Part shown: piece by piece, positions 1 to 64,000 of the stretch | Position numbering within the stretch: position 1 is the first letter of the stretch | How the letters are laid out: every line of letters begins with the position of its first letter | DNA from: a virus | Taxonomy: Duplodnaviria; Caudoviricetes | Length of the DNA: 64,000 nt | Virus record (IMG/VR): IMGVR_UViG_3300027374_000478 | Coordinates: 64,001 to 128,000 of that record | Direction: 5' to 3' (one strand) | The notes under the pieces: model-generated | Told to the model about the DNA's origin: nothing | The model's database searches: none | What the model saw: the letters and a program-made list of their open reading frames with translations, nothing else | Made by a program: the position numbers and the translations under genes

Positions 1-360
1 GAATGTGTTGATTTTTTCAAGGAATTTTGAAGTTTTGTAAAGGTATTTAGGGATTTTAGAGAGTGATAAAATTGAGAAAAGCTAGGAAAATCAAGGGTCT
101 ACCGAACACAGTACCGAACTGAATTTTAAGGTTGATGTGTGAGTTGAACACATATGTACAAACACACGTTCGTAATATTGATCTAAAATGTAAATGTACC
201 CCCATATACAAACAAAAAACATATCATAATAGTATAGTATTATGGTATATTTACTGTCATTGTTATCGAATGTATGTTTTGTCTTTTGCAAAACAACTGG
301 TATGTTTAATACGGCGAACTATACCATACCAGTTTTGTTCGGTTTGAACATTTAGTAAAT

Positions 361-456
361 AATCCCCACTTTATCTAAAAAATAAATCAAAATAACGAAC
401 ATAATCCCCACTTTTACACAAGAAAACAATTAAAAAATGGCACAATCACCCACTTT
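361..456. repeat. three direct repeats AATC(A)CCCACTTT at ~42-bp spacing (iteron/operator-like)
   Basis: aatccccacttt at 361 and 403, aatcacccacttt at 444. Confidence 0.5.
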
Positions 457-531
457 GCCACAATACCAACGCCTTGCGTAGTTTTAATGATATTTTTAAA
501 CTGGGAGGTTGTCCGGTTATTCAATAGGTTA

Positions 532-729
532 CTAGCTCTGAATATATCCATCCCTTTCCAACTTTTCCACAATAGCGGTAGTAGTCCATTTATTCCGATT
601 CATTCCACTATCAGCCATAGCTTTTTCCACAGCTTCATAAATTGACTTCTGATATTTTACAGTATACGCAACCATATTTTCTTTATCGTATTTATCATTA
701 GCTTTCCTTTTTGCTTCATTGTATCCCAT
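532..729 (-). CDS. small ribbon-helix-helix-like DNA-binding protein
   Basis: 65 aa; 'KRKANDKYDKEN..YTVK....YEAVEKAMADSGMNRNKWTTTAIVEKL' is typical of Firmicutes MGE RHH regulators. Confidence 0.55.
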   Translation of the reverse strand: MGYNEAKRKANDKYDKENMVAYTVKYQKSIYEAVEKAMADSGMNRNKWTTTAIVEKLERDGYIQS

Positions 730-1062
730 CTATAATATACCTTCTACAAGCTCATATTTTCAATTTTAAGGCACGTTATACGTGTTTATATATAATCTAC
801 CACATAACATTTATTCTGTCAATTTTGGGCATATTGCAACGTTATATTGCTATGATAATAATTGTACAATATACACAAAAACAAATAATTATTTTTGTAC
901 AAAAATAAGCCTAAAATACACGTATTCCGTGCAAAAAGTTCTTGCATTTACCCGTATTACGTGCTATAATCTATATATAAGTTAAATATAAAATAAAACA
1001 TCAAAACAAAGAAGTATATAACAGCACACAAACACCACAACACAGAAAGGCAGGTACACAAT

Positions 1063-1236
1063 ATGAGCAAGCACACAATCACAATGAAAGAGATTCAGAA
1101 CATGATCAATAACGGTATTACAACATTTTCTAAAAAAGATGATAGTCCAAGAGGTTGTAAGACTGTAGCAGCAACTGAAATTCAAATAGGCGACAAAGTT
1201 GTAATTGACAACTACTTTACGCTTATTACTGAATAA
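1063..1236 (+). CDS. hypothetical protein, 57 aa (MSKHTITMKEIQ...)
   Basis: SD-like AAAGGCAGGT upstream; open frame to TAA 1234-1236; below the ORF-track cutoff. Confidence 0.55.
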   Translation: MSKHTITMKEIQNMINNGITTFSKKDDSPRGCKTVAATEIQIGDKVVIDNYFTLITE

Positions 1237-1295
1237 ATCCCCTGATGAGCAACGGTGAGAGCCGGCGAAACTACCCAAACAAGGGTAGTCGGGAT
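1237..1295 (+). ncRNA. hammerhead ribozyme, type I
   Basis: stem I atccc/gggat; core CTGATGA 1242-1248; stem II gc..cggt-gaga-gccg..gc; GAAA 1267-1270; stem III ctaccc/gggtag; GTC cleavage triplet ending at 1290. Confidence 0.9.
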
Positions 1296-1425
1296 AATAA
1301 CACGATCCTACATAAGTACCAAACAGCACATTGATAATTAAATAGACTTTATACCTGAGTTGTGATATACTATATATATATTATAGCAATTAAGTACAAG
1401 TCATTGTTTGAAAGTAGGTGATCAT

Positions 1426-1566
1426 ATGGGTATGACGAATAAGCAATTCCAAGGCTTTATAAGACTTGCTTTAGAGTTACTTGAAAAAGCATTACAAAAA
1501 TCTCCAGATAATGAAGAACTAAAAAAAGTAAGAGACATTTTTCAATCAATGTTAGAAGACGATTAA
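1426..1566 (+). CDS. hypothetical protein, 46 aa (MGMTNKQFQGFIRL...)
   Basis: SD AGGTGA; open frame. Confidence 0.55.
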   Translation: MGMTNKQFQGFIRLALELLEKALQKSPDNEELKKVRDIFQSMLEDD

Positions 1567-1699
1567 TTATTATCACAATTCACAATTCACGGTGTAAAGT
1601 CTATTAAATTATTAAGGCTTTACACCTTTTTAATATAGAAATAATCTGATATAATGAAATAATCAATATCAGCATATCAGGTTATAGGAAGGTGGACAC

Positions 1700-1912
1700 A
1701 TGGCAATAAGAACCAATAAAGAGTTATCACAGGCAATAGACGATTTAATTTTAAACTCTGGTATTAAAAAAACTTTTATATCTGAAAAGTTGGGTATAAG
1801 TCGGCAAGCACTAGATAACATGATGACAAAAAAGCATTTTTCTATTGATGATGCTAACAAAATCCTTAATATTATAGGATATGAAACAGAAACAAATATT
1901 AAAAAAAGTTGA
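1700..1912 (+). CDS. XRE/Cro-like helix-turn-helix protein
   Basis: 'GIKKTFISEKLGISRQALDNMM' HTH pattern; SD GGAAGGTGG. Confidence 0.75.
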   Translation: MAIRTNKELSQAIDDLILNSGIKKTFISEKLGISRQALDNMMTKKHFSIDDANKILNIIGYETETNIKKS

Positions 1913-1931
1913 AAAAAATCATTAAAAACAG

Positions 1932-1960
1932 TTGACAAGTAAAGGCAAATAGTCTATAAT
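1932..1960 (+). promoter_or_regulatory. consensus sigma70/SigA promoter
   Basis: TTGACA-17 bp-TATAAT. Confidence 0.8.
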
Positions 1961-1966
1961 AATACT

Positions 1967-3455
1967 TGTAAGGAACGCAAGGGAATATAAATCGGTATCA
2001 CGGCAGCATCAATAAGACCTGATACATTCTCAACATGGCAGTGTCAATAAGTCCAGGAGCGATAAAAGAAAAATCCCAGTTCCAAACGAAACTGGGAAAT
2101 TTCAAGAAAAGTGTATAAAACACTTCATCCTCAACAAATGAAGTATAACACAATTCTTGACAATCTGTCAATCGGCAGAAATTTCCCAAAACAAAGTAAC
2201 TATTAACGTCCTGTAAAGTGGAGTGCTAACAGGATCGTAACCAAGGCAAAGTAACAAGAGATTGCAAACGAGGTTAGAGAAAAGATAATTGATTCATTAA
2301 ATTTCCGCAACCTAACGGGGAAACGTGACAGATAGCAGCGTCAAAATGCTATCCGTGTTAACTGGACACGCTGACTACATCGGGGACGTGATAGTTCATA
2401 TCATATCAGACGTAGCAGGGAATACCATCCCAAACCAGAAAATCTATGAATATGTGTGAATGCGAGTAGGCAGAAACAAGAGTTTTGCGGTGACTGATTC
2501 TGAAACCGTGACCTGTGGGGTGTGGTAGCCGTAACGGGAACGAGAGACAATCTACTATAATATAGATAGCTCTTTTGATGATAATTTATCGCTGTAGAGG
2601 ATGGACAGGAAGAAAACACAAAACGATAGACTATATTATTTACAAGCGTTCACAAAAATAAATCCTTGTAAATATCATTGGTGGTTGTAAACCGTGGTTA
2701 TGGAAGGCTGAGAAATACGTCTTCCAACCGCTGACAAGCGGTATATAAATATACATAAGAAATCTTTAGAGAGTGTCAAGCAATAACGACACTCTCTTCA
2801 TTATTAAAAGCGGTCAACTGCTTTTCAAAAAGGAATGTGATGTTCAAGCGAGAAGGAAAAGAGAAATAAGTATTACATCCTGTGAGGGCTGCCCATGTGG
2901 TCATAAGTGCATATACCAGGCGCAAGGAAAAGTGATAACCCGTGACACAAGCTTTTTCATGTTTGAAAGATTGCACGTATAAAGAAGGAAGTAAAAATGT
3001 GACGCAAGATAAGGGCGTTAAACTTTCAATCGCTCAAGATCGGCAATGCGATCAATAAATTGTGCCGGCATCGGGAGCCTGTATATCTCCCGTAAAAAAC
3101 AGATTATACACGTTATGCAATGAGAACGAATCTTATAGGCTGGAATAGTCAGACGGTGCGGAAATCTAAGGAAAGTACGGTAAAAACTAACCAGGATAAA
3201 AATAAAAACCGTGTGCGTGTCCGTAAAGCGCATTTGCATAGATAAAAATATCTATAAAAGTTTGATAGCAAATAGAAACGGCGTCACAGGTTAGGGCTTA
3301 AGCTACTATGGCGGAGATAATTACACATAATTTTATTATTTACCATACCCATAAAAACAGAATCAAACATGAAGACGGCTCACAGAGTAAGAATTGATTG
3401 AGTGAACAAGTCGGGATCAATAAGTCAATCACCGCTTAAAAGGTGCTTAGTCTAC
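1967..3455 (+). ncRNA. candidate large (~1.5 kb) structured non-coding RNA
   Basis: follows a perfect promoter; no credible ORF/SD; GC-richer than its flanks; many local hairpins and long-range complementary segments. Confidence 0.55.
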
Positions 3456-3521
3456 ATCATTGAAAAGTCTCTTTTGTGGGCATGGATAAGTAATAAAAAA
3501 AGAATATAGAATTGTGGAGGT

Positions 3522-3875
3522 ATGACAATGAAAAATTTAATTGTAAAAGGCGAATACAATCCAGAAGTAAAAACGATGTATTATTACATTGAACCTGTAA
3601 CAGTTCATAAGTTGACAGCAACAACAGAAGAAAATAACAAAGCAACCTTAAAGGATTTTTATACAGCCGTTGAATGGTTGTTAAGTCGTGGATATGATGA
3701 ATATCACGAAGAATACAGTAACACCATAAATCCAGCACAACAAAATATATTTACTGCTTTGCGGTCTTATAGAGTAATACGGAATGGACACTACAAGTCA
3801 GTAAAGATTTTTCAAAGGGCTTTTGGAGGTTGTGTTATATCTGAATGCAACTTGCAGAATGAAACAAGCATGTAA
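3522..3875 (+). CDS. hypothetical protein
   Basis: 117 aa ORF, SD GGAGGT. Confidence 0.65.
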   Translation: MTMKNLIVKGEYNPEVKTMYYYIEPVTVHKLTATTEENNKATLKDFYTAVEWLLSRGYDEYHEEYSNTINPAQQNIFTALRSYRVIRNGHYKSVKIFQRAFGGCVISECNLQNETSM

Positions 3876-3902
3876 TCAATAAAACAATTATTTGAAAGGA
3901 AA

Positions 3903-4145
3903 ATGGTCATGAATAAAGCTATTGAAAAAATTAATAAATTCCTCAAAGCAACAACTAAAACGTTGGAATTGCGCTTTGATGATGGAATGTTTTTGCAACT
4001 TAAGAAACATGTCAAAAATGGAAAACATTTTCTTGAAGTCCATACATCCGGATATGATGGAACGTTTGAAATCACAGAAGCATTAGAGTGGATTAATTGG
4101 ACACTGTATGATTACTCGGCTAATGGATTTTTAAGAAATTTTTAA
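3903..4145 (+). CDS. hypothetical protein
   Basis: 80 aa ORF, SD AAAGGA. Confidence 0.65.
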   Translation: MVMNKAIEKINKFLKATTKTLELRFDDGMFLQLKKHVKNGKHFLEVHTSGYDGTFEITEALEWINWTLYDYSANGFLRNF

Positions 4146-4195
4146 CAATAAAAGGGATATTTAAAGGCAGATGGAAAATAAAACCGTCTGCCTTG

Positions 4196-4270
4196 CTTGT
4201 TATAATGCAGCCTGAAAGCCTGATCAACTTTCAGACAGTCCCAAGCCTGTAAAATGCAGAGGGTAACAAG
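4196..4270 (+). ncRNA. twister ribozyme (P1 type)
   Basis: P1 cttgtta/taacaag; TAA-TGCA-GC; P3 ctgaaag/ctttcag; acag-TCCCAAGC-ctgt; AAAA-TGCA-GAGGG, matching the twister core order. Confidence 0.85.
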
Positions 4271-4321
4271 AAATTAACAGAGAAATAGTTATTGATACAT
4301 AGATAATCAAAGAAAGGTTAA

Positions 4322-6007
4322 ATGGTGGAAATTATGTCAAATTACTATGATTACAGAGAAGTAAAGGTTATGATCGCTCACAAACTTATGTCCATGGAAG
4401 GTTGGAAAGTGTATGGATATACACCAGATGAAAGTGACAGCATGACAGATTATTGGAGTCCGGCACATTGGGATGGAGTAGCAGAAAAGAATGGTTATAT
4501 CTTATGCGTGGATGTTTACGGCGCAGCAGAACCGCAGGAAATCAGAAAATATAATTACTCTGGTTTTACATATGATCGCAGCATAGCGGAAAAAATCAAA
4601 AAGTTGGAAGCTATGACCGTTGAACGTGGAGCATCGGAAGCAGAAGAAGCAAGCGCAAAATTATCTATTGAACGTTTGCAGAAAAAAGCAGAAGAAACAA
4701 CGGAAAACGCAAGTAAATATATTGTTGTTGGTACAGTTCCCGGACATATGGCACACCCTCCAAAAATGAATTGGCATATTGAAAAAGATGGGATCATTAT
4801 TGCAAAGGGTAACGGCATTTTGAAATTTGCCCATATCTGGAAATATTACAATTATAACCGTGATATGGAATGGTTGAACGAATATAAGAAGGACAAAAAA
4901 GCATATGCCGATAAGCACACACAAGACCTTGTAAACCGTGGATATTATGACAGTGAGGAAGACGCAAGAAAGAATACAGAAAGACATATTGAGGATTTAG
5001 AGGAAGATATCAAGCTGATAGATAAGTTTGAGACATTCATCAATAAAATTGATACTACTTGTGGCGGTTTAATTGGAGAAGGTGACGGAACTGTATATGA
5101 AAAAGTAACCGTTACAGAATACAAAAAAGAAAATAAAGTTGTAGAAGATACGACTGGAAGCATTAAAGAGGGACAGCTTTTCATTCTGAAATCTAATTTC
5201 AATTATGGATGTTATAAAGGGCTTGTATATCGTATCCATGAAACAGAGAGAAACGGACAGAAACATTTTCATGCTTATAAACTAAATGGAAAACTTACAA
5301 AGGAATGTACAGGAAACGCAAGCCGTAATAACTATTGGTTTGTTGGTAGTGGTGATTCTGAATGCCTCACAAAATGGATTGAAAAGGGTTCTATTGCATG
5401 GTGTCATATTGAAGAGGTAAAAACGCCATATGAGGTGGAAAAGGTTGTAAAAAAGACTATTAAAGCAGAAAAGAAAAATACGACATCTACCACAACGGAA
5501 ACGGCACAGACAGAGGAAACAGACGTAAACGCCTATGCATATGAAGTATCAGAAGACACGGACACACGTACAGGAGAAAAAATATATCTTGTGAAGGTTG
5601 CGGAAAAATTGAGCCGTGAAGAGTATATAACCGTAAACAAGTATATTAAATCTTTGGGCGGATATTACTCAAAATTTAAACATGCGTTTTTATTCAAGGA
5701 AAATCCATCAGAGAAGTTGAACGTAATTATAGCGGAAACAACACAGACGGCAGAACCGGCACAGGAAGCACAAAGCACAAAGGAAGAACCAGAAGCGAAA
5801 AAAACAAGTATTTCCTATACAATTACAGAGGATCAGCACACGCAAACACACGCGAAAATCTGGATTGTGAAGCCTGAAAAGGAATTAAACAAGTCAGACT
5901 TTGCGGAGGTTAAGCGGAAACTTGCAACGCTACAAGGCTATTATAGCAGTTTTAAACGTGGTTTTATTTTTAAATATGATCCAACGGAAGCATTACAAAC
6001 AGGATAA
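4322..6007 (+). CDS. large multi-domain hypothetical protein (DUF2786-like segment; two repeated C-terminal domains)
   Basis: 561 aa; 'KIKKLEAMTVERGASEAE'; repeated 'Y.v.ED....T..KI.lVK....L....f..v......L.GYYS.FK..F.FK..P' domain. Confidence 0.75.
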   Translation: MVEIMSNYYDYREVKVMIAHKLMSMEGWKVYGYTPDESDSMTDYWSPAHWDGVAEKNGYILCVDVYGAAEPQEIRKYNYSGFTYDRSIAEKIKKLEAMTVERGASEAEEASAKLSIERLQKKAEETTENASKYIVVGTVPGHMAHPPKMNWHIEKDGIIIAKGNGILKFAHIWKYYNYNRDMEWLNEYKKDKKAYADKHTQDLVNRGYYDSEEDARKNTERHIEDLEEDIKLIDKFETFINKIDTTCGGLIGEGDGTVYEKVTVTEYKKENKVVEDTTGSIKEGQLFILKSNFNYGCYKGLVYRIHETERNGQKHFHAYKLNGKLTKECTGNASRNNYWFVGSGDSECLTKWIEKGSIAWCHIEEVKTPYEVEKVVKKTIKAEKKNTTSTTTETAQTEETDVNAYAYEVSEDTDTRTGEKIYLVKVAEKLSREEYITVNKYIKSLGGYYSKFKHAFLFKENPSEKLNVIIAETTQTAEPAQEAQSTKEEPEAKKTSISYTITEDQHTQTHAKIWIVKPEKELNKSDFAEVKRKLATLQGYYSSFKRGFIFKYDPTEALQTG

Positions 6008-6040
6008 TATAAAGACGGTTGAAATATACCGCCTTATAAA

Positions 6041-7690
6041 ATGGAGGAAATGATAATGTTACCAAAAGAGTTTTATCCTACACCACAAAATATTATTGAC
6101 AAGATGCTTTTTGATTTAGATTTTACAATGATAAAAAGTATTTTGGAACCATCGGCGGGTAAGGGAGATATAGTTGAGGCATTAAAGAAGAAAGAAGGAA
6201 ACCATAATAAATATTATGGCAAACAATACTATCAGTTTGATATTGATTGTATAGAAGCTGATCAGAATCTGCAGCATATTCTTAAAGGGAAAAATTTCCG
6301 TGTTGTTTATAATGATTTTCTTACATATAACACGATGAAGGAATACGATCTAATTATTATGAATCCGCCTTTTTCTAACGGTTGCAAACATCTTTTAAAG
6401 GCTTTAGAAATGCAACAAAGAAATGGCGGTGCGGTTGTGTGTCTTCTCAATGCGGAAACTTTAAAAAATCTATGTACAAATGATAGGCAGTATTTACAGC
6501 GTAAACTCACAGAATATAACGCAAAAATTGAGTTTATACAAAATGCTTTTCTGGATGCGGAACGGAAAACGGCGGTTGAAATTGCGCTTGTAAAGGTTCA
6601 GCTTCCAGAGGTGCAAAGAGAATCTTTTATATTGGAAGGATTAAGAGAAGCAAAAGATCAAAAAGAATTTCAGGCAGAGGAAAGCACAAAACTAATTGAT
6701 AGTGATTTTTTCAAGGCTATTGTAAAACAATATCAGTTAGAAGTGGAAGCAGGAATAAAATTGATTAAAGAATATTATGCAATGCAGCCGTTTATTTTGT
6801 CACAGTTTGGAAAAGACGAAAAGACAGGGGAAACGATACAAAAAGGCGGCTGTATTATCTCCATGACTTGTAGTAAAAATGGGCTTTCTGTTAATGAATA
6901 TATAAAAATGGTGCGGAGTAAATATTGGAATGCACTTTTTGAAAATAAAAGATTTATAGGGCAGCTTACAAATAATCTGCAAAGAGATTTTTATAATAAA
7001 GTGGAAGAATTAAGTAACTATGATTTTTCACTTTATAATATCTACCAGTTAAAAATTGATATACAGAAAAAAGTTGTTAAAGGAATAGAGGATACCATAA
7101 TAGATCTTTTTGATGAATTAAGTTATAAATACCATTGGCTTGATGAAACGTCAAAAAACATTCACTATTACAATGGATGGAAAACAAACAAGGGATGGAT
7201 AATCAATAAAAAAGTGATTATTCCTTTAAATGGTTTTTATGACCTTAATTATTCATGGGGAGGATTCAGACCGTCAAGGCATGATGTTGTAAGTAAATTA
7301 CAGGATATAGAAAAATGTTTTAACTATCTTGATGGAGGGCTAACAGAAGCGGTTGATCTGGAAGAATCCCTAAAGTTTGCAGAGGAATACGGAGAGACAA
7401 AGAATATACAGTTAAAGTATTTTACTGTCACATTCTACAAAAAAGGTACATGTCATATTGTATTTAACAATGACGAGTTACTGAAAAAATTTAATATATT
7501 TGGTTCTCAGCACAAAGGATGGTTGCCACCTTCCTACGGAAAGAAGGATTATAAAGATATGACAGCAGAAGAAAAAGCAGTTGTAAATGAGTTTGAAGGA
7601 GAAAAAGAGTATAGCAAAGTTATTTCTAATAAAGAGTATTACTTGTTTGATGGAAATAATCTGAATTTACTGGAAGAGAAAACGGCATAA
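6041..7690 (+). CDS. class I SAM-dependent DNA adenine methyltransferase, DUF4942-type
   Basis: FYPTP, LEPSAGKG (motif I), MNPPF (motif IV), C-terminal 'YF.V.FYKKGTCHI.F'. Confidence 0.85.
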   Translation: MEEMIMLPKEFYPTPQNIIDKMLFDLDFTMIKSILEPSAGKGDIVEALKKKEGNHNKYYGKQYYQFDIDCIEADQNLQHILKGKNFRVVYNDFLTYNTMKEYDLIIMNPPFSNGCKHLLKALEMQQRNGGAVVCLLNAETLKNLCTNDRQYLQRKLTEYNAKIEFIQNAFLDAERKTAVEIALVKVQLPEVQRESFILEGLREAKDQKEFQAEESTKLIDSDFFKAIVKQYQLEVEAGIKLIKEYYAMQPFILSQFGKDEKTGETIQKGGCIISMTCSKNGLSVNEYIKMVRSKYWNALFENKRFIGQLTNNLQRDFYNKVEELSNYDFSLYNIYQLKIDIQKKVVKGIEDTIIDLFDELSYKYHWLDETSKNIHYYNGWKTNKGWIINKKVIIPLNGFYDLNYSWGGFRPSRHDVVSKLQDIEKCFNYLDGGLTEAVDLEESLKFAEEYGETKNIQLKYFTVTFYKKGTCHIVFNNDELLKKFNIFGSQHKGWLPPSYGKKDYKDMTAEEKAVVNEFEGEKEYSKVISNKEYYLFDGNNLNLLEEKTA

Positions 7691-8283
7691 AGCCGATGAA
7701 ATTGTAATTTGAAAGGAGGACAACATGATTAATTTAAAGAAAGGTGTAAACCTTAAAAAACGTAAAAGGAATAATTGTACTTACACTTGTAAAATAAGCA
7801 CAAAAAAACTAATCAAATAATTTGTATGTAGTTAGAACGGCTATAGAGAATATAAGACTATAGCCGTTTTATAGTGCTTACAAAAAAGATAAATAAAAGG
7901 TAGGAGGTTGAAAAATGCAGAATAATATAGTTGCAGAATATGATTATTATACCTTGGATCAGGCAAGAAAAATTATACTTGCAGAAGAAAGGCAAAAGAA
8001 AAATGAAATAGTAGAATGTTATCTTGCTGGTGCTGCAATGTTTCTAATGCCGATTTTAATGTTTTTGCATTGGCTGATAGTTGGATATTAAGGGAGGTTA
8101 TGGTATGATAACTAATATATGGTGTTCTTGGAAAGAATTTGATGAATACGAGCTAGATAAGAAATACAAACTTGTAGATTGTGGAATGAGCAAAAAACAC
8201 TTAGGCTATAAGTTGCTGCGAGATATGGAGAGAAATATCAATGTATACGTAAGATAAATCGTGTATTTCATTGGACAAATAAA

Positions 8284-8344
8284 GCCGAAACTAGCCATTT
8301 GTGGCTAGTCTGTATAAGATAGCGGCTTATACAGTGATGATGGC
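8284..8344 (+). ncRNA. hammerhead ribozyme, type II, with variant core (GTGATGA)
   Basis: gcc-GAAA-ctagcc/ggctag-TC-tgtataag/cttataca-GTGATGA-t-ggc. Confidence 0.75.
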
Positions 8345-8366
8345 AAGCTGAAGGAGGTAAAACTTT

Positions 8367-9119
8367 ATGTTGAATATTATGGCGCAGTTAGAAAACCTTG
8401 ATAATAGAGAGTGGAACGCTCTATTTGCCAATATGGAAAGAGAAGAAAACAGAATTGTTGCAAGCCGCAAAAAGGACTTGTTATATCGTTATTTGGGAGA
8501 GATAGATTGTCCTGAAGAAATGTTTTACAAGTTTGCTACAGTTGATGATGTTAGAAAATGCGGTGGTAAAACAAATTGGTTCCTTTGCTCTGATGGCTCT
8601 TTCTTTACTTGTGGAGACTCTGCATCTGATTCACTTTTTGAAAGTGGAAAAGTTGTTAACTATAATTTTCCTTTTGAGGTGGAAAGAAACGAAAAATATA
8701 GCAGATTTTCTAAGGATGAAAGAACTGCCTTTCGTGTAGAGTTACAAGGAATCAGCGAAACAGAAGCAAAAGAAATTGTTTGTGATGAATTGGGGATTCC
8801 GGCATATAAAAATATCTATGTATTTTCAGTTACAGAAACTCTTTTAGATAGTTCTAATAATTCTGAGGAAGTAAATACATGCACATGTAACATAGAAGCC
8901 GATACAGAGGAGGAAGCAAGAGAAAAACTTATTTTAGAATGTCGTAAAGTTGGTTCTATTATAAGTAGTGGCAAAAGATTTACAAAAGAGGATAATAGAA
9001 AAATGCGTGAATCTGGGGAATTTTTTGGATATAAAGGAGGTACACCATATACAATCATTTTGAAAAGCAGAAATATTATTCTTATTGAAATAAAAGAAAA
9101 TCATGGGTATTGGGATTAA
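8367..9119 (+). CDS. hypothetical protein
   Basis: 250 aa ORF, SD AAGGAGGT. Confidence 0.75.
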   Translation: MLNIMAQLENLDNREWNALFANMEREENRIVASRKKDLLYRYLGEIDCPEEMFYKFATVDDVRKCGGKTNWFLCSDGSFFTCGDSASDSLFESGKVVNYNFPFEVERNEKYSRFSKDERTAFRVELQGISETEAKEIVCDELGIPAYKNIYVFSVTETLLDSSNNSEEVNTCTCNIEADTEEEAREKLILECRKVGSIISSGKRFTKEDNRKMRESGEFFGYKGGTPYTIILKSRNIILIEIKENHGYWD

Positions 9120-9147
9120 AATACCCATGAAACTACTGTTTTAAGAT

Positions 9148-9348
9148 ATGGAGGAAAGAAAAATGACAAGTTTTGAATTAATGAGAATAACTAGAAATAC
9201 ATTAAACCCTATTGGTAAATTGATTTATGATTATTTCAGAAAAACGGAAAATAGAAGAGTGTGTTTAACAAATGCGTTAGACGCACAAGATTGTTTTTTG
9301 ACTATTCAAGAAGCGAAATCGTGGATTACTAGACATAGTGCGCAATAA
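9148..9348 (+). CDS. hypothetical protein
   Basis: ORF, SD GGAGG (real start probably ATG 9163). Confidence 0.55.
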   Translation: MEERKMTSFELMRITRNTLNPIGKLIYDYFRKTENRRVCLTNALDAQDCFLTIQEAKSWITRHSAQ

Positions 9349-9505
9349 TTTCAAATTGCGTCTTACAAGCCTATTTAATGCCTTAAATCATATATATGTA
9401 CGTTGCGTTAAGTCCTTAAATAAGGCAAATAAATAGTATAAAAATAGGAAATAATTTTGATTTATTGGATAATATGTGATATGATAAATTTAAAAAGAAA
9501 CGAAT

Positions 9506-9766
9506 ATGAAATTTATGACAAATTTAGAGATTTTAATGATGGATAAATGCACAAAAACTGAAGCGGAAAAGCATTTAAAGAATGGAACGACTGTATTTGA
9601 GGGTGAGGATTTCGAGAAGCATTTTAATGATTATATGGACGAGTGGGATATTGATGAGGAAGACAGAGCAGAATATAAGTCAATGATTGATGATAAGAAA
9701 CCTGTTACCGATTGGGGAATTGTGGAGCATGACGGCATAACATGGTATATCGCGTATGTTTTATAA
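9506..9766 (+). CDS. hypothetical acidic protein
   Basis: 86 aa ORF. Confidence 0.6.
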   Translation: MKFMTNLEILMMDKCTKTEAEKHLKNGTTVFEGEDFEKHFNDYMDEWDIDEEDRAEYKSMIDDKKPVTDWGIVEHDGITWYIAYVL

Positions 9767-9867
9767 ATAATTAAACAGCATAGAAATAGAAGTAATAAGC
9801 AAGTGACAAGTGGGAATGTTGCTTGCTTTTATTATGGGAAAATTCAAAGAAAAATAGAAGAGGGCTT

Positions 9868-10092
9868 ATGCAACAGTTAAAAACAGAAAATTGTATTATA
9901 TGTGGTCAAAAAGCAAAATATTGAAAAGGTTATGTCAAAGGATTATATAAATATGCTCTTGGATATTCTGAAAGAAAAGTAATTGCTGGATTTTGCAAAA
10001 ATCATAAAGAACACGAGAGCAATAATAGTGGATGCTATGGAGAATATGATTCTGAAAAAATGGGAAGATGTATTCCATTATTTAATAGGTAA
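9868..10092 (+). pseudogene. small Cys-containing gene interrupted by TGA at 9922
   Basis: MQQLKTENCIICGQKAKY*KGYV... frame stays open to TAA 10090-10092, abutting a junction site. Confidence 0.55.
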
Positions 10093-10122
10093 TGAAAAAT
10101 CGTTTCAAGATGGGAGGATATA

Positions 10123-10341
10123 ATGAAAAAATTTAAAATATATATACAGACATGGCTTGATGGTAAACAGGTCAGAAGCATAAAAGATGTACCACCTGAA
10201 ACAATATGGGAATGTGTTTACATTTACAATTCCATTATACAGAAAGAAAAGCCGTCATTTATCAATGGAAAAGTAAAAGAAATTTTAGATAAATGTGGAA
10301 TTAATACGGTAACAGATGGAATCGGATGGAGGATTGTATAA
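10123..10341 (+). CDS. hypothetical protein
   Basis: 72 aa, SD GGGAGG. Confidence 0.65.
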   Translation: MKKFKIYIQTWLDGKQVRSIKDVPPETIWECVYIYNSIIQKEKPSFINGKVKEILDKCGINTVTDGIGWRIV

Positions 10342-10702
10342 TGCAAAATTTAGGATTATTTCAGCAAAAGCAGTATATCAGATGGTAGCTGGAAATGAAT
10401 ATATAGAGTATTCAGAGAGATGTTTATTAGACAATTTCATATTTTAGGATAGTCAGACACAACAATATTTCTTGTGTTTAGTCCATTCCCTTACAACATG
10501 GACGGCTTGTTATGAGGTATTTGCAGAAGGTGGAAACGGCACGGAAATATTCGATATGTGGGATAAAATGATGGAAAATAGGGTTTGTTTAGCGTGATAC
10601 GGCGATTTATAACCAATTAGAAGGCACTAACGAATATTTCCGTTAATGCCTTTTATAGTGGCTATAAAGATGGAATAAATGGAGAAGTAGAGAGTAGAAA
10701 GG

Positions 10703-11239
10703 ATGGTTGATATTATGGCAAACAAAACATTATTAAAGAGATTTACGGAGCTTGCAAACAATAGAAAAGCGGAAATTGTAGAACTACAACATATGTATTT
10801 ATTGAAACAGATTGAAAATGAAATCGTTCAGGAGAGGTTTAAGGAAGTGTATAACAAAGTTTTAGCTGAGAATCCCTTTTATTCTGACCGTGATTGTAAA
10901 CTGCTCAAGAACGGAAACAAAATTTCTAAAGGTGATAGGATTCTTTCAAGTGATGATCAATGGTGTATGAGTACAGAAGATTATGACAGATTCTTGGAAA
11001 TTTGCAGAAAGGAAAATTTTGTTGCTGGTCTTACATATGAAGATGGAAGATATACTGAGGAAACTAATACAGAAAATCAGTTAAAAGATATTAAAGAGAA
11101 GTTGATCCGTTTGTCAGTAGAAATTTTACCTGATGATTTTCCAAATAAGAAGTTGCTTGAAGAAGCTATTGAGTACAGAGGACATAATTCATATAAGACA
11201 AGAGAAACACTTTTTGAGTTGGTTATGAAGCTGAAATAG
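10703..11239 (+). CDS. hypothetical protein
   Basis: 178 aa ORF. Confidence 0.7.
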   Translation: MVDIMANKTLLKRFTELANNRKAEIVELQHMYLLKQIENEIVQERFKEVYNKVLAENPFYSDRDCKLLKNGNKISKGDRILSSDDQWCMSTEDYDRFLEICRKENFVAGLTYEDGRYTEETNTENQLKDIKEKLIRLSVEILPDDFPNKKLLEEAIEYRGHNSYKTRETLFELVMKLK

Positions 11240-11256
11240 GGAGGATAGCATTTAAT

Positions 11257-11463
11257 ATGAAGCGGAGGACATATAATAACGTTTTAAAAGCTGTGAGATT
11301 GATTCAGAAAAAGGGATATGAAAAGAAAGAATCTTTAGAAATGGCAATTAAAATATTTGATGAAATGGAATTACTTAATAATGGAATGTCTATTGAATGG
11401 AGAATTAACCAGATTGTAGATAAAGAAACATGGAAACGAGAAGCAGAACTGTATAAGTCTTGA
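11257..11463 (+). CDS. hypothetical protein
   Basis: 68 aa, SD GGGAGG; the stop codon is the first triplet of a junction site. Confidence 0.65.
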   Translation: MKRRTYNNVLKAVRLIQKKGYEKKESLEMAIKIFDEMELLNNGMSIEWRINQIVDKETWKREAELYKS

Positions 11464-12285
11464 AACAATGGTTTCAAGTACATAGAATGGAGGATTTTTG
11501 AGAGTGATCAGAAACAAGATAAAATTTGTCAGAAATAATTATTAGATATATGGAGGTATGGTTATGGTTGATAATTTAGGACGATGGACGGAAGAAAAAG
11601 ATTATAATACATATCCAAAAGAAAAATGGTGCGATATGGATTATATGGCAGCATGGATTGTCTGAATTTGATTTTGAACCATAAAAGGCAACGAAATAAG
11701 GTTAAAATGATTTTAAATTAAAAGGAGAATAAAAATGAAGATTGTTATTTGTTACGCAATACACGAAAAGAAAATTGTAAGTTATGATACATTTGCAAGT
11801 GAAAACGATGCTTTTATTTTTATAAAAAATGATGCACAAAAAGTATATAATGAAGAAATTTACAATGGAAATTATTAATATTGCATAAAGGAGATAAAAA
11901 ATATGACAAAAAATGAAGAAATAATATGGGAAGATCTGAAAGAAAAAGCCAGAATGGCTGGTTATATAATTTTTAATCGTAAAAATTTAGAAACAGAAAG
12001 GGAATATGATGAAGCTGTAGAAAACCTAGTAAAATTTGAAATTGAGCATGGAATATTATAATTTGCTAATAAAGGAGAGGTAAAGACAATGATAGAAATT
12101 GAAAAAGAAGATAAAGTTATTTTTAGTGGTTCTAAAGATGAGTGCGTTGAATTTTTGAAAAAACTTGGAATTATTAATAAAAATGAAACTGATATACGTT
12201 TGCTTACAATGGCAGCACTGGCTACAAAATTTGGTTTATCTATGTTTAGTCGATAAAAATTAGGCATGTGGTAGGAGAATAAAAA

Positions 12286-12534
12286 ATGAAAAATGTTGTT
12301 AATGATGAATTAAGAAAAAAACAGTTGGAAATGGAAAAAAGGATTAAAAAGGAAATAGAAGATCCTAATTTTTTAAATATGTACACAAGAAAAACCTTAA
12401 GGGAAGTTATGCTTGCGCTGTTTCCATATGAATCCGTAACACATCCAGTAAATAGAGCATTTAATGGGATGACAAAAGCCAGGATGTATAGAAGGTTATT
12501 AGGCTATGCAATATTAAAAAGATGGGAAATTTAG
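12286..12534 (+). CDS. hypothetical protein
   Basis: 82 aa, SD AGGAG. Confidence 0.65.
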   Translation: MKNVVNDELRKKQLEMEKRIKKEIEDPNFLNMYTRKTLREVMLALFPYESVTHPVNRAFNGMTKARMYRRLLGYAILKRWEI

Positions 12535-12538
12535 GAGG

Positions 12539-13168
12539 TTGGTGATTGTTATGACTAATAGAGAAATATTCTTAGAAAAACTTAAAAGTGCAGATGCGCG
12601 TGATTTTGTAAACTTTATTATTGGATATGGGAAATGTACAAGATGCAGTAATTACTATTGGGATGGAAATCATAGAGAATGCCATGTAAACTTAAATAAT
12701 TCCTCCTGTGAGGAGGGAATTGCTCAATTCATGTTTTCAGGAGTTGAGGAGAATCTACAGATTAAATATCACAAGAAATATTCAAATTTCCATTCTTCAT
12801 TTCATGCGATGTTGGGAATGCATCTTTCATCAATTTTGTTTCATGCAAATGTTGTGAAGAAGTTAGAAAATGCTTGCAAACATTGCGAAAATGATTGTTC
12901 GAAATGTAGATTGCTTTGGAATAATGTCCTTGATATGTCCCGTAATTACGCAAGTAATCTTGTAAAATTTTATAATGATAATGATTACAGTCTTGAGGCA
13001 TGTAATGCTAGAGATTTGTGTAAAAGGTATTATGGTAATGCTTTTATATTTATTTCAGAAATTTTAATCCCACGTATACAAGAGCCTGAACTTCAGATAC
13101 AAGCCAAGTTACTTATTAAATTAATAAATGATAAAGAATTAATAAATGATAAAGAGGGAAATTCCTAA
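12539..13168 (+). CDS. hypothetical Cys-rich protein
   Basis: 209 aa, several CxxC pairs. Confidence 0.65.
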   Translation: MVIVMTNREIFLEKLKSADARDFVNFIIGYGKCTRCSNYYWDGNHRECHVNLNNSSCEEGIAQFMFSGVEENLQIKYHKKYSNFHSSFHAMLGMHLSSILFHANVVKKLENACKHCENDCSKCRLLWNNVLDMSRNYASNLVKFYNDNDYSLEACNARDLCKRYYGNAFIFISEILIPRIQEPELQIQAKLLIKLINDKELINDKEGNS

Positions 13169-13446
13169 AAGCATGACACTAGATTTTACCACTTTGGGTT
13201 TGAGTTAGTTGATTAAAGACTGGAAATCAGGATTTTATCGAAAATGAATGGAGGACAATATGAAGAATAAGAGATTAACGGAAATTGCTAAAAAAGTTTA
13301 TTTTTCAGGATTAGGACGTATAGATTGGAATGAAGTGGAAGAAGAATATAAACTATCGAAAACGGAACTTAATTATGTGACAAGTATAATCAGAAATTGG
13401 AACAGAAAATAACAATGAAATCGGAATTTCATCGAAAGGAAGGTAT

Positions 13447-13767
13447 ATGTGTATGGCGTGTTATGTTGTGACTAGGAAAGGAGACAATAAAGTTTTAGAT
13501 ATTGGAAATTTAGTGTCGTATTCTATGCATGGACATACTAAAGTTGCCCATGTTTATCATCCAGTTGTTGGTAGTCAAGTGTCTGGATTTTGTTGGTGGG
13601 ATACACCTGAGTATGAAGTGTATTGCATAGAGGATTTATCCTATTGGAATGTACTGGAAAAATATAAAGTTGAGGAAGACAGAGAATCAGTTGATATTTC
13701 AAAATATTATAGCAATATAAAAAATGCCAATTTAAAATATTCTGAAGATATCGGATTATATTTATAG
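13447..13767 (+). CDS. hypothetical protein
   Basis: 106 aa, SD AGGAAGGT. Confidence 0.65.
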   Translation: MCMACYVVTRKGDNKVLDIGNLVSYSMHGHTKVAHVYHPVVGSQVSGFCWWDTPEYEVYCIEDLSYWNVLEKYKVEEDRESVDISKYYSNIKNANLKYSEDIGLYL

Positions 13768-13816
13768 AAATTAGAACAATGAATCTCGTATTTCAAGACA
13801 GAATTGGAGGGAATAA

Positions 13817-14062
13817 ATGGTATTGGTAAAAGAAATAATAACAAAGTCATATCAATATGAAGAAAATGGAAGTTGTACTACTTTTGTGGAAGAAATTGAA
13901 CAGTATCATTATAGGAATGAAGAAGAAAAGAATGGACATTCACAACGTATGAAAAAAAGAGGATTTGAAGATAGTGGTCAAGTAAAAGAGAATATTGGAA
14001 CGATATTGAAACCTAACCATGTGTGGTTTGGAAGTTATTATAGATATAATAGATCTAAGTGA
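13817..14062 (+). CDS. hypothetical protein
   Basis: 81 aa, SD GGAGG. Confidence 0.65.
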   Translation: MVLVKEIITKSYQYEENGSCTTFVEEIEQYHYRNEEEKNGHSQRMKKRGFEDSGQVKENIGTILKPNHVWFGSYYRYNRSK

Positions 14063-14140
14063 CGGAGAAGATTACAAATATAATAAAGAATTGTTTGTGT
14101 CGGAAGTTAAATAATAGAATGAGTGATTGGAGGAAAAGAC

Positions 14141-14377
14141 ATGGAAAGATATGAGGTAGAAGACATAATTTTAACAATGGCAGATATTGTTAGAGAGAAC
14201 AGGTATTTAAGAAAAGAAAATAATAGACTTAGCAAGATTGAAAAAGAATATCAAAATTCAATTTTTGAAAGAGCAAAAGAAAGTGAACAAGCAAGTAGGA
14301 ATATGTTAAATGCTGCACTTGTTGGAATTACACAAGGAAAAGTAAATTTAGCAAGTGAATTATTAGATTATCTTTAA
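14141..14377 (+). CDS. hypothetical coiled-coil protein
   Basis: SD GGAGG before ATG 14141. Confidence 0.6.
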   Translation: MERYEVEDIILTMADIVRENRYLRKENNRLSKIEKEYQNSIFERAKESEQASRNMLNAALVGITQGKVNLASELLDYL

Positions 14378-14736
14378 AATTCGCATTTTAAGACAACAAT
14401 ATGAGGAGGTGTTATAATTGTCAATACTTGGAGGAATAATCTTTTTAATTATTGCTTGGTTACTTGATTAAAACAAAGGTTAAATGCCACTGGAATTATC
14501 TGGTGGCTTTAATTATGGAAAAATGTTATAATATAGGAGTTTAGAATATGGATAAAGAAATTATATTAGATTTTATATGTTATGGAAAACATATGGTTGT
14601 AGTAAAATTAGAGCATGGAACACATGTTATGTATATAGATGAATGGAAACGTACATCTAAAAAACGACATTTAGAACATCGAGATAAAAAACGAAAATAT
14701 AAAACAGCTTAATTGATAATATTAGGAGGAATTAAT

Positions 14737-15786
14737 ATGAAGACTTATGAGAGAAAGTCTTTTCCTAGAATGGCAAGAGATTTAAAGGTGATGTATGATA
14801 AGGGCAATTTATCTTTTGATAACGCAGTACAGAGATCATTTGTGTGGAAAAATACTTCTAAAGACAATCGCATGAGTATATTGATAGACAGTATGATGAG
14901 AGGGTTTCCAATTCCTGCAATGTATTGTAATTGTATATTTGAAGATATCAAAAATAAAACATATGATTTCCTTGATGGAAAACAAAGAACAACGACTGTT
15001 ATAAAATTTTTGAATGATGAATTTCCGCTTGTAAATACTCCCTCCTTTGAAGATGAGGATGGAATTGAGCATGATTTTAATGGATTGACATTTTCTCAAC
15101 TTCCGGAAGATATAAGGGACACTATTAAAACATATAACCTGACTATTTATTATTATGAAAATATGGATCAGGAAGACGCCGAAGAAATGTTCCGTAGATT
15201 AAATAATGGAAAATCGCTGACGGCAATAGAATTGACAAGAGCAAATGCAATCTCTAAAATAGAAATTAGTCAACTTGCAAAACATGAAATGTTTAATGTT
15301 GCTTTATCAGAAAAGTCATTGGCTGCATATGCAAATGAAGATGTTGTAATTAAGACATGGATATTGTTATATGGCACTAAAAAATCATTTGAAACAAAAA
15401 ATATACGTCCTGTAATGCGGGAAACAGTAATTACAAAGGATCAGGTAGAAGAAATTAATAGAATATATGATGCTTTTCTAAAAGTTTATAAGATTTTGCA
15501 GAATGCCGAACAGTTTAAGGTTGTCAAAAAGATTTTAGGAAAAGTTCATTTAATTTCTTTAATGTCTATATTGAAAAAAACTATTCATGAAAATATAAAT
15601 ATTGAATTAGTCGAAAAATGGTTGATTACGTTTTTTGGAACAGGAACTAGATTTGTATCTATTAACAACAAGTATAATGAATATTCAAAAGGTCGTGTTG
15701 CAGTTACGGAAGAGGCGGTTGAACTGAGAGGGAAAATATTGTTAGAAAATTTTGAGGAGTTTTTGGAAGAAAGTAGTAGCGAATAG
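14737..15786 (+). CDS. DUF262 (GmrSD N-terminal, ParB/Srx fold) protein
   Basis: QRSFVW, LIDSMMRGFPIP, LDGKQR, F.RLNNG..L motifs. Confidence 0.85.
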   Translation: MKTYERKSFPRMARDLKVMYDKGNLSFDNAVQRSFVWKNTSKDNRMSILIDSMMRGFPIPAMYCNCIFEDIKNKTYDFLDGKQRTTTVIKFLNDEFPLVNTPSFEDEDGIEHDFNGLTFSQLPEDIRDTIKTYNLTIYYYENMDQEDAEEMFRRLNNGKSLTAIELTRANAISKIEISQLAKHEMFNVALSEKSLAAYANEDVVIKTWILLYGTKKSFETKNIRPVMRETVITKDQVEEINRIYDAFLKVYKILQNAEQFKVVKKILGKVHLISLMSILKKTIHENINIELVEKWLITFFGTGTRFVSINNKYNEYSKGRVAVTEEAVELRGKILLENFEEFLEESSSE

Positions 15787-15820
15787 AAGGATTATTTCAT
15801 GGAAAAATGGAGGAATTATA

Positions 15821-15985
15821 ATGAATAATATGTATGAAACGTATAATCTGAAAGAAATAAAAGAGATAATAAATCAAGCTATAGAATCAGAAATGGGTTA
15901 TAATAGATTGTTTGAGGAAAGGGAACAAGAAATTATTAATAGTTTAAAAGTTAGACTGTTAGATATGTTTGGAATTGAAGATTAA
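15821..15985 (+). CDS. hypothetical protein
   Basis: SD GGAGG, MNNMYETYN... Confidence 0.55.
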   Translation: MNNMYETYNLKEIKEIINQAIESEMGYNRLFEEREQEIINSLKVRLLDMFGIED

Positions 15986-16020
15986 ATAAAATGATTGTTT
16001 CAAGAGGGAAAGGAAAAAAT

Positions 16021-16359
16021 ATGGAGATATTTATTTACAAAAAAAAGGGAAATGAATTAGTTTTTGATAAATCAAAAGCAAAATATGGTGGAATAAACAA
16101 TGATAGTATATATTATAATCAAGATATAGGTGGATTTCATAGCAGGATTGATGCAAAAAATATTGGTAAAGTAATAAATGGTATGTGCTATCTTTTACAG
16201 AGAAATGACAATCAGGTAATTATGCTTTTTTCTGAATATGATAACCAGAAAATTGAAAAACTTCAGTTAGAAATTCAAAAAATTCAAGAGGAAAAAGTAG
16301 TAAGTAAAGTAATATGGTTTAGAAATGGAGAAGGCGTTTTAGAAGAAACCGTTTTATGA
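16021..16359 (+). CDS. hypothetical protein
   Basis: SD AAAGGA, MEIFIYKK... Confidence 0.6.
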   Translation: MEIFIYKKKGNELVFDKSKAKYGGINNDSIYYNQDIGGFHSRIDAKNIGKVINGMCYLLQRNDNQVIMLFSEYDNQKIEKLQLEIQKIQEEKVVSKVIWFRNGEGVLEETVL

Positions 16360-16399
16360 TATTGATGAAATTAGATATTTAAGGAAGGGATGAGGATAA

Positions 16400-16744
16400 A
16401 TGGATAAAGAACAATTTCTCAAATGGATAGAAAATGGTGGAAGAATATATAAATATACATATGAGGTCGAAGCAGGAAAAGAAGATTTAAGAAAAAGTGA
16501 ATGTGAAGTAGACGCAGTTTATGAAGACGGGTTTAAAACGTTCGGCTTTGGATATCATATCCCATTTGATTGCTTTGAAAAATGGAAAATGCAACATTGG
16601 AGTTCAAATTCATATGAATATTTTATCTTCTTGACTAATGAACAGAACATAGATGATTATTTGGGAGAAATAAAAAAATGTATTGCTGAAGGACTTCAAA
16701 AAGAAATAAGAGATTTGCAAAGATCATTGGCATTAGTGATATAG
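16400..16744 (+). CDS. hypothetical protein
   Basis: 114 aa, SD GAGG. Confidence 0.65.
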   Translation: MDKEQFLKWIENGGRIYKYTYEVEAGKEDLRKSECEVDAVYEDGFKTFGFGYHIPFDCFEKWKMQHWSSNSYEYFIFLTNEQNIDDYLGEIKKCIAEGLQKEIRDLQRSLALVI

Positions 16745-16859
16745 TAGGCACGACAATGTGATATTTAACTAAATACATTAAGGTAGTAAAGCATTTGGAA
16801 AATAAAAATCCAGATGCTTTTTATTATACAAAAAATTACATATTCAAGGAGGTTCCAGT

Positions 16860-17789
16860 ATGAGCACAGTTGTGGCAATGAATGAGGAAACAAGGAGGAT
16901 GGAGCAGTTCAATGACATAGTGGCAAATATCAAGCCACTTATGACTGTTGGAAAAGGTAAGAATCAGAGAGCAATTACAGGGAGTGCAGTTGTTCCGTTG
17001 TCTTGTTGTTTTGTGGATTCAAGGTATCAGGGCATGAGAACACATAAGCATCTGAATCGGTTAAAGAATAAATGGGATGAACGAAAGTTGACACCTATTA
17101 TCTTAGTACCACATCCAGAAGAATCCAGATTTGCGGTTGTAGATGGTCAGGGGAGGTGTCTTGTGGCTCCTGAGAAGGGTATGGATCGTCTTAATGCAAT
17201 CATTCTCATGGATGCTCCTGAAGATTTGGATGAACGTCTGAAATTTGAAGCTGAGTATTTTATCGGACAGGATTCAGAAGTGGAAAATGTGAAGCCTCTT
17301 GAAAAGCATCTTTCAAGAGTGATTATTGGTGATAATGCTGCCGTTTCTCTGGATAAACTTTTAAACAAATATGGAATTAAATTTGTAGCCACTAAAGGAA
17401 ATAGAGGAGAGTCTATACTTGGAAGTTATACAGATGCGTATTCAATTGCGAAAGTGCATGGTGAAAAGTGTCTGGACTTTATTTTTTCTATCGTTGATAA
17501 TGCTGGGTGGAATAAAGAGACAAACGGATATGCGACATTTGTAATGAGGGCATTAAGGGAGGTTTGGATTGCCCATCCGAATGATAGGAAAGAAATACAT
17601 AGGTATTTGTCAAAGGAATTAAGGCAGATTGATCCTGCGTTATTCAGTGCAGAAGCAAAATCAAAATATCCGAAGCGTGACCACAGAGTATCTTGTGTTC
17701 TTTATGTGGAAGATTTGGTATGTGATGGACTTGGAATAGAGAAGAAGATATATGTAGAGAACGGGAAGAAAGTTAAAATCTCAAAATGA
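16860..17789 (+). CDS. ParB/Srx-fold N-terminal domain protein
   Basis: 'FVDSRYQ', 'FAVVDGQGR' motifs. Confidence 0.75.
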   Translation: MSTVVAMNEETRRMEQFNDIVANIKPLMTVGKGKNQRAITGSAVVPLSCCFVDSRYQGMRTHKHLNRLKNKWDERKLTPIILVPHPEESRFAVVDGQGRCLVAPEKGMDRLNAIILMDAPEDLDERLKFEAEYFIGQDSEVENVKPLEKHLSRVIIGDNAAVSLDKLLNKYGIKFVATKGNRGESILGSYTDAYSIAKVHGEKCLDFIFSIVDNAGWNKETNGYATFVMRALREVWIAHPNDRKEIHRYLSKELRQIDPALFSAEAKSKYPKRDHRVSCVLYVEDLVCDGLGIEKKIYVENGKKVKISK

Positions 17790-17812
17790 TTTGGTGAAAT
17801 GGAGGAAATGTC

Positions 17813-18856
17813 ATGAAGATAATTAAAGGTGCGGATCGTGGAAGAACAGAGTGGACAGCACGGAAACTTGTTGAATTAGTGGAAGATGGAACAGTGAATT
17901 TTAACATTGATATTCAAAGGGGTTATGTGTGGAAAGATAATGACAAGAAATCTGCTTTGATTCGCTCTTTGATATTGGATAGACATGTTCCTCCTCTGTA
18001 TTTCAATAAAGTGGAAGATGTTTATGAGGGCGAAGATGGGAAACAGCGGACATTAACTATCATCAAATTCTTGAATAATGAGTTTGAATTGAGCGGACTT
18101 GAAGAATTTACAGTTATAAATGATGAGAGCGAAACAGAGGAAATTGACATCAACGGGTACAAGTTTAGTGATCTTCCTGAATGTTTCCAGAACGCTATTA
18201 AGGAGTATTCATTCACAATTTGCTATACGGACAATGCGAATCAGGAAGAACAGGCGGATACATTCTATAATCTGAATAATGGTCAGGCATTAAACGCTGC
18301 TACGATGAACCGTGTAAAAGCAAAATCAAAGGAACAGATTATCAATCTTGGGAAGCATAAGTTGTTTGCTGATGCTTTAAGTCAGACAGCTTTAGATGGA
18401 CATGTGAATGAAGATATGGTGGCCAAAGCACATGCAATCTTAAATGACAGTGAAGTTTCTACAGATGCAAAATGGATTCGTCCTTACATGAGAATGGCAG
18501 ATATTACAAAGGATGATGAATTCTTACTTAGCGAAGTATTCGACCGTATTTACAATATACATGCCATGATAGAGGATAAGAAAATTGCAAAGAGGATTTA
18601 TGCCAGGACGCATATGATTAGTATTGTGCCGATTGTTGCAGAGTCGCTTAATGACGGATATTCTGACAAACAAATGATGGAATGGTTTGTAAATTTCTTT
18701 AGCGGAAAGAAATCTGCTACAACTTCTAAAGCATATAATGACGCTGCCGGAAGAGGAACTGGAAAGAATTCTGCTGTTATGAAGAGGGTGGAGGAAATCA
18801 AAAAGGATTATGATAGGTATTTTGGAAATACGAAATCTTTGGCCGAAGCAAGTTGA
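17813..18856 (+). CDS. DUF262 (GmrSD N-terminal, ParB/Srx fold) protein
   Basis: QRGYVW, LIRSLI, EDGKQR, F.NLNNG..L; paralogue of 14737-15786. Confidence 0.85.
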   Translation: MKIIKGADRGRTEWTARKLVELVEDGTVNFNIDIQRGYVWKDNDKKSALIRSLILDRHVPPLYFNKVEDVYEGEDGKQRTLTIIKFLNNEFELSGLEEFTVINDESETEEIDINGYKFSDLPECFQNAIKEYSFTICYTDNANQEEQADTFYNLNNGQALNAATMNRVKAKSKEQIINLGKHKLFADALSQTALDGHVNEDMVAKAHAILNDSEVSTDAKWIRPYMRMADITKDDEFLLSEVFDRIYNIHAMIEDKKIAKRIYARTHMISIVPIVAESLNDGYSDKQMMEWFVNFFSGKKSATTSKAYNDAAGRGTGKNSAVMKRVEEIKKDYDRYFGNTKSLAEAS

Positions 18857-18972
18857 AAGTGTATATGATTTGATATAGATTGTTTCATGCTGTATATGCA
18901 TGGAATCGTGTTCTATACTTCAACACGAAAAAGAGAAGTAGTTTATATAAAACGATTTGGAGGATAAAATAT

Positions 18973-19536
18973 ATGGCATATATTTTGCAAAAAGACGCTT
19001 ATTATTGCTATCTGGATGGCAAACATACAATATGTAAAACACAAAACCTAAATTTGGCAACAAGGTTTGAAACACAAGGTAGTGCCAGAGCTATGCTAAA
19101 TAAAGCGACAAAGAAATTGAAAGACTATAAGATTGTTGATATGGAAACCATGCAACAGGTAGGAGATATTCATAAAATTAAGCGCAAACAATTTTCGTCA
19201 GAGGAAAGAATTAAAATTTATAATAAGGGTAAAGGGAGATGTGCAATATGCGGAAAATTTATTCCATATGACAGTTTTACAGTCGATCATATTGTTCCTT
19301 TAGCAAAAGGTGGAACTAATGCAATGGATAATCTTCAAGTTGCCTGTAGCGTATGTAATCTTATTAAACAGGATATTTTACCAGAAGATTTAATGAAGAA
19401 ATTAACGGAAATTATCTTATATCAAATGAAGAAATCATATGATGATGACTTATGGAAAAAATTATATTACATAAGGCGATTGAAACAGAAAAATAGATTT
19501 TTAATAGTAATGAGAAGAATTTTAAAACAGACTTGA
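18973..19536 (+). CDS. HNH endonuclease domain protein
   Basis: CAIC...VDHIVPLAKGGTN..DNLQVACSVCN..K. Confidence 0.85.
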   Translation: MAYILQKDAYYCYLDGKHTICKTQNLNLATRFETQGSARAMLNKATKKLKDYKIVDMETMQQVGDIHKIKRKQFSSEERIKIYNKGKGRCAICGKFIPYDSFTVDHIVPLAKGGTNAMDNLQVACSVCNLIKQDILPEDLMKKLTEIILYQMKKSYDDDLWKKLYYIRRLKQKNRFLIVMRRILKQT

Positions 19537-19577
19537 AATCATCGTTTCAACTTGTGATACATAGTTGCACAGAATAT

Positions 19578-19617
19578 TGTACAAAATATTGACAATACTA
19601 AGAATATAGAATATACT
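19578..19617 (+). promoter_or_regulatory. TA promoter with TGTACA operator core
   Basis: TTGACA(19589)-17-TATACT; TGTACA palindrome just upstream, as in YefM-family operators. Confidence 0.65.
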
Positions 19618-19639
19618 ATATTCAAAGGAGTGTGATTGT

Positions 19640-19891
19640 ATGATAGCAACAAATTTTTCAAATGTAAGGAATAACTTCAAAGAAGTTTGCGATCGGGTTG
19701 TACATGATTCTGATATCGCAATAATTACGAGAAAAAACGATGAAAATGTTGTGCTTATGTCTCAGGCACAGTATGATAATCTGATGGAAAATCTTCATAT
19801 AAGGGAAAGTAAAGCGAATTATGAGTGGTTGAAAGAGTCTATCAAGCAAGCTGAAGATGGAAAACTTGTAAGTTTTGATGTGGAGGATTAG
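19640..19891 (+). CDS. yefM: Phd/YefM family antitoxin
   Basis: 'NFSNVRNNFKEVCDRV......IITRKNDENVVLMS...YD.LMENL'. Confidence 0.9.
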   Translation: MIATNFSNVRNNFKEVCDRVVHDSDIAIITRKNDENVVLMSQAQYDNLMENLHIRESKANYEWLKESIKQAEDGKLVSFDVED

Positions 19892-19894
19892 TCT

Positions 19895-20149
19895 ATGAAT
19901 GTATCTTTCACGGAAAATGCTTGGGAGGATTATCTTTATTGGCAGAAGATGGACAAGAAAATTGTAAAAAGAATAAATGAATTGATTAAAGATATAAAGA
20001 GAAATCCATTTGAGGGACTTGGAAAGCCAGAACCGCTAAAATACGATTTAGCTGGAAAGTGGAGTAGAAGAATAACGGATGAACATAGGTTAGTGTATCA
20101 AGTGGAAGGAAATAATTTGATTGTGTATACATGTAGATATCATTATTGA
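19895..20149 (+). CDS. yoeB: Txe/YoeB family toxin
   Basis: 'AWEDYLYWQ..DKK..KRINELIKDI.RNPFEG.GKPEPLK..L.G.WSRRITDEHRLVY...CRYHY'. Confidence 0.95.
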   Translation: MNVSFTENAWEDYLYWQKMDKKIVKRINELIKDIKRNPFEGLGKPEPLKYDLAGKWSRRITDEHRLVYQVEGNNLIVYTCRYHY

Positions 20150-20168
20150 TAGTTTAGAGTGTGTTGAG

Positions 20169-20202
20169 AAGCATTGACGGAAACGTTAGTGCTTTTCTTT
20201 TT
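20169..20202 (+). terminator. intrinsic terminator after yoeB
   Basis: aagcattgacg-gaaa-cgttagtgctt followed by a T-tract. Confidence 0.7.
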
Positions 20203-20249
20203 GAATGTAGAAGTATAATGTAGAAAAACATAGAAAGGATGGATTTATT

Positions 20250-21245
20250 ATGTGTTATAAGGATGAAATTCAGAAGAAAAATGCGGAAAAATTACAAAGG
20301 AAAATGAATGAAGACAATATACCAATGTTCATACAGTTATATCTTTTAAACAGAAAAAGTAAATTAGGTGCATTAAATTATTATTCTGTTATTAAAAATT
20401 TGTTACGATGGATGATAGATAAAAGGCTGATTCAAAAGAATAGTATATCAGAAATTACACCGCCAGATATGGAATATATAGAGTCAGCTTATATAAATAT
20501 GTATTTAGAAGAAAAACAAAATGAAGGAATATCGCCGACAACATTGAACACAAGGAAAAACATTTTTAGAAGTTTTTGGAAGTCTATGGTTAATTCTCCT
20601 AGTGTACCTGTAAAATGTAACATTATTGAAGATGTAGCATATGAAGGTTTGGATTCTGGATATAATCGCTATGTTAAAATGCCATCAAAGGACGATCTGG
20701 AAGAAATGAGGAAAAATATTAATCAGAAAAAGAAGAATGACCGTTTTGTAAGGGACAGGAACCTGCTTATACTTACAATCCTGATGAATACAGGTTTGAG
20801 GGCATGTGAACTTATAGAATTAGAATTTTCTTCATTATTCTTAGATGGAAACGAAATAGAAAAAACGCCACATATCAGAGTAATGGGAAAAGGGGTATAT
20901 TATTCTGCACTAGGAAGAAATATTTTGCTTAATCTTACCGCAAAAGATGCATTTTTGAAATGGCTTGAAGTCAGAAATACAATAAATGTCATAGATGACA
21001 GAGCTATTTTCTTAAATAAGACAGGGAAAAGAATGCAAGAGTCTGACTTGAGAGCAATGTTTTTTGTATATAGTGGTAAAAAACTTACTCCACATATGAT
21101 CAGGCATTGGTATGGAACTGTAATAACAGAAAAATATGGAGTTGCATTCGCACAGCAACAGTTAGGGCATAAGAATGTGAATGTCACAGTAAATACTTAT
21201 GTAGATGGGGGATATGGTATTAGAGAAAAACTAGCACTAGAATAG
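20250..21245 (+). CDS. tyrosine recombinase (XerC/XerS-like)
   Basis: catalytic R (TGLR), K (MGKG), HxxR (PHMIRH), LGH, Y (NTY); N-terminal core-binding domain. Confidence 0.9.
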   Translation: MCYKDEIQKKNAEKLQRKMNEDNIPMFIQLYLLNRKSKLGALNYYSVIKNLLRWMIDKRLIQKNSISEITPPDMEYIESAYINMYLEEKQNEGISPTTLNTRKNIFRSFWKSMVNSPSVPVKCNIIEDVAYEGLDSGYNRYVKMPSKDDLEEMRKNINQKKKNDRFVRDRNLLILTILMNTGLRACELIELEFSSLFLDGNEIEKTPHIRVMGKGVYYSALGRNILLNLTAKDAFLKWLEVRNTINVIDDRAIFLNKTGKRMQESDLRAMFFVYSGKKLTPHMIRHWYGTVITEKYGVAFAQQQLGHKNVNVTVNTYVDGGYGIREKLALE

Positions 21246-21537
21246 AAAATGTATGGTATAATGGGAAGTGGGTGAAACATAGATGAATATTGCAACATAT
21301 CAAACAACACCAGAAAAGCATGGAGATGGAACATTTTTCTTTACAGATTGTGGACACAATATGTATTCTATAAGAGATATTATGGCGTATCATGGTTGCT
21401 TGTGTCCTGGCTGTTTCTGAAAAGGGATATATACAACATTGTATATTAGAGGTTCCGAAGAAGCAAATAAGTATTGGAATGAGAAACGCAAGAAAATGGA
21501 AATGAATGATTGATTTTATTGGAACGGAGGAAATATT

Positions 21538-22233
21538 ATGAATGATTATAAAGTAGAAAATACGCAATTTGGAACAAAAACAAGTCATCCGAGTTACGGA
21601 ACGTTGGCTTTTGGTAGAAGAACTGGTGGGAGAGGTACGTCTTTATTTGGAAGTAGTATAGAACATAGAGACACAATTGCAATGACTTTGTATCATGCAG
21701 ATATTACAAGAGGATTGCATTATGATTCTATTTATGGCGATAAAAAAATTGTAGAAGTAGAAATGAGTTATTCACAATTTGCTGAAGCTATTACATCTAT
21801 GAATATGGGGAGTGGTGTTCCTGTTACTGTACGTTGGACAGAAAGAGATGGACGTATACCAGATTGTGATTTTATTAGTAAGAGAGAACAATTTGCTGAT
21901 GAGTTTAAAGAAAAAAGAAAAGAAGTGACTATGGAATCACAGCAAATTATTAAAGATGTAACAGAATTATTTAATCAAAAGAAAACACTTACTAAATCAG
22001 ATAAGCAGGAAATTCTCAGTAAATTGAATAAACTGAGTATGGAAATCGGGTGTAATATGGATTTTATTGCAGATCAATTTAATGAACAAATGGATAAGAC
22101 GGTAATGGAAGCAAAAGGTGAGATTGAATCTTTCTGCCAGAATAAAATTAATTCCATTGCAAGTGCAGCTTTAGTAGAACATAGAGATGATTTTTTAAAG
22201 TTGGAAAATCCTGTTGATATTAACATGGAATAA
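21538..22233 (+). CDS. phage-type hypothetical protein
   Basis: 231 aa, SD GGAGG. Confidence 0.75.
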   Translation: MNDYKVENTQFGTKTSHPSYGTLAFGRRTGGRGTSLFGSSIEHRDTIAMTLYHADITRGLHYDSIYGDKKIVEVEMSYSQFAEAITSMNMGSGVPVTVRWTERDGRIPDCDFISKREQFADEFKEKRKEVTMESQQIIKDVTELFNQKKTLTKSDKQEILSKLNKLSMEIGCNMDFIADQFNEQMDKTVMEAKGEIESFCQNKINSIASAALVEHRDDFLKLENPVDINME

Positions 22234-22270
22234 GCAGTTGAATACTTGATTTTATTGGAGGATTAAAACT

Positions 22271-22621
22271 ATGAGTAAATTAAGAGTGTGGTGGATTCCG
22301 CAAGTGGGAATAAAGGAGACTTTCTATATACCAGTTAATAGTGTAGAAGAAGGTAAAAAGATGATAGATGTATTGGCAGCTTATGATGCGTTTCAGTATC
22401 AAAATAGAGTTAAGCCAGATTATTGTAATGTTGGTGGTTTGCAGATGTTTGACGAATTGGAAGGCGAGTGGAATGATTGGTATTTAGAAACAGGTGATGA
22501 TTATTTTGATGACGTAGATAAGTATTGTGAATCTGATAGTTGTGCTCAGAAGGAAGAGTTAGAATTATTTAGTAATAGTGTTATGGGACAGGTTGATTGG
22601 AAAGAAGTTATGACACGATGA
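22271..22621 (+). CDS. P22 gp17-like protein (superinfection-exclusion gene product 17 family)
   Basis: 'KLRVWWIPQV....FY.PV.SVEEG....D.LAAYDAFQY.N..KPDYCN.GGLQMFD' resembles that family, recognised from memory. Confidence 0.7.
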   Translation: MSKLRVWWIPQVGIKETFYIPVNSVEEGKKMIDVLAAYDAFQYQNRVKPDYCNVGGLQMFDELEGEWNDWYLETGDDYFDDVDKYCESDSCAQKEELELFSNSVMGQVDWKEVMTR

Positions 22622-22643
22622 ATGTCTGATTTTATTTAGTAGT

Positions 22644-22874
22644 ATGGAGGTATATATGGTAGACAACAATAATGTTTTTTATAGTAAAACTCATGAAGAA
22701 TTAATCTTATTATTTGAGCAGTTTTTAGAATCTGAGAAAACGGGTTCAATTCCAAATAATGAGTTAGGAAAAATGCGTGATGCGTACTTTGATAAATTGG
22801 GTGTTGGATGGCATACAGTATGTATGATTGATTTATTGAGAACAATTGCTTTTAGATGGGCAGAAAATATTTAG
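22644..22874 (+). CDS. hypothetical protein
   Basis: ORF with SD GGAGGT. Confidence 0.6.
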   Translation: MEVYMVDNNNVFYSKTHEELILLFEQFLESEKTGSIPNNELGKMRDAYFDKLGVGWHTVCMIDLLRTIAFRWAENI

Positions 22875-23053
22875 GAGATTACACGATATGATCACTTGGA
22901 AATGTTTATATAAATTAGACAAAGAAGAATTGGCAGGAATAGTAAATGATATCAAGAACGGTGAAAGTTATACTGTTTCTGGATGGGAAGATACATATCC
23001 AACAGATAATGATATTTTGAAATATGCTACCGGATGTGGTGTGAGGTGATTGT

Positions 23054-23281
23054 ATGAAATGTGAATGGAGATATTTTATAGTTCTCAATAATGATAAAGA
23101 GGATATTGTAGAGGGTAGAGAAGTTCCTGGTGATGGTATTCCGGTGTGTAATGATTTTATGGTGGCAAAATATTTTCTTAGTACAGAAGAGTTAGTAGAA
23201 TGGACAAAGGAAAATACGTCATTGGTTTTGGAAGATGGAGAATATCACATAGAAGGGCATTATTTACCTTGTAATGTATAG
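23054..23281 (+). CDS. hypothetical protein
   Basis: 75 aa, SD GAGGTGA. Confidence 0.6.
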   Translation: MKCEWRYFIVLNNDKEDIVEGREVPGDGIPVCNDFMVAKYFLSTEELVEWTKENTSLVLEDGEYHIEGHYLPCNV

Positions 23282-23297
23282 ATTGGAGGACATAAGC

Positions 23298-23678
23298 ATG
23301 GATAAAAAATTCAAACATGGCGATAGAGTTTATCACAGAAATTTAAAACAGTATGGTACTTTTGTTGATTATGCATGGGAAACTGAAGAAGAATGTGATG
23401 TTGAATTTGAAGCCGAAGATGGATATATAGAACAGAAACATGTCAGTGTGAATTGGTTGGAACCAGCACAGAAGACATATAATAAGAAAGTTATGGAAGC
23501 CCTTAGGCAGCGTAGAGGATTAAAACCTGGCGATGCGTCACAAGATAGTGATATTATGAGTATGGCGAAACAGGATGTGTTTAATGAATATTGTGAGTGG
23601 GAAGGATTGCTTGGTGGGTACGGATACTCATTGCTAAATGTTGTGGAAAATATTTATGATATAAATTTGCAACAGTAA
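23298..23678 (+). CDS. hypothetical protein (SH3-like N-terminus)
   Basis: SD GGAGG, MDKKFKHGDRV... Confidence 0.6.
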   Translation: MDKKFKHGDRVYHRNLKQYGTFVDYAWETEEECDVEFEAEDGYIEQKHVSVNWLEPAQKTYNKKVMEALRQRRGLKPGDASQDSDIMSMAKQDVFNEYCEWEGLLGGYGYSLLNVVENIYDINLQQ

Positions 23679-23687
23679 ATTTTTAGA

Positions 23688-24068
23688 TTGGAGGATATCA
23701 TGCTTGATGTTGGATTAGATAATGGTAAATATACTTCGTGTTTAAATTGTAACGAGAAGCAAGATGAATATAGAAAAATATATTCAATTACTATAGGAAA
23801 TTTGAATCCATTAAAAATAAATTTATGTACCGAATGCATGGGCGTGTTGGTTTCTAAAATGACATATGCGTTTAATATGGAATTTCCAAATAATGATAAG
23901 ACAGATTACGATACTGAATTGGAAATTGAAAGCAAATTAAGAATTTTACTTAATAAGAAAATTTCTGGAACTTGGAATGAAGATTGTCAAAAGGAATTAG
24001 ATTCTCTTAACGAAGAAAAAATGTGCAATTCTCATAGATTGCTTTATAGAGATGTTTGTAATTGGTAA
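23688..24068 (+). CDS. hypothetical protein with CxxC pairs
   Basis: 126 aa ORF. Confidence 0.6.
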   Translation: MEDIMLDVGLDNGKYTSCLNCNEKQDEYRKIYSITIGNLNPLKINLCTECMGVLVSKMTYAFNMEFPNNDKTDYDTELEIESKLRILLNKKISGTWNEDCQKELDSLNEEKMCNSHRLLYRDVCNW

Positions 24069-24118
24069 ATGATAGTCTTGAAATCCGGTTTTCATGGCAA
24101 AAAATTGGAGGTAAACAG

Positions 24119-24430
24119 ATGGAACCATACGCAATTATATATGAAACTAGAAACATAACACAATTAGAGATAGAAAGACATCTTGAAGATTATTTGATGG
24201 AATGTGAAAAGGATTGTGTGCCAGGAGATATAATTGATAATAAAATCATAATGGGATGTGGAAGGATAGAAGATGAAGGTTTTAAAAAAGGACATAAAGT
24301 TATTGCAATTCCATTGGATTTAATACAAGACATAGAAACGAGTAATCAGGATTTGGAGGAGTATGGATTTGAAGCAATTAATATTATTCCCTTTCGTGGC
24401 AAGAGATATAGAAATAGGAATCCATATTAA
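24119..24430 (+). CDS. hypothetical protein
   Basis: SD GGAGGT, MEPYAIIY... Confidence 0.6.
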   Translation: MEPYAIIYETRNITQLEIERHLEDYLMECEKDCVPGDIIDNKIIMGCGRIEDEGFKKGHKVIAIPLDLIQDIETSNQDLEEYGFEAINIIPFRGKRYRNRNPY

Positions 24431-24438
24431 TTAGGCAG

Positions 24439-24867
24439 GTGACGAATATGAAAATTATCCGCTATTCAGTAGTAGCATTTGAACCAAAGGAACAGACACA
24501 TCATGCAAAACATATCCAGTATCATCTATATGATTTTGATATAGAAAAATTTCCAGAATTTGCGAGGTGGCAGATTCAGTGTATCCATGAGCAAAAGGTG
24601 GTTTTCTATAAAGAACACTTGGAAGATTTTAAACGTGGTATTTGGTGTTTTGTGGATGGACATAAGAGCAATCAATCATTGAATCATCTGAAGAAGAAAG
24701 TTCCATGTTGGGAAGCTGATGTTCCTGATGACATTGAGTGTTATGATTGCAATTGGGAGAAGTTGATAACTATTTCTGACTCTACTGTATTATGGGGAGG
24801 GTGCTATATTCCTGAGAGGGAAATGTGGAAAATCAGAAATGTTAGGAGAAGAAGGAAAACTGCATAA
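24439..24867 (+). CDS. hypothetical protein
   Basis: 142 aa ORF. Confidence 0.65.
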   Translation: MTNMKIIRYSVVAFEPKEQTHHAKHIQYHLYDFDIEKFPEFARWQIQCIHEQKVVFYKEHLEDFKRGIWCFVDGHKSNQSLNHLKKKVPCWEADVPDDIECYDCNWEKLITISDSTVLWGGCYIPEREMWKIRNVRRRRKTA

Positions 24868-25084
24868 TTATAATATTGGAGGTTAATAACATGAAAACAA
24901 TTTGGTATGCTGTAGTTGATTCAATAGAAGTTCCAGATGATATGAGCGATCATGAAATCGATAATAAAATCAATAAAATAGCTGATGGTAAGGAAGTTAT
25001 GTGGTCAGAAAAAGACGATCTTATTGATATTCGTCAATGGGATTAAAAATGCCAATAGAATGTTGCTTTCAATAGGAGGATAAA

Positions 25085-25318
25085 ATGGATATAGATAATA
25101 TTATGGACATTGAAGTTTTGCGAGAAGCTGCCAAATATGGTAGAGTAAAGATGAAAAAAGATTGTTATTCAACTGACGGGCATATATTTATATTTAAAAA
25201 AGATATGTGGTATCATGTGGATCAAGATGAATCTGGCGTTACAATCACATCAGATGATAATGAACATTACTGTGATTTATCTTATGAAAAATCTGATAGA
25301 TATTTGTATAAAGATTAA
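25085..25318 (+). CDS. hypothetical protein
   Basis: 77 aa, SD AGGAGG. Confidence 0.65.
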   Translation: MDIDNIMDIEVLREAAKYGRVKMKKDCYSTDGHIFIFKKDMWYHVDQDESGVTITSDDNEHYCDLSYEKSDRYLYKD

Positions 25319-25519
25319 ATGAAATGCTGTTTCTAAGTGGAGGTTTTGAATGTTTAATAAAAATGGGAAAAGAGTAATTCAAGTTGCGATTAAACATATT
25401 ATTGAATTGCCAGGAAATATTTCAGATGATGAAATTGAGAAGTTTTTAGAAGAAAAGTATAAGGGAAAAGAATATCAATGGTGTGACGGAGATCAAGATG
25501 TTTTTGGTGATTTTTAGCA

Positions 25520-25810
25520 ATGAAAGGCTGGATTCAAGGGTATTTAGGAGGGATATTGTTGAAATCTGAAGGCGTAAAAGATGTATTCAAATGGTTAGAT
25601 AAAAAATGCAAAGAACAAAAAAATGTTGTTGAAAAAGCTGAACAGAATTTTCAAGATACGAAACGAAGTTGTTATTTTGAAGATGAACAATGTTTGATAG
25701 ATTCAGCGGAAATTGAATTGGAACGAGCGAAGGAAAGACTAAATGCGTATGTAGATATAAAGATTAGTGTAGAGAAATATATGCGAAAATTAAGACATCA
25801 AGGAGAGTAG
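25520..25810 (+). CDS. hypothetical coiled-coil protein
   Basis: ORF; SD AGGAGG suggests a TTG start near 25556. Confidence 0.55.
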   Translation: MKGWIQGYLGGILLKSEGVKDVFKWLDKKCKEQKNVVEKAEQNFQDTKRSCYFEDEQCLIDSAEIELERAKERLNAYVDIKISVEKYMRKLRHQGE

Positions 25811-25853
25811 AGCATTGAAATTCTAGTTTTGTGGTATAGGTAGGGATAATATT

Positions 25854-26387
25854 ATGGAGAAGATAGCGAGGTTTAAGGATATTCCGCAGTTTACGACAAG
25901 TGGTAATTGGCAGTGCGATTTTGAACCTGTTGGTTTGATAAAATTTATAGATGAACAAGTATCCGAAGAAGGATTACAACTTAATCCTAAGTTTCAAAGA
26001 GGACACGTCTGGTCAAGTAAACAGCAAATAGCATACATTGAATATTTTTTGAAAGGTGGAAAATCTGGAACAGTAATTTATTTAAATAAACCTGATTGGA
26101 ATATTAATATGCCAGTTGGCGAATATAATGAATTTGTATGTGTTGATGGTTTGCAACGTATTACAGCATTTCGGAGATTTATAAACAATGAAATTAAAAT
26201 ATTTGATTCGTATTTTAGAGAATATACTGATAAATTGCGAATGAAATTTACAATTAAGGTTAATATAAATGATTTGAAATCAGAAAAAGAAGTGTTACAA
26301 TGGTATGTGGATATGAATGCTGGCGGAACACCACATACAAGTGGTGAGATTGAAAAAGTAAGAAAAATGATTCAAGAACTTGGATAA
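25854..26387 (+). CDS. short DUF262-like protein
   Basis: 'LNPKFQRGHVW', 'VDGLQR', 'MNAGGTPH'. Confidence 0.8.
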   Translation: MEKIARFKDIPQFTTSGNWQCDFEPVGLIKFIDEQVSEEGLQLNPKFQRGHVWSSKQQIAYIEYFLKGGKSGTVIYLNKPDWNINMPVGEYNEFVCVDGLQRITAFRRFINNEIKIFDSYFREYTDKLRMKFTIKVNINDLKSEKEVLQWYVDMNAGGTPHTSGEIEKVRKMIQELG

Positions 26388-26412
26388 TTAATGATATATG
26401 CGAGGTGCAGAT

Positions 26413-27153
26413 ATGAATAATCTTACGAATAAAGAGTTTTTATATTTCCTTTTAGAAAGATTCAAAATAGAAAGACAAAAATTCGATAGATCTGGTGTGT
26501 ACGCATATACACAACGTTTACTTGCTTATAACTCAAATAAGATTGAGGGCAGTACACTTACTGAGGAACAAACGTCTTCGTTATTTGACAACGGCACTTT
26601 GCCAAAATCAGATGATTATTATAGGGCAAAAGATATAGAAGAAATGAATGGTCATTTTCTCATGTTCAATAAAATGTTGGATACACTGGATGAACCGTTA
26701 TCACAGGAATTGATAAAACAATTTCATTATGAATTAAAGTCAGGTGTATTTGAGGATCGTGCTAACGGATATGCAATCGGTGATTATAAGCAGCGTCCTA
26801 ATATGATTGGAATGTATCAAACTGTAAGACCAGAAGATATTGCCCAAGAAATGTATTTACTAATGGACTGGTATGATGGTCAGGCGATAAATATTTCTGT
26901 ATTAGCCGAGTTCCATGCAAGATACGAGAGCATTCATCCTTTCCAAGACGGGAACGGTAGGACAGGAAGATTGATTCTCTTTAGGGAATGCTTGAAAAAT
27001 GGTGTTGTGCCGGTTGTGATTGAAGATGCAAATAGAAATGAGTATCTGGAAGCGTTGAAAGAATATAGAGAAGAAAAAAGTCTGGATAAATTGATTACAC
27101 TTTTTGAAAAAGAACAGCAGTTTTATTTTGAGAAGTGCAAATATTTTATGTAG
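26413..27153 (+). CDS. Fic family protein
   Basis: HPFQDGNGRTGR Fic motif; 'YNSNKIEG' motif. Confidence 0.9.
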   Translation: MNNLTNKEFLYFLLERFKIERQKFDRSGVYAYTQRLLAYNSNKIEGSTLTEEQTSSLFDNGTLPKSDDYYRAKDIEEMNGHFLMFNKMLDTLDEPLSQELIKQFHYELKSGVFEDRANGYAIGDYKQRPNMIGMYQTVRPEDIAQEMYLLMDWYDGQAINISVLAEFHARYESIHPFQDGNGRTGRLILFRECLKNGVVPVVIEDANRNEYLEALKEYREEKSLDKLITLFEKEQQFYFEKCKYFM

Positions 27154-27188
27154 GATTTGGATGTTGTTCAGCTTCAATGGGAGGTAAA

Positions 27189-27452
27189 ATGATAAAGTAT
27201 TCTGTTATTTTTAAAGATTATAAGATTGATAAAATTGAACCATATGAAATTCTTTTAAAACGATATTCATCATTAAAGGAATATGTGGAACATGAAGTTG
27301 GTGAAAATAGTTGGAATTATGTTTCCAAAATATATGCTATGCATGAAAGCATAGTTGGTATTTTTAAAACATATGAAGTGATAAATTGGGAAACTTTAGA
27401 GGAAGGTAATAGCTATGTTTATACTGATATGTATGGGAATTTGATTAAATAA
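27189..27452 (+). CDS. hypothetical protein
   Basis: SD GGAGGT, MIKYSVIF... Confidence 0.6.
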   Translation: MIKYSVIFKDYKIDKIEPYEILLKRYSSLKEYVEHEVGENSWNYVSKIYAMHESIVGIFKTYEVINWETLEEGNSYVYTDMYGNLIK

Positions 27453-27654
27453 AAGTGAAATTTTAAGTGTGGAGGAATTATATTTGCTTAGCGTTCAAAA
27501 TATAGAAGAGATATTAGATTATTTAAAGAAAGAACAAAAGACACATCAAAATAATTATGACTTTGTACACGAAGATGCTTTATTACAGGGATATGAAATG
27601 GCGATAGAAGATCTTGAAAAATATTATGAGAAAATAAAGTAACTATTTAAAGGC

Positions 27655-27685
27655 AAAAGCGATACTGAACACTGTATCGCTTTTA
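27655..27685 (+). terminator. intrinsic terminator closing the left gene array
   Basis: aaaagcgatac-tgaacact-gtatcgctttt. Confidence 0.65.
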
Positions 27686-27696
27686 TCTTATTTTAG

Positions 27697-27870
27697 AAAC
27701 CATAATTCTATTGTATATGATAAAAATATAACATAGAAAAAGCCTTATTTCTATGCAAAAAATATGGAAGACTTGGATAAAACTGTAAATTAGCTATCAA
27801 ATCAAAAAAATAAAAAACATAGGAAAATAGGCATTTTTTTAACACATCATATACAATAGAATTATGGTTT
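27697..27870. repeat. 174-bp element bounded by perfect 25-bp inverted repeats, with inner imperfect IRs
   Basis: aaaccataattctattgtatatgat (27697-27721) / atcatatacaatagaattatggttt (27846-27870). Confidence 0.8.
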
Positions 27871-27912
27871 TATTTACATAAGATTTATTGAATTGTTATT
27901 TTATAATTAGGA

Positions 27913-28149
27913 TTAACGAAGCGCTAGTAAACGTTGCATTTTTGGATCATCGGAAATTAATATGTCTATAGGAGAACACTCTAGTTCCTTGCAAATTGCT
28001 TCGAGTATTTCAAATTTTATAGATGTTGATGTTCCTTTATATATATTGTCAATAGTCGGATATGTTACACCAATACGTTTTGCCAGTTCATATCGTGTCA
28101 TTCCTTTTTCTTTTAATTTGTTTTGTATAGAAATTTTCATATTAACCAA
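27913..28149 (-). CDS. XRE/Cro-C1 family transcriptional repressor
   Basis: 'LKEKGMTRYELAKRIGVTYPTIDNIYKG....IKFEILEAICKELECSPIDIL'. Confidence 0.9.
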   Translation of the reverse strand: MVNMKISIQNKLKEKGMTRYELAKRIGVTYPTIDNIYKGTSTSIKFEILEAICKELECSPIDILISDDPKMQRLLALR

Positions 28150-28151
28150 CC

Positions 28152-28244
28152 TTTCTTTATATATAGTATCATATATATAAAGAAATTAAAATATAAAAAA
28201 TATTTGTAATAATAGTTGACAATATATATTGTTAAGTATATAAT
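28152..28244. promoter_or_regulatory. divergent control region: palindromic operator plus rightward SigA promoter
   Basis: tttctttatatata/tatatataaagaaa IR 28152-28185; TTGACA(28216)-17-TATAAT. Confidence 0.7.
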
Positions 28245-28294
28245 TGATAATATAAAAGTTGATTTACTACATAAAGATGAAAGGAGGATGCGAG

Positions 28295-28645
28295 ATGGAA
28301 ATAAAAAGATATGACATAGTACAAGCCGATTTGTTTGGAACAATTGGTTCTGAACAAGGTGGCATTAGACCTGTGCTTATTATTCAAAATGACATTGGCA
28401 ATTTACATAGCCAAACAACTATTGTAATGCCATTTTCAACGAAAATTTTTAAGAATCCTAATCAGCCTACGCATACTCTGATAAAGAAAAGTGCTGATAC
28501 TGGGTTGAAAATGGATTCTGTTTTACTTGGTGAACAAATGAGAGTAATAAGCAATCAGCGCATAAAAAGAAAAATTGGCGTTGTAACAGACGAGAAAGAG
28601 AGAAGAGAAATACGCAGGGTGTATGATGCCAATTTTGGAGAATAA
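28295..28645 (+). CDS. mazF: PemK/MazF family endoribonuclease (no adjacent MazE)
   Basis: 'DIVQADL....GSEQGGIRPVLIIQNDIGN.HS.TTIV.P.ST','LGEQMRVIS..RI..KIG'. Confidence 0.9.
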   Translation: MEIKRYDIVQADLFGTIGSEQGGIRPVLIIQNDIGNLHSQTTIVMPFSTKIFKNPNQPTHTLIKKSADTGLKMDSVLLGEQMRVISNQRIKRKIGVVTDEKERREIRRVYDANFGE

Positions 28646-28661
28646 ATGGAGGTACGGTGTA

Positions 28662-28940
28662 ATGCGGTATGTAGAAATGACATTAGAGGAAGCTGTTAGA
28701 GAGTGCAATAAGAATACAAAGGTTTTAGTTGCGTTGCAGAACTTGGAAGAAAAAGACGACATAGATGTTATATTTGTTCCCAAAAAGAAAGAGGAATACA
28801 GAAAGATGTTTGAAGATGTTAAAACAGCAGCTTCATTATGCAATGATTTTGTAAAACAATTAAATTTATTCACTGAAGCGCAAGATATATATAATATAAA
28901 ACCACATGGATTCCAAAAAATAGTATTGTTACGAGAATAA
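28662..28940 (+). CDS. hypothetical protein
   Basis: SD GGAGGT, MRYVEMTLEE... Confidence 0.6.
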   Translation: MRYVEMTLEEAVRECNKNTKVLVALQNLEEKDDIDVIFVPKKKEEYRKMFEDVKTAASLCNDFVKQLNLFTEAQDIYNIKPHGFQKIVLLRE

Positions 28941-28961
28941 TCCACAATTGGAATAAAATGC

Positions 28962-29014
28962 AAACGTACGTTCTCTGAAAACTATTGACAAGGAACGTAC
29001 GTTTGTTGTATAAT
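28962..29014 (+). promoter_or_regulatory. SigA promoter overlapped by two LexA (SOS/Cheo-box-like) sites
   Basis: TTGACA(28985)-18-TATAAT; AAAC-GTAC-GTTC 28962-28973 and GAAC-GTAC-GTTT 28993-29004 (Firmicutes GAAC-N4-GTTY). Confidence 0.7.
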
Positions 29015-29198
29015 TATCAACAGAAACACAAAGACCTATCCTCAAACGGTGTTGGCGCACCATCGGATAGGCCTATACATAATAGAGCAGAACGCTCACT
29101 TGTATTTTACATATTATAATCATTTTGGTCAAGTGGTAAATTCAGGCGGTTCTGCAAAAATTCAAGAATTTAAAAGGAGAATAATTAATAAGAGATAT

Positions 29199-29272
29199 GG
29201 ATCTGAGGCTCAGTTGGTCAGAGCAACTGTCTCATAAACGATAGGTCTTGAGTTCAAGTCTCAACAGATTCA
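29199..29272 (+). tRNA. tRNA with CAT anticodon (Ile2 or elongator Met), imperfect anticodon stem, no encoded CCA
   Basis: acceptor GGATCTG/CAGATTC; D-arm GCTC-AGTTGGTCA-GAGC; loop CTCATAA; T-arm TTGAG-TTCAAGT-CTCAA. Confidence 0.85.
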
Positions 29273-29382
29273 TTAGATCAGTGTTTAATGACACTGTATT
29301 TTTTGCACCTATTTTTAGGAAATGAAAAGAGAAAAGTGTTAATAATGTTTGATTAAATACCAAAATAAAGAGGAGGGATAGA

Positions 29383-29997
29383 ATGGATTATGTGATAGCT
29401 AATTCAAATAAAAAAGTATATATCCGCTTGGATAAGAATGGTACACCAGAAACATGCACAAAGCAAATGGCACAGAAATTTGAAAATTCTAAAGCAAGGA
29501 ATATTTTAGATAATTTACCTAAAACGATGAAAAGATTTCATTTTAAAGTAATTCCTCTTCCTGATAAAATTTCGGCTGAAGAGGATAAAGGTGAAGAAAA
29601 GGAAGAAATTATTATCAGTACGTGTTACACCGTACCAAATACAGTAACCAACTGGATTGAACGGGTAAAGAATTGTAATGACTTGGCCAAAGATGCATCT
29701 GTACGAAAAAATGAATTGTTGCAAATGCTTACTAATGCCGATAGAGATTTGTCAAATTGTTTACATAAGATTGAATTAACCAAATGGAAAAATGGATGTG
29801 ACGGATATAAAGAATACAAATTAGTGAAAAATGTACTTGAAAAAAGAAGGAAAATAAAAGATGAATTAATAGTTGTACAATCAATATTGGAATCAAACTT
29901 AGAAAGTATGGCGGCAAATAAGGTAGAGAAAGTGGTGAAAAGACTTAGTAATAGAATTTTTGAGATAAGAGAGGTGGAAGATTATGGTGATTTGTAA
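29383..29997 (+). CDS. hypothetical coiled-coil protein
   Basis: 204 aa, SD GAGGAGG. Confidence 0.7.
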   Translation: MDYVIANSNKKVYIRLDKNGTPETCTKQMAQKFENSKARNILDNLPKTMKRFHFKVIPLPDKISAEEDKGEEKEEIIISTCYTVPNTVTNWIERVKNCNDLAKDASVRKNELLQMLTNADRDLSNCLHKIELTKWKNGCDGYKEYKLVKNVLEKRRKIKDELIVVQSILESNLESMAANKVEKVVKRLSNRIFEIREVEDYGDL

Positions 29998-30179
29998 GAA
30001 ATGTTTTGTCCCTATGGTGGGAGTTATGTCATTTTCTAAAGACAAACATGAGAAGTATTGTAGATGTCCTAAATGCATGAGAGAAACAAGGCATCAAACA
30101 ATGAAAGATATTGATTTGAGTTTTGGAGAAGTGTTGCGTAAAACTTATAAAATAAAATAGTTCAGAGAGGTGTATCAAG

Positions 30180-30758
30180 ATGGAAGAGATATTAAATGTG
30201 TACTATGCTGACAATGCAAAAAAACTTCATAAAACAGTTGATAAAATATTATTCAAATTTGGAGGACTATCAAATAAGGATGTCGATGATTTTTATTCGC
30301 TTGCTAATGAGGTGTTTGTGGATGTAATGAGAAGATATGATGCATCTCAATCATTTGATGGATTTCTTTATTCATGTTTATCGAAGAAAATAAAAACAGA
30401 AATGACAAAACGAAATAGAGAAAAACGTAAAGCAGACAGAATGGCTGTTTCAATTGATGCACCTATTGGGGAAGATGATGGTTCTACATTGAGAGATGTT
30501 ATTGCTGGTGATTTTACTATTGAAAAAGAAGTGTTTGAAAAGAAAAAGAGGGAAGAATGGAGAAAAGAAGTAGAGGAATATCTTAATAATTTATCTCCAT
30601 TGCAAAGAAAAATAGCTTTTTTGCTATCTGATAATAGTACACCTGATGAAATATGCGAAGAATTACATATAACGGTAAAGCACTTTAAAAATTCTATGAA
30701 AAGAATTTTGGCAGATGAGAGAATAAAACCACTTAGGCCGTTGGTAGAAAGGATTTGA
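30180..30758 (+). CDS. sigma-70 family alternative sigma factor
   Basis: region 2 'DVDDFYSLANEVF....RRYD....FDGFLY', 'VSIDAPIGEDDG', region 4 HTH 'LSPLQRKIA.LL......EICEELHIT'. Confidence 0.8.
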   Translation: MEEILNVYYADNAKKLHKTVDKILFKFGGLSNKDVDDFYSLANEVFVDVMRRYDASQSFDGFLYSCLSKKIKTEMTKRNREKRKADRMAVSIDAPIGEDDGSTLRDVIAGDFTIEKEVFEKKKREEWRKEVEEYLNNLSPLQRKIAFLLSDNSTPDEICEELHITVKHFKNSMKRILADERIKPLRPLVERI

Positions 30759-30763
30759 AGATT

Positions 30764-32206
30764 ATGAAGTTATTGAGAGATAAGATCAAAAGAGACACTT
30801 ATATGGTGTCCAAACTTTGTGGGATGATTGGCAGAGGGGATTTAAAAGATAATCATCCACAACAAAGAAAATCTGGACAATGGGATAATAGTACTCGTGA
30901 TAATTTTATTGTTACTGTTATCAAAAATGAAGATTTTGATCCAATCAAAATATGTGAACAGCTCACAGAAGATGGAGTAATTCTTTGGTTGATTGACGGT
31001 CTTCAGCGTTCTACTACCATTGCAAATTTTAAAGCTGGTAAATTTGCGTTGGGGAGAAAAATTGATCCATATGTAATTGAATTTCAAGAAGCAACAAGAG
31101 ATGAAGAAGGTAAAATAACATATAAAAATATTTCTTATGATTTAAGAGGAAAGGGTTATAAAGATTTACCAGAAAAGTTAAAAGAAGATTTTGATAATTG
31201 CCCTGTTGATATAAGGAAGCATTTGGATTGTACAGATGAGGAAGTGGGCAGACATATTGTCAGGTATAATTCTGGAAGGCCAATGGTGGTAGCTCAGAAA
31301 ATATCAGCTTATATGCATAATACAGCAAAATATGTGAAGAAGTTGTCTGGACATGCTTTCTTCAATGACTGTGCTAATTATTCTGAAACTGCTGACAAGA
31401 ATGGAACAGTTGATAAAGTGGTATCTGAGACGGTTATGGGATTGAATTTTTTTGAATCTTGGAATAAACAGGCAAAAAAAATAGGTAAGCATTTGAACGA
31501 AAATGCAACAAAAGATATGTTTGATAATTTTTCGTTGTATTTAGACAGGTTATTGGAAGTGGTTACACCACAAACTGGAGTGTTATTTTCTGCGAAAAAT
31601 GCGATTATATGGTTTATGCTTTTTGATAGGTTTGATAAAAAAGGATTCGACGATAATAAATTTCAAATGTTTTTAGAGCATTATGAAGAAATAAAAAAAA
31701 TAAAAGTAAAAGTCAATCATGAGTATGAACTTGTTAAAGGAAGTGGAGAGTATACAAGCAATATTTCGTTTGCAGAACTTGATGGTTGTAAATCTACTAA
31801 AGATAAAGGGGTAATAGAAGATAAATTACATATTTTGGAAACTTTACTTAATGATTTTTTACATATAAATAAATCTGAATCGCATTTTGATTTAGAATCT
31901 TTTATATCTGAAAATTTAAATATGGATGTAGAAGAAATAAAAGATGATATCGAATTTTATAATGAATCATTAGATGATTTGGCAAAAAAAACGATTAAAA
32001 ATGGTTCTAAACTGTTGCAGATTGAAAATAGACCATCTTTATTAGCAATGGTGGTTTATTCATACAAAGAAGATATTGATTTGGATGAATGGCTGACAAA
32101 ATATGCAAAAGATAACAATACATATTTTGTGGATCAAAAAAAGAATTTCTTTTTTATGAAAAAGGATTTTGAACATTATTATAGAAAACGAAAACTGAGT
32201 GCATAA
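30764..32206 (+). CDS. DUF262-like (ParB/Srx fold) protein
   Basis: 'HPQQRKSGQW','LIDGLQR','RYNSGRPM'. Confidence 0.75.
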   Translation: MKLLRDKIKRDTYMVSKLCGMIGRGDLKDNHPQQRKSGQWDNSTRDNFIVTVIKNEDFDPIKICEQLTEDGVILWLIDGLQRSTTIANFKAGKFALGRKIDPYVIEFQEATRDEEGKITYKNISYDLRGKGYKDLPEKLKEDFDNCPVDIRKHLDCTDEEVGRHIVRYNSGRPMVVAQKISAYMHNTAKYVKKLSGHAFFNDCANYSETADKNGTVDKVVSETVMGLNFFESWNKQAKKIGKHLNENATKDMFDNFSLYLDRLLEVVTPQTGVLFSAKNAIIWFMLFDRFDKKGFDDNKFQMFLEHYEEIKKIKVKVNHEYELVKGSGEYTSNISFAELDGCKSTKDKGVIEDKLHILETLLNDFLHINKSESHFDLESFISENLNMDVEEIKDDIEFYNESLDDLAKKTIKNGSKLLQIENRPSLLAMVVYSYKEDIDLDEWLTKYAKDNNTYFVDQKKNFFFMKKDFEHYYRKRKLSA

Positions 32207-32220
32207 GGAGGGTAATTGTT

Positions 32221-32484
32221 ATGAAATATATTAGTGATGATGGAAGGGTATTCGATACAGAACAGGAATATTGTAAACATGAACAACAGATCAGAAAAGC
32301 AAAAGAGGATGAGAGAATTAAGAAAGAGAAGTTAGAATCTGAACGCAAAACTTTGATGGATCAGATTTGTCAGAAGTGTAAGGAGTTAAGTGAACTTACA
32401 CAAACTTATTATGACAAATTTGGTATAACAATGGGAGAATATCTTCCATTTGGAGAGTTTTTAAAAATTTTGTATGAGTCTTAA
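32221..32484 (+). CDS. hypothetical protein
   Basis: 87 aa, SD AAGGAGG. Confidence 0.65.
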   Translation: MKYISDDGRVFDTEQEYCKHEQQIRKAKEDERIKKEKLESERKTLMDQICQKCKELSELTQTYYDKFGITMGEYLPFGEFLKILYES

Positions 32485-32753
32485 AAGTCGTATTTTAATT
32501 ATAATTAAATAGGAGTAGAAGAGATGGATAAAAAGTGTTTTGTATATAGGTGTAAATGTTGTGGCGCTACATTTTTTATAAATGCAAAAGATATAACTGT
32601 AGCAGAATCTACAACATTAAAAAAAATAAAAAATTAGATAAACTTCAAATTCATAAATGTGATGAAAATACATCTCTTGTTGGAATTGGAGAATTAATTG
32701 GAGCAACAGATATTATAAGATGAAAATTTGATTTTGTGGTGTGAGGTGATAGG

Positions 32754-33086
32754 ATGACGGAGAATGAAGCAAAGAAACTAATTGCAAAGTTTTGTGAAGA
32801 TAGAATGAATTTTGCTAGGGGAAAGGATATGAGCGATAAAGAATTGGAGGATTTCTGCAAATTTTCGGATGCACTAACTCTTTCCATATCTTCTCTTGAA
32901 GAAATCCAGCAATACCGAGCAATCGGCACAGTCGAGGAATGCTGGGAGACAAGGGAAAGGCAGAGGGGGAAGAAAAGGGTTTTAGATTCATATTGCGGTT
33001 TTAATAGTTATGAATGCCCCGTTTGCGGCACAGAGCCGGTCGGTGGGAGTAATTATTGCCACAAATGCGGTCAGAGATTGGAGTGA
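32754..33086 (+). CDS. hypothetical protein with C-terminal zinc ribbon
   Basis: CPVC...YCHKCGQ. Confidence 0.7.
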   Translation: MTENEAKKLIAKFCEDRMNFARGKDMSDKELEDFCKFSDALTLSISSLEEIQQYRAIGTVEECWETRERQRGKKRVLDSYCGFNSYECPVCGTEPVGGSNYCHKCGQRLE

Positions 33087-33092
33087 TACCCA

Positions 33093-33296
33093 ATGACCTA
33101 CCAAATAGCAGACCAAAGACACCCATTCAGGGGGCTTGACAATAAAATCTGCAAAAATCCTACATATTGGTGCAGACTACATCAGGTTTGGATGTCTGAT
33201 GATGATGTAAAGAAGAAACAATGTAAATGTAAACAGACTTTTGACATGGTTGGTACATATTGTTGCGGAAATTTAGTCAAGAAGTCAATAAAATGA
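33093..33296 (+). CDS. small Cys-rich hypothetical protein
   Basis: 67 aa ORF. Confidence 0.55.
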   Translation: MTYQIADQRHPFRGLDNKICKNPTYWCRLHQVWMSDDDVKKKQCKCKQTFDMVGTYCCGNLVKKSIK

Positions 33297-33357
33297 AACT
33301 TTCAAGTGCAAAAAGAGAAGTATATATTAAACACACAAATAGAAAAGGAGAGATATT

Positions 33358-34128
33358 ATGTGTAATTTTAAAAGTGGAATTATTTTGAAGAACAGGGTTG
33401 TTTTAGCACCAGAAGGAAATGAAAGTCATTTGGATTTGTTAGAGAGTCTTGGGATTGAGGATACTCACATGAATGCATCTAAAACATTTGTAAGAGCAGA
33501 GTTAATTCCTAAAAATAATGATAAAATGACCAATGTAAAAGACTGGAGATATAAGGTCGATCAGGATATTGTACCTGATTGGTACGAAAGAGACCCAGAG
33601 AGATATGAGCAGGATTTTAGAAATGCAGTTGAAGAATATATGAATGAGTGGAGAAAACAGTTCAAATTCATTTGCGGGCATTATTGGACAAGTGTACAGG
33701 ATGGAGATTGTACATATTACTTCATGAATGGAATTCTTAAAAAGTCAGAGTTTGGTAAAACAAATAATTATGTAGAATCTTATGTACGAAATGATCTTAT
33801 TAATAGTGAATTGTCTGAGGATTTAAAGAAAGAATTTGGAGATAAACTTGTTCCGATTTCTCTTGATTTGACTTCTATGGATGGATTTAAAGATTATGGA
33901 AGTGTTGAAGGTGATATTTTAGCAATCCCAAATATTCAGTTGCTTATGAAGTTTGGTGAAAGTATTCCATTGATTGATAATTGGTATTGGCTTGCTAATC
34001 CTAATCAGACACCGAAGAGAAACGATGCCCGCTATGTTCGGTACGTTATCTCCGATGGCGATGTGCGCTGCGGCGATTGCGGCTGGAATGACTGGGGCGT
34101 GCGTCCGTTTTTCATCCTTCAATCTTAA
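33358..34128 (+). CDS. DGR target protein with C-terminal variable (CLec-like) domain
   Basis: 'WYWL...','GVRPFF' C-terminus encoded by the VR. Confidence 0.9.
   Translation: MCNFKSGIILKNRVVLAPEGNESHLDLLESLGIEDTHMNASKTFVRAELIPKNNDKMTNVKDWRYKVDQDIVPDWYERDPERYEQDFRNAVEEYMNEWRKQFKFICGHYWTSVQDGDCTYYFMNGILKKSEFGKTNNYVESYVRNDLINSELSEDLKKEFGDKLVPISLDLTSMDGFKDYGSVEGDILAIPNIQLLMKFGESIPLIDNWYWLANPNQTPKRNDARYVRYVISDGDVRCGDCGWNDWGVRPFFILQS
34028..34109 (+). repeat. DGR variable repeat (VR)
   Basis: 82-nt copy of the TR with 15 substitutions, all at TR adenines. Confidence 0.95.
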
Positions 34129-34229
34129 ATCTTTGAATCTTGCAAAAAATCATCGGGTAGCCAGTAATCAGGAATGCGTCAGCATCCCGTAGGCAGCCGA
34201 TGAGCGACTGAAAGGAGCGGGGAAAACCA

Positions 34230-34598
34230 GTGAGCGAAGCGAAACTGGATGTTATTGTAAAAGCAATAAATCTTATGGAATATACTATGACAATTACATC
34301 AAACCGAAAGAGGTATTCAGTTAAGCATTTAACATTGGTAAAACGCATCCAAAATCGCTGTATGGATATATATGAATATTTGCTTGATGCAAATAGGCTG
34401 AAATTGGATACTTCAAAATCGGAACGCCAAGAATTACAAACAAAAGCAATTTCATGTTGTGATAAGTTGTCTTGTTATGTGGAACTTTCTATGAAATTGA
34501 AATTAATTGGAAGTGATACAGTAGGATATTGGCAGAAACAAATAAATGATGTGAAATATATGAGTATTGCATGGCGTTCAAAAGATAAAGAGAGATAA
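34230..34598 (+). CDS. avd: DGR accessory variability determinant (four-helix bundle)
   Basis: 122 aa basic helical protein between VR and TR, ending 'IAWRSKDKER'. Confidence 0.85.
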   Translation: MSEAKLDVIVKAINLMEYTMTITSNRKRYSVKHLTLVKRIQNRCMDIYEYLLDANRLKLDTSKSERQELQTKAISCCDKLSCYVELSMKLKLIGSDTVGYWQKQINDVKYMSIAWRSKDKER

Positions 34599-34620
34599 TT
34601 TTAGGTTGTTTGTTGTATGA

Positions 34621-34702
34621 CCCACTATGTTCAGTACGTTAACTCCAATGGCAATGTGAACTACAACGATTGCAACTGGAATGACAAAGGCGTGCGTCCG
34701 TT
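34621..34702 (+). repeat. DGR template repeat (TR)
   Basis: AAC-rich intergenic copy of the VR: cccactatgttcagtacgttaactccaatggcaatgtgaactacaac...ggcgtgcgtccgtt. Confidence 0.95.
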
Positions 34703-34821
34703 CTGGATCGGAAGACGAATGAAAGTAAGAGAAACACTGAAATTAGAGTCCCGATATCAAAAGAATAAATAACCTTTCCTGATTCAAAAATGTCAGGATA
34801 AATACAAAGGAACAAAATACT

Positions 34822-35865
34822 ATGATAGAAGATAAAACAGATTTTGAAAAAGTAGTAGATTTCGGTAATTTATATCAAGCATATTTAAAATCTAAATCAG
34901 GTAAAGGTTTTTCAAAAAGCAGTCAAAAATTCCAAGTATTAGCTCTTGATGGAATTCATCAAATAAAGAGAAGATTAGAAACTAAAACATATCAAGTATC
35001 AAAATACAATGAATTTATAATATATGAACCGAAAGAGAGAGTCATTAAAGCATGTTCGTTTGTAGATAAAATTGTACAGCATAGTTTGTGTGATAATGTA
35101 CTGATTCCAAGATTGAATAAAGAGTTTATTCAAACAAATTATGCTGGACAGATTGGCAAAGGTACATTGTATGGATTGGATTGCTTAAAAGCTCAGATGT
35201 ATCTTGCATATCAGAAGTATGGATATGATTGTTGGATTATAAAAGCTGATGTTAGCAAGTTCTTTTACAATATCAATCACGATATTTTGAAGGATATTTT
35301 GAAATATTTTATAGAAAATAAAGAAGTGTATTGGCTGTGTGAGAAGTTTATTGATAGTACTGAGGGAGTAGGACTTCCATTAGGTAATCAGGTTAGTCAA
35401 GTATTTGCACTTTTATATTTATCAGTGTTAGATCACTTTATCACAGGAGAACTTGGAGTTAAATATTATGGTAGATATATGGATGATTTTTATTTGATAG
35501 TACAAAATAAAGAATATGCGAAATGGTGTTTAGCAGCTATTTATGAGTTTGTGTATTCATTAGGTCTTGAATTAAACAGTAAGACTCAGGTCATTCCTTT
35601 TAAAAATGGAATCAAATTTTGTGGTTTTCATACATATGTGACTTCAGGTGGTAAAGTAATCCGAAAGCTGAAGAACGAAAATAAACGTGCCGCTAAAAAG
35701 AAATTTAAGAAAATGGTTGGATTAGTGAGGTGTGGAAAACTTAGCAAAGAGAAATTTTATGAGAGTTACAATGCTTGGAAAAATCATATATCACATGGCA
35801 ATTGTGTGAAATTTGGATATGAGATGGATAGATATATAGAAAAATTATTTATAGGAGAAAAATGA
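34822..35865 (+). CDS. DGR reverse transcriptase
   Basis: GLPLGNQVSQ (DGR-type), RYMDDF, KADVSKFF, FCG. Confidence 0.95.
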   Translation: MIEDKTDFEKVVDFGNLYQAYLKSKSGKGFSKSSQKFQVLALDGIHQIKRRLETKTYQVSKYNEFIIYEPKERVIKACSFVDKIVQHSLCDNVLIPRLNKEFIQTNYAGQIGKGTLYGLDCLKAQMYLAYQKYGYDCWIIKADVSKFFYNINHDILKDILKYFIENKEVYWLCEKFIDSTEGVGLPLGNQVSQVFALLYLSVLDHFITGELGVKYYGRYMDDFYLIVQNKEYAKWCLAAIYEFVYSLGLELNSKTQVIPFKNGIKFCGFHTYVTSGGKVIRKLKNENKRAAKKKFKKMVGLVRCGKLSKEKFYESYNAWKNHISHGNCVKFGYEMDRYIEKLFIGEK

Positions 35866-36095
35866 TGGAATATATTTTGTTTTCATTTATATTAGCTGGA
35901 ACACCTGCTTTATATACTGGATATTGTAATAAATTGAGAGACTTAATTCGATTAATTTTCATCATAACATTTATCGTAATCTATTATATTAATAAATGGG
36001 AAACCGCAGATATTAATGTGGGATTATTCGTTTGTTGGTGTGCAGTATGGACGATATTTTGGGATAATTTATATAAGAAACTTAAAAGGAAATGA
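35862..36095 (+). CDS. small membrane protein
   Basis: 77 aa, 2-3 hydrophobic segments. Confidence 0.6.
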   Translation: MMEYILFSFILAGTPALYTGYCNKLRDLIRLIFIITFIVIYYINKWETADINVGLFVCWCAVWTIFWDNLYKKLKRK

Positions 36096-36129
36096 AACAC
36101 GAGTTTCAAAGAAAGGAGAAATAGAACAT

Positions 36130-36567
36130 ATGGGAGAAACAAGATATCCGTTAGGAGATAAGAAAGTGGTTAGGTTTGGATATGATGACTATAGATATGG
36201 TTGTTTATGCACATTTCCATTCAATTATCAGGATCATAAATTGAGTATGGGAGATGTGGAGTCTCTTGCTCTTTTAGGGGCTACTTTGTGTATGTATAGA
36301 AATGGAGGATTACAAAAAGTAGAATATGCTGATAAAGATGAGTATGTTATTCCTGATTGTCTTCCGTTGTGGGTTAGAAATGAAATTAGAAAAGTATTGG
36401 GTGATTATCCAGAAAAGTTTGATAGTGAAGAATATGATGTTGACCATTTGCCAGCATCTATAAATGAAGAGGAGCGCAAAAAAATTCTTTTAAAGAGATT
36501 TAAGGATATAAAAAAGTGGGCGAAAAAATCTATTAAAGAAATAGAAAATGAAGAATATGAGTTGTAG
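36130..36567 (+). CDS. hypothetical protein
   Basis: SD AAAGGAG, MGETRYPL... Confidence 0.65.
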   Translation: MGETRYPLGDKKVVRFGYDDYRYGCLCTFPFNYQDHKLSMGDVESLALLGATLCMYRNGGLQKVEYADKDEYVIPDCLPLWVRNEIRKVLGDYPEKFDSEEYDVDHLPASINEEERKKILLKRFKDIKKWAKKSIKEIENEEYEL

Positions 36568-36605
36568 ATAAAATTTCCGTTTCAATTGATGAGAAAGGCG
36601 AAAAG

Positions 36606-36896
36606 ATGAAAGTATTAAAAGAGAATAATTTTTCTGGGACATTTCCTATGAAAATAACATGTAAAAGAGTCGTAGATGAATATGGATTTGCATATGGAAA
36701 GAAAGAAGATTTTTGTGGAAGTGAACTTGAAATTGATTCAGATGATATAAAGAAACATAGGTGGAGCAAGTATCCAGATTATAGTGGAACAGATTATGGA
36801 ATTATTTGTCCTGTGTGTGGTCAGTTTATCTCTATTGATGAGAATAAAATACCCAAATATGTTATTGAAAATGTGGAAGAAATTTATATTGGATGA
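36606..36896 (+). CDS. hypothetical protein with zinc ribbon
   Basis: 96 aa, CPVC. Confidence 0.65.
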   Translation: MKVLKENNFSGTFPMKITCKRVVDEYGFAYGKKEDFCGSELEIDSDDIKKHRWSKYPDYSGTDYGIICPVCGQFISIDENKIPKYVIENVEEIYIG

Positions 36897-36929
36897 AACG
36901 AAGGTTTCAAGTAAAAGTGAGGTGGTAAT

Positions 36930-37253
36930 TTGGAAAATATTTTAAGTAAAAATAATGACGGATCAATAGATGTCATGGACAGATATGGATTTACGGAATA
37001 TACAGTTGCCAAGAATGAAAATGGTATAGTAGCTAGATTGGCAAATCAGTTATATGAATATGAGAATTTCTTTACAGAAAGGCTTAAAGATGTATTGATG
37101 AATTACTTTGATGTTCCATCTGACACATATGCGTATAATCTAACAAGACATAAAACTGCTTTTTCTGAAGGAACCATATCTCTTGATGATTTTGAAGAAT
37201 TTGATGAAGAAATCATTGATGATATTGTGAAGTATATCAAAGACAATATTTAG
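36930..37253 (+). CDS. hypothetical protein
   Basis: 107 aa, SD GAGGTGG, TTG start. Confidence 0.65.
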   Translation: MENILSKNNDGSIDVMDRYGFTEYTVAKNENGIVARLANQLYEYENFFTERLKDVLMNYFDVPSDTYAYNLTRHKTAFSEGTISLDDFEEFDEEIIDDIVKYIKDNI

Positions 37254-37616
37254 CCAATAGAAGAAACATTTTAACTGGAGGTGATGATTTGGTATGAAGA
37301 TCGCTATAGAAATACCAAAAGAATATGAAATTGATTTTAAAGCAGATAAATTCAAAGATTTCTTTTCAAGAGTAATAGCAGATATGAATTGTTTGTGTGG
37401 TAATTATGAAACAGAAATAGCACATATGCTAATTAAAGCGTTTAATAATGGAGAAATAATAAAATAGGCATCCTGATACTTTGGCGAGTGGGCAAGATGC
37501 CTATAAGCAACAAAACGGATAACCGCTTTGATAAGTCTTAGTATATCAATTCTATTAGATTTAATCAAGTCGGTAATTCCACAAATAAAAAATAGAATAT
37601 AGGTGGTGATGTAGTA

Positions 37617-38120
37617 ACGATTATTAATCGAATCTGGCAAATGCCAAACAGCAAAACTTTTTCAATCAAACCGATTGAAGAACTTATACATAAATATGCG
37701 TATGGGCAGATTATAGATCTGTTTGCAAACAGTAATAAAATAGCAACAATTACAAACGATTTAGACACACAATATGATACTGATTATCATATGGATACAT
37801 TAGATTTTCTTAAAATGTTTGATGATTGTTCCGTTGATACTATATTGTATGATCCACAATACAGTGCTCGCCAAGTATCGGAATGTTATAGAAAATTGGA
37901 AAGAACTGTAAATATGCAAACAACTCAAGCTTCATATTGGTCAAAACAGAAAGAACAAATAGGAAGAATTGTAAAGAAAGATGGAATAGTTATTACTTGT
38001 AGCTGGAACAGTGGTGGCATTGGAAAGAAATATGGATTTGATATTGAAGAGATATTATTAGTGCCACATGGAGGATGGCACAATGACACGATTGTTGTTG
38101 TAGAGAGAAAAGTAAAATAA
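37617..38120 (+). CDS. small adenine-specific DNA methyltransferase-like protein (probable ACG start)
   Basis: 'IDLFAN','D.ILYDPQYS','L.V.HGG.HNDTI' pattern; SD GGTGGTGA then ACG in frame. Confidence 0.7.
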   Translation, partial: TIINRIWQMPNSKTFSIKPIEELIHKYAYGQIIDLFANSNKIATITNDLDTQYDTDYHMDTLDFLKMFDDCSVDTILYDPQYSARQVSECYRKLERTVNMQTTQASYWSKQKEQIGRIVKKDGIVITCSWNSGGIGKKYGFDIEEILLVPHGGWHNDTIVVVERKVK

Positions 38121-38322
38121 AGTATTCCTAAAGAGTAAAACGATAGGATAGTGGTTGTGGTTCTCAGCCGTTGTATCAGAATTTTTTTGATACATAAATG
38201 GGTATTTTACCCGATGAATTAAATCTTTTATTGCCATAGATGGCAAAAATATAAATACAGAAAGGATACGAATGTTCACTGGTGAAGAAAGCTGCGCAGC
38301 TACTAAGTAATGGTGAACAAAA

Positions 38323-38967
38323 ATTAAGGTATTAGAATTATTCGCAGGTACAAGAAGTATTGGTAAAGCATTTGAAGCAAGAGGTCATAAAGTTTTCAGT
38401 GTTGAATGGAATAAAGATTTTGAAAACATCGACCTATATGAAGATATTAGTAAAGTTACAGCACAAGACATTTTAAACAAGTTTGGAAAACCTGATGTTA
38501 TTTGGGCGAGTCCTGACTGTACGACTTTCAGCATTGCGGCAATTAGTCATCACAGAAGAAAGAATCCAGAAACAGGAAGTCTTGAACCTATCAGTGATTA
38601 TGCAAAGTTCTGTGATAAAGTAGATCAACATGTTATTTCGCTTATCAAAGAATTAAATCCTACATACTACTTCATCGAAAATCCCCGTGGTGGCATGAGA
38701 AAGATGTCTTGGATGCAAGACTTACCACGATATACGGTTACATATTGTCAGTATGGCGATGAAAGAATGAAACCTACTGATATCTGGACTAATCATCCAA
38801 ATCCTAAGTTTAAACCCATGTGTAAGAATGGCGATCCATGTCATGTATCTGCTCCAAGGGGAGCTAAAACAGGAACACAGGGACTTAAAGGTAGTATTGA
38901 ACGAAGTAAAATTCCATCAGCATTATGTGAGCATATTGTTGATATTTGTGAAAAAAACATTAGGTAA
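38323..38967 (+). CDS. short C5 cytosine methyltransferase-like protein (no ATG; probable ATT start)
   Basis: frame upstream of the listed ORF reads KVLELFAGTRSIG (motif I)...WASPDCTTFS (IV)...IENP (VI). Confidence 0.8.
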   Translation: MKVLELFAGTRSIGKAFEARGHKVFSVEWNKDFENIDLYEDISKVTAQDILNKFGKPDVIWASPDCTTFSIAAISHHRRKNPETGSLEPISDYAKFCDKVDQHVISLIKELNPTYYFIENPRGGMRKMSWMQDLPRYTVTYCQYGDERMKPTDIWTNHPNPKFKPMCKNGDPCHVSAPRGAKTGTQGLKGSIERSKIPSALCEHIVDICEKNIR

Positions 38968-39081
38968 TATTTCAACGGGAGTCATGAACCCATGAAAGAT
39001 TCACAAAATAACAAATTAGAGAAAGGATATAACAAGTAATTCCGGATAAATTAGCGTTGCAACGCCTTGTAGATAAGGCAT

Positions 39082-40470
39082 TTGGAAAGTAATAATAAAA
39101 GATTTAGTTTATCAAAAAATTGGAAACTGGTAAATTTCTGTGAGTTTGATAAGTATGCGACTAAAAGCTATTGTGCAATTCACAGAGTAGATGAGAATTT
39201 AAACCTTGGTGATATTACTGAGGTTGATGGAACAAAATTAGAAGATTTTAATATGATTTGTGGAGGGAGTCCTTGTCAGGATTTCAGCGTAGCTGGTAAA
39301 CAAAAGGGTTCTGTGTGGACTTGTAATGGTTGTGGACATGAATATAACCCTCTAACGGTACATTGGAGTCAGAGAGATAAATGTCCTAATTGTGGAAGTA
39401 ATAATATTGAAAAAACAAGATCGTCACTTCTTGTTGAGTATTTGAGAGTAATCCGAGGAAATAAACCTAATTTTGGAATGTATGAAAATGTTAAAAATAT
39501 TGTGGGTAAACAATTCAGAGATACTACATTCAAATTATTTGAAGATGAGTTACATGAGTATGGCTACAATACATATTGGAAAGTGCTGAACGCAAAAGAT
39601 TATGGTATTCCTCAAAACAGAGAGCGAGTATATCTGATCTTTATCAAGAAAGACTTAGACAACGGTAAGTTTGTGTTCCCTAGAGAATTTGATAATGGAA
39701 TTCGTTTGAAAGATGTTTTGGAAGATGAGGTAGATGAAAAATATTATATTTTTGATGATAAAGTGCAGAGATTTTTAACAAATCTAAATACTAATACTTC
39801 TTTACTATATGATCCGTGTCAGGTAAAAAGAGAGGGTAAATCAAGGGAATATAATGATTACTGTCCAACTCTCACTTCAAGAGACTATAAAGATCCCAGA
39901 TTGGTAAATGAAAATGTAGTAAAACAAGTCGGAAATATTTCTGATTGCAATGGGAATTGGAAGAATCCACAAGTGGGGAGAATTTATGATCCCGATGGTT
40001 GTTCACCGACATTAAATACTTGTGGCGGAGGTAGCCATGAACCTAAGATTGTTCAGGTTGGTAATGTAAATCCATCTGGTAAAGGTATGAATGGTAATGT
40101 ATTTTCAGAAGATGGACTAGCACCAACTTTAACAACAAATAAAGGTGAAGGAAATAAAATTTTAACAGGTATTAGAATCCGCAAACTAACGCCAAAAGAA
40201 ACTTTCAGGCTTATGGGATTTTCTGATTCGGCATATGACGCTGCAAGCAAAGTTGTTAGCAACAGCCAGCTTTATAAACAATCAGGGAATTCAATAGTAG
40301 TAGATGTTTTATATTACATATTAGTTGAGTTATATAAGGCAATGCCGTACCTATTTGATGATTTAAAACTGAGCAGTTTCTTCTCAGGTATTGGTGCATT
40401 TGAGGCTAGTTTGGACAGATTGTATGAAAGCATTAATACTGGAAATTTTACCAAACCACAAGCGGAGTAA
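39082..40470 (+). CDS. C5 DNA cytosine methyltransferase, circularly permuted, with zinc-ribbon insert
   Basis: GGSPCQDFS (IV), ENV (VI), PQNRER (VIII), RKLTPKE..RLMGF (IX), KQSGNS (X), then SFFSGIGAFE (I) at the C-terminus. Confidence 0.9.
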   Translation: MESNNKRFSLSKNWKLVNFCEFDKYATKSYCAIHRVDENLNLGDITEVDGTKLEDFNMICGGSPCQDFSVAGKQKGSVWTCNGCGHEYNPLTVHWSQRDKCPNCGSNNIEKTRSSLLVEYLRVIRGNKPNFGMYENVKNIVGKQFRDTTFKLFEDELHEYGYNTYWKVLNAKDYGIPQNRERVYLIFIKKDLDNGKFVFPREFDNGIRLKDVLEDEVDEKYYIFDDKVQRFLTNLNTNTSLLYDPCQVKREGKSREYNDYCPTLTSRDYKDPRLVNENVVKQVGNISDCNGNWKNPQVGRIYDPDGCSPTLNTCGGGSHEPKIVQVGNVNPSGKGMNGNVFSEDGLAPTLTTNKGEGNKILTGIRIRKLTPKETFRLMGFSDSAYDAASKVVSNSQLYKQSGNSIVVDVLYYILVELYKAMPYLFDDLKLSSFFSGIGAFEASLDRLYESINTGNFTKPQAE

Positions 40471-41042
40471 ATTCTGCTTGTGGCGAAGAAGTAATATGTA
40501 TTGATGATACACAAGGTTTTGATGGTGCTAGATTTTACAAAGATTATGTTCCAACATTGCGAAGTCAAAGAAGCGGATTAAAAGTTGCTTGTATTAAAGA
40601 TAAAGAATATTTAGATATTTGTATCAACGATAGAGGAAAGGTAAATAAAAAACCACAGATAACATATGGGCATTCGCCAACACTTATTTCTGAATTTCAT
40701 GGGAATTTACCAAAAGTTGTTGAGGTAAGAGGTGCCGCTATGCGTGGTAGGTACAATTCAGATGGAAAAACAGAACAGAAAATAGAAGTAAGAGATGATG
40801 AGTTGTCTAATGCAATTACAACTGTACAGAAAGACTCGTTAATTGTAGAAAATAAGTCTTGGTTCGAAAAGAAATATACAGAGTTTTATGAGAAATATGG
40901 TTATATTCCAGAATATTTTGTTCCATATAACGGAACTGAATGTAAAGATTATGCATCGACTTTAACTGCAAATTCTAATACAAGTCCAACACATTCTGGG
41001 ACGATTTTAATTATGGAGATTGGCAAAGAAAAGAAGTCTTAA
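40449..41042 (+). CDS. MTase variable-region (TRD-like) module, probably a -1 frameshift extension of the upstream MTase
   Basis: PTL/STL repeats ('VPTLRS','SPTLIS','NAITTVQKD','ASTLTA'); no SD; open from a slippery site at 40443. Confidence 0.65.
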   Translation, partial: YQTTSGVNSACGEEVICIDDTQGFDGARFYKDYVPTLRSQRSGLKVACIKDKEYLDICINDRGKVNKKPQITYGHSPTLISEFHGNLPKVVEVRGAAMRGRYNSDGKTEQKIEVRDDELSNAITTVQKDSLIVENKSWFEKKYTEFYEKYGYIPEYFVPYNGTECKDYASTLTANSNTSPTHSGTILIMEIGKEKKS

Positions 41043-41062
41043 AACCCACGTTTCAAAGGAAG

Positions 41063-41761
41063 GTGATTAATATAAATATTGAGCATAATTGGATAGAAAC
41101 ATTTATAACAGAAAGTAAGAAAAAAGAATTAGAAATAAGAAGGAAAATTGATAAACAAAAAACAATCATGAAAACAATTACTAATGAAGAATCTAGCGTT
41201 GTGGATGATTTTTGCATGACTTTACAAAGACGTTCTTCGAGTTGGGGTGATTTTATTGTAAGTTTGGATAAAGTAAATGAAGCATTATTAGCTGGAATAC
41301 CATTAAGAGAAATAATTTATAACTATTTAGAAAATAAAAAATGTTCAAGTTATGGAGGAGAGAATATGATGGATCATTATGTCGGAGCATTTAATACAGA
41401 AATGTTACCAATTGAAAAAATTTTAACATGTAGAGAGAAAGATATTAGAATTGTAGATGTAAATCTAATTGTGCCAGACAAGGTTGTAGAAGTTACATTT
41501 GCAGATGGAACAAAAGAGAAATCTGTATGTAGAGAACCTGATACATTCAGTTTGGAATCTGCAATTTCTATCTGTATTTCCAAGAAGATTATGGGTGGAT
41601 CATCTGCTTATAATAATGCGATTAGACGTGGTATGAAGGTCTATGAGAAGAAGTTAGAGTATGCAAAGAATAACACAAATCTTCCAGATAATCCAGACTA
41701 CAAGCGGATCAATGAATTTGTAGCAAGTGTGAATGAGAGAGTTGTGAAAGGAGAAGTATGA
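41063..41761 (+). CDS. hypothetical protein, possibly chimeric
   Basis: 232 aa; internal SD GGAGG before MMDHY; C-terminal segment resembles the tail of phage nucleotidyltransferases. Confidence 0.55.
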   Translation: MININIEHNWIETFITESKKKELEIRRKIDKQKTIMKTITNEESSVVDDFCMTLQRRSSSWGDFIVSLDKVNEALLAGIPLREIIYNYLENKKCSSYGGENMMDHYVGAFNTEMLPIEKILTCREKDIRIVDVNLIVPDKVVEVTFADGTKEKSVCREPDTFSLESAISICISKKIMGGSSAYNNAIRRGMKVYEKKLEYAKNNTNLPDNPDYKRINEFVASVNERVVKGEV

Positions 41762-42471
41762 AGAGACAGATTAGAAGAAATGTTTTTGAAACAAATTCGA
41801 GTTCTATGCATAGTTTAACAGTTATGAAGAGAGATGATAAATATACTCCAGAAGAATTTTTAGACGGAATATATTTATGTAAAGACGAAGATACAGGCGA
41901 GGAATCTTGTGTTTGGGAGCCTTGGGATCACGATTTGGAATTTGGTAGGAGTCCATTTAGGGCTTTGGGAACATTTACAGATAAATGGTTGTATGCGTGT
42001 GCTTCGTTGGTTCATGACTATAATGATGATGTTTATAAAGAACTCGTTGCACTTGCATTGAAATATATACCAGGTCTTAAAAAGATCAAACTGCCAATGG
42101 ACAGTGATAGTATTGCAGATAAAAATGATGAAGAACATAAAAACGATGACTATTATCAGAAGTATGGTAAGACAGAAGATGAACTAAAAGAATATTTATC
42201 ACAGAAAGAAAAGGATTGGGGTTTTGAACTTGAGTATTGGAAATCTTCAAATGGCTGGTGGCATTATGACAAACCATGTACAGGATATGTTGATGAAGAT
42301 ATTCTAAGTGGATTTTTAGAGCATGAAGGTATTTCTCTTGAAGAATATCTTATAAATAAGAAATATGTCGTCATTCAAGACGGTGATGAATATTGCTATT
42401 GGGACAATATGAAGCAAACAGGGCTAGTAAATATGGATATGATTGATCATGAATATCCAAGAGAGGATTAA
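41758..42471 (+). CDS. acidic protein with N-terminal 'RRNVFETNSSSMHSL' motif
   Basis: motif shared with the next two genes. Confidence 0.8.
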   Translation: MKRQIRRNVFETNSSSMHSLTVMKRDDKYTPEEFLDGIYLCKDEDTGEESCVWEPWDHDLEFGRSPFRALGTFTDKWLYACASLVHDYNDDVYKELVALALKYIPGLKKIKLPMDSDSIADKNDEEHKNDDYYQKYGKTEDELKEYLSQKEKDWGFELEYWKSSNGWWHYDKPCTGYVDEDILSGFLEHEGISLEEYLINKKYVVIQDGDEYCYWDNMKQTGLVNMDMIDHEYPRED

Positions 42472-42478
42472 GGGATCA

Positions 42479-42925
42479 ATGAAAAGGAAGATTAGAAAAG
42501 GTGTATTTGAAACAAATTCGTCTTCGGTTCACAGTTTGGTTATTTCTAATGAGGGCAGGGAACCGAGTGAATTCAAACTGAATAAGGATGGAGAAATAGA
42601 AATTGATTTTGGACAGTTTGGAAAAGACAAACGTATTTATACATCACAATATGACAAACTTTCCTATCTGATTACTTGTTTATATTATCTGTCAGGATAT
42701 GATATATCTGATATTTATGACAAGTGGGAATTTAGAGAAATTCAGGATGCTATTTGTAAATATACAGGTGCGACAGGAATTAAGATTTTAGGAGAACAGG
42801 AACCAGAGATTGATCATCAGTCGCAGCCCTATGGCAATATTGAAATTGTCAATGTTTATGATGAGGATGCGGTTATCAATTTTGTATTCAATAAGTATGT
42901 GTCATTAAAAACAGATTGTGATTAA
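42479..42925 (+). CDS. protein with N-terminal 'RKGVFETNSSSVHSL' motif
   Basis: shared motif; 'IDHQS' near the C-terminus. Confidence 0.8.
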   Translation: MKRKIRKGVFETNSSSVHSLVISNEGREPSEFKLNKDGEIEIDFGQFGKDKRIYTSQYDKLSYLITCLYYLSGYDISDIYDKWEFREIQDAICKYTGATGIKILGEQEPEIDHQSQPYGNIEIVNVYDEDAVINFVFNKYVSLKTDCD

Positions 42926-42941
42926 GGAGGAAGTTTATTTT

Positions 42942-43313
42942 ATGAAGAGGGAAGTAAGACGTGGAGTATTCGAGACAAATAGTAGTTCAGTACATAGTTT
43001 AACAATGTGTTCTGGAGAAGAGTACAAAAAGTGGGAGAACGGCGAAGTATTATATTGGGAAGAGGAAAATAAATTTGGAACCAAAGAAGAAATCATTGAA
43101 GAAATGAAAAAAATGAAGTGGCATGATGGAACACCACGATATGAAAAGGTTAATTGGGAAAATGAGGATACAGTAGATGATATTTTTTCAGATGAAGGAA
43201 TCAAAACTTGTGAAAAATATTTTGAAAATGATTGGTATGAGACATATGAGAAAAAGTATACCACTCAAAACGGTGAAGAAGTTGTAGCATTTGGATATTA
43301 CGGTCACGATTAA
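42942..43313 (+). CDS. protein with N-terminal 'RRGVFETNSSSVHSL' motif
   Basis: shared motif; SD AAGGAGG. Confidence 0.8.
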   Translation: MKREVRRGVFETNSSSVHSLTMCSGEEYKKWENGEVLYWEEENKFGTKEEIIEEMKKMKWHDGTPRYEKVNWENEDTVDDIFSDEGIKTCEKYFENDWYETYEKKYTTQNGEEVVAFGYYGHD

Positions 43314-43328
43314 GAAAGGATGGTAGAA

Positions 43329-44222
43329 ATGAATCTGTTGGGAATTTATAAGAATGGGAATTTTACCACTAAGTTATTCTCAGATGGAACCAAGATTAGA
43401 GAAACAGAAGATGATGAGTTTATCCCTGATTTTGCAGAGAATATGGATATCAAGATAAGTAATTATTGTGATATGGGATGTAATTTCTGTCATGAGGGTA
43501 GCACAAAGAATGGTAAACATGGAGATATTCTGAACCAGAAGTTTATTGAAACTTTACATCCGTATCAGGAGGTTGCGCTTGGTGGTGGTGATGCAACGAG
43601 CCATCCAGATCTGATTCCATTTTTACATAAGCTGAAGGATAGGAAAGCCGTTGTAAATATGACCGTAAACCAGCGACACTTTGAACAGAAACAGGAATTG
43701 ATTAAGAAGTTGGTTGATGAAAAACTAATATATGGTCTTGGTGTATCTCTTGTAAATCCAACAGATGAATTTATATCACTAATTCAGCAATATCCAAATG
43801 CAGTTATACATGTGATTAACGGTATTCTCAAGCCTTCAGACGTAGAAATGTTATTTGATAAGAATTTGAAGATGCTTATCCTTGGATATAAGCAGTTAAG
43901 GCGTGGTGGTGAATGGTATAGTGAGGATCACGAAAATATCATTATTAAGCAAATGTGGCTGAAAGAAAATCTTGGTGGAATCATTGAGCGTTTCAAAGTA
44001 GTGAGTTTCGATAATCTGGCTATTGATCAGCTTGAAGTTAAGAGATTAATGAGCCAGGAAGAGGGGGATGAGTTTTACATGGGGGATGATGGCAGCATGA
44101 CATATTATATTGATATGGTTGAACAGAAATTTGCAAGAAGTTCTACTGCCGATTTTGATAAGAGATATGATTTATTGGACTCTGTAGATGAAATGTTCAA
44201 AAAGATAGTATCTGAACAATAA
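43329..44222 (+). CDS. radical SAM enzyme
   Basis: CDMGCNFC (CxxxCxxC), 'ALGGG...HPD', 'NMTVN'. Confidence 0.9.
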   Translation: MNLLGIYKNGNFTTKLFSDGTKIRETEDDEFIPDFAENMDIKISNYCDMGCNFCHEGSTKNGKHGDILNQKFIETLHPYQEVALGGGDATSHPDLIPFLHKLKDRKAVVNMTVNQRHFEQKQELIKKLVDEKLIYGLGVSLVNPTDEFISLIQQYPNAVIHVINGILKPSDVEMLFDKNLKMLILGYKQLRRGGEWYSEDHENIIIKQMWLKENLGGIIERFKVVSFDNLAIDQLEVKRLMSQEEGDEFYMGDDGSMTYYIDMVEQKFARSSTADFDKRYDLLDSVDEMFKKIVSEQ

Positions 44223-44226
44223 AAAT

Positions 44227-44274
44227 ATACCATATATAGTGTTCGGTTGGATGAATGGTTGCTATATATGGTAT
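44227..44274. promoter_or_regulatory. tandem NrdR-box-like sites
   Basis: ataccatatatagtgt and ttgctatatatggtat, 32 bp apart. Confidence 0.65.
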
Positions 44275-44319
44275 AGAAATGAAATCGAGATTTTAAGGCA
44301 GAAAAAGAGGTGATAGATA

Positions 44320-45438
44320 ACGAGAGTTTACAAAGAGAAACAGTTCTTAATATTTGATTTTGAAGATGGAAGGACTGTCAAATATGATTTTGCCACAAAA
44401 ACTTGTATAGGGATCAAAGGTAAACCAGTAAAAGGATTGCAGAGCCAATTATCAGGCATAACAATGAATCAGATAATTGAGTATTGTGCTGATGAAAAAT
44501 ATGCTAAATTTCTCAAATTTGTACAGAATAGATACCCAAATTACATATCAAATATAGGTACAATTCTTTCAAAAGTTCCACAGTATTCAAAATTTGAACA
44601 GATATTTTCAGCAGGATTCGATAGTATTGTAGATAGAAATTTTACAAAAACAATCAATGATATTCCAAAATCTTTAATCAAAATAGCGAGAGATAGACAA
44701 ATAAAAATATCAGATAGATTTTGTGATTATTGGAAAAGAAATCCTGATGCTCATTTTCTGGCGTATCAGCTTGATTATATATCTTTAACAGATGAAGACA
44801 TCAATAAAATTTTAATGAGAGAAAGTTATGATTATGTTGATGGGATTAGTAATTACTTTTCCTATTTTAATAAGTTGATTGAAGAATATGGATATAATCC
44901 GAAAGCATTGTTGCTGTATCTTGACACTCTAAAAACTTTTGAAGCAATAGAAGATATGCGTCATTTACTTGGTGAATTGGTAGATTATGCAAGAATGATG
45001 AATACGATCAGTCCAAAATTTGATAAATATCCACGGAATTTTCTTACTACACATAAGATTGCATGTAGAAATTATAATAGATTAAAGAAAGAATTTTCTG
45101 AGGAGATATTTAAGACAAGAATAAATAAGAATTTGGAATGTATATTTGGGGATTATCAGTTTATTTATCCTGATAGCACACAAGAAATTAAAGATGAGGC
45201 AGTAGCACAAAATAACTGTGTGGCTTCTTACATAGATAAAGTTATTGATGGAGAATGTCATATTATGTTCTTGCGTAAGAAATCTAATCCTAAAGAGAGT
45301 CTTGTCACTATTGAGATACGAAACAATCATATTGTACAAGCCAGAAGAAGATTTAACGATCCTGTAACATCAGAAGACCAAGAAGCAATTGATAAATGGA
45401 ATAAAAAATTTGCAGATAAAGAAAGGAAAACAGCATGA
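44320..45438 (+). CDS. PcfJ-like domain protein (probable ACG/ATA start)
   Basis: C-terminal 'EIKDEAVAQNNCVASY....IMFLRK.....SLVTIEI....IVQAR'; frame open from 44317 after SD GAGGTGA. Confidence 0.75.
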   Translation, partial: TRVYKEKQFLIFDFEDGRTVKYDFATKTCIGIKGKPVKGLQSQLSGITMNQIIEYCADEKYAKFLKFVQNRYPNYISNIGTILSKVPQYSKFEQIFSAGFDSIVDRNFTKTINDIPKSLIKIARDRQIKISDRFCDYWKRNPDAHFLAYQLDYISLTDEDINKILMRESYDYVDGISNYFSYFNKLIEEYGYNPKALLLYLDTLKTFEAIEDMRHLLGELVDYARMMNTISPKFDKYPRNFLTTHKIACRNYNRLKKEFSEEIFKTRINKNLECIFGDYQFIYPDSTQEIKDEAVAQNNCVASYIDKVIDGECHIMFLRKKSNPKESLVTIEIRNNHIVQARRRFNDPVTSEDQEAIDKWNKKFADKERKTA

Positions 45439-45869
45439 TTACAAAAGGAAATGAGATTAGGCTGATTAAGCCGATGGGAGTATTTGATAATATCGGAGAA
45501 GTTTGCGAAGTGACAGATGTATCAGAAGATGGCGTTATCAGTTTTAAATTTGGTGGCTGTCATCTTGGGTGTATGTCTTATAACGAATTTGAAAAGTATT
45601 TTGAATTAGTAGAGAAGGAAGTATCAGAAGAAGAAAGTGATGAAGATGCTGATTCTATGGCAGAAAATAAAGAAGTGTATGACTTAATTGAGTGGTGTAA
45701 AGAGAATGATAAACCATTTTATCTAAAGCTATATTTAAATGTACTGGAAAAGAGAAATGGTATTACACAGTCAATTCTTGGAATGTATAAAAATAGGTTA
45801 TGTTTGGTGCAGTTTAAGAATAAAACTTTCAAGGATTCAGATTTTAGTGGATTAAAAATTATGCTTTAA
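45435..45869 (+). CDS. hypothetical protein (3' end overlaps the retron RT stop)
   Basis: 144 aa ORF, SD AAAGGA. Confidence 0.6.
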   Translation: MITKGNEIRLIKPMGVFDNIGEVCEVTDVSEDGVISFKFGGCHLGCMSYNEFEKYFELVEKEVSEEESDEDADSMAENKEVYDLIEWCKENDKPFYLKLYLNVLEKRNGITQSILGMYKNRLCLVQFKNKTFKDSDFSGLKIML

Positions 45870-46842
45870 TAGTAGCATTGCGAACATGATTATAAATATT
45901 ACTGAATTTTGTTGGTTCAGTTTGTTGTGCGGCCACTATTAAACCCTGAAGTCTCTTTTGAGAGTGTTCGTCATTTGGATTATTCTTATAATTACGCAAT
46001 TCATTCATTACTTTATGGCTTAATGAGTTAGGAATATTGAGGTTCCCATTAGGAGAAATGATAGTTCCAGTAACAGATTTTGGATAAGTATTTGTATAGT
46101 ATTTTACTTTTGATCTTGAAAGCCTATATAAATATTTAGAAATAATATTATAAATTATTTCTTTGTGCTTGTGTGAAATTTCGTGTTGTGAAGAAAAGGT
46201 AATATCATCTACATATATAGACATAATTATCTCATTTTTATCACAAAAATTTTGTAGTTCATCAAACATATTATGATTCGCTAAATAAGATAGAATTTGA
46301 CTTGCAGGAGAACCGGAAATTAAATGATTTGTAGTTTTTATTCCCTTAGATAAAAGGAATTGCTCAATAGGTTCTGATTCCTGAATATCACATAAAGTTA
46401 AGTCAATAGTAACAAAATTAGTGAGAATATTGGCTATATCAGAAGGTGTTTTTAAATCAACTTTAAAAAAATTATACACTGTTTCACGAGTTATACATGG
46501 GAAAAATGCTGTTAAATCTATTTTAAAAAGAAAATTGCAGTTTTGGTGTATAGCAGCATTATCAACATAAGATTTTCCTTTTATACCAGAGAATGCATTT
46601 GAAGGAACTTCTATTTTATTTAATTCGCATTTTATGTTTTTCTGAATTTTTTTAAGAGAATCCGAAGGAGCTTCAATTAAACGAGGTTTTGGATTTGCTT
46701 GTATATATGGATTAATCTGCTTTGCAACAAAATTTTGATTTAGATATTCTTTTGTAGGAACTTTTAAAAGTATCATTAAATATTTTTTGGTGGATAATTT
46801 ATACAAATTTGATTTTGTTGGATCTATCATAAATAACCTCAA
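45859..46842 (-). CDS. retron-type reverse transcriptase
   Basis: NAAIH (retron region X, NAxxH), KIDLTAFF, SGSPASQ, YVDD, VTG (region Y). Confidence 0.9.
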   Translation of the reverse strand: MRLFMIDPTKSNLYKLSTKKYLMILLKVPTKEYLNQNFVAKQINPYIQANPKPRLIEAPSDSLKKIQKNIKCELNKIEVPSNAFSGIKGKSYVDNAAIHQNCNFLFKIDLTAFFPCITRETVYNFFKVDLKTPSDIANILTNFVTIDLTLCDIQESEPIEQFLLSKGIKTTNHLISGSPASQILSYLANHNMFDELQNFCDKNEIIMSIYVDDITFSSQHEISHKHKEIIYNIISKYLYRLSRSKVKYYTNTYPKSVTGTIISPNGNLNIPNSLSHKVMNELRNYKNNPNDEHSQKRLQGLIVAAQQTEPTKFSNIYNHVRNATIKA

Positions 46843-46862
46843 TATTCAAATAAATGCTGGTG

Positions 46863-47042
46863 TTAGTTAGAAACAATGCTGATTAACGAGCGAATAATAT
46901 CAGCTAATGTTTCAGAACTACAGTTAGACATAATCAGTGCAAGTAGAACAATTAATGATACAGAAATAATCACCATTTTTTTAGTAATACGAACCTTTTT
47001 GTGGATGTCAATAGTGATTTCAAATTTATCCGCCTTTTTCAT
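46863..47042 (-). CDS. 59-aa single-TM protein, putative retron effector/accessory
   Basis: SD GGAGGTG; MKKADKF...MVIISVSLIVLLALIMSNC...; lies between the ncRNA and the RT. Confidence 0.65.
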   Translation of the reverse strand: MKKADKFEITIDIHKKVRITKKMVIISVSLIVLLALIMSNCSSETLADIIRSLISIVSN

Positions 47043-47117
47043 TGGCTTCACCTCCTTGTTATTATATTGGCTCCATAATGGAGTCTCCCCAGTCCTCAAA
47101 TAACAAAGAGATATGAT

Positions 47118-47350
47118 TATAGCGTATATCTACCTTACACCAGCAAAATTCTTCTCCCCGTAAAAGCACTTTATTATACTTCTCTTGAAAGAAGTATGTA
47201 AAGAGCATGTGATGACCTGTGCTGTCGGGGAGGATGGCACAGGATGATACCGGTGGTACAGAGCCTGTCCATCCTAAAAAATGCTCATAAATCATTGAGC
47301 ATCCATTCGTTATATAAAATAACGAACCAAACGGGAGTAAATCTGCTATA
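47118..47350 (-). ncRNA. putative retron msr-msd RNA
   Basis: terminal complementarity (tatagc/gctata; ctccccgt/acgggag) enclosing hairpins ttcgttat/ataacgaa, atgctca/tgagcat, cctgtgc/gcacagg, atacttct/agaagtat. Confidence 0.7.
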
Positions 47351-47367
47351 TAACACTGATACCTATA

Positions 47368-47396
47368 ACTATATACCAATTTGTACCAAATGTCAA
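47368..47396 (-). promoter_or_regulatory. SigA promoter of the retron operon
   Basis: minus-strand TTGACA-17-TATAGT; a LexA-like AAAC-N4-GTTC lies at 47406-47417. Confidence 0.7.
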
Positions 47397-47645
47397 TGAA
47401 AAAACAAACATAAGTTCTACAAAATTTTTATAAAGAGGTGACAAATTATGTGATAAAAAAGGATAAAAACAATTATAGATAAGAAATATAATATACACTT
47501 GGCTATCTACCAGAGTGTTCAATCACTCAATCAGATAAATTTTGTTGTTTTCATTTTAACCTCTTTTTTTTGGAATGTTCAAGTTTGTGGCTTGAGCATT
47601 CTGATAGGTAGTCAAGTGTGGAAAGGAATATATGGAGGTGGTATA

Positions 47646-48410
47646 ACGGACAGATTAGGCGAAACAAAAAGTAATAATAAAGGTACTTTAATGAAAATAG
47701 TTTCTTATAGAAGTAGCGAGGATCTTGATGTTGAGTTTATAGATGATTTCCATCATATAAAGAAACATCAAACATATGTAAATTTTCGAAGAGGACAAAT
47801 CAAAAATCCATATGATAAAACAGTATTTGGCATTGGTTATTTAGGTGCAGGAAAACACAAAATGCAATATCTAGATACAAAGACAAATACTAAAACATAT
47901 ATGTCTTGGAAGAATATGCTTGATAGATGTTATGGAAAACAAAATAGAGATTTACATCCAGCATATTTCGATATATCTACTGTTTGTAATGAATGGCTCA
48001 ATTTCCAAACATTTGCTGACTGGTATGAAGAAAGAGAATATAAATGCGATGGCAGATTACATTTGGATAAAGATATTTTACATCCAGGGAATAAGGTATA
48101 TTCTCCAGATAACTGCATTTTAGTTCCTCAAAGAATTAATATGCTATTTGTAAATAAACCAAATAACCGTGGTCTTCCTAATGGCATTAAAAAGTGTGTC
48201 AGAGGATACTCTGCAAAATATAATCATGAAGAACTTGGTAGTTATTTGACACTTGAAGAAGCATATTCTGTTTATGTTAAAAAGAAGAAAGAAGATATTA
48301 TTAAAATTGCCAACGAGTACAAAAATATTATTCCTGATTATGTTTATGAAGCACTTATTCAGTATGAATTCAATATTGAAAATGATAAGAATTACTGCAA
48401 GATAGCATGA
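47646..48410 (+). CDS. phage HNH-like/homing-endonuclease-type protein (probable ACG/ATA start)
   Basis: 'SWKNMLDRCY','VCNEWLNFQTFADW','LDKDIL...NK.YSPDNC.LVP..IN'. Confidence 0.7.
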   Translation, partial: TDRLGETKSNNKGTLMKIVSYRSSEDLDVEFIDDFHHIKKHQTYVNFRRGQIKNPYDKTVFGIGYLGAGKHKMQYLDTKTNTKTYMSWKNMLDRCYGKQNRDLHPAYFDISTVCNEWLNFQTFADWYEEREYKCDGRLHLDKDILHPGNKVYSPDNCILVPQRINMLFVNKPNNRGLPNGIKKCVRGYSAKYNHEELGSYLTLEEAYSVYVKKKKEDIIKIANEYKNIIPDYVYEALIQYEFNIENDKNYCKIA

Positions 48411-48460
48411 GCATAACCCAAGGAAAAATCTGTTTTATCACAAGTTTGGAGGTGATATAA

Positions 48461-48706
48461 ATAATTACAAGAGAAGTAGATATTGAAATGAATCCACGAG
48501 AATTAGTTGAAGAATTTTGGAACATGGACTCAGAACAGCAAGCGAAGTTTTTTAATGAATTAGCAAATATTATTGAAGAAAATCAAGGTAGAGGTGTAAT
48601 GCAATTAGATTACATATCATTTGAGCCTTCATTGTATCCATATGGAGCAAGACTAATCAGTATGTTGGCTGAACGAGTAAAAGAAGGAAATAGAAAATCT
48701 AAATAA
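48461..48706 (+). CDS. hypothetical protein (probable ATA start)
   Basis: SD GGAGGTG then in-frame ATA ATT ACA... Confidence 0.55.
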   Translation: MITREVDIEMNPRELVEEFWNMDSEQQAKFFNELANIIEENQGRGVMQLDYISFEPSLYPYGARLISMLAERVKEGNRKSK

Positions 48707-48766
48707 CACGGAAAGGAATAAAGGTGCTGCTGCCGTGAGATGATCATACCTTTCTGGGTGAAGAAA

Positions 48767-49485
48767 ATAAAATACGTTGGAAGTAAAAACAGAATAAGCA
48801 AGTATATTGTACCTATTATTCAAAAGTGTATTGACGAAAATAATATAAAAATATATTATGAGCCGTTTGTTGGTGGGGCCAATATGATTGACAAGATTAA
48901 ATGTGAAAATCGTATTGGTAATGATATACATAAAGAATTGATTGCAATGTGGAATGAAATTCAGAATGGTTGGGAAATACCATTGCATATTTCAGAAGAA
49001 GAATATAATAAAGTTAGAAATAGTAAAAAAGATTATCCAGATTATTATGTAGGTCTTATAGGGTTTAATGCAACTTTTGGGTCTAAATATTTTGGTGGGT
49101 ATGCAAGAGGATTTAAAGCAGACAAAGTTACACCAAGAGACATCCCAAATGAAGCATTAAGAAACTTATCAGAACAAATTCCCAATATACAAAATATTAA
49201 ATTTTTATGTAGCGATTATAGAAACAATGAGTATGCTAATTTACGGGATGCAGTTATTTATTGTGATCCTCCGTATCAAGGTACAACTAAATATGCTACA
49301 GATTCATTTGATTATGATATGTTTTGGGATTGGTGTAGAAAAATGAGTAAAGAAAATTGGCTTTTGTTAGTGAATATAATGCTCCTTCGGATTTTGAATG
49401 TATTTGGTGCAAAAATGTTACCACAAGTTTAAAAGTTCATGAACATGAAAGCAGAGTAGAGAAATTATTCACATATAAGAAATAG
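48767..49485 (+). pseudogene. Dam/D12-class DNA adenine methyltransferase with a frameshift near the C-terminus
   Basis: KYVGSK, YEPFVGG, YCDPPY; the expected 'FVSEYNAP.DF.CIW...VEKLF' tail is in the -1 frame from ~49360. Confidence 0.75.
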
Positions 49486-49680
49486 AAATATTCCTTGAAA
49501 AGCCAATTTCATCGGTAAAATTATCATCTGTATAGAATGTAAAAGATAGTAACCAAAAGAAATTATATTTTTATTGGCAGTTGCAAATGTTAATAAAAAT
49601 CAGCAATTCAGCAAACTATGAAAGGAGTTATACAAGTAATTCTAGGTAAAATGTATGCGCATACCTTGTAAGTACAATAA

Positions 49681-50724
49681 TTGCAAGGAAAAGATAAAAA
49701 TATAAATTCAAAATCTGCTGATCTGATGGAGTTAATCAGTAATGCTCCACAAAATCAAACAATAGGAGATAATTTAGTAAGAGCGTGGTCAAAGATAAAC
49801 AACGATAAATACAAGAAAATTGTATGTGCTTTATCTGGCGGATCAGACAGTGATGTAATGGCAGATATTATTTGGCAATGTGATAAAGATGGTAAGGTAG
49901 AATATGTTTGGTTTGATACTGGTTTAGAATATCAGGCTACAAAAAACCATCTGAACTTGTTAAGAGAGAAGTATAATATAGAAATTAAACCATATAAAGC
50001 AATCGTTCCTATCCCTACAAGTTGTAAAAAATATGGACAACCATTTGTTTCAAAAAATGCTTCTGAAATGATTGATAGATTACAATGTCATGGATTCCAA
50101 TGGGAAGATGAACCATTAGACATATTATTGCAAAGATATTGTGAATGGAATACAAAGAAACAAGATTGGGTTGGATGTAAAGGTGCGTTAATGTGGTGGT
50201 GTAATGCAAATGAATCAGTCCAATTTAATATTGCATATAACAAATATCTAAAGGAGTTCATGATTCAAAATCCTCCAAAGTTCAAAATTTCTTCAAAGTG
50301 TTGTAAATATGCAAAGAAAGATGTATTACATAAGCTTGTTGCAAATGAAGGATATGATTTAAATGTATTTGGGGTTAGAAGGGCTGAAGGAGGTATTAGG
50401 CAAACAGCATATAAATCCTGTTTTGATGAAAATGGAGAAGGCTATGATAATTACAGACCTTTGTTTTGGTACACAAATTCAGACAAAGAAGATTATGAAA
50501 ACCATTATGGAATTGTACATAGTAAGTGTTATACGGAATATGGGTTAGAGAGAACGGGTTGTGCTGGTTGCCCATTTGGAAGAGATTTTGAGCAGGAGTT
50601 GGAAGTTATAGAGAAGTATGAACCAAAGCTATTTGTTGCTGTGAATAATATTTTTGGTGACAGTTATGAGTACACAAGAAAGTATAGAGAATTCTGTAAG
50701 GAGATGGACGAGAAGAAAAAATAA
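49681..50724 (+). CDS. PAPS reductase family (PP-loop) protein with Fe-S cysteines
   Basis: SGGSDS, FDTGLEY, KCC, GVRRAEG, RTGCAGCPF. Confidence 0.85.
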   Translation: MQGKDKNINSKSADLMELISNAPQNQTIGDNLVRAWSKINNDKYKKIVCALSGGSDSDVMADIIWQCDKDGKVEYVWFDTGLEYQATKNHLNLLREKYNIEIKPYKAIVPIPTSCKKYGQPFVSKNASEMIDRLQCHGFQWEDEPLDILLQRYCEWNTKKQDWVGCKGALMWWCNANESVQFNIAYNKYLKEFMIQNPPKFKISSKCCKYAKKDVLHKLVANEGYDLNVFGVRRAEGGIRQTAYKSCFDENGEGYDNYRPLFWYTNSDKEDYENHYGIVHSKCYTEYGLERTGCAGCPFGRDFEQELEVIEKYEPKLFVAVNNIFGDSYEYTRKYREFCKEMDEKKK

Positions 50725-50872
50725 ATAAGTAAGGTAAGTGGCAATGAAAATTTCGATTCATTGTATGTCAAAAAGTAGAAGCAAAATAAGCATATGCAAA
50801 AATTAGAATAATAAAACCAGGAGGAAATGAGGTTTCTGCGCAGAATAAATCATGATTTACTCCTAAATAAGA

Positions 50873-51754
50873 ATGGAATATCAAAAGAAAATCAAATGTG
50901 AATTATATAGGGACTCTATGCAGAATTATAAGAAGTATGCAATTCCACCTGCTCAGTTAATTATTGCAGATGTTCCATATAATGTAGGAAATAATTTTTA
51001 CGGTTCAAATCCGATGTGGTACAACGGAGGAGACAACAAAAAAGGTGAAAGTAAATTAGCTGGTAAAGCAGCTTTCAATTCTGATTTTAATTTTAATCTA
51101 TATGAATATTTTCATTTTTGTTCCAAGATGCTTAAAAAAGATGATACTAGACCTGTTCCGAGAGGACGCAGTAGTGACTCACCTTGTATGATTGTATTCT
51201 GTTCTTTTGAACAGATTCAGACACTTATTAAGGCGGCAGAAAGGCATGGGTTCATTCATTACATACCACTAATCTTTTGCAAGAATTATAGTCCACAGGT
51301 ACTCAAAGCTAACATGAGGGTTGTGGGAGCTGCTGAATACGCACTCCTATTATATAGAGATAAATTGCCAAAATTCAGAAATGGTCTTCAAGTTGATGAA
51401 AATGGTAAGAACATTCCAGGAACAGGACATATGATCTTTAACTGGTTTGATGGTGGAGATGAGGATGAGTGGGGAAGAACTTATCATAGCAACAGTACAT
51501 ATATGATGTGGGAAAAAGATAAGTCTAAGGAAGTTCCCAAAATCCATCCGGCTCAGAAGCCAGTAGCAGTTCTGAAACGTTTGATTGAGATATTTACTGA
51601 TCCTGGTGATGTGGTTATTGATCCATGTGCAGGTTCTGGTACAACACTAAGAGCAGCTTATGAACTTGGCAGAAGTGCTTTCGGTTTTGAAATTGACCGT
51701 AATTTCTACCAGAGAGCAAAAGATGAAATGTTGAATTTTGCAAAAGAAGAGTAG
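50873..51754 (+). CDS. N4/N6 DNA methyltransferase (beta class)
   Basis: ADVPY, HPAQKP, DPCAGSGTT, GFEID. Confidence 0.9.
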   Translation: MEYQKKIKCELYRDSMQNYKKYAIPPAQLIIADVPYNVGNNFYGSNPMWYNGGDNKKGESKLAGKAAFNSDFNFNLYEYFHFCSKMLKKDDTRPVPRGRSSDSPCMIVFCSFEQIQTLIKAAERHGFIHYIPLIFCKNYSPQVLKANMRVVGAAEYALLLYRDKLPKFRNGLQVDENGKNIPGTGHMIFNWFDGGDEDEWGRTYHSNSTYMMWEKDKSKEVPKIHPAQKPVAVLKRLIEIFTDPGDVVIDPCAGSGTTLRAAYELGRSAFGFEIDRNFYQRAKDEMLNFAKEE

Positions 51755-51955
51755 ATACATATAGACTTAAAACATCGGTTTCATTGGGAGTTATCAGTTC
51801 ATAACTGGTAGTTCTCATTCGGGAGATAGTTGCCTTACCAATTCTAACGACTCCCAACAAACGGTAGGAATGGCGTTTACGACAGGCGGTAGTGTAGCTC
51901 CTTCCTTGTACGAGAACAAGGGCAAACTACATTAAAGAATATTTGGAGGTATAAA

Positions 51956-52174
51956 ATGGATAAGAGGGAAATAGATGGTGTAGAAATTAATGGTAAAAGT
52001 ATTATTACTTCATTAAAAATTATTAAGCAGGTTTGCAAGGACAACCTTAATGAGAAAGGAAATTGTGGTAATTGTCCATTTTTTGTAGACCAAAGTGATT
52101 GCTGTGGAATCGAAAATATGACACCTGATAATTGGAAGATTTTAGAATATACAAAGTTTCAAGCATTAGGATAA
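51956..52174 (+). CDS. small Cys-rich hypothetical protein
   Basis: 72 aa, SD GGAGGT. Confidence 0.6.
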   Translation: MDKREIDGVEINGKSIITSLKIIKQVCKDNLNEKGNCGNCPFFVDQSDCCGIENMTPDNWKILEYTKFQALG

Positions 52175-52206
52175 ATTTTTCATTTCAAAGGAAGGAGAAA
52201 CAAGTA

Positions 52207-52449
52207 ATGAAGGTTAATCTACACAGAGTTAATTATGATGGTTCAGAGAATAGTAATGGAAATTGGTGGGTATGGAAAGAGATATGTGATAAATGTGGAA
52301 AAACAGTTTCAGACGAAGATATATTACACTCGTTTCCTGGAGATGAATCAGAATTAGATTTTTGTGTAGATTGTTATCATTATTTATTGGATAATGGTAT
52401 TTCATACGAACAGGCTATTGGTTTGTATGGTAAAAACTCAAACGGTTAA
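52207..52449 (+). CDS. hypothetical zinc-finger protein
   Basis: SD AAGGAG; CDKC...CVDC. Confidence 0.6.
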   Translation: MKVNLHRVNYDGSENSNGNWWVWKEICDKCGKTVSDEDILHSFPGDESELDFCVDCYHYLLDNGISYEQAIGLYGKNSNG

Positions 52450-52494
52450 AACAACTCTTTCATTGGGAAAAATTTAAAGAAATGAGGTCATAAA

Positions 52495-53595
52495 ATGATT
52501 AAGAAAATTGATAAGAAGAACAAATTTATATCTATGTTTAATCCCAATACAGGATTTTACATGAGAAGTGGAGTTATTGAAGATGGCAAAGACACAAGCA
52601 AAGATCCTTTTATGACTTCATTTCCAGAATTATTAGACATAGGAGTAATGGGACATTGTGTTCATGGAGACAGTGGTCTATGTATTAAATCTGGCGTTCA
52701 GTGTTATCAGAATGGTTTAAAGACAAAATATCCAAATATGTCTTTTGAAAATTTCAAGAGAATTGTGGACGAGTGTAAGGGTAAAACTTTTCAGTTTGCT
52801 TTAGGTGGTAGAGGTGATGTGGATCAGCATGAAGATTTTGAAAAGATTCTAAGATATAGTAGAGAAAATGGTATCGTGCCAAACTTTACATCATCTGGTC
52901 TTGGATTTACTGTAGAGATTGTTTCACTTTGTAAAGAGCTTTGTGGAGCTGTTGCAATCAGTTGGTATCGTCAGGAACATACATATAAAGCAATTCAGAT
53001 GTTGTTAGACGCAGGAATTAAAACTAATATTCATTATGTGTTAGGTAATAATTCTATTGATGAAGCAATTAAGAGATTAAAAAGCAATGATTTCCCTAAA
53101 GGCATCAATGCGATAATTTTTTTGTTGCATAAGCCGGTAGGATTAGGGCAGGAAAATAATGTGTTAGATATAGAAGATAAAAGAGTAAGAGAATTCTTTC
53201 ATATTATTGATACTCAGCAGTTCGATTTCAAAATTGGTTTTGACTCTTGTACAGTTCCAGCACTTATCAATATGACTTCAAATATAAATGAGGATAGTTT
53301 TGATACTTGTGAAGGTGGTAGATGGTCTGCTTATATTACATCAGATATGAAAATGCTACCTTGTAGCTTTGATAATCAAGATATGAGATGGGCATATGAT
53401 ATTTCAAATGATACAGTACAGAACGCCTGGAACAGTAAACAGTTTGAGGATTTTAGAGATCATTTTAGAAATTCATGTAGTGGTTGTAGTAGGCAGTGTG
53501 AATGTAGGGGAGGTTGTCCTATTAGAAGACAGATAGTTTTATGTGACAGGAAGGAGAAAGATTTATATGAAAGTACGCAGCGATTTTGTGACTAA
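52495..53595 (+). CDS. radical SAM/SPASM domain enzyme with an atypical cluster motif
   Basis: C-x7-C-x6-CY, ALGGRGD, NFTSSG; SPASM 'CEGG...LPC...C..C...C.C.GGCP'. Confidence 0.85.
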   Translation: MIKKIDKKNKFISMFNPNTGFYMRSGVIEDGKDTSKDPFMTSFPELLDIGVMGHCVHGDSGLCIKSGVQCYQNGLKTKYPNMSFENFKRIVDECKGKTFQFALGGRGDVDQHEDFEKILRYSRENGIVPNFTSSGLGFTVEIVSLCKELCGAVAISWYRQEHTYKAIQMLLDAGIKTNIHYVLGNNSIDEAIKRLKSNDFPKGINAIIFLLHKPVGLGQENNVLDIEDKRVREFFHIIDTQQFDFKIGFDSCTVPALINMTSNINEDSFDTCEGGRWSAYITSDMKMLPCSFDNQDMRWAYDISNDTVQNAWNSKQFEDFRDHFRNSCSGCSRQCECRGGCPIRRQIVLCDRKEKDLYESTQRFCD

Positions 53596-53905
53596 TTCAT
53601 CAAGTAGCAGTTTTATAATTGCAAAAAGAGAAAATTGCACTATTGATGAAATAAGAAATAATTTAAATGAGAATAAAGAAAATATTAAATACATATTGGA
53701 AATGTTTGATATGGATACTGATGGTAAATCAGTTGAAAAATTCATAAATGATTTATCCAATCAGTTATTTAGAGAACCATCAGACTTGCATCTTGGAGAT
53801 TGGATTGCATCAGCAGTTGAATATTGCAATGAAGATGATGAGTTTGGAGCGTTTATGTATGATTATGGATATAAACTTGGCACAGAAAACTTTAAGGTGG
53901 GATAA
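53567..53905 (+). CDS. protein with N-terminal 'KVRSDFVTNSSSSSF' motif
   Basis: motif shared with the next gene. Confidence 0.8.
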   Translation: MKVRSDFVTNSSSSSFIIAKRENCTIDEIRNNLNENKENIKYILEMFDMDTDGKSVEKFINDLSNQLFREPSDLHLGDWIASAVEYCNEDDEFGAFMYDYGYKLGTENFKVG

Positions 53906-53910
53906 AAAAT

Positions 53911-54507
53911 ATGAAGATAAGAACTGATTTTGTTACAAATAGCAGTAGTTCTAGTTTCGTTTGCGAAATATGTGGTCGTACTGAAAGTGGGTGGGATATG
54001 TGTTTGTCAGATACAGAAATGATGGAATGTGTTAATGGTCATACATTTTGTTGTGATGAATCTCTTCCAAAACCTACAAAAGAAGAAATGGTTAAAATGA
54101 TTATAGAGAACGAGTGGAACAAAGACGCTTGGAGTTCTGATTTAAAAGACTACAAAGATTATTCGGAAGATGAATTACTTGTAATGGAAGAAGATGAGTT
54201 ATGGGGATTTTGCTGTGAAGATAGTGGATGCTATGAAGTTCCTGAGTGTGTATGCCCTATTTGCCAATTTATTGAATACTCAGAATATGATCTTAGTGCT
54301 TACTTATTAAAGCAATATGGTGTACCCAGAGAGGATGTATTTGCAGAGGTTAAGAAACTGAATAAAAGAAGAAAGAAATTATATGAAAATGAATATATTA
54401 CACATGTTTGTAAGCAGTTCAATTTGAATCCAACAGAAATCGTTGCAGGGTGGAAAGAAAAATTTGGTACTTATGAGAAATTTAAAGTGTGGTTAAATGA
54501 AAAATAG
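53911..54507 (+). CDS. Cys-rich protein with N-terminal 'KIRTDFVTNSSSSSF' motif
   Basis: shared motif; CEIC, C..GH..C, CPIC. Confidence 0.8.
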   Translation: MKIRTDFVTNSSSSSFVCEICGRTESGWDMCLSDTEMMECVNGHTFCCDESLPKPTKEEMVKMIIENEWNKDAWSSDLKDYKDYSEDELLVMEEDELWGFCCEDSGCYEVPECVCPICQFIEYSEYDLSAYLLKQYGVPREDVFAEVKKLNKRRKKLYENEYITHVCKQFNLNPTEIVAGWKEKFGTYEKFKVWLNEK

Positions 54508-54548
54508 TCTTGAAATTTTGCTTTTATTGGATGAGGAAGGAGGAAATA

Positions 54549-54908
54549 TTGGATAGAGAAAAATTTATTTCTCAGCTACCTATAACTGAGAAAAATATAG
54601 ACAAGCAATGGATTATGAGTGTAATGAAACAGTCTGTAGATTCCAATTTACATGATGGTAATCCAAGAGGGCATAGAAACTTAATTATTGTCATGGAAGA
54701 ACTCGCTGAGTTAAGTAAAGAAATTTCAAAAGAACTTAGAGGGAAAGGCGATCAATATAATATTCTTGAAGAATTGGCTGATGTGCAGCTTAGTATTTAT
54801 TATGTTCAAGAAGTTTGTGGTGTCAACAATGACGACTTACATAAAGCAATGAATATTAAAATGAGAAGACTTGAGGAAGTTTTGAATAAAAAAGGGAAGT
54901 ATCAATAA
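54549..54908 (+). CDS. MazG-like nucleotide pyrophosphohydrolase
   Basis: EELAEL...EELADV. Confidence 0.75.
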   Translation: MDREKFISQLPITEKNIDKQWIMSVMKQSVDSNLHDGNPRGHRNLIIVMEELAELSKEISKELRGKGDQYNILEELADVQLSIYYVQEVCGVNNDDLHKAMNIKMRRLEEVLNKKGKYQ

Positions 54909-54984
54909 AGAACAAAGAATAAAAAAACATGGGAGGCAAAGAGGTTTGTCATGACAGAAAAGTGCGCTTTACTCCTAAATAATA

Positions 54985-56160
54985 TTGAAAATAGCAATTA
55001 TAGATGCGGATCTGATAGGTAGGGACAAGCACAGGTTTCCTAATCTAGTTTGTATGAAACTATCAGGTTATTATAAAGAACTTGGTGCTGAAGTTGAATT
55101 GAAAATGGATTATGAAGAATTAGCAGCATGTGATAAAGTATTCATTTCCAAAGTGTTTACTGACACACCAATAGATGAAGAGATTTTGAAACTTTCAAAT
55201 GTAGAATATGGCGATACAGGATTCTTTTATGACAAAGCTCCGAAACTTCCTAATGAAGTAGAACATCATATGCCGGATTATAATTTGTATGATGAGTGGG
55301 TGAATGACAGATTAAACGAAGGTGGTAAGAGAAAGGATTTTACATATTATCTTGATTATTCAATTGGCTTTATGAGTCGTGGATGCATCAGACAATGTAG
55401 TTTCTGTGTGAATAAGAATTATAAATCATGTGAAGTTCACAGTCATTTATCTGAGTTTCTGGATGAGAGCAGACCATATATCTGTTTGTTGGATGACAAT
55501 GTACTGGCTTGCAAGGACTGGAGAAATATATTTGAAGAACTTATTGCGACAGGTAAGAAATTTCAGTTCAAACAAGGTTGTGACGAGAGACTTCTTACAG
55601 ATGAAAAATGTGAGGTTCTGTTTGAGAGATCAAAGTGGATAGGGGACAGGATATTTGCATTTGACAATATTAAAGATAGAGAAGTAATAGAAAGAAAGTT
55701 ACAGATGATAAGGAGACACACTAATGATCAGATTAAATTCTATACATTTTGTGCGTACAATCATGATAACATAGGTGTTTATGATGAGGAGTTTTGGGTT
55801 AAGGATATAGAAGATCTGTTTGAGCGAATCAAAATTCTAATGACTTATGGGTGCTTGCCTTATGTAATGAGATTCAAAGATTATGTTCTGAGTCCATATA
55901 AAGGGATTTATATCAATGTTGCGAGTTGGTGTAATCAGCCAAGTCTATTTCGTAAGATGAGTTTTGCTGAGTACAGTATGGCGAGAGGTATGAGTAATGA
56001 AAACTACAAAAAATATAAAATGGATTTTGATTTATACTTAGCAGATGGCAATAAGAAAGGTTCGTCATGGAGATATTACGAAGAATTCACACGCAAATAT
56101 CCAGAGATTGCAGAGAAGTATTTTCATATGAAGTGGAATTATTCAAATAGGAACAGTTAA
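54985..56160 (+). CDS. radical SAM enzyme (phage-type)
   Basis: SRGCIRQCSFC, LLDDN, N-terminal 'FPNL..MKLS.YYK'. Confidence 0.85.
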   Translation: MKIAIIDADLIGRDKHRFPNLVCMKLSGYYKELGAEVELKMDYEELAACDKVFISKVFTDTPIDEEILKLSNVEYGDTGFFYDKAPKLPNEVEHHMPDYNLYDEWVNDRLNEGGKRKDFTYYLDYSIGFMSRGCIRQCSFCVNKNYKSCEVHSHLSEFLDESRPYICLLDDNVLACKDWRNIFEELIATGKKFQFKQGCDERLLTDEKCEVLFERSKWIGDRIFAFDNIKDREVIERKLQMIRRHTNDQIKFYTFCAYNHDNIGVYDEEFWVKDIEDLFERIKILMTYGCLPYVMRFKDYVLSPYKGIYINVASWCNQPSLFRKMSFAEYSMARGMSNENYKKYKMDFDLYLADGNKKGSSWRYYEEFTRKYPEIAEKYFHMKWNYSNRNS

Positions 56161-56173
56161 GATGGAGTGAATT

Positions 56174-56485
56174 ATGTCAAAAGTAAATTACAGAAAATGT
56201 GATATTTGTGGTGATATTTTAAAGAAAGATATAAGAGTTTATGGTTTTGTTAATGGTTATAGGATCTGGAATAGGTTATTCAACAAATTAGACATCTGTA
56301 ATTCATGTATGAAAAAAATTAGGCATCTTTCTACAGATGTTAAAGATGAAAAAGAATATGTTGATGAATTGTTTGACAAACATGAGCCATACGAAAATTG
56401 TGATAATGAATCGGCATATTTGCAAGGTGCTGAAGATATGTTGAATATTCTTAGTCATAAAAGATTGAAGAATATTAAAAAGTAA
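56174..56485 (+). CDS. hypothetical zinc-binding protein
   Basis: CDIC...CNSC. Confidence 0.6.
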   Translation: MSKVNYRKCDICGDILKKDIRVYGFVNGYRIWNRLFNKLDICNSCMKKIRHLSTDVKDEKEYVDELFDKHEPYENCDNESAYLQGAEDMLNILSHKRLKNIKK

Positions 56486-56669
56486 TATTCCACACGGAAT
56501 ATAAAATGTATTCCGAAATTCCAATTTGGATATCGGATAGGCGGTTTTCTAGCCCGTTACATACGCATATGCCTATGTAGAATGTCTTTTAAAAGGCAAT
56601 AGAACCAGAGTTTCAAGGCAGATACCATAATTTTGATTTATAATATCTGCCAGAAAAAGTTTGTTTATA

Positions 56670-57158
56670 TTAGCTGTTTAAGGTATCTATTTTTCCCTCA
56701 ATAGTATGAAGTAGCCTGCGAAAATCAATTATGATTGGAATTTCATAAGGATATAATTCGTCCTCATTTAATGGTAATTTTATTTTTAAAAGCATATCAT
56801 GGATGTCTGATAGTTCTTGCAATTGTAAATTATTTCGATCAATATAGCAAGACACCTTATTTGTTAAATCAGTGAGACCAGCAATATTACCATAACGAAG
56901 GATATCAATTTGATTGACATATTCATCTGATTTTGGTAGAGAATTGTTCCAACTAATTATTTGTTTTTGACTTTCTAATTCAGCGTTAATTTTTGCTAAT
57001 ATTTGAGAAGTATCAGCATCCTTTTCTTTTAGACTTTTTTCAATTTCTAAACGTATATCATTTTTGGATTTTTTGTTACTTCTGTAACTTATGTATGCCA
57101 CAATTATTGGAGAAATAATAACGAGAATATCCTTTATTGCAGTTAAATATGCATCCAT
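56670..57158 (-). CDS. reverse-oriented membrane-anchored hypothetical protein (moron-like)
   Basis: N-terminal TM helix plus coiled coil; SD AAGGAGAG. Confidence 0.7.
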   Translation of the reverse strand: MDAYLTAIKDILVIISPIIVAYISYRSNKKSKNDIRLEIEKSLKEKDADTSQILAKINAELESQKQIISWNNSLPKSDEYVNQIDILRYGNIAGLTDLTNKVSCYIDRNNLQLQELSDIHDMLLKIKLPLNEDELYPYEIPIIIDFRRLLHTIEGKIDTLNS

Positions 57159-57331
57159 ATGTGTTCTCTCCTTAATTCTTAATTGGATTCTCAGTGTTTA
57201 TAGAATTATATCACAAAAATGCATGGAAATCTATATGAAATAAAAATTGATTAAAATGGAGAAAAAGAAGATGTGAGAAAAAGAAAGTAATAAAATTTTT
57301 GAATTGAGATAAAGAATAGAGGTGACAAACT

Positions 57332-58162
57332 ATAAATAATTATATTCCAATAAATTTTACATATTATGATCCACGAAGCAGTTTGTTTAAGTCTGGTAGA
57401 AGTGACAAAGAAAGGATTACAGTTTATACTTGCAATAATTCAGAAAATTGTGATGCTTGTAAGAGAAACAAGTGTGTAATGTTAAATGGATTATATTCGC
57501 ATTCTTGTCCTTATGGACAAATGAGAAGAGAAGAAGGATATACAAAAGCTGCAAGAAGATGTGGTGATTTAATACGAAAGAGAAAAGAAGAGTATGGAGA
57601 TGTTGCACATTCCAAAGGAGATTTAAAATTTTTGTGTTACATTGGTGACTATGTGTTTCTTCCATTACCACATTTGATTAATTATTCAAATTCAATTAGA
57701 GATAAAAACTTCTTTAAAGGTGACGGAGATATTATTAAAAAGGAAGATTTTACACCTGAGTTTATTGTAGAACTTATAAAATATAGACCAGAGGCATTAA
57801 TGGGTGGCGAGATTACTTCCTATCAGAAGAAAGAAGTCCCTAAATTCTGTAACCAGCTTAAACGATATATGTCAGATATGTATGAAAAAGTAAAAACGAT
57901 ATATCCAGAGATAGAAGATAGAATTGAGGATATAGATTATAGAGATAAAATGGCAAAGGTGGTTACATTGCTTCCTGGAAAGGTAAAACTTAGCACAAAG
58001 ATACTGGAATGGGACGGAAGTGTAATAAAAGCAGAGGGAAACCAACTTACATTTTGGGGACTGTCTAGAGAAACTGTTATAATTACTCCTGATGAAAACA
58101 CTTATGTTCAAATTGTAGATAATGCAACAGTTACAGACGATACAGAATTTAAAGATGAATGA
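57332..58162 (+). CDS. hypothetical protein (probable ATA start)
   Basis: frame open from ATA 57332 after SD GAGGTGA. Confidence 0.7.
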   Translation: MNNYIPINFTYYDPRSSLFKSGRSDKERITVYTCNNSENCDACKRNKCVMLNGLYSHSCPYGQMRREEGYTKAARRCGDLIRKRKEEYGDVAHSKGDLKFLCYIGDYVFLPLPHLINYSNSIRDKNFFKGDGDIIKKEDFTPEFIVELIKYRPEALMGGEITSYQKKEVPKFCNQLKRYMSDMYEKVKTIYPEIEDRIEDIDYRDKMAKVVTLLPGKVKLSTKILEWDGSVIKAEGNQLTFWGLSRETVIITPDENTYVQIVDNATVTDDTEFKDE

Positions 58163-58193
58163 GGCAATAAAAGGTTAATTTTAAGGAGAAATT

Positions 58194-58616
58194 ATGGATA
58201 ATAACTATACAAGAGTTATTAATGTAGAAGAATTTCAGCAAAAGATATTAGATTATAAATCTTCTGATGAATTAGATAAAACGATTAGCAACACTGTTTT
58301 TGTTGGGAAACCAGAATGTAAGAGTGCGGTTGCTCACGGAATGGCACTTGCTTCAATGCTAACAAGCACTTGCGAAACAATGTATGTAAAAGACAGAGAG
58401 GATAAGGAAGAACAAATGGAAGAAAATAAGAAAATAAATACTGTAGCAGTGAGATGGTGGGATGGATATAAAGAAGATTTCAGAGCAACAGAGATACGTT
58501 TTGGATCAGATTTACTCTGGATGAGACTTGAAGATGGAAATAACCGTCACATTCCTTTAAGAATGGTTCGTTGGTTTGGTACATCTATTGAGAGTCATCA
58601 AAATACAGGGATGTAA
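58194..58616 (+). CDS. hypothetical protein
   Basis: 140 aa, SD AAGGAG. Confidence 0.65.
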   Translation: MDNNYTRVINVEEFQQKILDYKSSDELDKTISNTVFVGKPECKSAVAHGMALASMLTSTCETMYVKDREDKEEQMEENKKINTVAVRWWDGYKEDFRATEIRFGSDLLWMRLEDGNNRHIPLRMVRWFGTSIESHQNTGM

Positions 58617-58820
58617 GATATTTTGATATGGATAGAAATGACTTATTAGTAGAATCTTCTAATGGCAAAGACCCAGAACCATGTAGTGATTATGATAAAG
58701 AAACTGGTTATTGTAAAAGTTTTGGTAAACCGTGTGATGCATGTTATGAAAATAGTTTAAAGAAATGGTTTTATTACTATTGAAATCTTGGTTTCAAGTG
58801 GCGGGAGGTGATGCAATAAC

Positions 58821-59135
58821 TTGAACACAATATATACAGTAATGGTAATGACAGATTTGACTTATGATGAACAAACGAAATTTCCTAAGTTTGGTTCTGA
58901 AAATCTTGTTGGCTGGTATTTTGAATTTGAAGACGCTTATTCATCTGTATCTGGAAATTGTTGTGATATAAATGAAACTTGTTATAAGTATGCACTTATT
59001 GAAGAATGTAAAGAAGGTTTATATAATCCGGCAAGCAAGAGATGGTGGTTTGAATATAATCATGAAAAAGATAGATATTTCCAGATTAAGGAGCCTGATT
59101 TTATAAAAGGATTTTGTGGATTTACTATTGGGTAA
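58821..59135 (+). CDS. hypothetical protein
   Basis: 104 aa, SD GGAGGTGA, TTG start. Confidence 0.65.
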   Translation: MNTIYTVMVMTDLTYDEQTKFPKFGSENLVGWYFEFEDAYSSVSGNCCDINETCYKYALIEECKEGLYNPASKRWWFEYNHEKDRYFQIKEPDFIKGFCGFTIG

Positions 59136-59150
59136 GAGAGGTGATAAATA

Positions 59151-59897
59151 ATTAGTAAGATTAAAGATTTATTTTCAACAATTGAATTAAAAGCAAAAAT
59201 AGAAAAAGAGTTAAAAGTTATTACTAATAAGCTAAATTCACAGGCGAATAGTATAGATATATCTGAACTAAATGACCATACATATGAGGAATGTAGAAAC
59301 TTATATAAGCATATTCAATATTACATTGATGATAAAAATTTACTGAATCAATTATCTACGATCGTTGAGAAGAAAAGATTGAAAAAATATCCAGAATTAT
59401 TAAAACCTACATATTATCCAGAAATTGATTCATTAGATATTTTTGATTCAGAGAAGATTAGATTAGACAAAGCTGCACGATGGAATGTTAGAAATTATAT
59501 GAATGAAAATAATATCAAAAAAATGACATATCCATTATCTATTGAAGACTTGGAATTGTTAAAAAGTATTGATATTGTTGAAAAGAAATATAATTTCAGA
59601 TGTAAAAGTTGTGGAAGTTCATGCGATATAATTTCCGAAAGTGATTTAGAAAAGTACAAAATATTTTGGGAACTTATTGAACTTGAAAAACAGAAGAAAA
59701 TCACGAGTGAGCAATTAGATGAGTTGGATCAGTTAGAAAAAGATGGATTTTATGAAATCTATTTGTGTTGTATGGACGAAGACGAGTGTGATGATGTTGA
59801 AATCACAAATGAAAAAGAATTATCTGATTACATGAGAAATGTAGAAATAGTTTATAAGGTAGTAAAGAGTCCGAATCTAACATATGAGAAATTATAG
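59151..59897 (+). CDS. hypothetical protein (probable ATT/ATA start)
   Basis: frame open 76 codons upstream of the listed TTG, beginning just after SD GAGGTGA. Confidence 0.65.
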   Translation: MSKIKDLFSTIELKAKIEKELKVITNKLNSQANSIDISELNDHTYEECRNLYKHIQYYIDDKNLLNQLSTIVEKKRLKKYPELLKPTYYPEIDSLDIFDSEKIRLDKAARWNVRNYMNENNIKKMTYPLSIEDLELLKSIDIVEKKYNFRCKSCGSSCDIISESDLEKYKIFWELIELEKQKKITSEQLDELDQLEKDGFYEIYLCCMDEDECDDVEITNEKELSDYMRNVEIVYKVVKSPNLTYEKL

Positions 59898-59916
59898 AAA
59901 AAGGAGAAGAAGTAGT

Positions 59917-60096
59917 ATGGATAAGAATCAGATATATGAAACAGCATTTGAAACAATTAAAGAATCTACAGAATGGGGATTAGAAGATGAAAGTAAAACA
60001 TATGGACACTAGATCGATGGTGTAGTGGCGATGACAGATAATCTTATTGATAAACTTAAAGAAGAAAAGAATGGTAGACCTGTAGAGAAGTATTAA
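59917..60096 (+). pseudogene. small gene interrupted by TAG at 60010
   Basis: MDKNQIYE...YGH*IDGVV... open to TAA in the junction site at 60094. Confidence 0.55.
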
Positions 60097-60502
60097 AAGC
60101 ACGATTTCAAGGTTTGAGGGGTGATATTATAGAAGAAAATATAAACAAGGCATTTAAACCAATGAAGATGATAGCAGAGAAAATACCTACTGTTGCTATT
60201 TGCGGGATGGGAAAGTCAATAAATAATTTAGCAAAAGAAATTATAAAGGCTGAAGAAGAATATATAAAAATGGAACAGATGAAGGTTTTGGGCTTAAATG
60301 AGGAAATATTGAACTGTAGATCCGCTCTAACGTTAGAAGAATTGAATAAAAATGTTTTCTGAAATTGATACAGAAATAATTGACACAGAGAGCATTTCAA
60401 ATCTTAAAAAGAGAATAAAGTATTGCAAAAACCCTATGGAACGAAAACAGTTAGAACAAAGATTGAATGTTTTGTATAAAGAGCAAAAAAGGAAGAGAAA
60501 AA

Positions 60503-60856
60503 ATGTTAAAAACAAGTGAAGTAATCAATCATATAGAAAAAATGTATGATATTAAATTGATGGATTATCAGAAAGAATTTGTTAAGCATGTTATCCAGGG
60601 AGATGTGATTTATACTCCAAGATGTTTTGGAAGAAGCATGATTTATAATGGTTATGCTGATTATTTGAAAAATGTTATCGGCAAAGAAACCGACTATTCT
60701 ATAGATCCAAATGATTTTGATAAGGTTTATACATATAGGGATGTACCAAATGGTACTTTATATCCAAGCGAGCATATTGAAAGTGCTATGAATAAAAATA
60801 AGAAACTGTTTGAAAAAGAATATGAATGTAACTATGGATTAAATGTGAGGTCTTAA
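60503..60856 (+). CDS. hypothetical protein
   Basis: MLKTSEVI...; stop codon lies in a junction site. Confidence 0.6.
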   Translation: MLKTSEVINHIEKMYDIKLMDYQKEFVKHVIQGDVIYTPRCFGRSMIYNGYADYLKNVIGKETDYSIDPNDFDKVYTYRDVPNGTLYPSEHIESAMNKNKKLFEKEYECNYGLNVRS

Positions 60857-60889
60857 AACCGAAATTTCAATGTAAGAAAGGATTATAAA

Positions 60890-61300
60890 ATGGCAGAATT
60901 ACATTTAAGAGGCTGGCTAGTTTGTGATGATGGAGTAGCAATTCAACCAGTTAAAGGAATAAGTTGGGGTGATATTATTGCGAAAGAAGTTGCAAAATTT
61001 TTAAATGGTACATGGTCGGATTATGGACTTGGTAAAATGTGTGCAGTTCATCCACATTGTAGATTGAGAATATGGTATTCAGATTTTGAAGGGACACTTG
61101 AAGAAATAATGGAACAGTTTGATATGAAGTTATATGGTGGCAAAGTAGAATCTGAATATCATCAAACAGGTTACTCAGAATATACAATTACAGGAATAGA
61201 TGTTGATAACTTTACTATTGGTGGTCATGACTTAGAAACGGAACTGTCATCTCATATCGGTGAGTTTTGTCACTTTATTTTAGAAACTGATATAGAGTAA
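60890..61300 (+). CDS. hypothetical protein
   Basis: 136 aa, SD AAAGGA. Confidence 0.65.
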   Translation: MAELHLRGWLVCDDGVAIQPVKGISWGDIIAKEVAKFLNGTWSDYGLGKMCAVHPHCRLRIWYSDFEGTLEEIMEQFDMKLYGGKVESEYHQTGYSEYTITGIDVDNFTIGGHDLETELSSHIGEFCHFILETDIE

Positions 61301-61349
61301 ATGAATGCGTTCTTTCATGGCAAAAATATAAAGAAAAGGAGAAAATAGA

Positions 61350-61565
61350 TTGAAAGTTGGGGATAAGGTAATTGTAAAAGATAATCTGAAAGACGAATTA
61401 AAGAAATTAACATTTGATAATGGCACTTGCGAAAGTATGCACGAGAGATTTGTAAATACAGAACAAGAAATATTCGCTTTATGGAAAAATGATGATGGAC
61501 AAGAGTACGCAACAGTAGATTTGTGTTGTGAAATTCCAGTACAGTGCTTAGAAGTTATTGATTGA
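61350..61565 (+). CDS. small SH3/KOW-like protein
   Basis: MKVGDKVIV... Confidence 0.6.
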   Translation: MKVGDKVIVKDNLKDELKKLTFDNGTCESMHERFVNTEQEIFALWKNDDGQEYATVDLCCEIPVQCLEVID

Positions 61566-61591
61566 ACCAAATTTTATTGAAGGAGGAATAT

Positions 61592-61894
61592 ATGTTTAAG
61601 TATTGGAAAGTTGGAAACGATGGAAAATATTATTATGTGTACAATGAATCCATTGAAGAAATAAAGGAAGAATTTGATATTCAAGATCCGAATTTCAAAT
61701 TTATAGAAAGTGACGAATGGACTGCCGAAAATTATGCTGAGATTCTTAGTGATGAATTAGAGAATGCAAATTATCATAGATGGACAGAACTGCCATGTAC
61801 TATTTTAAATGCTTTGGAGAAGTCTAATCTTTCAAAAGAAAAGATTGATTCAGTTATGAAAGAGATTGCGGAAGGTATTTATAAAATGATATAA
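61592..61894 (+). CDS. hypothetical protein
   Basis: SD AAGGAGG, MFKYWKVG... Confidence 0.65.
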   Translation: MFKYWKVGNDGKYYYVYNESIEEIKEEFDIQDPNFKFIESDEWTAENYAEILSDELENANYHRWTELPCTILNALEKSNLSKEKIDSVMKEIAEGIYKMI

Positions 61895-61927
61895 ACATAT
61901 ATGAATTTTGAAAAGGAGAATAGCTAA

Positions 61928-62575
61928 TTGGGAATTATAAAATTGATTAAAAAAGATACAAACATATCAGAACTTAAAATGTCAAAAATGCCGTGGGATG
62001 TAATGCTTTATGGGAAACCATATCAGGTTGTGAGTATTAAGGGGTATGTTCATACAATCGGGGGTAGACGAGGAGAAAATGATTTATGGATGTATCCAAG
62101 AGATGAGAGTCCTACATATGAAAATCTGATTGAATTTCAGTGTGAAGACTTTGGAGTATGTTGGGGAATTAAATATGAACCACATAATTATGTAAGAAAT
62201 AAGTGGGATGAATCAGAATGTTATACAAGCGGCGGTGCTATGATTACAAGAAATGGAGAAAACTTCTATTTTTGCAGAGGAGGCATTGATGAAGCTGAAT
62301 GGAGAATAAAACATTTAGACGAGCATCCATTAGACTTGAATGAATATGGATATGCAGAGAAAATGATTGGCAGAAAGGTTTGGTGGCGAAGCGAACCAGC
62401 AATTATAACTGATTGGATTGATGATGGACAAGCATGTGTGATCCTTGAACCTGATGGTATTGAAAAATTTACAACACCTTCGGAATTTGCTGAGGAAGAA
62501 GGCGATGATTATTATGAAGATGGTTTTGTAAAGGCAGAAATTTTTGACCAACATATCTGGTGGCATAGAGACTGA
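61928..62575 (+). CDS. hypothetical phage protein
   Basis: 215 aa, SD AAGGAG. Confidence 0.7.
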   Translation: MGIIKLIKKDTNISELKMSKMPWDVMLYGKPYQVVSIKGYVHTIGGRRGENDLWMYPRDESPTYENLIEFQCEDFGVCWGIKYEPHNYVRNKWDESECYTSGGAMITRNGENFYFCRGGIDEAEWRIKHLDEHPLDLNEYGYAEKMIGRKVWWRSEPAIITDWIDDGQACVILEPDGIEKFTTPSEFAEEEGDDYYEDGFVKAEIFDQHIWWHRD

Positions 62576-62580
62576 AATGT

Positions 62581-62628
62581 ACACAATATATAGCGTATAG
62601 CGGATAAAGCAAACACTATATATTGGCA
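62581..62628. promoter_or_regulatory. tandem NrdR-box-like sites
   Basis: acacaatatatagcgt and acactatatattggca, 32 bp apart. Confidence 0.7.
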
Positions 62629-62736
62629 TGATAAGCTGTTGAAATTCTTATTTTATTGAGCTAGTTAAATTATTGTATGAAATAATCTTCTGTGGTATGA
62701 TTTTTGTAATATATACTATGGAAGGAGAAAAATTTT

Positions 62737-64000
62737 ATGAATATACCAATTATTTTAAAAGAATTAGCAAAAACAGGAGTTGTTGTATTGACTGAAGAAT
62801 CTGTGAAGTCTTTTGTTGAAACAAAAATTAAACCTATATTTGCAAATTGGGGAAAGGATGATTTAAGATCAGTCGAATTAGAAGAATGTTTGAGTGAATA
62901 CTTATTAAGGTGTTATGGTAAGAATAATATTATGACAACAATAGTATTTGGGAGATTGCAGAAGACATTAGAAGATTTGTATATTCCATTGACTGTAGAA
63001 GAATATAGGAATGAGGATGCAAAATGGGTTATAGATGAAAATTGTTATAATATCTTAGATAATTATTCTAGGATACTAATTGTTGATATGGCAGGCATGG
63101 GGAAATCTACTATTGTAAAATATTTTGCTTGTCAAGGAGTTAATTTAGATAAGTGTATTCCTATTGTGATTGAATTAAGAAAATTGGAGAAAAATCAGTC
63201 AATACTAGAATATATACAAACACAAATTAATTCTTTTGATAAAAATATAAGAATAGAAGAAATAGTAGATATATTAAAGAATGGGGATTTTGTGATTTTT
63301 TTTGATGGTTATGATGAAATTGCAAATGAGAACAAATCATATGTTTTAGATGAAATTCAAGAATTCACAAGTAAAGCAACCAATACAAAAATAGTAATTA
63401 CATCAAGAGAGGAGGATGATTTAAATTCATTAGGAGAATATAAGTGTGTAAATATAAAGCCGTTAACTAAAGAAGAGGCGTATGAGCTAATAAAGAAGTA
63501 TGACAATGGTGGAGATATTTCTAAAAAATTGATCAAAAGGCTAAAAGAAGATTCGTCAATGAAAGTTTTGGATGAATTTTTAAAAAATCCGCTGTTGGTG
63601 TCATTATTATACAAAACATTTGAATATAAAGAAGAAATTCCCTATAAAAAGATAGATTTTTATGAACAGGTATATGCTGCATTGTTTAATGATCATGATA
63701 AAACAAAAGGTTCGGCATATGTTCATGAGAAGAAAACAAAACTGGATAGATTTCAGTTTGAACAAATTTTAAGAGTATTTGGGTTTTTAGCTTTAAAAGC
63801 TGATAAGGTAGACTATTCTTTCCAATTAGCACATCAACTATTAAAACAGTCAATTGAAAGATTTGGCTGGTTGAAAATTAGTGTTGATGATTTCCTTTAT
63901 GATATAACACACACGGTTCCATTTATTCAGAAAGATGGGAACGAGTATAAATGGGTTCATAAATCTTTTATGGAATATTTTGCAGCTTGTTTTATTTGTT
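62737..64000 (+). CDS. NACHT-family (STAND) NTPase, runs off the window
   Basis: 'DLYIPL', Walker A DMAGMGKST, Walker B FFDGYDE, ITSR, NPLL, HKSFMEYFAA. Confidence 0.85.
   Translation, partial: MNIPIILKELAKTGVVVLTEESVKSFVETKIKPIFANWGKDDLRSVELEECLSEYLLRCYGKNNIMTTIVFGRLQKTLEDLYIPLTVEEYRNEDAKWVIDENCYNILDNYSRILIVDMAGMGKSTIVKYFACQGVNLDKCIPIVIELRKLEKNQSILEYIQTQINSFDKNIRIEEIVDILKNGDFVIFFDGYDEIANENKSYVLDEIQEFTSKATNTKIVITSREEDDLNSLGEYKCVNIKPLTKEEAYELIKKYDNGGDISKKLIKRLKEDSSMKVLDEFLKNPLLVSLLYKTFEYKEEIPYKKIDFYEQVYAALFNDHDKTKGSAYVHEKKTKLDRFQFEQILRVFGFLALKADKVDYSFQLAHQLLKQSIERFGWLKISVDDFLYDITHTVPFIQKDGNEYKWVHKSFMEYFAACFIC

Follow-up and report, generated by a model that had tools for sequence, protein, structure and literature searches.

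Comparative analysis of a 64,000-nt stretch of phage DNA (hereafter the window: bases 64001-128000 of the 159-kb IMG/VR provirus record IMGVR_UViG_3300027374_000478) indicated that nt 1932-2806 constitute a self-contained non-coding transcription unit, a conclusion well supported by the sequence evidence. The unit runs from promoter to terminator, and its predicted product of ~840 nt would comprise a leader of ~230 nt, a folded body of ~565 nt and the terminator, a division likewise well supported, with predicted ends. The folded RNA was previously uncatalogued, in that no Rfam family matches it. With a rough probability of 0.45, the unit is regarded here as an autonomous, antisense-controlled RNA gene whose body would act in trans, a reading favoured over that of a cis-acting leader because the unit has its own terminator, is dispensable in relatives and carries a swappable body. 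A prior examination of the letters alone (the sequence-only reading) had proposed a giant ncRNA of ~1.5 kb at this location; a new structured ncRNA was upheld, but its length was revised to the ~840 nt that end at a terminator at 2768-2806, and the alternative suggestion of a cluster of ncRNAs came closer, the unit apparently combining a sense RNA with a predicted antisense sRNA.

Within the record, all genes of the first 64 kb lie on the minus strand and every later gene on the plus strand, which places the divergence point of two arms at window positions 1-3500; the RNA unit heads the co-directional plus-strand arm of 95 kb. Related DNA was found in mouse-gut Lachnospiraceae, namely two MAGs and the isolate 'Bacterium 1xD42-87', and every run that contains the stretch and gives an organism was from mouse gut. 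By means of neighbouring proteins, and of exact 18- to 20-mers taken from the best-conserved part, ~10 distinct homologous loci were gathered, representing ~6 independent lineages, all of them mouse-gut phages. A blastn search with 1900-3520 yielded no match among public phage and plasmid records, and BLAST of the core against 401 Lachnospiraceae genomes returned the known lysogen, a leader-only match in G190 and short chance matches, and nothing more. Searches with a gapped pattern of the P9 loop (see below) recovered known loci and chance coding matches only, while a profile HMM and covariance model R1 detected no more copies in other related loci. The known range of the folded RNA is very narrow. 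As judged by alignment, the homologous loci form a mosaic: L005 matches 1913-3071; L006, L015, L020 and L021 match from ~1600 to 2878 and then jump to 3325-3499; L018 matches 2190-2780 and L007 2180-2438; L019 has diverged further (~78% identity) and carries an extra 115 nt inserted within one hairpin; and L023 has 2142-2500 only.

The features at and immediately upstream of the start of the unit are the following:

1647-1655, plus strand: extended -10 promoter (TGaTATAAT) of the HTH gene
1700-1912, plus strand: Xre-type HTH gene, 70 aa, with weak HTH_3 and PHROG repressor matches and codon-phased substitutions
1932-1960, plus strand: sense promoter TTGACA-17-TATAAT, a 12/12 match, kept in L005, L006, L015, L016, L020 and L021

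The promoter, behind which the sequence-only reading had placed its RNA, is present and kept in six relatives. It is bracketed by an inverted repeat, ACAAGTA (1935-1941) and TACTTGT (1963-1969); this repeat and a palindrome within the leader, TTGACAatcTGTCAA, are possibly operators, so that the 'perfect' promoter may be repressible. Other genes replace the HTH gene in L005 and G190, so that the RNA does not have it as a constant neighbour, and the small proteins flanking the unit gave matches either to HTH_3 or to nothing. Further upstream, 3' of a small gene at 1427-1567, a strong terminator hairpin (1591-1634, plus strand; z-score -6.5) is kept in nearly all relatives and marks where the exchangeable block begins on the left; in one contig from an RNA library, 1634 is joined to 3457.

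No credible ORF was found throughout 1961-3520, all frames being of 73 aa or fewer, without an SD and not conserved, in agreement with the prior claim that no SD-led ORF is present. Substitutions relative to four relatives were distributed evenly over the three codon phases (p 0.50-0.79), unlike those in the neighbouring 561-aa gene and the HTH gene, each of which exhibited a third-position excess (p 5e-8 and p 0.013 respectively), a difference which indicates that the stretch is non-coding. Protein-coding conservation, named beforehand as one of the findings that would speak against an RNA, was thus absent from the homologues, which revealed neither codon phase nor a conserved ORF. Hidden coding of another kind, whether as small peptides, a type I toxin-antitoxin pair or another genetic code, was considered highly improbable: a 28-aa ORF does lie under the antisense transcript of L012, but no SD-led or conserved ORF exists, the substitutions are without codon phase, translation table 11 serves well for the remainder of the window, and the one frame open through the near-invariant segment of the body (2206-2295) has no start codon and acquires in-frame stops in L007, L018 and L019. 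When sought specifically as part of a type I toxin-antitoxin pair, no ORF was present within 2064-2135; a 22-codon frame at 2138-2206 has no SD, and L005 and L006 do not share its ATG.

The G+C content of the region (0.37-0.44, compared with ~0.30 in the flanks) was accompanied by an excess of local complementarity: within 150 nt, 30 complementary 7-mers were counted against 12.4 +/- 4.2 in dinucleotide shuffles, and 8 complementary 9-mers against 0.7. The local helices listed in the sequence-only reading were all located at the coordinates it quoted. Its description of the region as highly structured holds for ~1967-2806 but not beyond, folding-energy z-scores being ~0 over 2776-3525 on both strands; among sliding windows, those at 2026-2250 and 2626-2850 of the plus strand were the only ones with outstanding folding energies.

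The leader, which yielded folding z-scores of -3.8 to -4.6, contains the following features:

1967-2195, plus strand: leader module
1966-1984, plus strand: 5' hairpin
2001-2020 and 2036-2056, plus strand: two copies of the motif GCAG-YR-TCAATAAG
2093-2103/2178-2188, plus strand: 11-bp helix
2064-2135, minus strand: predicted antisense sRNA of ~70 nt, one hairpin followed by an intrinsic terminator, with predicted ends
2097->2074 (stem) and 2073->2064 (T-run, TTTTTCTTTT), minus strand: antisense terminator
2142-2171 (2171->2142), minus strand: antisense sRNA promoter TTGACA-18-TATACT, TG-extended, an 11/12 match
2147-2161: palindrome TTGACAatcTGTCAA, overlapping the antisense -35

The antisense promoter was identical at the -35 in 8/8 homologues, with a spacer of 17-18 nt and a -10 of TATACT in seven and TACACT in one. 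More telling was the terminator stem, which on the minus strand is perfect in 8/8 homologues (-13.8 to -14.6 kcal/mol), being kept via G-U pairs of that strand; the plus-strand counterparts of these pairs are A-C or C-A, so that there the same stem carries a mismatch in 7/8 homologues (-5.8 to -8.9 kcal/mol). Such strand-specific conservation of pairing argues for a real antisense sRNA of ~70 nt, complementary to nt +100 to +170 of the sense RNA, and hence for a predicted antisense sRNA gene, convergent with the sense RNA, which the sequence-only reading had missed. The leader module is common to G190 (L029) and L043, where it precedes a different body, and is replaced in L007, L018 and L019.

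The two copies of GCAG-YR-TCAATAAG stand 35 nt apart early in the sense RNA, with weaker copies downstream at 3049-3061 and 3411-3425, and both are deleted in L016 and L020. The tandem TCAATAAG motif recurs behind a perfect promoter in the distant relative L012 (L012:7255-7300), against a background of 0.016 per 300 nt, and may represent a putative protein-binding site on RNA or DNA.

The body was the part of the region with the fewest substitutions, 0-5 differences per 150 nt as opposed to 7-21 in the flanks. Its predicted elements, all on the plus strand, are listed below together with the pairings found at the covarying positions:

2196-2760, plus strand: folded body
2206-2295, plus strand: near-invariant segment of 90 nt
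2209-2214/2229-2234, plus strand: P1
2251-2255/2261-2265, plus strand: P2
2302-2307/2316-2321, plus strand: P3
2331-2337/2347-2353, plus strand: P4, with G-C, A-U and G-U at one pair
2354-2358/2366-2370, plus strand: P5, as CGTGT/ACACG, TATGT/ACATA and ATGG/CCAT
2372-2378/2412-2417, plus strand: P6
2389-2393/2399-2403, plus strand: P7
2418-2421/2428-2431, plus strand: P8, as GGGA/TCCC, GCGA/TCGC, GAGA/TCTC and ACGA/TTGT, with a conserved ATRCCA loop
2487-2491/2505-2509, plus strand: P9, as CGGT/ACCG, TGGT/ACCA and CAAG/CTTG, with a conserved 13-nt loop
2512-2516/2534-2538, plus strand: P10, which covaries
2540-2550/2685-2695, plus strand: P11, a long covarying helix joining the conserved blocks GAGAGACAAT and TTGTAAACC
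2637-2676, plus strand: lineage-specific hairpin

At least nine helices were recorded, most of them with compensatory changes, and the near-invariant segment is nearly identical even in L007 and L019, although the lineages differ by ~20% elsewhere. For P3-P8, a covariance model was built from close sequences and then used to realign all homologues. Compensatory changes, affecting both partners, were evident in 17/33 pairs, and 97.5% of cells were paired, compared with 31-59% when the partners were slid; 0/500 shuffles reached these values. These counts lean towards the model to which the alignment was fitted, but the compensations are also visible in plain MAFFT alignments. The covariation is thin because only ~6 independent lineages are available, and it amounts to good evidence for the P3-P8 fold, not proof. 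The expectation that helices would covary among collected homologues was thereby borne out. Several conserved pairs of the body are G-U, which fits an RNA transcribed from the plus strand.

A body devoid of function, the unit then being a regulatory leader (promoter, antisense and terminator) with mosaic, hairpin-rich filler derived from phage recombination, would account for the strong mosaicism of the region, for the indels at its module borders and for L023, in which a deletion has fused an HTH gene to the leader and the body is cut at 2500, leaving what is, by its sequence, a decayed remnant; the 3' 650 nt behave in just such a manner. It is nevertheless improbable, in that no other stretch of the region is as well conserved as the body, which exceeds even the neighbouring genes, with many helices kept by compensatory changes and with invariant loops. 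The ORF running into the leader of L023 had prompted consideration of a coding relic (a remnant of an HTH gene) at 2111-2206, which was dropped since L043 contains that gene intact and L023 is therefore a deletion fusion.

Downstream of the body the following features were distinguished:

2768-2806, plus strand: predicted terminator T1, a 10-bp stem (2768-2777/2788-2797) with a U-rich tail; folding z-score -5.8
2807-2878, plus strand: another conserved hairpin (2807-2828), together with conserved sequence of ~50 nt, beyond T1
2879-3324, no strand assigned: lineage-specific insert with a folding z-score of ~0 and no conserved ORF
3325-3459, plus strand: semi-conserved tail before the first gene cassette, with no folding signal
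3460-3499, plus strand: 40-nt element with the first inter-cassette junction palindrome, a single copy in the window

The T1 stem exhibits compensatory changes around a freely varying loop, and its U-rich tail is present in every homologue that reaches T1, including L019, G190 and L043; it was missed by the terminator scan because its loop is 10 nt long. The sequence at 2807-2878 is nearly identical in L005, L006, L015, L020, L021, G190 and L043 and different in L018. The distance from a fixed anchor to the first junction element ranges from 706 to 1210 nt across relatives, which identifies 2879-3324 as a lineage-specific insert; it is absent from L006, L015, L020 and L021 and shared by L005 to 3071 only, and L008 has 2807-3071 elsewhere. 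Positions 3325-3459 are 72-88% identical in L005, L006, L015, L020 and L021 and different in L018, while the element at 3460-3499, in which no convincing sigma-A promoter match was found, is 95-100% identical in L008, L018, L021 and L043 despite differing flanks. On these comparisons the ~650 nt at 2807-3460 are a mosaic spacer that would lie outside the fold of the RNA.

The long-range pairs by which the 1.5-kb structure had been held together (2057/3029, 2495/3358, 2518/3341 and 2511/3285) do exist, but at chance level: at separations above 300 nt, 47 complementary 7-mers compare with 42 +/- 9 in shuffles, and 13 8-mers with 10.8 +/- 4.1. The DNA that contains their 3' partners is missing from L006, L015, L020 and L021 or differs in L018. 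The nested pairs 2495/3358 and 2518/3341 were rejected as uncompensated, with a partner missing in L018, as was a closing helix 1997-2011/2508-2527 proposed by RNAalifold, which is impossible in L016 and L020, both without the 5' arm.

A scan between T1 and the first gene (start near 3522) revealed no recognisable promoter, so that the downstream genes may need read-through, a circumstance favouring a cis role. As a leader of that type, the RNA would stay with the polymerase or switch conformation and so decide passage beyond T1 and later terminators into the 95-kb early arm, a case of processive antitermination or of attenuation that the antisense sRNA would switch off in lysogens. This serious rival, doubtful on the whole, suits the position of the unit at the head of an arm whose genes all point in the same direction and the enrichment of plus-strand terminator-like hairpins in the arm (15 as opposed to 5 +/- 2.2). 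It sits less well with the internal near-consensus promoters of that arm, with the 230-650 nt of poorly conserved spacer after T1, and with the placing of T1 itself, 600 nt away from the antisense target and with no terminator directly after that target.

Exchange of the body between relatives bears on the same question. G190 (L029) and L043 have the same leader and antisense gene, T1, tail and junction, between which lies an unrelated, ORF-free body of 554 nt (L029, minus strand, 985-1500), 81% conserved between the two and with a predicted fold of -124 kcal/mol. Conversely, the core of the body studied here is found behind other leaders in L007, L018 and L019. L011 keeps the downstream 561-aa gene and is missing the unit, and L012 keeps the same gene with only a short version of the leader and antisense arrangement, without the body; that version has a perfect promoter, two copies of the TCAATAAG motif and the 28-aa ORF, opposed by a convergent perfect promoter and a minus-strand terminator on the antisense side. 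The unit therefore behaves as an exchangeable cassette, and the arrangements in L011 and L012 make the leader-antisense device look older and more widespread, the large body resembling cargo. Exchangeable alleles would suit RNA-protein specificity pairs, as a cis-acting leader might require; however, L011 and L012 have the same early genes without the body, and no partner gene co-occurs consistently with the RNA unit among the relatives. In L043, a 162-kb relative, the leader is separated from the alternative body by ~2 kb (L043:4385-6395) with a number of small HTH genes, part of them oppositely oriented, an arrangement that looks like a rearranged or duplicated control region.

Comparison with known large RNAs was undertaken by covariance model and by architecture. 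At gathering thresholds, cmscan of the whole window identified tRNA only, with no match to the GOLLD, ROOL, OLE or raiA models, and when 1-4500 was scanned permissively against Rfam (E up to 10), nothing above noise appeared in 1961-3460. Neither group I nor group II introns gave an Rfam match, and no split ORF flanks the region. The Rfam check suggested beforehand, against GOLLD, ROOL, OLE and introns, thus marks the RNA as new to that database. It resembles ROOL and GOLLD, the large ornate RNAs of prophages (Rfam; PMC5737381, PMC12286853), in being a multi-helix ncRNA of more than 500 nt from Firmicutes prophages, in which loops and junctions are conserved whereas the hairpins at the periphery vary. 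It differs from them in the antisense sRNA gene of its leader, its exchangeable body and its very narrow range, and whereas GOLLD and ROOL are typically (not strictly) found beside prophage tRNA genes, the only tRNA of the window is at 29198-29273.

The cis-acting reading has its closest precedents among the large RNA antiterminators and long attenuator leaders that head Gram-positive mobile-element operons (PMC8191782, PMC13401043). Both conAn2, the large RNA (260-600 nt) of the conAn processive antitermination system (PMC8191782), and the pLS20 zipper-type leader are, like the present unit at the head of its 95-kb plus-strand arm, large structured RNAs that start a very long co-directional operon (PMC8191782, PMC13401043), and conAn2 alleles are likewise poorly conserved between elements. 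By way of contrast, the RNA described here comes with a terminator of its own, and relatives can dispense with the RNA. When all six frames of the complete 159-kb record were searched for the ConAn1 domain (Pfam pXO2-34, PF17362), no match was obtained at E up to 1; ConAn1 being absent from the phage, membership of the conAn system was rejected, and this absence weighs against the cis-acting reading as well.

A shorter type of RNA likewise transcribed from a strong promoter in a prophage control region, and stopping before the downstream genes, is represented by P4 CI RNA and P1/P7 c4 RNA, which confer RNA-based immunity, and by lambda 6S and StxS, brief terminated products of constantly active phage promoters (PMC7547250); here too the alleles differ between related phages. 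Those RNAs are of 70-200 nt and act via complementary sites in the same leader, but no complementary leader sites of the P4 CI/c4 kind were found here.

The arrangement of the leader is that of countertranscript control, established for pCF10 prgQ/Anti-Q and, as attenuation, for pIP501, pT181 and pAMbeta1. As in those systems, convergent promoters stand ~170 nt apart and a short terminated antisense RNA opposes the 5' part of a longer sense RNA that may end at a downstream terminator; a predicted antisense RNA gene occupies the sense leader in 8/8 homologues. Unlike pIP501 and pT181, no attenuator directly follows the antisense target and no rep gene follows; a scan between 2136 and 2767 revealed no plus-strand terminator-like site, and a folded body of ~565 nt separates target from terminator. 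The prgQ sense RNA of pCF10 encodes an inhibitor peptide and ends at IRS1 unless read through, whereas the present sense RNA has no conserved ORF and no inhibitor peptide, though T1 is present.

The pairing of a sense RNA with a short antisense RNA near its 5' end also recalls RNA II and RNA I, and the unit lies at a strand switch near the minimum of the cumulative GC skew, as might suit an origin transcript or a pre-primer of the ColE1 type, whose copy-number inhibitor would be the antisense sRNA. Such replication control is very improbable: the turn in GC skew coincides with the switch in gene orientation and may merely reflect that, the unit is missing or swapped in close relatives, and no origin features or replication genes adjoin it.

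Signs of transcription came from two sources. RNA-library contigs from four studies contain 1336-3471 or relatives at 90-99% identity, and some run from the body across T1, although such contigs give no strand, ends or level and may derive from DNA carry-over. In three of the four RNA runs contigs were absent over 4540-7200, but this gap was given no weight, since the runs were chosen with the present stretch and contigs cannot show absence. The second source was a CRISPR array in a Lachnospiraceae MAG, L022 (array L022:5754-8000; cas genes L022:2378-5093), with at least 31 repeats of 36 nt and adjoining cas1, cas2 and csm6, by which the locus was assigned to type III-A. One spacer, of 38 nt, matches 2245-2284, within the body, in the sense orientation. 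The repeat end ...ACGGAAAC, which we take to be that of a type III-A repeat, together with the orientation of the cas genes, indicates transcription of the array from the opposite strand; if this direction is correct, the crRNA would pair with the plus-strand body RNA. Type III immunity requires pairing of the crRNA with a target RNA, and the spacer thus provides independent but indirect support for transcription of the body. A second L022 spacer has a match of 17-20 nt, in the same sense, to the terminator hairpin of the preceding gene (1618-1634).

If the favoured reading of an autonomous gene acting in trans is correct, the consensus sigma-A promoter would start the ~840-nt sense RNA, T1 would end the unit, and the convergent ~70-nt antisense sRNA would pair with sense nt +100 to +170 and set the level of full-length sense RNA, either through duplex formation (RNase III cleavage or refolding) or through interference between the convergent promoters. 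The folded body would be the product, a trans-acting RNA carried as an accessory, exchangeable cassette as ROOL and GOLLD are in other prophages, and might bind a host or phage factor, form an RNA-only assembly, act as a catalyst, or serve as a decoy in defence or counter-defence. Searches for targets in trans found complementary 12-mers elsewhere in the phage at chance level and no match to the P1 loop in three host genomes.

Bacterial and phage RNAs of more than 500 nt with conserved architecture are rare, and the known classes (ribozymes, OLE and the ROOL/GOLLD cages) are all unusual; three features of the present RNA, namely a built-in antisense sRNA gene, a body swapped within the same frame and the first position in an early arm, are not described for those classes. 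Were the body to act in trans, phages would trade RNA cargo in the way they trade protein cassettes; were it to act in cis, it would constitute a large device of a new kind, for the antitermination or attenuation of a 95-kb operon. A bolder extension, put forward with considerable reserve, is that the leader-antisense-terminator frame is the standard expression cassette of these phages and each of the exchangeable bodies of ~550 nt is a large functional RNA of its own new kind (for example an anti-defence decoy, a ribozyme or an RNA-only assembly), traded like protein cassettes and exposed enough for type III CRISPR of the host to hit it. The RNA should be directly testable, because the isolate from which L024 derives, Bacterium 1xD42-87 with the L024/L005 prophage, appears to be a lysogen in culture.

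Two further motifs were observed on the plus strand on either side of the unit. Directly 3' of the stop codon of the ORF at 1063-1236, a hammerhead-like motif (1237-1295) combines CUGAUGAG, CGAAAC and GUC with three stems, its sole model match being a weak one to the RAGATH-1 hammerhead (22 bits, E 0.074). A type-P1 twister ribozyme at 4199-4267, in the interval that precedes the 561-aa gene, scored 63.5 bits (gathering 67.2; E 1.6e-14) with its core nucleotides all in place, and the intergenic region around it is 88-94% conserved in relatives.

Follow-up and report, generated by a model that had tools for sequence, protein, structure and literature searches.

Across the early/accessory arm of an SPbeta-like phage of 159 kb (G000) whose hosts are mouse-gut Clostridia, a short palindrome recurs with variable centres that are kept in the same order in related phages while the genes between them are swapped, and the site copies therefore most probably serve as built-in points at which phages cross over to exchange genes. 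The stretch of DNA analysed, hereafter the window, covers 64,000 nucleotides of this arm. A position-weight (PWM) scan at a score of at least 11 finds 48 sites there (Table 1), each a 16-base palindrome, T(G/A)AAA-N6-TTT(C/T)A, whose arms are fixed and whose six-base centre varies.

The sites are far more frequent than expected. The pattern put forward in a sequence-only reading of the window, which spoke of about 50 junction sites, has 64 strand matches there against 13.6 expected, a number that none of 100 shuffles reached; at a PWM score of at least 13, about 58 sites are found on the + strand of the 159-kb record, compared to 1-6 in Markov shuffles. The enrichment is limited to spacer N6 (35 copies vs 5-14 for N2-N11), which bears out the nearly fixed arm spacing described in that reading. 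As it also held, the sites lie between genes: 46/48 are intergenic where the coding fraction is 0.79 (P = 4e-29), with an upstream stop codon at most 15 nt away in 35/48 and a start codon 8-35 nt downstream in 25/48. The site itself supplies the upstream stop codon in 17 cases, among them all 13 for which this had been claimed. In addition, the DGR block does have sites at its borders (33289, 36093), as does the rSAM block (52447, 54511), and the regulatory block 27650-32480, described as free of sites, holds just two weak matches (27857, 30437). By no means every gene junction has a site (43/114 hold one), and one strong copy (17300) is within an ORF. Along the genome, they are crowded in the early/accessory arm and scarce in the structural arm and the replication module.

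Table 1. Junction sites and the recombinase gene named in the sequence-only reading (window positions).
Feature	Position	Strand	Evidence or remark
Junction site TGAAA-AGTCTC-TTTTG	3461..3476		PWM 16.5; core + right flank as in G002/G003, left flank unrelated
Junction site, core CAATTA	3880..3895		PWM 17.2; collinear recurrence in G001, G002, G003
Junction site, core GGGATA, then terminator-like hairpin	4149..4164		PWM 17.3; common to G003
Junction site, core TTGTAA	7697..7712		PWM 19.3; G002 homology stops just past site
Junction site, core CGTGTA; upstream stop = its TAA	8255..8270		PWM scan, core comparison
Junction site, core CTACTG	9128..9143		PWM 18.6
Junction site, core AGGTTA, weaker arm TGTCA	9922..9937		PWM 14.9
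Junction site, core CAATGG; upstream stop = its TGA	11461..11476		PWM scan, core comparison
Junction site GGAAA-TCAGGA-TTTTA	13222..13237		Left flank + core common to G001; right flank different
Junction site, core TCGGAA	13416..13431		PWM 20.3; core also in G001 + G002
Junction site, core CTCGTA	13780..13795		G003 site identical, both flanks unrelated
Junction site, core TTCGCA; stop = its TAA	14375..14390		PWM scan, core comparison
Junction site TAGAA-GGATTA-TTTCA; stop = its TAG	15784..15799		PWM scan, core comparison
Junction site, core TGATTG	15987..16002		In G005 core stands before another gene
Site within ORF 16860-17789, core AGCATC	17300..17315		Sole clear coding copy; both flanks kept in G001, G002
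Junction site, core TCATCG; stop = its TGA	19534..19549		G001/G002 homology begins 1-2 nt upstream; contig joints 19532-19534
Tyrosine recombinase gene	20250..21245	+	PF00589; R, K, HxxR, H, Y present
Junction site, core GATTGA	21503..21518		Block end; contig joint + loose end
Junction site, core ACTTGA	22239..22254		Common to G002, G003, G005; joints 22238/22239
Junction site, core GTCTGA	22619..22634		PWM scan, core comparison
Junction site, core TCCGGT	24079..24094		Left flank/arm/core identical in G001, G002, G003; four different right flanks
Junction site TAGAA-TGTTGC-TTTCA	25056..25071		Block-end + flank comparison
Junction site TGAAA-GGCTGG-ATTCA	25521..25536		One core, three different left flanks
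Junction site, core TTCTAG	25816..25831		Block-end, contig + flank comparison
Junction site, core GTGAAA	27450..27465		PWM scan, core comparison
Junction site, core GTCGTA (weak)	32482..32497		PWM 11.9
Junction site, core ATTTGA	32721..32736		G001/G002 homology begins at its left edge
Junction site, core TGAAAC; DGR block left border	33289..33304		PWM scan, flank comparison
Junction site, core CACGAG; DGR block right border	36093..36108		G003/G005: same core, variant arms
Junction site, core TTTCCG	36569..36584		In G001 core joined to gene that follows site 41040
Junction site, core CGAAGG	36894..36909		Core comparison
Junction site TAGAA-GAAACA-TTTTA	37258..37273		PWM scan, core comparison
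Junction site, core TAAATC	38215..38230		PWM scan, core comparison
Junction site, core CCCACG	41040..41055		Left flank + core common to G002; G001: right arm + right flank, other core
Junction site, core TCGAGA	44280..44295		Common to G002, G004, G005
Junction site, core AGCCAA	49496..49511		PWM scan, core comparison
Junction site TGAAA-ATTTCG-ATTCA	50745..50760		Left end of block common to G001 + G005
Junction site, core CATCGG	51768..51783		Right end of G001/G005-shared block begun at 50745
Junction site, core TTTTCA	52172..52187		PWM scan, core comparison
Junction site, core CAACTC; rSAM block left border	52447..52462		PWM scan, core comparison
Junction site, core TTTTGC; rSAM block right border	54511..54526		G004 homology begins few nt upstream
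Junction site TAGAA-CCAGAG-TTTCA	56600..56615		PWM scan, core comparison
Junction site, core GGTTAA	58168..58183		PWM scan, core comparison
Junction site, core TCTTGG	58781..58796		PWM scan, core comparison
Junction site, core GCACGA	60094..60109		PWM scan, core comparison
Junction site, core CCGAAA	60854..60869		PWM scan, core comparison
Junction site, core GCGTTC	61302..61317		PWM scan, core comparison
Junction site, core TTCTTA	62640..62655		Left flank + core common to G001; right flank different

Base-pair covariation was looked for across the arms and is absent, no sigma-70-type promoter was found at a fixed distance from the sites, and an Rfam search of the motif gave no match; the motif is therefore a double-stranded DNA site. 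It is built as a 5+6+5 dyad with a variable centre and weaker outer flanks, the arms forming a perfect dyad and the flanks being roughly symmetric too (C-N-W ... W-N-G). What asymmetry remains, an A on both sides and a G at +17/+18, is slight and tracks the purine-rich coding strand. Since the motif is a true palindrome, the polarity claimed for it, always in the same orientation, is weak and could not be upheld. At positions 1 and 14 the combinations A-C, G-C and G-T occur 16, 15 and 14 times, and A-T is depleted (3 vs about 9 expected).

Both the sequences of the centres and their order are conserved. All 59 cores of G000 are distinct, in agreement with the variability already noted for essentially every copy, and the six-base cores within each genome are all different. 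Forty of the 59 recur in G001 and 40 in G002, where chance would give about 1.8, and the order of the recurring cores is collinear for 39/40 and 40/40, respectively, as well as for 20/20 in G003, 12/12 in G004 and 22/22 in G005. Enrichment of the motif extends to relatives and to Bacillus phage SPbeta itself, which has 36 copies with spacer N6 vs 0-10 with the remaining spacers; 8-11 cores, all collinear, are common to SPbeta relatives, and distant lineages have arms in common but not cores. Around a conserved core both flanking genes are often replaced, and 106/134 shared-core pairs have no homologous flank by a strict, inexact measure that misses some true homology. In junction pairs with a flank in common, core mismatches amount to 0/414, whereas the neighbouring 12 nt of the homologous flank differ at 6-9% (P = 2e-10). 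A single substitution within the core occurs in 3/26 pairs of Bacillus junctions, so that the centre is not absolutely fixed. Joins between different cores are few, namely the yoqH-yoqI loss in SPbetaL6 and the joining of 36569 with 41040 in G001, from which 36585-41055 is therefore missing. Some genes occupy different slots in G001 and G005.

The sites also mark points of gene exchange between relatives. Of 104 blastn block ends, 27 are no more than 25 nt from the centre of a site, mostly at arm edges, and 19/48 do likewise when Bacillus SPbeta is compared with Goe11, SPbetaL6 and BUCT083. Independent mouse-gut contigs break at 19532-34, 21503, 22238-9, 24076, 25051 and 25829, and an RNA-library contig matches exactly 25518-25829. 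Each arm travels with its adjoining flank: the right arm is identical in 38/40 pairs with a homologous right flank vs 25/58 without (P = 3e-8), and the left arm in 35/40 vs 32/58 (P = 8e-4). In line with the shuffling envisaged by the sequence-only reading, breakpoints of gain, loss and replacement in aligned relatives coincide with the sites, and the crossover can be located to about 10 nt, the resolution set by the variable arm positions.

Judging from these comparisons, core identity and order together with the arm/flank pattern are the signature of a Xer/Cre-type core site and not of integron-like capture. We thus lean, by a modest measure, towards double-stranded Xer/Cre-type crossover sites that would be exchanged between copies with the same centre. 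The earlier proposal of a tyrosine-recombinase-like site stands as to the inverted arms around a 6-bp centre, but not as to the tolerance of non-identical overlaps, as exchange is nearly always between identical cores.

As for the enzyme, the recombinase at 20250-21245, named in the sequence-only reading, has intact catalytic residues but is found only in G000 and G001; the motif-bearing G002, G003 and G005 carry an unrelated recombinase family at its position. Given this lack of conservation, it is probably not the enzyme of the sites. The best candidate appears to be a YomM-like tyrosine recombinase, encoded outside the window in G000 (record 46508-47539) and adjoining the tape-measure gene in relatives. 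Its R, K, HxxR/K, H and Y residues are conserved, and YomM is the only tyrosine recombinase among the detectable SPbeta-G000 tblastn matches. YomM-like proteins are just 21-32% identical among genomes with the same arms. Against a reversed control, the motif counts 29 to 5 in Tsamsa and 29 to 3 in PK-3, both encoding a YomM-like recombinase, and is weakly enriched despite an encoded recombinase in Lactococcus phage 949 (12 to 6) and Staphylococcus SPbeta-like (20 to 10), this co-occurrence being confounded by common descent.

The main alternative, possible if less likely, is that the palindrome binds a conserved dimeric protein, be it a regulator, a nucleoid protein or a roadblock of the L5 'stoperator' repressor kind, and that exchange is a by-product, with ordinary or SSAP-driven homologous recombination exploiting about 16 bp of identity unique to copies of the same junction. 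Dyads of the 5-N6-5 type on one helix face are typical of helix-turn-helix dimers, the A-T depletion at positions 1/14 suggests a threshold in total binding energy, and the uneven site density between genome arms is regulon-like. These phages encode SSAPs (the Sak4-like YorG is annotated in SPbeta), and identity-dependent recombination would likewise keep cores and order. General or SSAP-driven recombination that needs about 16 bp of identity would give same-core joins only, an identical comparative pattern. However, the scan found no copy in the early promoter/switch region (window 1-3400), and the lack of a promoter at a fixed distance also speaks against regulation. Terminators, where present, stand after the site and the site after the stop, an order that does not link the site to expression downstream. 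Moreover, no transcription regulator was detected among the SPbeta-G000 tblastn matches, and the SPbeta master repressor binds another motif, with only about ten peaks (PMC10516654). Finally, 16 bp would be a poor substrate beside hundreds of bp of gene homology, yet many blocks end exactly at sites.

Integron-like capture by the 20250-21245 recombinase or host XerCD, at any site and with non-identical overlaps tolerated, is improbable. An intact tyrosine recombinase inside the array, the few different-core joins and the genes in different slots would fit it; against it stand the narrow distribution of that recombinase, host dif arms unlike the site arms (PMC5357621), the absence of attI, Pc and folded attC of 57-141 nt, and exchanges that nearly all preserve identical cores in fixed order, so the integron-like capture proposed earlier, with arbitrary cassettes, finds no support. 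An RNA signal, in the form of an inter-cistron hairpin for processing, stabilising, antitermination or translational control, is highly improbable and was rejected, even though the sites lie between stop codon and ribosome-binding site, the phage encodes a MazF-like endoribonuclease, and perfect palindromes such as 11461 fold well. Five of eight sites fold no better than shuffles and about half of the copies have A-C or T-T mismatches between the arms, in addition to the missing covariation and Rfam match; a hairpin would also leave unexplained why loop sequences are conserved and ordered amid changing neighbour genes.

Heterospecific lox/FRT sites are established laboratory practice for recombinase-mediated cassette exchange. 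They resemble the phage sites in that arms are identical, spacers differ, only like spacers recombine and two flanking sites swap a cassette; they are engineered, whereas the phage sites, with about 50 spacer variants, would form an array that arose naturally. Integron attC sites also follow each cassette ORF and involve a tyrosine recombinase, but are 57-141 nt long, recognised as folded single strands and served by one attI with Pc for any-to-any insertion, none of which is seen here. Xer sites (especially XerH-difH and XerS-difSL) share inverted arms, a 6-bp centre whose exchange requires identity, and an inner arm ...TGAAA(A) read more specifically than the outer arm (PMC5241119, PMC5357621). 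In XerH-difH, base-specific contacts are made with the inner 5 bp of either arm and backbone contacts with the outer arm, with hardly any to the 6-bp centre (PMC5241119); the left arm of difH has ...ATGAAAA at its end (PMC5357621). Unlike Xer systems, with one site per replicon for dimer resolution, the phage has about 50 sites with 50 different centres at gene junctions, and a putative cognate enzyme. The pdif/dif modules of Acinetobacter plasmids similarly comprise many Xer-like 11-6-11 sites bounding shuffled accessory modules, but are plasmid-borne, use host XerCD and have asymmetric arms (XerC/XerD halves) in alternating orientation, with no ordered conserved series of centres reported (PMC6449649, PMC13141974). 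PeSLs (promoter-early stem-loops) of T4-type phages are likewise repeated intergenic elements of hyperplastic early regions at the borders of swapped genes; however, they are promoter-plus-terminator units of about 50-70 bp recombining by homology (PMC2839356, PMC4122927), whereas the phage sites lack both a promoter and a stable hairpin, and their centre is site-specific. The stoperators of Cluster A mycobacteriophages also occur as tens of short copies in short intergenic gaps of temperate phages, but these 13-mers are asymmetric and have the sequence of the early operator (PMC9283540, PMC6550527). In SPbeta itself, MrpR has a tyrosine-recombinase fold, and its SPBRE differs in sequence (it contains AATATGTATA) and in having about ten copies (PMC10516654).

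Taking the sites as Xer/Cre-type crossover points, we propose that each consists of two inverted putative recombinase-binding arms, with the inner 5 bp (TRAAA) strongly and about 6 outer bp weakly conserved, and that strand exchange would take place inside the 6-bp central region, carried out by a dedicated tyrosine recombinase for which the YomM-like protein is the best candidate. Each accessory-arm junction would have its own central sequence, so that productive exchange would occur only between the same junction of two related phage genomes, meeting in co-infection or as phage and resident prophage. Deletions between different junctions within one genome would be rare, and two exchanges at neighbouring junctions would swap the enclosed gene or genes, so that replacement would proceed slot by slot with gene order kept.

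The motif T(G/A)AAA-N6-TTT(C/T)A, in which two 5-bp inverted arms enclose a six-base core, is clearly recurrent, as the sequence-only reading had proposed: the pattern given there has 64 strand matches against 13.6 expected. A position-weight scan returned 48 sites in the window (score of at least 11) and about 58 when the plus strand of the entire record was scanned (score of at least 13), compared with 1-6 in Markov shuffles, and the enrichment is confined to a spacer of 6 nt, with 35 copies at N6 and 5-14 at the other spacers between 2 and 11. The placement of the sites between genes was likewise borne out, since 46 of the 48 window sites are intergenic against a background that is 79% coding (P 4e-29). 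All 13 stop-codon overlaps listed earlier are correct, and a total of 17 sites supply the upstream stop (TGA, TAA or TAG). Within the window, 35/48 sites lie within 15 nt of a stop and 25/48 lie 8-35 nt upstream of a start, and sites occupy 43 of 114 gene junctions. Where a terminator-like hairpin exists, the order is stop, site, hairpin, so the site goes with the gene boundary rather than with the ribosome site that follows.

The polarity previously ascribed to the sites did not hold. The arms form a perfect dyad of two copies of the same half-site, the outer flanks are also roughly symmetric, and the residual asymmetry follows the purine-rich coding strand. The inner 5 bp of each arm are near-invariant; conservation in the outer flank is weak, symmetric, and reaches out to -6 in SPbeta. 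That the core differs in every copy was confirmed for the whole record (G000), where 59/59 cores are distinct. A single strong site lies inside an ORF; its stem extends to 9 bp (CTCTTGAAA...TTTCAAGAG), it is kept with both flanks in the close relatives G001 and G002, and it might be the trace of two cassettes that fused long ago.

Comparison of homologous junctions suggests that the core acts as an address. In junction pairs with at least one flank in common, the core is either matched at 6/6 positions or unrelated, and substitutions were found at 0/414 core positions, as compared with differences of 6-9% in the adjacent 12 nt of homologous flank and up to 22% at degenerate arm positions (core versus flank, P 2e-10, one pair per family). 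The right arm is identical in 38/40 pairs with a homologous right flank versus 25/58 without (P 3e-8), and the left arm in 35/40 pairs with a homologous left flank versus 32/58 without (P 8e-4). Each arm thus co-segregates with its own flank, so the putative crossover maps to the stretch bounded by the variable arm positions, at or inside the core, with a resolution of about 10 nt.

The addresses are also kept in order across genomes. Forty of the 59 cores of G000 recur in G001 and 40/59 in G002, where chance would give about 1.8, and the cores held in common with G000 are collinear in all five close relatives (39/40 in G001, 40/40 in G002, 20/20 in G003, 12/12 in G004 and 22/22 in G005). With a flank measure that is strict but inexact and passes over part of the true homology, 106/134 core-sharing pairs have neither flank homologous. 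SPbeta has 8-11 cores in common with each of three relatives, all collinear, and 3 of 26 Bacillus pairs carry one core substitution. The distant lineages, G000, the more remote relatives G006 and G007, and SPbeta, have arms in common but not cores beyond chance. Across the phage group, conservation is higher for the address scaffold of joints than for the genes lying in between.

The window corresponds to bases 64001-128000 of a 159,091-bp IMG/VR 'provirus' record. The left arm of this record (1-64 kb) carries minus-strand genes for tape measure, tail and terminase proteins; the right arm carries, on the plus strand, about 115 mostly small genes followed by a replication module with DNA polymerase III alpha-like, helicase, RecJ-like, ligase and NrdD genes. 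Local tblastn of SPbeta ORFs against G000 matched the tape measure, YomM, terminase, YonJ, YorI/J/K/L and MtbP, and SPbeta YonO RNA polymerase and YonN have tblastn matches in relatives of G000. Taken with the two-arm layout common to both genomes, these matches identify the phage as SPbeta-like. Prophage relatives were found in Clostridia/Lachnospiraceae MAGs, and the window DNA is present in mouse-gut sequencing runs. Few genes are common at high identity to G000, G001 and G002, and tape measure, terminase and polymerase are often just 22-48% identical; when 24.6 kb of the window were compared with the phage collection by megablast, no match was obtained.

Other features of these genomes are collected in the table. 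At the position of YonO in SPbeta, G000 has two adjacent ORFs, one of which matches phrog_8308 (profile length 847); no DxDGD motif was found, and the YonO tblastn search gave no match in G000 and a match at 42% in G003. The conserved block that includes the tRNA-Met and sigma factor genes is common to Clostridial relatives including G006 and has almost no junction sites inside; a homologue in SPbeta was not detected by tblastn. The CxxC protein is 99-100% identical in G001-G003 despite DNA differences of 5-8%, which indicates that it is under very strong purifying selection.

Features located in the analysis (window coordinates unless another source is named)
Feature	Coordinates	Remarks
Stretch of ~1.5 kb without plausible ORF	1966-3456	Head of early arm; GC above surroundings; no tRNA, no Rfam match; possibly a leader or large non-coding RNA
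DUF262/GmrSD_N-domain protein	14713-15786	One of three paralogues in one arm
ORF containing a strong junction site	16860-17789	
Junction site inside this ORF	17300-17315	
DUF262/GmrSD_N-domain protein	17813-18856	One of three paralogues in one arm
YefM/Phd-like antitoxin and YoeB-like toxin (judged from sequence)	19640-20149	Just upstream of the recombinase gene; own TTGACA-17-TATACT promoter; strong terminator
Tyrosine recombinase	20250-21245	
CxxC...CxxC protein	23688-24068	126 aa; no Pfam family
Fic/DOC-family protein	26398-27153	87-93% conserved in relatives
Conserved block	28259-32206	MazF-like endoribonuclease, tRNA-Met, 204-aa protein, sigma factor, 483-aa DUF262-like protein
tRNA-Met	29198-29273	In conserved block; Rfam match 29199-29272
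Sigma factor	30180-30758	In conserved block
DUF262/GmrSD_N-domain protein	30755-32206	One of three paralogues in one arm
STAND NTPase (NB-ARC/NACHT)	62737-63999	Continues past window end; likely a defence gene carried as a cassette
YomM-like recombinase	G000 46508-47539	Outside window
Two adjacent ORFs	G000 53334-57046	Outside window; 613 and 623 aa
AntA-type antirepressor	L151 (a compared locus) 4535-5386	Near arm switch

The motif extends well beyond the window. It is enriched equally in the five close relatives, and strict copies number 23 against 1 in the control for G006 and 19 against 0 for G007; in whole host MAGs it is barely enriched. Two phages without the motif (L016 and L017) nevertheless carry a gene 88% identical to a window gene, so the motif goes with the phage lineage rather than with the gene. 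SPbeta has 36 copies at spacer N6, compared with 0-10 at other spacers and 3 in the reversed control; nearly all of them read TAAAA-N6-TTTTA, they lie at the stop codons of genes in the yop, yoq, yor, yos and yot series, and about 30/36 are intergenic or stop-overlapping by the GenBank annotation. Enrichment over the reversed control was also found in Tsamsa (29 to 5) and PK-3 (29 to 3). A de novo dyad search in 77 loci returned CCGGT-N9-ACCGG in L049 and L054, which was discarded as a junction site because these matches are coding tandem repeats. The GenBank record of SPbeta carries annotations for stem-loops and for two other palindromes but none for the junction sites, and a description of the motif was not found in the SPbeta literature searched (PMC10516654; 10.1101/2021.11.22.469490; 10.1101/2020.05.06.055103).

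The right arms of G000, G001 and G002 align in short blocks, and of 104 block ends, 27 are no more than 25 nt away from the centre of a site, usually at the outer arm edge, in line with the earlier expectation that breakpoints would coincide with the sites. Likewise, 19/48 block ends lie at sites when SPbeta is compared with Goe11, SPbetaL6 and BUCT083. In four mouse-gut RNA libraries, contigs break at 19532-34, 21503, 22238-9, 24076, 25051 and 25829, and some correspond exactly to window segments that run between neighbouring sites; these contigs derive from related phages and show joints, not transcript ends or expression. About three exceptions to the same-core partner rule were seen. Window 36585-41055 is absent from G001 between sites 36569 and 41040, yoqH-yoqI is absent from SPbetaL6, different cores being joined in both cases, and some genes occupy other slots in G001 and G005; off-address events thus occur, but rarely. 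Most pairs with only the right flank in common and a different core proved to be ribosome-site look-alikes and not true homology, about two being real, and the crossover polarity drawn from them was therefore dropped.

Tyrosine recombinases classically exchange strands only between sites with identical centres. Core sites of the Xer/Cre type have two inverted arms of about 7-13 bp around a centre of 6-8 bp that lacks a consensus of its own, with the crossover inside this centre or at its edges, and the junction sites show such arms, a free centre (N6 only, 59 distinct cores), a putative crossover placed by comparison in or at the core, and identical centres in partners (0/414 mismatches, 40/59 collinear, the exceptions aside). 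In this regard, their profile of a specific inner 5 bp, a weakly conserved outer arm and a 6-bp centre free between sites and fixed within a junction is the same three-part profile seen in XerH-difH structures (PMC5241119), and the arms of difH and difSL end in GAAAA/TTTTC (PMC5357621). On the strength of this profile and the identical-centre rule, we consider it somewhat probable that the junction sites are Xer/Cre-type core sites. With distinct centres, a junction would have no recombination partner other than the matching junction of a different genome, and two such exchanges would swap the slot between them.

The recombinase encoded within the array, which the sequence-only reading had suspected, is unlikely to be the enzyme: its gene occurs in G000 and G001 only, and an unrelated recombinase family is found at its position in G002, G003, G005 and G006. 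Its catalytic residues are all present, its best solved relative is XerH, and it lies mid-array with its own promoter behind the YefM/YoeB pair, an arrangement that recalls, by analogy, a plasmid-like maintenance pairing such as P1 phd-doc plus cre. The YomM-like recombinase of G000 is 32% identical to SPbeta YomM (E 7e-51) and keeps R, K, HxxR/K, H and Y; related proteins occur in G001-G003 and G007. Full-length homologues adjoin the tape-measure gene in Tsamsa, PK-3, Lactococcus 949 and a Staphylococcus SPbeta-like phage (L174-L177), a conserved position inside the tail module. Since YomM is the only tyrosine recombinase among the detectable SPbeta-G000 tblastn matches, the YomM-like protein is the best candidate for acting on the sites. 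Gene and motif occur together in SPbeta, G000-G003, G007, Tsamsa and PK-3, a link confounded by ancestry; Lactococcus 949 and the Staphylococcus phage encode the gene and have the motif weakly enriched. YomM-like identities among genomes are low.

Other binders were also considered. MrpR, for which ChAP-seq gave about ten peaks (PMC10516654), is excluded, its operator SPBRE being a different word: the upstream regions of yorE, aimR, yonT and others in SPbeta have in common, in 7/7, the word AATATGTATA, unrelated to TRAAA-N6-TTTYA. The 126-aa CxxC protein was set aside because it is present in close relatives only, with no SPbeta homologue detected, and so were the MazF-like, 204-aa, sigma and DUF262-like proteins of the conserved block, for which no SPbeta homologue was detected though SPbeta has the motif.

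The main rival reading is a conserved dimeric DNA-binding protein whose chief role lies elsewhere, exchange being a product of homologous recombination that depends on identity; it would account for the arms and, indirectly, for the core rule. We regard this reading as rather doubtful, given that no candidate protein common with SPbeta was detected by tblastn, that the switch region with the early promoter (window 1-3400) has no copy, and that no link to expression signals was found. An RNA signal, whether hairpin or processing site, is poorly supported and highly improbable: positions 1/14 are A-C in 16 sites, G-C in 15, G-T in 14 and A-T in 3, thus without covariation, flank pairs are below expectation, 5/8 sites fold no better than shuffles, and at the gathering score Rfam matched only the tRNA-Met and none of the junction sites. 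The depletion of the doubly weak A-T form fits a protein reading two half-sites on duplex DNA. Promoter readings were rejected as well. For sigma-70 or PeSL elements, promoter-like matches number 104 versus 102.8 in shuffles, and no -10-like element keeps a constant spacing from the sites. A sigma-54-like geometry (-24/-12) and an ECF -35 reading were dropped because the ribosome site begins 1-15 nt past the motif.

Integron attC sites are imperfect palindromes of 57-141 nt recognised as folded single strands. The integron-like capture first proposed for the sites is poorly supported and very unlikely, the junction site being 16-22 bp long, with no folded attC and no pairing covariation; moreover, an integron array is headed by IntI with adjacent attI and Pc, whereas the window has no such head and its recombinase is mid-array, under its own promoter and not conserved. 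Among systems already described, Xer sites, pdif modules, heterospecific lox/FRT cassette exchange and PeSLs come closest. However, pdif modules have asymmetric XerC/XerD half-sites in alternating orientation and use host XerCD, whereas both junction-site arms are the same half-site, and the PeSLs of T4-type phages carry an early sigma-70 promoter and a stem-loop per unit, whereas the junction sites have neither promoter nor general hairpin. Stoperators, bound by the immunity repressor, overlap the early lytic promoter, unlike the junction sites, which have no copy in window 1-3400; SPBRE, 15 bp long and located upstream of yorE, aimR, yonT and others, differs in sequence.

Returning to the Xer/Cre-type reading, we tentatively propose, as a possibility short of a probable one, that SPbeta-like phages from Bacillus to gut Clostridia, including SPbeta itself, might run a natural recombinase-mediated cassette exchange. 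An ordered set of ~35-60 heterospecific Xer-like sites, read by a conserved YomM, would allow slot-wise swaps of accessory, defence and counter-defence genes with the order left unscrambled, lineage-specific six-base addresses defining the exchange partners. As SPbeta carries 36 copies, the idea is directly testable in Bacillus subtilis.

The usual accounts of phage mosaicism invoke either homologous recombination in shared genes or infrequent illegitimate recombination on which selection then acts. Were a dedicated enzyme to use the joints, the orphan recombinase YomM of a model phage would gain a function, genome engineering would have orthogonal recombination sites of natural origin at its disposal, and the fast turnover of anti-defence and other accessory genes in large temperate phages that keep their architecture would be accounted for.

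Follow-up and report, generated by a model that had tools for sequence, protein, structure and literature searches.

A control module of a closing RNA helix and variable palindromes between the ribosome-binding site and the start codon of phage DNA-modification genes

The window analysed here, a whole stretch of 64,000 nucleotides (positions 64,001 to 128,000 of IMG/VR virus record IMGVR_UViG_3300027374_000478), belongs to a 159-kb prophage of Lachnospiraceae (gut bacteria). A short control module, undescribed before, separates the ribosome-binding site from the start codon in genes for DNA methyltransferases, PAPS-reductase-like and radical-SAM proteins; in this module an RNA helix encloses one or two perfect palindromes (dyads) that change fast. 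The same module is found in hundreds of related phage contigs. The leaders and genes concerned are as follows.

37601-37643, plus strand: additional leader, not listed in the sequence-only reading; SD AGGTGGTGA at 37601-09, odd palindrome CGATTATTAATCG at 37618-30, ATG at 37641.
37641-38120, plus strand: DNA methyltransferase of 159 aa (PHROG phrog_11619, E 3e-48).
38260-38325, plus strand: leader 1, helix adjoining the SD; SD GAAAGGA at 38260-66, start ATT at 38323.
38323-38967, plus strand: gene 1, small DNA methyltransferase of about 215 aa with ATT start (Pfam DNA_methylase, E 1e-6; phrog_757, E 1e-44).
39021-39084, plus strand: leader 2; SD GAAAGGA at 39021-27, arms ACAAG 39032-36 and CTTGT 39066-70, TTG at 39082.
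39082-40470, plus strand: gene 2, circularly permuted C5 cytosine methyltransferase (Pfam; alignment with the Bacillus phage 1_ICo-2020 methyltransferase).
48710-48760, plus strand: leader 3; SD GGAAAGGA at 48710-17, arms AAAGGT 48720-25 and ACCTTT 48748-53.
48758-49432, plus strand: gene 3, D12-class (Dam-like) N6-adenine methyltransferase (Pfam MethyltransfD12, E 1e-19).
49620-49683, plus strand: leader 4, homologous to leader 2; SD GAAAGGAG at 49620-27, arms TACAAG 49631-36 and CTTGTA 49665-70, TTG at 49681.
49681-50724, plus strand: gene 4, PAPS-reductase-like protein (Pfam PAPS_reduct; phrog_424, E 2e-26).
50819-50875, plus strand: leader 5, helix including the SD; SD AGGAGG at 50819-24, of which AGGAG 50819-23 pairs with CTCCT 50860-64, ATG at 50873.
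50873-51754, plus strand: gene 5, N4/N6 (beta-class) DNA methyltransferase (Pfam N6_N4_Mtase, E 5e-28).
54931-54987, plus strand: leader 6, with the leader-5 scaffold; SD GGGAGG at 54931-36, arms GGGAG and CTCCT (54972-76), TTG at 54985.
54985-56160, plus strand: gene 6, radical-SAM-family protein (phrog_9298, E 1e-48).
Genome 144108-144196, outside the window: eighth leader, preceding a D12 methyltransferase.

All six leaders proposed from the sequence alone (leaders 1 to 6) were found where they had been placed and with the layout described, including weak starts in five of the six (ATT, TTG, GTG, TTG, ATG and TTG, respectively), but the set was too small, as further leaders are present at 37601-37643 and at genome 144108-144196. 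The former is without a proximal SD, and its predicted fold is weak. In nearly every other gene of the prophage the SD is located 5-10 nt 5' of the start, whereas the sole SD of the leader genes lies 35-55 nt upstream of the start codon; set against this genome-wide rule, the displaced SDs form a pattern that exceeds chance. No promoter-like sites were found adjoining the leaders, indicating that they sit inside an operon.

In leader 1, the stem is formed by TGTTCAC (38273-79) and GTGAACA (38313-19) around the palindrome AGCTGCGCAGCT (38290-301), and an upstream ORF of 12 codons (ATG 38272 to TAA 38308) is in frame with gene 1. No codon other than this ATT can serve as the start in the open frame of gene 1, which is without ATG, GTG or TTG before 38695. 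A homologue of gene 1 (L489) keeps the ATT start, while its dyads differ (CTCATGAG, GGTGCGCACC) and the helix is exchanged, ATAGTCTC/GAGACTAT against TGTTCAC/GTGAACA. Leader 2 carries the palindromes TCCGGA (39041-46) and GCGTTGCAACGC (39054-65), and near-identical copies of it are present in L010, L019 and L032; the gene 2 protein has motif I (FFSGIGAFE) at its C-terminus and a zinc-ribbon insert. Leader 4 carries the palindrome GTATGCGCATAC (49653-64) and a rival hairpin, CCUUGUAA/UUGCAAGG, that would cover the start codon. The homology of leaders 2 and 4 was confirmed in that ACAAGTAATTC...CCTTGTA followed by 11 nt and TTG occurs only at these two sites genome-wide. In leader 3, with the palindrome ATGATCAT (48740-47), the likely start is GTG 48758, and the loop contains an ATG (48740). 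Two pairings are open to the 3' arm ACCTTTCT: one with AAAGGT 48720-25, in which the SD stays unpaired, and one with the SD.

Leader 5 has the GAGGTTT scaffold with palindromes TTCTGCGCAGAA (50834-45) and TAAATCATGATTTA (50846-59), and leader 6 has TGTCATGACA (54947-56) and AAAGTGCGCTTT (54959-70), the latter perfect as AAAGTGCACTTT in the relative L113. The claimed homology of this pair also holds, since GAGGTTT...TTACTCCTAAATAA plus 2 nt and a start is found only at these two sites genome-wide, and so does the claimed swap, the same scaffold carrying the two dyads in opposite order. Gene 5 has 545 relatives in viral contigs. Gene 6 is without Pfam match, and an ordinary SD precedes most of its homologues in other phages.

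The leaders of related contigs share one layout: an SD, one or two perfect palindromes of 8-14 bp, a 3' arm pairing with the SD or beside it, then 8-10 nt and the start. An ORF follows 90 of 91 assessable scaffold matches, and 76 of the 90 have 8-10 nt between the end of the 3' arm and the start, so that the arm ends at the usual place of an SD. The leaders fall into two classes. At 50819, 54931 and genome 144108, as in most foreign scaffolds, the SD is paired with a cis anti-SD; in the second class (38260, 39021, 49620, one fold of 48710, and L489) the helix begins just past the SD and loops out the insert. The earlier suggestion of a helix that sequesters the SD or, alternatively, brings it next to the start is supported by covariation of the closing helix across scaffold families: cognate 5' and 3' arms scored a mean of 16.2 against 14.0 for non-cognate arms (permutation p about 1e-4), with the pairs GAAAGGAA/TTCCTTTT, AGGAG/CTCCT, TGGAG/CTCCA, AGGAGCA/TGCTCCT, AAGGAGCC/GGCTTCTT, GAAAGGAG(G)CCGG/CCGGCTCTTTC and TAGGAG(G)TAAAG/CTTTACTCCTA. 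The closing helix is present in the minimum-energy structures of all six foreign leaders folded. Folding energies of single leaders of this phage and of foreign leaders were not significant against shuffles (z 0 to -2 for the former, 0 to -2.4 over both sets).

A gene-blind pattern search gave 133 instances, of which 122 precede methyltransferase (69), PAPS-reductase-like (49) or radical-SAM (4) genes, and the same scaffold is kept before unrelated genes. The sequence-only reading of the leaders as cis-regulatory elements specific to DNA-modifying genes is supported, and the association with methyltransferase genes extends to other phages. Its further proposal of SAM- or SAH-binding riboswitches found no support and is highly improbable: many of the regulated genes use SAM, but PAPS-reductase-like genes are the largest single class, the leaders are only 45-55 nt long, an Rfam scan of them gave no family at gathering or at E up to 10, and the interior is replaced wholesale between close relatives, which implies that there is no conserved ligand pocket.

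If the leaders were DNA-level recombination or cassette modules, the 50-nt scaffold would be a portable junction and the palindromes break or crossover sites. The same scaffold and dyad pair indeed stand before unrelated genes with flanks variable on both sides, neighbourhoods are mosaic with homology beginning just upstream of the SD, and the cassette of a large family is headed by a three-frame stop, TAACTAACTAA. Orientation and register to the start codon are strictly fixed, however, sense-strand G.U pairs take part in the covariation of the helix, and the junctions lie outside the palindromes; exchange may be a side effect and not the function, and we regard this explanation as very improbable. 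Coupling to an upstream ORF, in which the distal SD would drive a short leader ORF and the main gene be translated by termination-reinitiation, is likewise improbable, if marginally less so. A start codon is located 7-10 nt past the SD in most leaders (proposed starts are TTG in GAGGTTTG, ATG 38272 in leader 1, and TTG TGC GCA... in the TGT-NNNN-ACA family), and several leader stops overlap the main start (ATGA) or sit a few nt before it, the large family having TAG 8 nt upstream. Over the leaders, however, the stop position, counted from the main start, spans -33 to +169 nt, some leader ORFs read in frame into the gene, the scaffold GGAGCCAGCC... is without start codon after the SD, and the peptides encoded show no conservation.

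The genome as a whole is depleted of perfect palindromes that contain GC (35 observed against about 67 expected), also of those of at least 12 bp (11 against about 28); four of the 11 twelve-mer palindromes fall in the approximately 380 nt of leaders. The dyads are symmetric to the very centre, where adjacent columns are complementary in 46 of 49 sequences, and the dyad-centre covariation score is 0.40 as against 0.125 in shuffles, none of 500 shuffles being as high. Between close relatives the cores are exchanged wholesale (GCGC/CGCG/CCGG; GAATTC, GAGCTC, GACGTC and others), with at least 8-15 switches among GCGC, CGCG and CCGG, and one intermediate, on a tree of 61 near-identical methyltransferase genes. 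This symmetry and wholesale swapping cannot be explained by RNA hairpins. Sense-strand G.U variants against A.C variants number about 8 to 2, including the path GCTGGCCAGC to GCTGGCCGGC to GCCGGCCGGC. Different dyads occur within one genome (CGCG and GCGC in G002, CCGG and GCGC in G003), and in the TGT-NNNN-ACA family only the central 4 bp vary between fixed flanks.

The dyads might be methylation sensors, that is, sites targeted by DNA methyltransferases (or restriction enzymes) of phage or host, the methylation state of these sites on the phage DNA feeding back on expression of the modification genes, with the RNA helix merely preserving the ribosome-binding site. Such a DNA-site alternative, already raised by the earlier reading, gains weight because the palindromes are symmetric through the central two bases, as Type II recognition sites are and as a hairpin could not require. 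From one close relative to another the cores switch among GCGC, CGCG, CCGG, GGCC and many 6-bp sites, the genes under control encode DNA methyltransferases and further enzymes of modification, three independent CCGG to CTGG variants fit 5-methylcytosine deamination, and five leader hexamers (TGCGCA, TCATGA, TGATCA, TTGCAA and TCCGGA) escape the avoidance in the phage genome that affects many other palindromic hexamers. The expected links failed, however. The core is unlinked to the downstream methyltransferase (near-identical genes in L102 and L103 have CGCG and GCGC) and to the 19-aa indel; among complete phages, those with GCGC or CGCG cores lack a C5 methyltransferase gene; and in the flanks leader hexamers show neither depletion nor excess relative to those of other lineages (observed/expected 0.65 against 0.71). 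GATC does stand before the Dam-like gene, as had been pointed out, and in no other leader of this phage, but this is not general, since the D12 methyltransferase of L281 has GTCGAC and CTATAG dyads. Restriction enzymes are known for nearly all 6-bp palindromes, which makes resemblance to a restriction site uninformative, and no methylation reader is known at such a position. We consider methylation sensing possible but rather unlikely.

Purely cis-acting leaders, in which the structured insert would set a fixed low expression of toxic enzymes and the palindromes would be filler hairpins turned over by host restriction, are doubtful and, in our estimate, slightly less probable than methylation sensing. 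The helix is conserved with marginal stability, G.U intermediates occur in arms, the strong genome-wide palindrome avoidance implies restriction pressure, and no regulator was found; but a filler hairpin has no use for a self-complementary loop and should tend towards GNRA or UUCG, whereas the centres are palindromic almost throughout, dropping the SD alone would give a weak site, and the scaffold is conserved ahead of unrelated genes.

At a probability of about one half, the leaders represent a modular, intercistronic translational operator for a DNA-modification (anti-restriction) regulon, with the dyads as recognition sites of a putative symmetric factor. The ribosome-binding site is best read as either split or sequestered. 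Folding of the insert would bring SD and start to a workable distance (about 6-15 nt), as a split ribosome-binding site, and cis anti-SD or competing hairpins would hold translation of the toxic enzymes low until the balance shifts. The looped-out payload of one or two lineage-specific perfect dyads would be the recognition site of a two-fold-symmetric, sequence-specific factor, which may read the dyad on duplex DNA, on an RNA hairpin stem or on both, like Aca2-type helix-turn-helix (HTH) regulators. Against this operator reading, the SD-sequestering class leaves the ribosome an SD-less start, and leaders 2 and 4 have a long effective spacing (13-15 nt). No Pfam DNA-binding (HTH) domain was detected in ten neighbouring proteins tested in the window and no trans-acting factor was found, and this phage lacks the double-zinc-ribbon protein that in other phages carries the leader. 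One regulator per phage is too simple, because leaders of one genome carry different dyads. HTH operators rarely vary in the central 4 bp alone with fixed flanks, and the TGT-NNNN-ACA pattern therefore counts against an HTH operator.

Methyltransferase genes are known to be autoregulated via sites in their own control regions (M.EcoRII, M.MspI, CfrBI, SsoII, C-protein boxes). As in the leaders, palindromic DNA sites lie at the methyltransferase 5' ends and the logic is to limit methyltransferase dosage, but those sites are in promoters and correspond to what the enzyme itself recognizes or to a fixed operator, whereas the leader dyads lie behind the SD, are independent of the downstream enzyme and precede also PAPS-reductase-like and radical-SAM genes. 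For T4 genes 38 and 25, Gold and co-workers and, in 1999, Nivinskas et al. reportedly described a hairpin between SD and AUG that restores spacing. A far-upstream SD with a helix looping out RNA is common to both systems and fits 38260, 48710 and L489 (effective spacing 4-8 nt), but not the longer spacing of leaders 2 and 4; moreover, T4 hairpins are gene-specific and without variable palindromes, and most leaders here also pair the SD.

The mom gene of Mu resembles the leader genes as a toxic DNA-modification gene silenced by mRNA structure hiding the translation initiation region, a structure for the opening of which the zinc-finger protein Com is needed in trans (PMC6483171). Mu has one gene with one fixed stem-loop, however, whereas the leaders are portable, with swappable dyads and many gene families, and no Com homologue was found here. 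Aca2 dimers bind two 5' UTR hairpins adjoining the ribosome-binding site and also DNA inverted repeats (PMC13551039). In Aca2/Aca1 control of anti-CRISPRs, neither an Aca-like gene nor a matching promoter inverted repeat of which was seen in this phage, the hairpins lie upstream of or on the SD, whereas the leader dyads lie between SD and start, are far more variable and precede genes for DNA-modification enzymes. The two systems agree in that phage anti-defence genes harmful if over-expressed are controlled by two small hairpins beside the ribosome-binding site (PMC13551039 and its ref. 11), that the motifs are lineage-specific and lie also between genes inside operons, and that one protein reads both the dyad DNA and the RNA hairpin, as is proposed for the leaders.

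Six structured leaders, starting at 38260, 39021, 48710, 49620, 50819 and 54931 (leaders 1-6, each preceding the gene of the same number), were present where a sequence-only reading had placed them, and their stems and palindromes agreed with that reading. The grouping into two homologous pairs also stood, and the motifs shared within each pair have no further copies in the genome: ACAAGTAATTC...CCTTGTA, followed after 11 nt by TTG, is unique to leaders 2 and 4, and GAGGTTT...TTACTCCTAAATAA, followed after 2 nt by the start codon, is unique to leaders 5 and 6. Two additional leaders were identified, so that a leader precedes each of the eight genes of the methyltransferase, PAPS-reductase-like and phrog_9298 types observed in this genome. 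Two other radical-SAM genes (43320 and 52495) have ordinary Shine-Dalgarno (SD) sequences.

Leader-bearing genes and additional leaders (window coordinates unless marked genome)
Start ATT 38323, plus strand: gene 1 product, small methyltransferase
39082-40470, plus strand: gene 2 product, C5 methyltransferase, TTG start
Start GTG 48758, plus strand: gene 3 product, D12 methyltransferase
Start TTG 49681, plus strand: gene 4 product, PAPS-reductase-like protein
Start ATG 50873, plus strand: gene 5 product, N4/N6 methyltransferase
Start TTG 54985, plus strand: gene 6 product, radical-SAM-family protein, phrog_9298
37601-37643, plus strand: additional leader before the phrog_11619 methyltransferase
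Genome 144108-144196: additional leader, outside the window, before a second D12 methyltransferase

The perfect palindromes between SD and start are hereafter called dyads, and the constant leader sequence around them the scaffold. Perfect palindromes containing GC are rarer than expected genome-wide, yet four of the 11 with a length of at least 12 bp fall in leaders, and the leader palindromes are therefore not due to chance.

The open frame of gene 1 is without ATG, GTG or TTG; ATT 38323 is the sole start candidate, and it is kept in a homologue located behind a different leader. Gene 2 is circularly permuted, with motif I (FFSGIGAFE) relocated to the C-terminus, and therefore the TTG start at 39082 stands; a HypA/zinc-ribbon-like insert is placed after motif IV of the same protein. 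Leaders 1, 2 and 4 have upstream ATGs in frame, which suggested translational bypass or read-through; this was rejected because the frames of leaders 5 and 6 are inconsistent, and the circular permutation accounts for the seemingly missing motif I of gene 2. Coupling to an upstream ORF was rejected as a general rule, since the stop positions are scattered and none is conserved. The PcfJ-like gene at 44317 starts with ATA, which directly adjoins a TAG and follows AGAGGTGA at 3 nt; ATT or ATA starts behind good SDs also occur in several radical-SAM homologues on related phage contigs (L116, L120, L121, L134 and L157), and near-cognate starts appear to be in regular use within this phage group. 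A -1 frameshift at CAAGGGGTAAAC interrupts the second D12 methyltransferase (genome 144172-144260, which is 80172-80260 in window coordinates and beyond the end of the window), so that MTQKLEIPCSYQG and GKQRLAKQIV lie in successive frames. Possible causes are phase switching at the G tract, programmed frameshifting and an error of assembly.

Among IMG/VR relatives of the N4/N6 methyltransferase, the same leader plan recurs on several scaffolds of unrelated sequence. Before homologues of the radical-SAM gene, ordinary SDs prevail and leaders occur in some cases, and the module is therefore portable and not bound to one gene. By a gene-blind pattern search with the scaffold ends only (GAGGTTT...TTTACTCC, later AAGGAGTAAGAGGTTTG), a total of 98 distinct leaders were retrieved; an ORF follows in 90 of the 91 assessable matches, and the end of the 3' arm lies 8-10 nt 5' of the start in 76 of these 90. 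When 133 downstream proteins were clustered and annotated, 69 were DNA methyltransferases, which represent at least eight families, while 49 were PAPS-reductase-like and four radical-SAM, so that the association with DNA-modifying genes, first noticed in this phage, holds without reference to the gene. The module predicts a DNA-modification gene with about 92% specificity, and is present on hundreds of Lachnospiraceae phage contigs. One scaffold was traced by a 14-mer scan of bacterial genomes, in which most matches were due to chance; three were real prophage copies, and the location of two of the three in Lachnospiraceae MAGs is consistent with Lachnospiraceae as the probable host group.

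The other 11 downstream proteins were double-zinc-ribbon (six), sigma-like (two), Xis/HTH_17 (one) and unknown (two) proteins. The methyltransferase-type leader is thus also placed before proteins of the double-zinc-ribbon, sigma-factor-like and Xis/HTH_17 types (loci L199, L222 and L043, 203-aa protein; L376, 168 aa; L245, 255 aa), and these proteins are candidate regulators or candidate new members of the modification regulon. The commonest methyltransferase cassette (loci L034-L112) opens with TAACTAACTAA, a stop in all three frames located about 20 nt 5' of the SD, and the homology between mosaic phages begins at or just past this sequence. At four loci (L255, L445, L442 and L504), the TTG within GAGGTTTG shares the frame of the downstream gene and no stop intervenes, and the whole leader could be translated there as an N-terminal extension of 14-16 aa. 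A target-site-duplication (MITE-like) model of the scaffold was rejected because the 'GAG' flanks are present in only some copies.

The helix that closes the leader, formed by a 5' arm at or next to the SD and a 3' arm shortly before the start, is conserved in position across scaffolds but not in sequence. In most scaffolds, the SD pairs with a cis anti-SD whose sequence tracks the SD flanks, as in the arm pairs GAAAGGAA/TTCCTTTT, AGGAG/CTCCT, TGGAG/CTCCA, AGGAGCA/TGCTCCT, AAGGAGCC/GGCTTCTT, GAAAGGAG(G)CCGG/CCGGCTCTTTC and TAGGAG(G)TAAAG/CTTTACTCCTA; the arm pairs covary over at least 10 scaffold variants, in agreement with sequestration of the SD. In leaders 1, 2 and 4 and in the foreign leaders L489 and L113:2036, the helix begins a few nt 3' of the SD. 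Homologous genes may carry wholly different helices, TGTTCAC/GTGAACA in this phage versus ATAGTCTC/GAGACTAT in L489, and arm complementarity is higher for cognate than for non-cognate arms (permutation p 1e-4). The closing helix was formed in the minimum-energy folds of all six foreign leaders folded. Folding energies were modest; relative to shuffles, none of the window leaders reached significance and the foreign leaders gave a weak signal, and the support for the predicted helix is comparative, not thermodynamic.

The end of the 3' arm falls where an SD canonically sits relative to the start, so that folding of the insert would leave a split ribosome-binding site. The nearest system in geometry is the split ribosome-binding site of T4 gene 38/25, in which a distant SD is brought to canonical spacing by closing of the intervening helix. 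With the helix closed, this geometry is matched by leaders 1 and 3 and by L489 (4-8 nt over the three, with an effective spacing of about 6-8 nt in leaders 1 and 3); the spacing in the remaining leaders is 12-15 nt if only the SD core is handed to the ribosome, with the longer value of 13-15 nt in leaders 2 and 4. Leaders 5 and 6 differ from the T4 type in that the SD itself lies within the pairing. In leaders 3 and 4, mutually exclusive pairings are possible, freeing or hiding the SD or the start.

The scaffold stays constant while its one or two dyads are exchanged wholesale. Among 61 copies of a cassette with methyltransferase genes 80-100% identical, the centre of the TGT-NNNN-ACA core is GCGC in 37, CGCG in 20, CCGG in three and CACG in one, corresponding to at least 8-15 changes on the gene tree. 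The first slot of the GAGGTTT scaffold is occupied by GCGGCCGC, GGTCGACC, GCTGGCCAGC, GTCGGCCGAC, GGTATACC, TCCCGGGA, GTCCGGAC, GAAGCTTC and others, and in the second slot the arms AAAG/TAAA surround GAATTC, GAGCTC, GACGTC, GATATC, AAGCTT or GCCGGC, with TCATGA, TCCGGA, CTATAG, CAGCTG, ATGCAT and TGTACA as further centres. Complementarity extends even to the two adjacent columns at the centre of the alignment, in 46 of 49 sequences (covariation score 0.40 versus 0.125 in shuffles). Since a hairpin cannot pair the central bases and none of the dyad loops is of the stable GNRA or UUCG type, the constraint must be the two-fold symmetry of a duplex, and this points to putative recognition on double-stranded DNA, or to an RNA stem mimicking a half-site. 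Alternating sequence of the Z-DNA type was rejected as a general feature of the dyads, because only GTGCGCAC fits.

Imperfect dyad variants mostly carry U.G on the sense strand (about eight versus two), including those along the stepwise path GCTGGCCAGC > GCTGGCCGGC > GCCGGCCGGC, and this excess fits predicted RNA pairing of the dyad arms. For three CCGG > CTGG changes, deamination of methylated cytosine would fit equally well. The main alternative, sensing of the dyads on DNA as methylation or restriction sites, is considered unlikely. The dyad core showed no link to the downstream methyltransferase: near-identical enzymes are located behind different dyads and the same dyad pair precedes unrelated enzymes. 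Both observations would argue against autoregulation of methyltransferases through a control-region site identical to the target of the enzyme encoded downstream. In the N4/N6 methyltransferase, a 19-aa indel that may be a target-recognition region showed no link to the core, and this tie was rejected. A link to a phage C5 methyltransferase was also rejected: of five genomes checked, only one has such an enzyme, and it is missing from the complete genomes whose cores are GCGC or CGCG. In the flanks, leader hexamers of the own lineage did not differ in frequency from those of other lineages, and the gene content neighbouring GAGCTC and GACGTC leaders showed no difference beyond p 0.02 uncorrected. 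One dyad pair was found before unrelated genes and one protein family behind up to 13 dyad combinations, indicating that the dyads are lineage-specific, not gene-specific. TGCGCA and TCATGA are repeated across different scaffolds in this phage and large relatives. The presence of one dyad set per genome was rejected, because two other genomes (G002 and G003) each hold two different cores.

With a probability of about one half, the element is a translational operator of a DNA-modification regulon. The RNA helix would loop a payload out of the split ribosome-binding site and, in most leader versions, would additionally lock the SD; the payload would be the dyads, recognised by a symmetric, sequence-specific partner. 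The operator and the sensing of sites on DNA are not mutually exclusive. It is conceivable, though rather improbable, that the leader is a composite DNA-and-RNA switch reading the epigenetic and restriction landscape, in which dyads that are targets of methyltransferases or restriction-type proteins of phage or host, located between SD and start of every DNA-modification gene, gate the split ribosome-binding site by occupancy or methylation, and are rewritten by selection across hosts with different restriction-modification systems. If true, the composite switch would be a new type of sensor coupling DNA methylation state to the translation of anti-restriction genes.

The proposal of a SAM- or SAH-responsive RNA, made in the sequence-only reading, did not hold. 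The gathering score of Rfam was reached in the window by one tRNA only and by none of the leaders, and a permissive Rfam scan of leader 5 gave chance matches with E of 1 or higher. The leader interior is replaced among close relatives and has no invariant ligand core; within one scaffold the constant parts are the SD, GAGGTTT and TTACTCC alone, and different scaffolds have no constant part in common. Riboswitches of the SAM/SAH kind (Rfam SAM-I to SAM-VI, SAM-SAH and SAH) are thus very unlikely.

The nearest worked-out case is that of Aca2 and Aca1, HTH dimers with targets in DNA inverted repeats and in a pair of hairpins next to the ribosome-binding site of anti-CRISPR mRNA; motifs bound by Aca are also located between genes inside operons (PMC13551039). 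The likeness is in the two dyads between SD and start in the GAGGTTT and GGAGCC scaffolds, before methyltransferases and other modification enzymes. The leaders differ in that a Pfam HTH domain was found in none of 10 neighbouring proteins tested here, and that the genome-wide palindrome list holds no further copy of the leader dyads, whereas promoter inverted repeats are expected for Aca2. The nearest biology is that of Mu com-mom (PMC6483171), but no Com-like zinc-finger ORF, which in Mu overlaps the modification gene, is located upstream of any leader here. This genome also lacks a homologue of the double-zinc-ribbon protein that accompanies leaders in other phages. No description of the element was found in the literature searched.

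Temperate gut phages escape restriction mainly via orphan methyltransferases and other DNA-modification enzymes. The control of dosage and timing of these phage enzymes is, to our knowledge, described mainly for Mu mom. The module is compact and portable, and can flag new modification or anti-defence genes, for which the leader-bearing double-zinc-ribbon, sigma-like and unknown proteins are candidates. It is evolutionarily unusual for a constant scaffold to hold hypervariable, perfectly symmetric cores, and this pattern points to a putative sequence-specific partner. Either outcome is informative, an Aca2-like RNA/DNA-binding regulator or dyads as a methylation sensor.

The source record, a 159,091-bp IMG/VR provirus of which bases 64001-128000 make up the window, has a G+C content of 32% and a strong strand skew. 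Nearly all genes of this phage carry GGAGG or GAAAGGA 5-10 nt 5' of the start, and SD-start spacings as long as 12 nt occur in its normal genes. A nucleotide search of the region against GenBank phages gave no match. No convincing promoters were found on the plus strand between 37.4 and 56.4 kb, and the leader-bearing genes are therefore part of a long operon; a promoter within or adjoining the leaders was rejected, because promoter-like sites were fewer than in shuffles. Genome-wide, many 4- and 6-bp palindromes are strongly avoided, such as GGCC (0.18), CGCG (0.24) and GATC (0.50), and GCATGC (0 observed versus 10 expected), GGATCC (1 versus 14) and CAGCTG (2 versus 21), and no avoidance was detected for the leader hexamers TGCGCA, TCATGA, TGATCA, TTGCAA and TCCGGA.

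The sole minus-strand unit of the region consists of 45862-46842 (minus strand), encoding a 327-aa reverse transcriptase (Pfam RVT_1, E 2e-15), and 47065-47379 (minus strand). Two near-consensus promoters are located ahead of the reverse transcriptase gene (sites 47396-47368 and 47202-47173), and this enzyme, located inside the accessory operon, may be of the retron, Abi or DGR type. A near-consensus promoter (TTGACA...TATAAT) lies about 200 nt 5' of the tRNA-Met gene, and its TTGACA box is flanked by two copies of the palindrome AACGTACGTT (28963-28972 and 28994-29003), which look like an operator pair.

Follow-up and report, generated by a model that had tools for sequence, protein, structure and literature searches.

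In phages of very different hosts, and in the window analysed here (64,000 nucleotides, positions 64,001 to 128,000 of IMG/VR record IMGVR_UViG_3300027374_000478), a short serine-rich tag at the N-terminus of small proteins is linked to one family of radical SAM (rSAM) enzymes, and the tag is the only part common to all of these client proteins. We give a probability of roughly 45% to the reading that the enzyme recognises and modifies the tag, in what would be a tag-directed radical SAM system of large phages. One rSAM enzyme serving several proteins with a common N-terminal Ser-rich tag had been proposed in the first-pass annotation of this DNA, and the proposal has gained strong comparative support from co-occurrence, co-variation and gene fusions. 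The virus of the window is a large phage of gut bacteria, and its type-1 locus (41758-44222) is organised as follows.

41758..42471, + strand: tagged protein 1 (237 aa), body family A, long subtype; type-1 tag MKRQIRRNVFETNSSSMHSL, acidic body
42479..42925, + strand: tagged protein 2 (148 aa), body family A, short subtype; N-terminus MKRKIRKGVFETNSSSVHSL
42942..43313, + strand: tagged protein 3 (123 aa), body family B; type-1 tag MKREVRRGVFETNSSSVHSL
43329..44222, + strand: rSAM1, radical SAM enzyme (297 aa, or 300 aa from the alternative start at 43320), with a single CxxxCxxC motif and a match to phrog_16999

Proteins 1-3 are encoded by co-oriented genes (41758-43313), begin with the pattern MKRxIRRxVFETNSSSxHSL and are followed by rSAM1. 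They are acidic as a whole (pI 4.6-4.8), and their first 22 residues are basic (pI about 11). The start codon at 42479 places Phe at position 10 of protein 2, matching 264 of 281 tags. A degenerate DNA pattern for FETNSSS was found four times against 0.25 expected, a count reached in none of 100 shuffles, and the Ser codons of the tag alternate between TCN and AGY from one paralogue to the next, which indicates that the tag is conserved at the protein level and is not a recent DNA repeat. Chance and gene conversion, considered as sources of the common N-termini, were ruled out by the shuffles and the switches of Ser codon family. The earlier description of three consecutive acidic proteins with a shared N-terminal motif, followed by a CxxxCxxC enzyme, is thus confirmed by open reading frames, isoelectric points and pattern statistics. 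The same description called the bodies dissimilar, which stands for protein 3, the only one of the three with a separate body family, and fails for proteins 1 and 2, whose bodies are remote homologues (hhalign 99%, 94 columns) and fall into one BLAST cluster when the tag is removed. Protein 2 carries a conserved IDHQS.P motif and matches phrog_28997 (E 6e-8), and the C-terminus of protein 3 (FGYYGHD) is conserved.

The type-1 tag is a 20-residue N-terminal arm, M-K-R-Q-I-R-R-G-V-F-E-T-N-S-S-S-x-H-S-L, in which R6, F10, E11, N13, S14-16 and H18 are 98-100% conserved, and the sole Gly is conserved at 70%. A profile search retrieved 7,292 tag-bearing clusters (50% identity, E<=1e-3), and the bodies behind the tag form 19 clusters, some with bodies of only about 80 residues. 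Besides the tag, family A conserves the polar motifs FG, GY[IV]DH and GNDN. The AlphaFold2 model of protein 2 has a body with pLDDT above 90 and residues 1-14 below 50, which predicts a flexible arm for the tag; its second half (xHSLxI) is hydrophobic and leads into the first strand of the body. Searches with the body of protein 2 gave no match in the PDB (best Foldseek E 0.77; best Z of 2.4 in a wide VIA-align search), and only uncharacterised viral relatives plus a single weakly matching radical SAM protein of 461 aa in BFVD. Two ESM Atlas look-ups gave only viral hypothetical or radical SAM clusters. Pfam recognised no known domain in 10 longer tag-bearing representatives, and PADLOC had no match to the tagged proteins.

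The enzyme belongs to the radical SAM superfamily, with a PF04055 score of 30.2 bits against a gathering score of 29.5. Its family counts more than 7,400 proteins at E<=1e-5, and its match to phrog_16999 has an E value of 4e-44. C47, C51 and C54 are invariant across 27 homologues, the motif of its cluster reads CDMGCNFC, and these are the only three Cys of rSAM1, which does not belong to the SPASM/twitch enzymes. Foldseek recovered a partial TIM-barrel with probability 1.0 to CteB, DesII, SkfB and SuiB; the nearest solved folds include the peptide maturases CteB, SkfB and SuiB together with the sugar-modifying DesII (ranks 2-4). A PDB sequence search with rSAM1 and with rSAM2, the enzyme of a further locus described below, gave no match below E 0.01. 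The similarity of rSAM1 to prokaryotic viperins (pVip) is restricted to the generic core (19 bits, E 2e-4), with 14 bits against 180 for viperin_w_prok.

Linkage between tag and enzyme was surveyed from both sides, in loci that are phylogenetically non-independent and derive mostly from gut and rumen phages. Among IMG/VR loci seeded with the tag, 74 of 79 had an rSAM1 homologue within 8 kb; of the five misses, two had it farther off on their contig, at distances of 8.5 and 32 kb, and three were incomplete records. In bacterial and archaeal assemblies the enzyme lay within 10 kb of the tag in 34 of 40 loci, five of the six misses being on short or truncated contigs. Common occurrence of TNSSS proteins without the enzyme, which would have counted against the first-pass proposal, was not observed (74/79 and 34/40 loci with it). 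Conversely, every rSAM1-seeded locus with upstream sequence contained one to three tags, and the linkage is kept in 16 rSAM1 clusters of less than 65% identity, down to 31% with the window enzyme. Complete phage genomes agree with this picture: Lak-A1 has five tags and Ma-LMM01, RM378 and Salmonella phage Arash one each, with the enzyme adjoining or fused and no orphan tag elsewhere in these four genomes. In Ma-LMM01, gp128 and gp130 are the members of the pair. The order of the genes differs between lineages.

The module is almost exclusively phage-borne, in phages of Lachnospiraceae, Prevotella, Microcystis, Salmonella and Rhodothermus, and tags were also found on contigs binned to methanogenic archaea. 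Minimal systems always consist of the enzyme and one family-A protein, and larger phages have up to nine clients, paralogous or unrelated. No real third family was present in more than 3 of the 16 diverged loci; the sole neighbour cluster found in four loci was made up of antisense ORFs that overlap the rSAM gene. Arash and RM378 have an RNA ligase or nucleotidyltransferase gene close to the module, and an RNA-repair gene as a recurring neighbour was dropped on the same count of third families.

Enzyme, tag and body also occur as single proteins, in the order rSAM-tag-body in P0242 and P0243, from independent assemblies, and in the order tag-body-rSAM in Arash gp146. Within fusions the tag is intact (FETNSSSIHS, FATNSSSSHS). 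AlphaFold2 folded the enzyme and the body of P0242 well, gave tag residues 301-311 a pLDDT below 50 and did not place the tag confidently in the enzyme. In the alignments for P0242, MAFFT misplaced the tag once about six or more rSAM-only rows were included.

A further locus in the same window, absent from the first-pass annotation, holds a relative of rSAM1 with tagged proteins of its own.

52495..53595, + strand: rSAM2, radical SAM/SPASM enzyme (366 aa), with the SPASM motif Cx2Cx5Cx3C
53567..53905, + strand: type-2 tagged protein (112 aa), N-terminus MKVRSDFVTNSSSSSF; its start overlaps the end of rSAM2
53911..54507, + strand: type-2 tagged protein (198 aa), N-terminus MKIRTDFVTNSSSSSF; Cys-rich body

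Both type-2 proteins lie directly 3' of rSAM2 and start MK[VI]RxDFVTNSSSSSF, with Val at the place of the type-1 Glu. rSAM2 carries a SPASM domain (PF13186, 27.9 bits against a gathering score of 21.5), and C272, C290, C328, C331, C337, C341 and C350 are invariant in rSAM2 and its homologues. The core tri-Cys loop reads C55-x7-C63-x6-C70 in the window copy; some homologues have C-x3-C-x3-C at this loop, and many others the canonical Cx3Cx2C. The two enzymes are homologous (hhalign 97%, 251 columns), and the region of rSAM1 that aligns with the start of the SPASM domain of rSAM2 has lost those Cys. As a class, SPASM enzymes have peptides or proteins as substrates. Loci seeded with the type-2 tag contained rSAM2 in 60 of 73 cases and a type-1 tag in none of the 73; each tag type is thus paired with its own enzyme family.

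In the reading that we prefer, the tag would mark small acidic phage proteins as clients of the adjoining radical SAM enzyme. We infer that the enzyme would bind the basic, extended arm, with the invariant F-x-T-N-S-S-S set over the [4Fe-4S]/SAM site, and that a hydrogen atom would be abstracted from one of the invariant small residues of the tag. The outcome may be a post-translational modification or a protein-derived cofactor needed for client activity, and the candidate chemistries would be oxidation of Ser to an aldehyde or a carbon cross-link from Phe to Thr or Ser. The second locus would be a sister system, in which a SPASM-bearing relative of the enzyme would serve its own tag, MKIRxDFVTNSSSSSF. 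Some points weigh against modification. Judged from its Cys content, rSAM1 would have no auxiliary clusters, unlike most protein- or peptide-modifying rSAM enzymes. Moreover, the fusions of client and enzyme and the minimal systems with a single family-A protein are no less compatible with an obligate subunit than with a substrate, and the conserved polar motifs of family A could, together with the tag, form a joint active site.

The main rival fits nearly as well as modification and is a real possibility in our estimation. It takes the tag as an F-box-like docking peptide that joins variable receptor or accessory subunits to one catalytic rSAM subunit, perhaps completing its active site, while the bodies bind the true substrate, not the tag but perhaps a nucleic acid, a nucleotide or a host protein. 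The co-occurrence and specificity of tag and enzyme would be equally expected under such an arrangement, as would folded bodies with a fold unmatched in the PDB, the fusion of family-A bodies to either end of the enzyme, the constant family-A partner of minimal systems and the weak BFVD match of the body to a radical SAM protein. A motif that serves only as a tether should, however, relax once enzyme and body are covalently joined, and it is intact in the fusions; in addition, three successive near-invariant small polar residues are more typical of an active-site segment than of a binding interface, and the sister enzyme has the SPASM domain typical of peptide and protein modifiers.

The remaining explanations do without contact between tag and enzyme. 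It is unlikely, in our view, that the clients are independent enzymes of the same pathway as rSAM1, with a metal or catalytic site built from the N-terminal E/T/N/S/S/S/H and the DH and GNDN motifs, or, as a sub-variant, with self-cleavage at the Ser run that yields an N-terminal Ser or a pyruvoyl group. The extra polar motifs of family A and the way in which the xHSLxI half of the tag enters the first strand would suit such enzymes, but the same tag stands on at least 19 unrelated bodies, some of about 80 residues, AlphaFold2 leaves residues 1-14 unpacked against the body, the bodies match no Pfam or NCBIfam enzyme family, and without an interaction there is no explanation for why each tag type keeps strictly to its own enzyme type. 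Least probable by far is a virion- or capsid-targeting, localisation or degradation signal with the rSAM gene as a mere neighbour. The internal-protein targeting sequence of phage T4 is likewise N-terminal and is removed by the prohead protease, which cuts after (L/I)-x-E, and the fixed distance of the tag from the N-terminus, its basic start, its V-F-E and its presence on consecutive small acidic proteins with variable bodies recall this signal. Nevertheless, V-F-E occurs in the type-1 tag only, the type-2 tag having Val where type 1 has Glu, and the best-conserved residues lie C-terminal to the putative cleavage site; a signal of this kind also leaves unexplained why the tag is linked almost obligatorily, whatever the gene order, to one enzyme family, why another tag type goes with another enzyme family, and why fusions exist.

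Pfam, NCBIfam and PADLOC have no description of the tag family or the enzyme family, nor does the literature searched, and literature searches on the motif strings, on phage radical SAM systems and on gp128/gp130 of Ma-LMM01 returned nothing relevant; a transcriptome paper on Ma-LMM01 does not mention gp128-130 (PMC5780444). The pairing is among the more sharply defined unknown modules of large phages and offers a handle on many phage proteins annotated as hypothetical. If the tag is modified, it would represent a new class of radical SAM substrate and possibly a new protein-derived cofactor, and a short portable tag could be of use in protein engineering. A further-reaching version, which we regard as rather doubtful, is a dedicated maturation system, kept by phages of very different hosts, in which the portable tag would become a new protein-derived cofactor or cross-link by an undescribed chemistry and would arm changeable small acidic effectors, possibly for host takeover or anti-defence, as a viral multi-client analogue of sulfatase maturation. 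Minimal versions exist in three cultured phages, Salmonella phage Arash (a single fused gene), Microcystis phage Ma-LMM01 and Rhodothermus phage RM378, which makes direct testing possible.

Among known systems, PHROGs lists phrog_16999 as 'Fe-S oxidoreductase' and phrog_28997 as of unknown function, assigns no function to the pair, and records no link between them, no tag and no second system of the SPASM type. The glycyl-radical activases PflA and NrdG, whose target is a conserved loop in a folded protein, are likewise small single-cluster rSAM enzymes, and rSAM1 is weakly similar to NrdG, but it scores 22.2 bits with TIGR02495 against a cut-off of 131, and analysis of tag conservation found no conserved Gly loop (RVxG[FWY]) in the clients; a separate NrdG-like gene lies elsewhere in the genome, outside the window. 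RiPP maturases (CteB, SkfB, SuiB, PqqE/PqqD) include some of the solved folds nearest to rSAM1. They share with its family the occasional fusion of recognition partner and enzyme, and would share an enzyme-specific recognition of a conserved N-terminal segment and the use of one enzyme for several precursors. The loci differ from a classical RiPP cluster in that the clients are folded proteins of 100-260 aa instead of short peptides, the surroundings show no conserved protease, transporter or PqqD-like RRE (no PqqD match, and no third gene kept in the 16 diverged loci), 'leader' and likely target coincide in one segment, and the system is almost exclusively phage-borne. The anaerobic sulfatase maturases (anSME/AtsB), to which the modification had been likened, do not include these enzymes: rSAM1 has only three Cys, no SPASM clusters and no match to TIGR03942, rSAM2 scores 13.3 bits with it against 349, and neither tag type contains the C/S-x-P/A-x-R motif. 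The client bodies are also not sulfatase-like, and the modelled one, that of protein 2, is without PDB match. As a likeness, the comparison holds in the full SPASM Cys pattern of rSAM2 and would hold in the overall plan of a single rSAM enzyme, a short N-terminal Ser/Cys motif and several folded clients in which a catalytic residue is made.

An arrangement of three N-terminally tagged proteins followed by a radical SAM enzyme, proposed in the first-pass annotation as a protein-modification system, was confirmed by the open reading frames, and was extended by a second system whose enzyme (rSAM2) lies ten kilobases downstream of the rSAM1 cluster. The genes of both are:

41758-42471, + strand, protein 1 (237 aa, type-1 tag)
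42479-42925, + strand, protein 2 (148 aa, type-1 tag)
42942-43313, + strand, protein 3 (123 aa, type-1 tag)
43329-44222, + strand, radical SAM enzyme rSAM1 (297 aa, as long as its homologues)
52495-53595, + strand, rSAM2 (366 aa; SPASM domain PF13186, invariant Cx2Cx5Cx3C)
53567-53905, + strand, first type-2 tagged protein after rSAM2
53911-54507, + strand, second type-2 tagged protein (both start MK[VI]R-x-D-F-V-T-N-S-S-S-S-S-F)

The four genes of the rSAM1 cluster are closely spaced, with no + strand terminator-like sites between them. rSAM1 passes the PF04055 model marginally (30.2 bits, cut-off 29.5), matches phrog_16999, and has the three cluster cysteines as its only cysteines. In some homologues, an insertion of 10-13 residues in the cluster loop replaces CxxxCxxC by C-x(14-16)-C-x2-C (locus L121, 8494-9387; locus L147, 9241-10239). 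The parent virus record, of 159 kb, is classed as a provirus and is about 92% complete; the contigs related to it are of phage origin and 100-200 kb long, and Lachnospiraceae assemblies contain close homologues of the module genes.

Proteins 1-3 share the start MKR-x-[IV]-R-[RK]-x-V-F-E-T-N-S-S-S-x-H-S-L, and a degenerate FETNSSS DNA pattern has four matches against 0.25 expected. As the serine codons differ between tag copies, TCN/AGY switches included, the shared start is no DNA repeat and selection acts on the peptide. Over 184 distinct tagged proteins, R6, F10, E11, N13, S14, S15, S16 and H18 are 98-100% conserved and residue 12 is T or S; the phenylalanine occupies position 10 in 264 of 281 tag instances. 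An exhaustive profile search with the 36-residue N-terminus retrieved 7,292 clusters (50% identity, E<=1e-3), and the match starts at residue 1 in nearly all of the best 150. Residues 1-22 are basic (pI about 11), while the bodies, the remainder of each protein, are acidic (pI about 4.4).

BLAST comparison of the bodies without their tags gives 19 clusters. The earlier description of the three bodies as dissimilar stands for protein 3, a short family-B protein with a conserved FGYYGHD C-terminus, but not for proteins 1 and 2, which both belong to family A (hhalign 99% over 94 columns) and share an FG motif, a DK.SY helix and GY[IV]D[HE]. In the AlphaFold2 model of protein 2, the body has a pLDDT above 90 and residues 1-14 lie below 50; its body fold found no counterpart in the PDB. 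None of the Pfam, NCBIfam or PADLOC models covers any tagged protein.

The pairing of tag and enzyme also held up across genomes. Among 68 related IMG/VR loci reached from rSAM1, every one with upstream sequence has one to three tags, and an rSAM1 homologue lies within 8 kb at 74 of 79 tag-seeded viral loci; of the five exceptions, two have it elsewhere on their contig, at distances of 8.5 and 32 kb, and three are fragment records. Among one-genome-per-species assemblies, the enzyme is within 10 kb of the tag at 34 of 40 loci, five of the six misses being short or truncated contigs. Tag-bearing assembly contigs are labelled Lachnospiraceae, Erysipelotrichaceae, Prevotella, Fibrobacter, spirochaetes, Planctomycetaceae and Methanomassiliicoccaceae, and a large share of them probably come from phages that were binned with their hosts. 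The split of a tag-adjoining rSAM1 homologue into two ORFs on the Breznakiella homolactica chromosome (L184, 10276-11297) possibly reflects a decaying prophage copy. Enzymes at linked loci form 16 clusters that lie below 65% identity, the most distant being 31% identical to rSAM1. Across these 16 diverged loci there is no third conserved gene, with no other family in more than three; one exceptional neighbour cluster proved to be antisense ORFs overlapping the radical SAM gene. Gene order depends on lineage: Lachnospiraceae phages have the tags upstream of the enzyme, and Lak and others have them downstream.

In complete phage genomes, tags occur only beside or fused to the enzyme: in Prevotella megaphage Lak-A1 five tagged genes come after it, Microcystis phage Ma-LMM01 pairs gp130 with gp128, and Rhodothermus phage RM378 pairs p108 with p106. 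Salmonella phage Arash has its sole tag in gp146 (OQ632216.1, 7491-8921), a single 476-aa gene whose product contains MYLTQIRYGFATNSSSSHS and, further on, CDLACKFC; its deposited annotation is 'methyltransferase', and it is in fact a tag-family-A body-radical SAM fusion. The opposite order, rSAM1-tag-family-A body, is found in a 453-aa protein that occurs in independent assemblies and has a relative with 85% identity across the tag-body region. Tandem tag-body-tag-body proteins also occur. The tag is intact in every fusion, and is left unresolved in the AlphaFold2 model of a natural rSAM-tag-body fusion.

Across the full 159-kb genome, each of the five proteins that carry an N-terminal [TS]N[ST]S[ST] and fit either tag directly adjoins rSAM1 or rSAM2; apart from these, the motif was matched only by a minus-strand ORF of 53 aa without the tag. 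An rSAM2 homologue is present at 60 of 73 loci seeded with the type-2 tag, which have up to seven tagged genes and no type-1 tags. In a profile-profile comparison the alignment of rSAM1 with rSAM2 spans 251 columns (97% probability, E 3e-11) and reaches the initial portion of the SPASM domain, whose cysteines there are lost from rSAM1. By these alignments the two systems are sisters. Both tags contain F-x-T-N-S-S-S and each variant pairs with its own enzyme; enzyme and tag have therefore diversified in step, which is what an interaction between them would predict.

Several accessory genes were observed in the same genome. A third radical SAM protein (54985-56160, +, 391 aa, CIRQCSFC, phrog_9298, without a Pfam match) is encoded shortly after the type-2 tagged genes and a MazG-like gene (54510-54908), and a small NrdG-like activase (FFSGCDHFCRGC) lies outside the window (positions 156757-157254 of the whole record, G000:C1). 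A PcfJ-like gene is directly 3' of rSAM1 (44437-45438, +, PF14284 E 2e-20, phrog_9653). On the opposite strand, in the phage accessory region, is a reverse transcriptase (45859-46842, -; PADLOC retron type VI RT, E 5e-68); a second (34822-35865, +; phrog_1423 E 6e-108, PADLOC generic RT and DRT-like matches) is possibly of diversity-generating or defence type. DNA-modification genes, namely several C5 and N6/N4 DNA methyltransferases and a PAPS-reductase-like protein, are unusually dense (6041-7690, 37641-38120, 39082-40470, 50873-51754, 49681-50724), which suggests an anti-restriction or accessory region. There are also three phrog_2598 paralogues over 17 kb (14713-15786, 17813-18856, 30755-32206) and an integrase-like gene (20250-21245).

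Altogether, a module of two parts is established, with the tag as the element matched to the enzyme, and linkage, pairing and fusions make functional coupling of the two very likely. The protein-modification proposal is partly supported in this way; its further step, that the enzyme modifies the tag, is a plausible hypothesis. Specifically, the enzyme would bind the flexible basic arm and perform radical chemistry on the invariant F-x-T-N-S-S-S, a reading to which we assign a probability of roughly 0.45. We favour it because the tag is the sole feature common to otherwise unrelated clients, because it has three small polar residues in a row that hardly vary, and because the sister enzyme belongs to the SPASM proteins, which are known for acting on peptides and proteins. 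The solved structures nearest in fold to rSAM1, moreover, include the peptide maturases CteB, SkfB and SuiB; the sugar-modifying DesII also ranks among them. Two chemistries are candidates: serine may be converted to formylglycine in the manner of anSME, or F10 and T12 may be joined by an aromatic-to-C-beta cross-link like that of three-residue cyclophane RiPPs.

The main rival, in which the tag would serve to dock adaptor or accessory subunits, is somewhat less probable. It draws on the client-enzyme fusions and on the minimal systems of Arash, RM378 and Ma-LMM01, where one enzyme has one tagged partner with the family-A motifs FG, DH and GNDN; the tag nevertheless stays constrained when client and enzyme are covalently joined, which argues for a substrate. 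We consider it unlikely that the tagged proteins work as stand-alone enzymes whose N-terminal motif is catalytic, and very improbable that the tag is a trafficking signal.

Searches of the literature on the tag motif and its pairing with the enzyme found no description, and in PHROGs the tagged protein and rSAM1 stand apart, in two families whose function is given as unknown or in generic terms. The module is widespread, unannotated and testable in cultured phages. When compared with known systems, it falls outside anSME, glycyl-radical activases, classical RiPP clusters and viperins; in its working it may resemble sulfatase maturation and leader-guided RiPP maturation, and we class it as a candidate within radical-SAM protein maturation.
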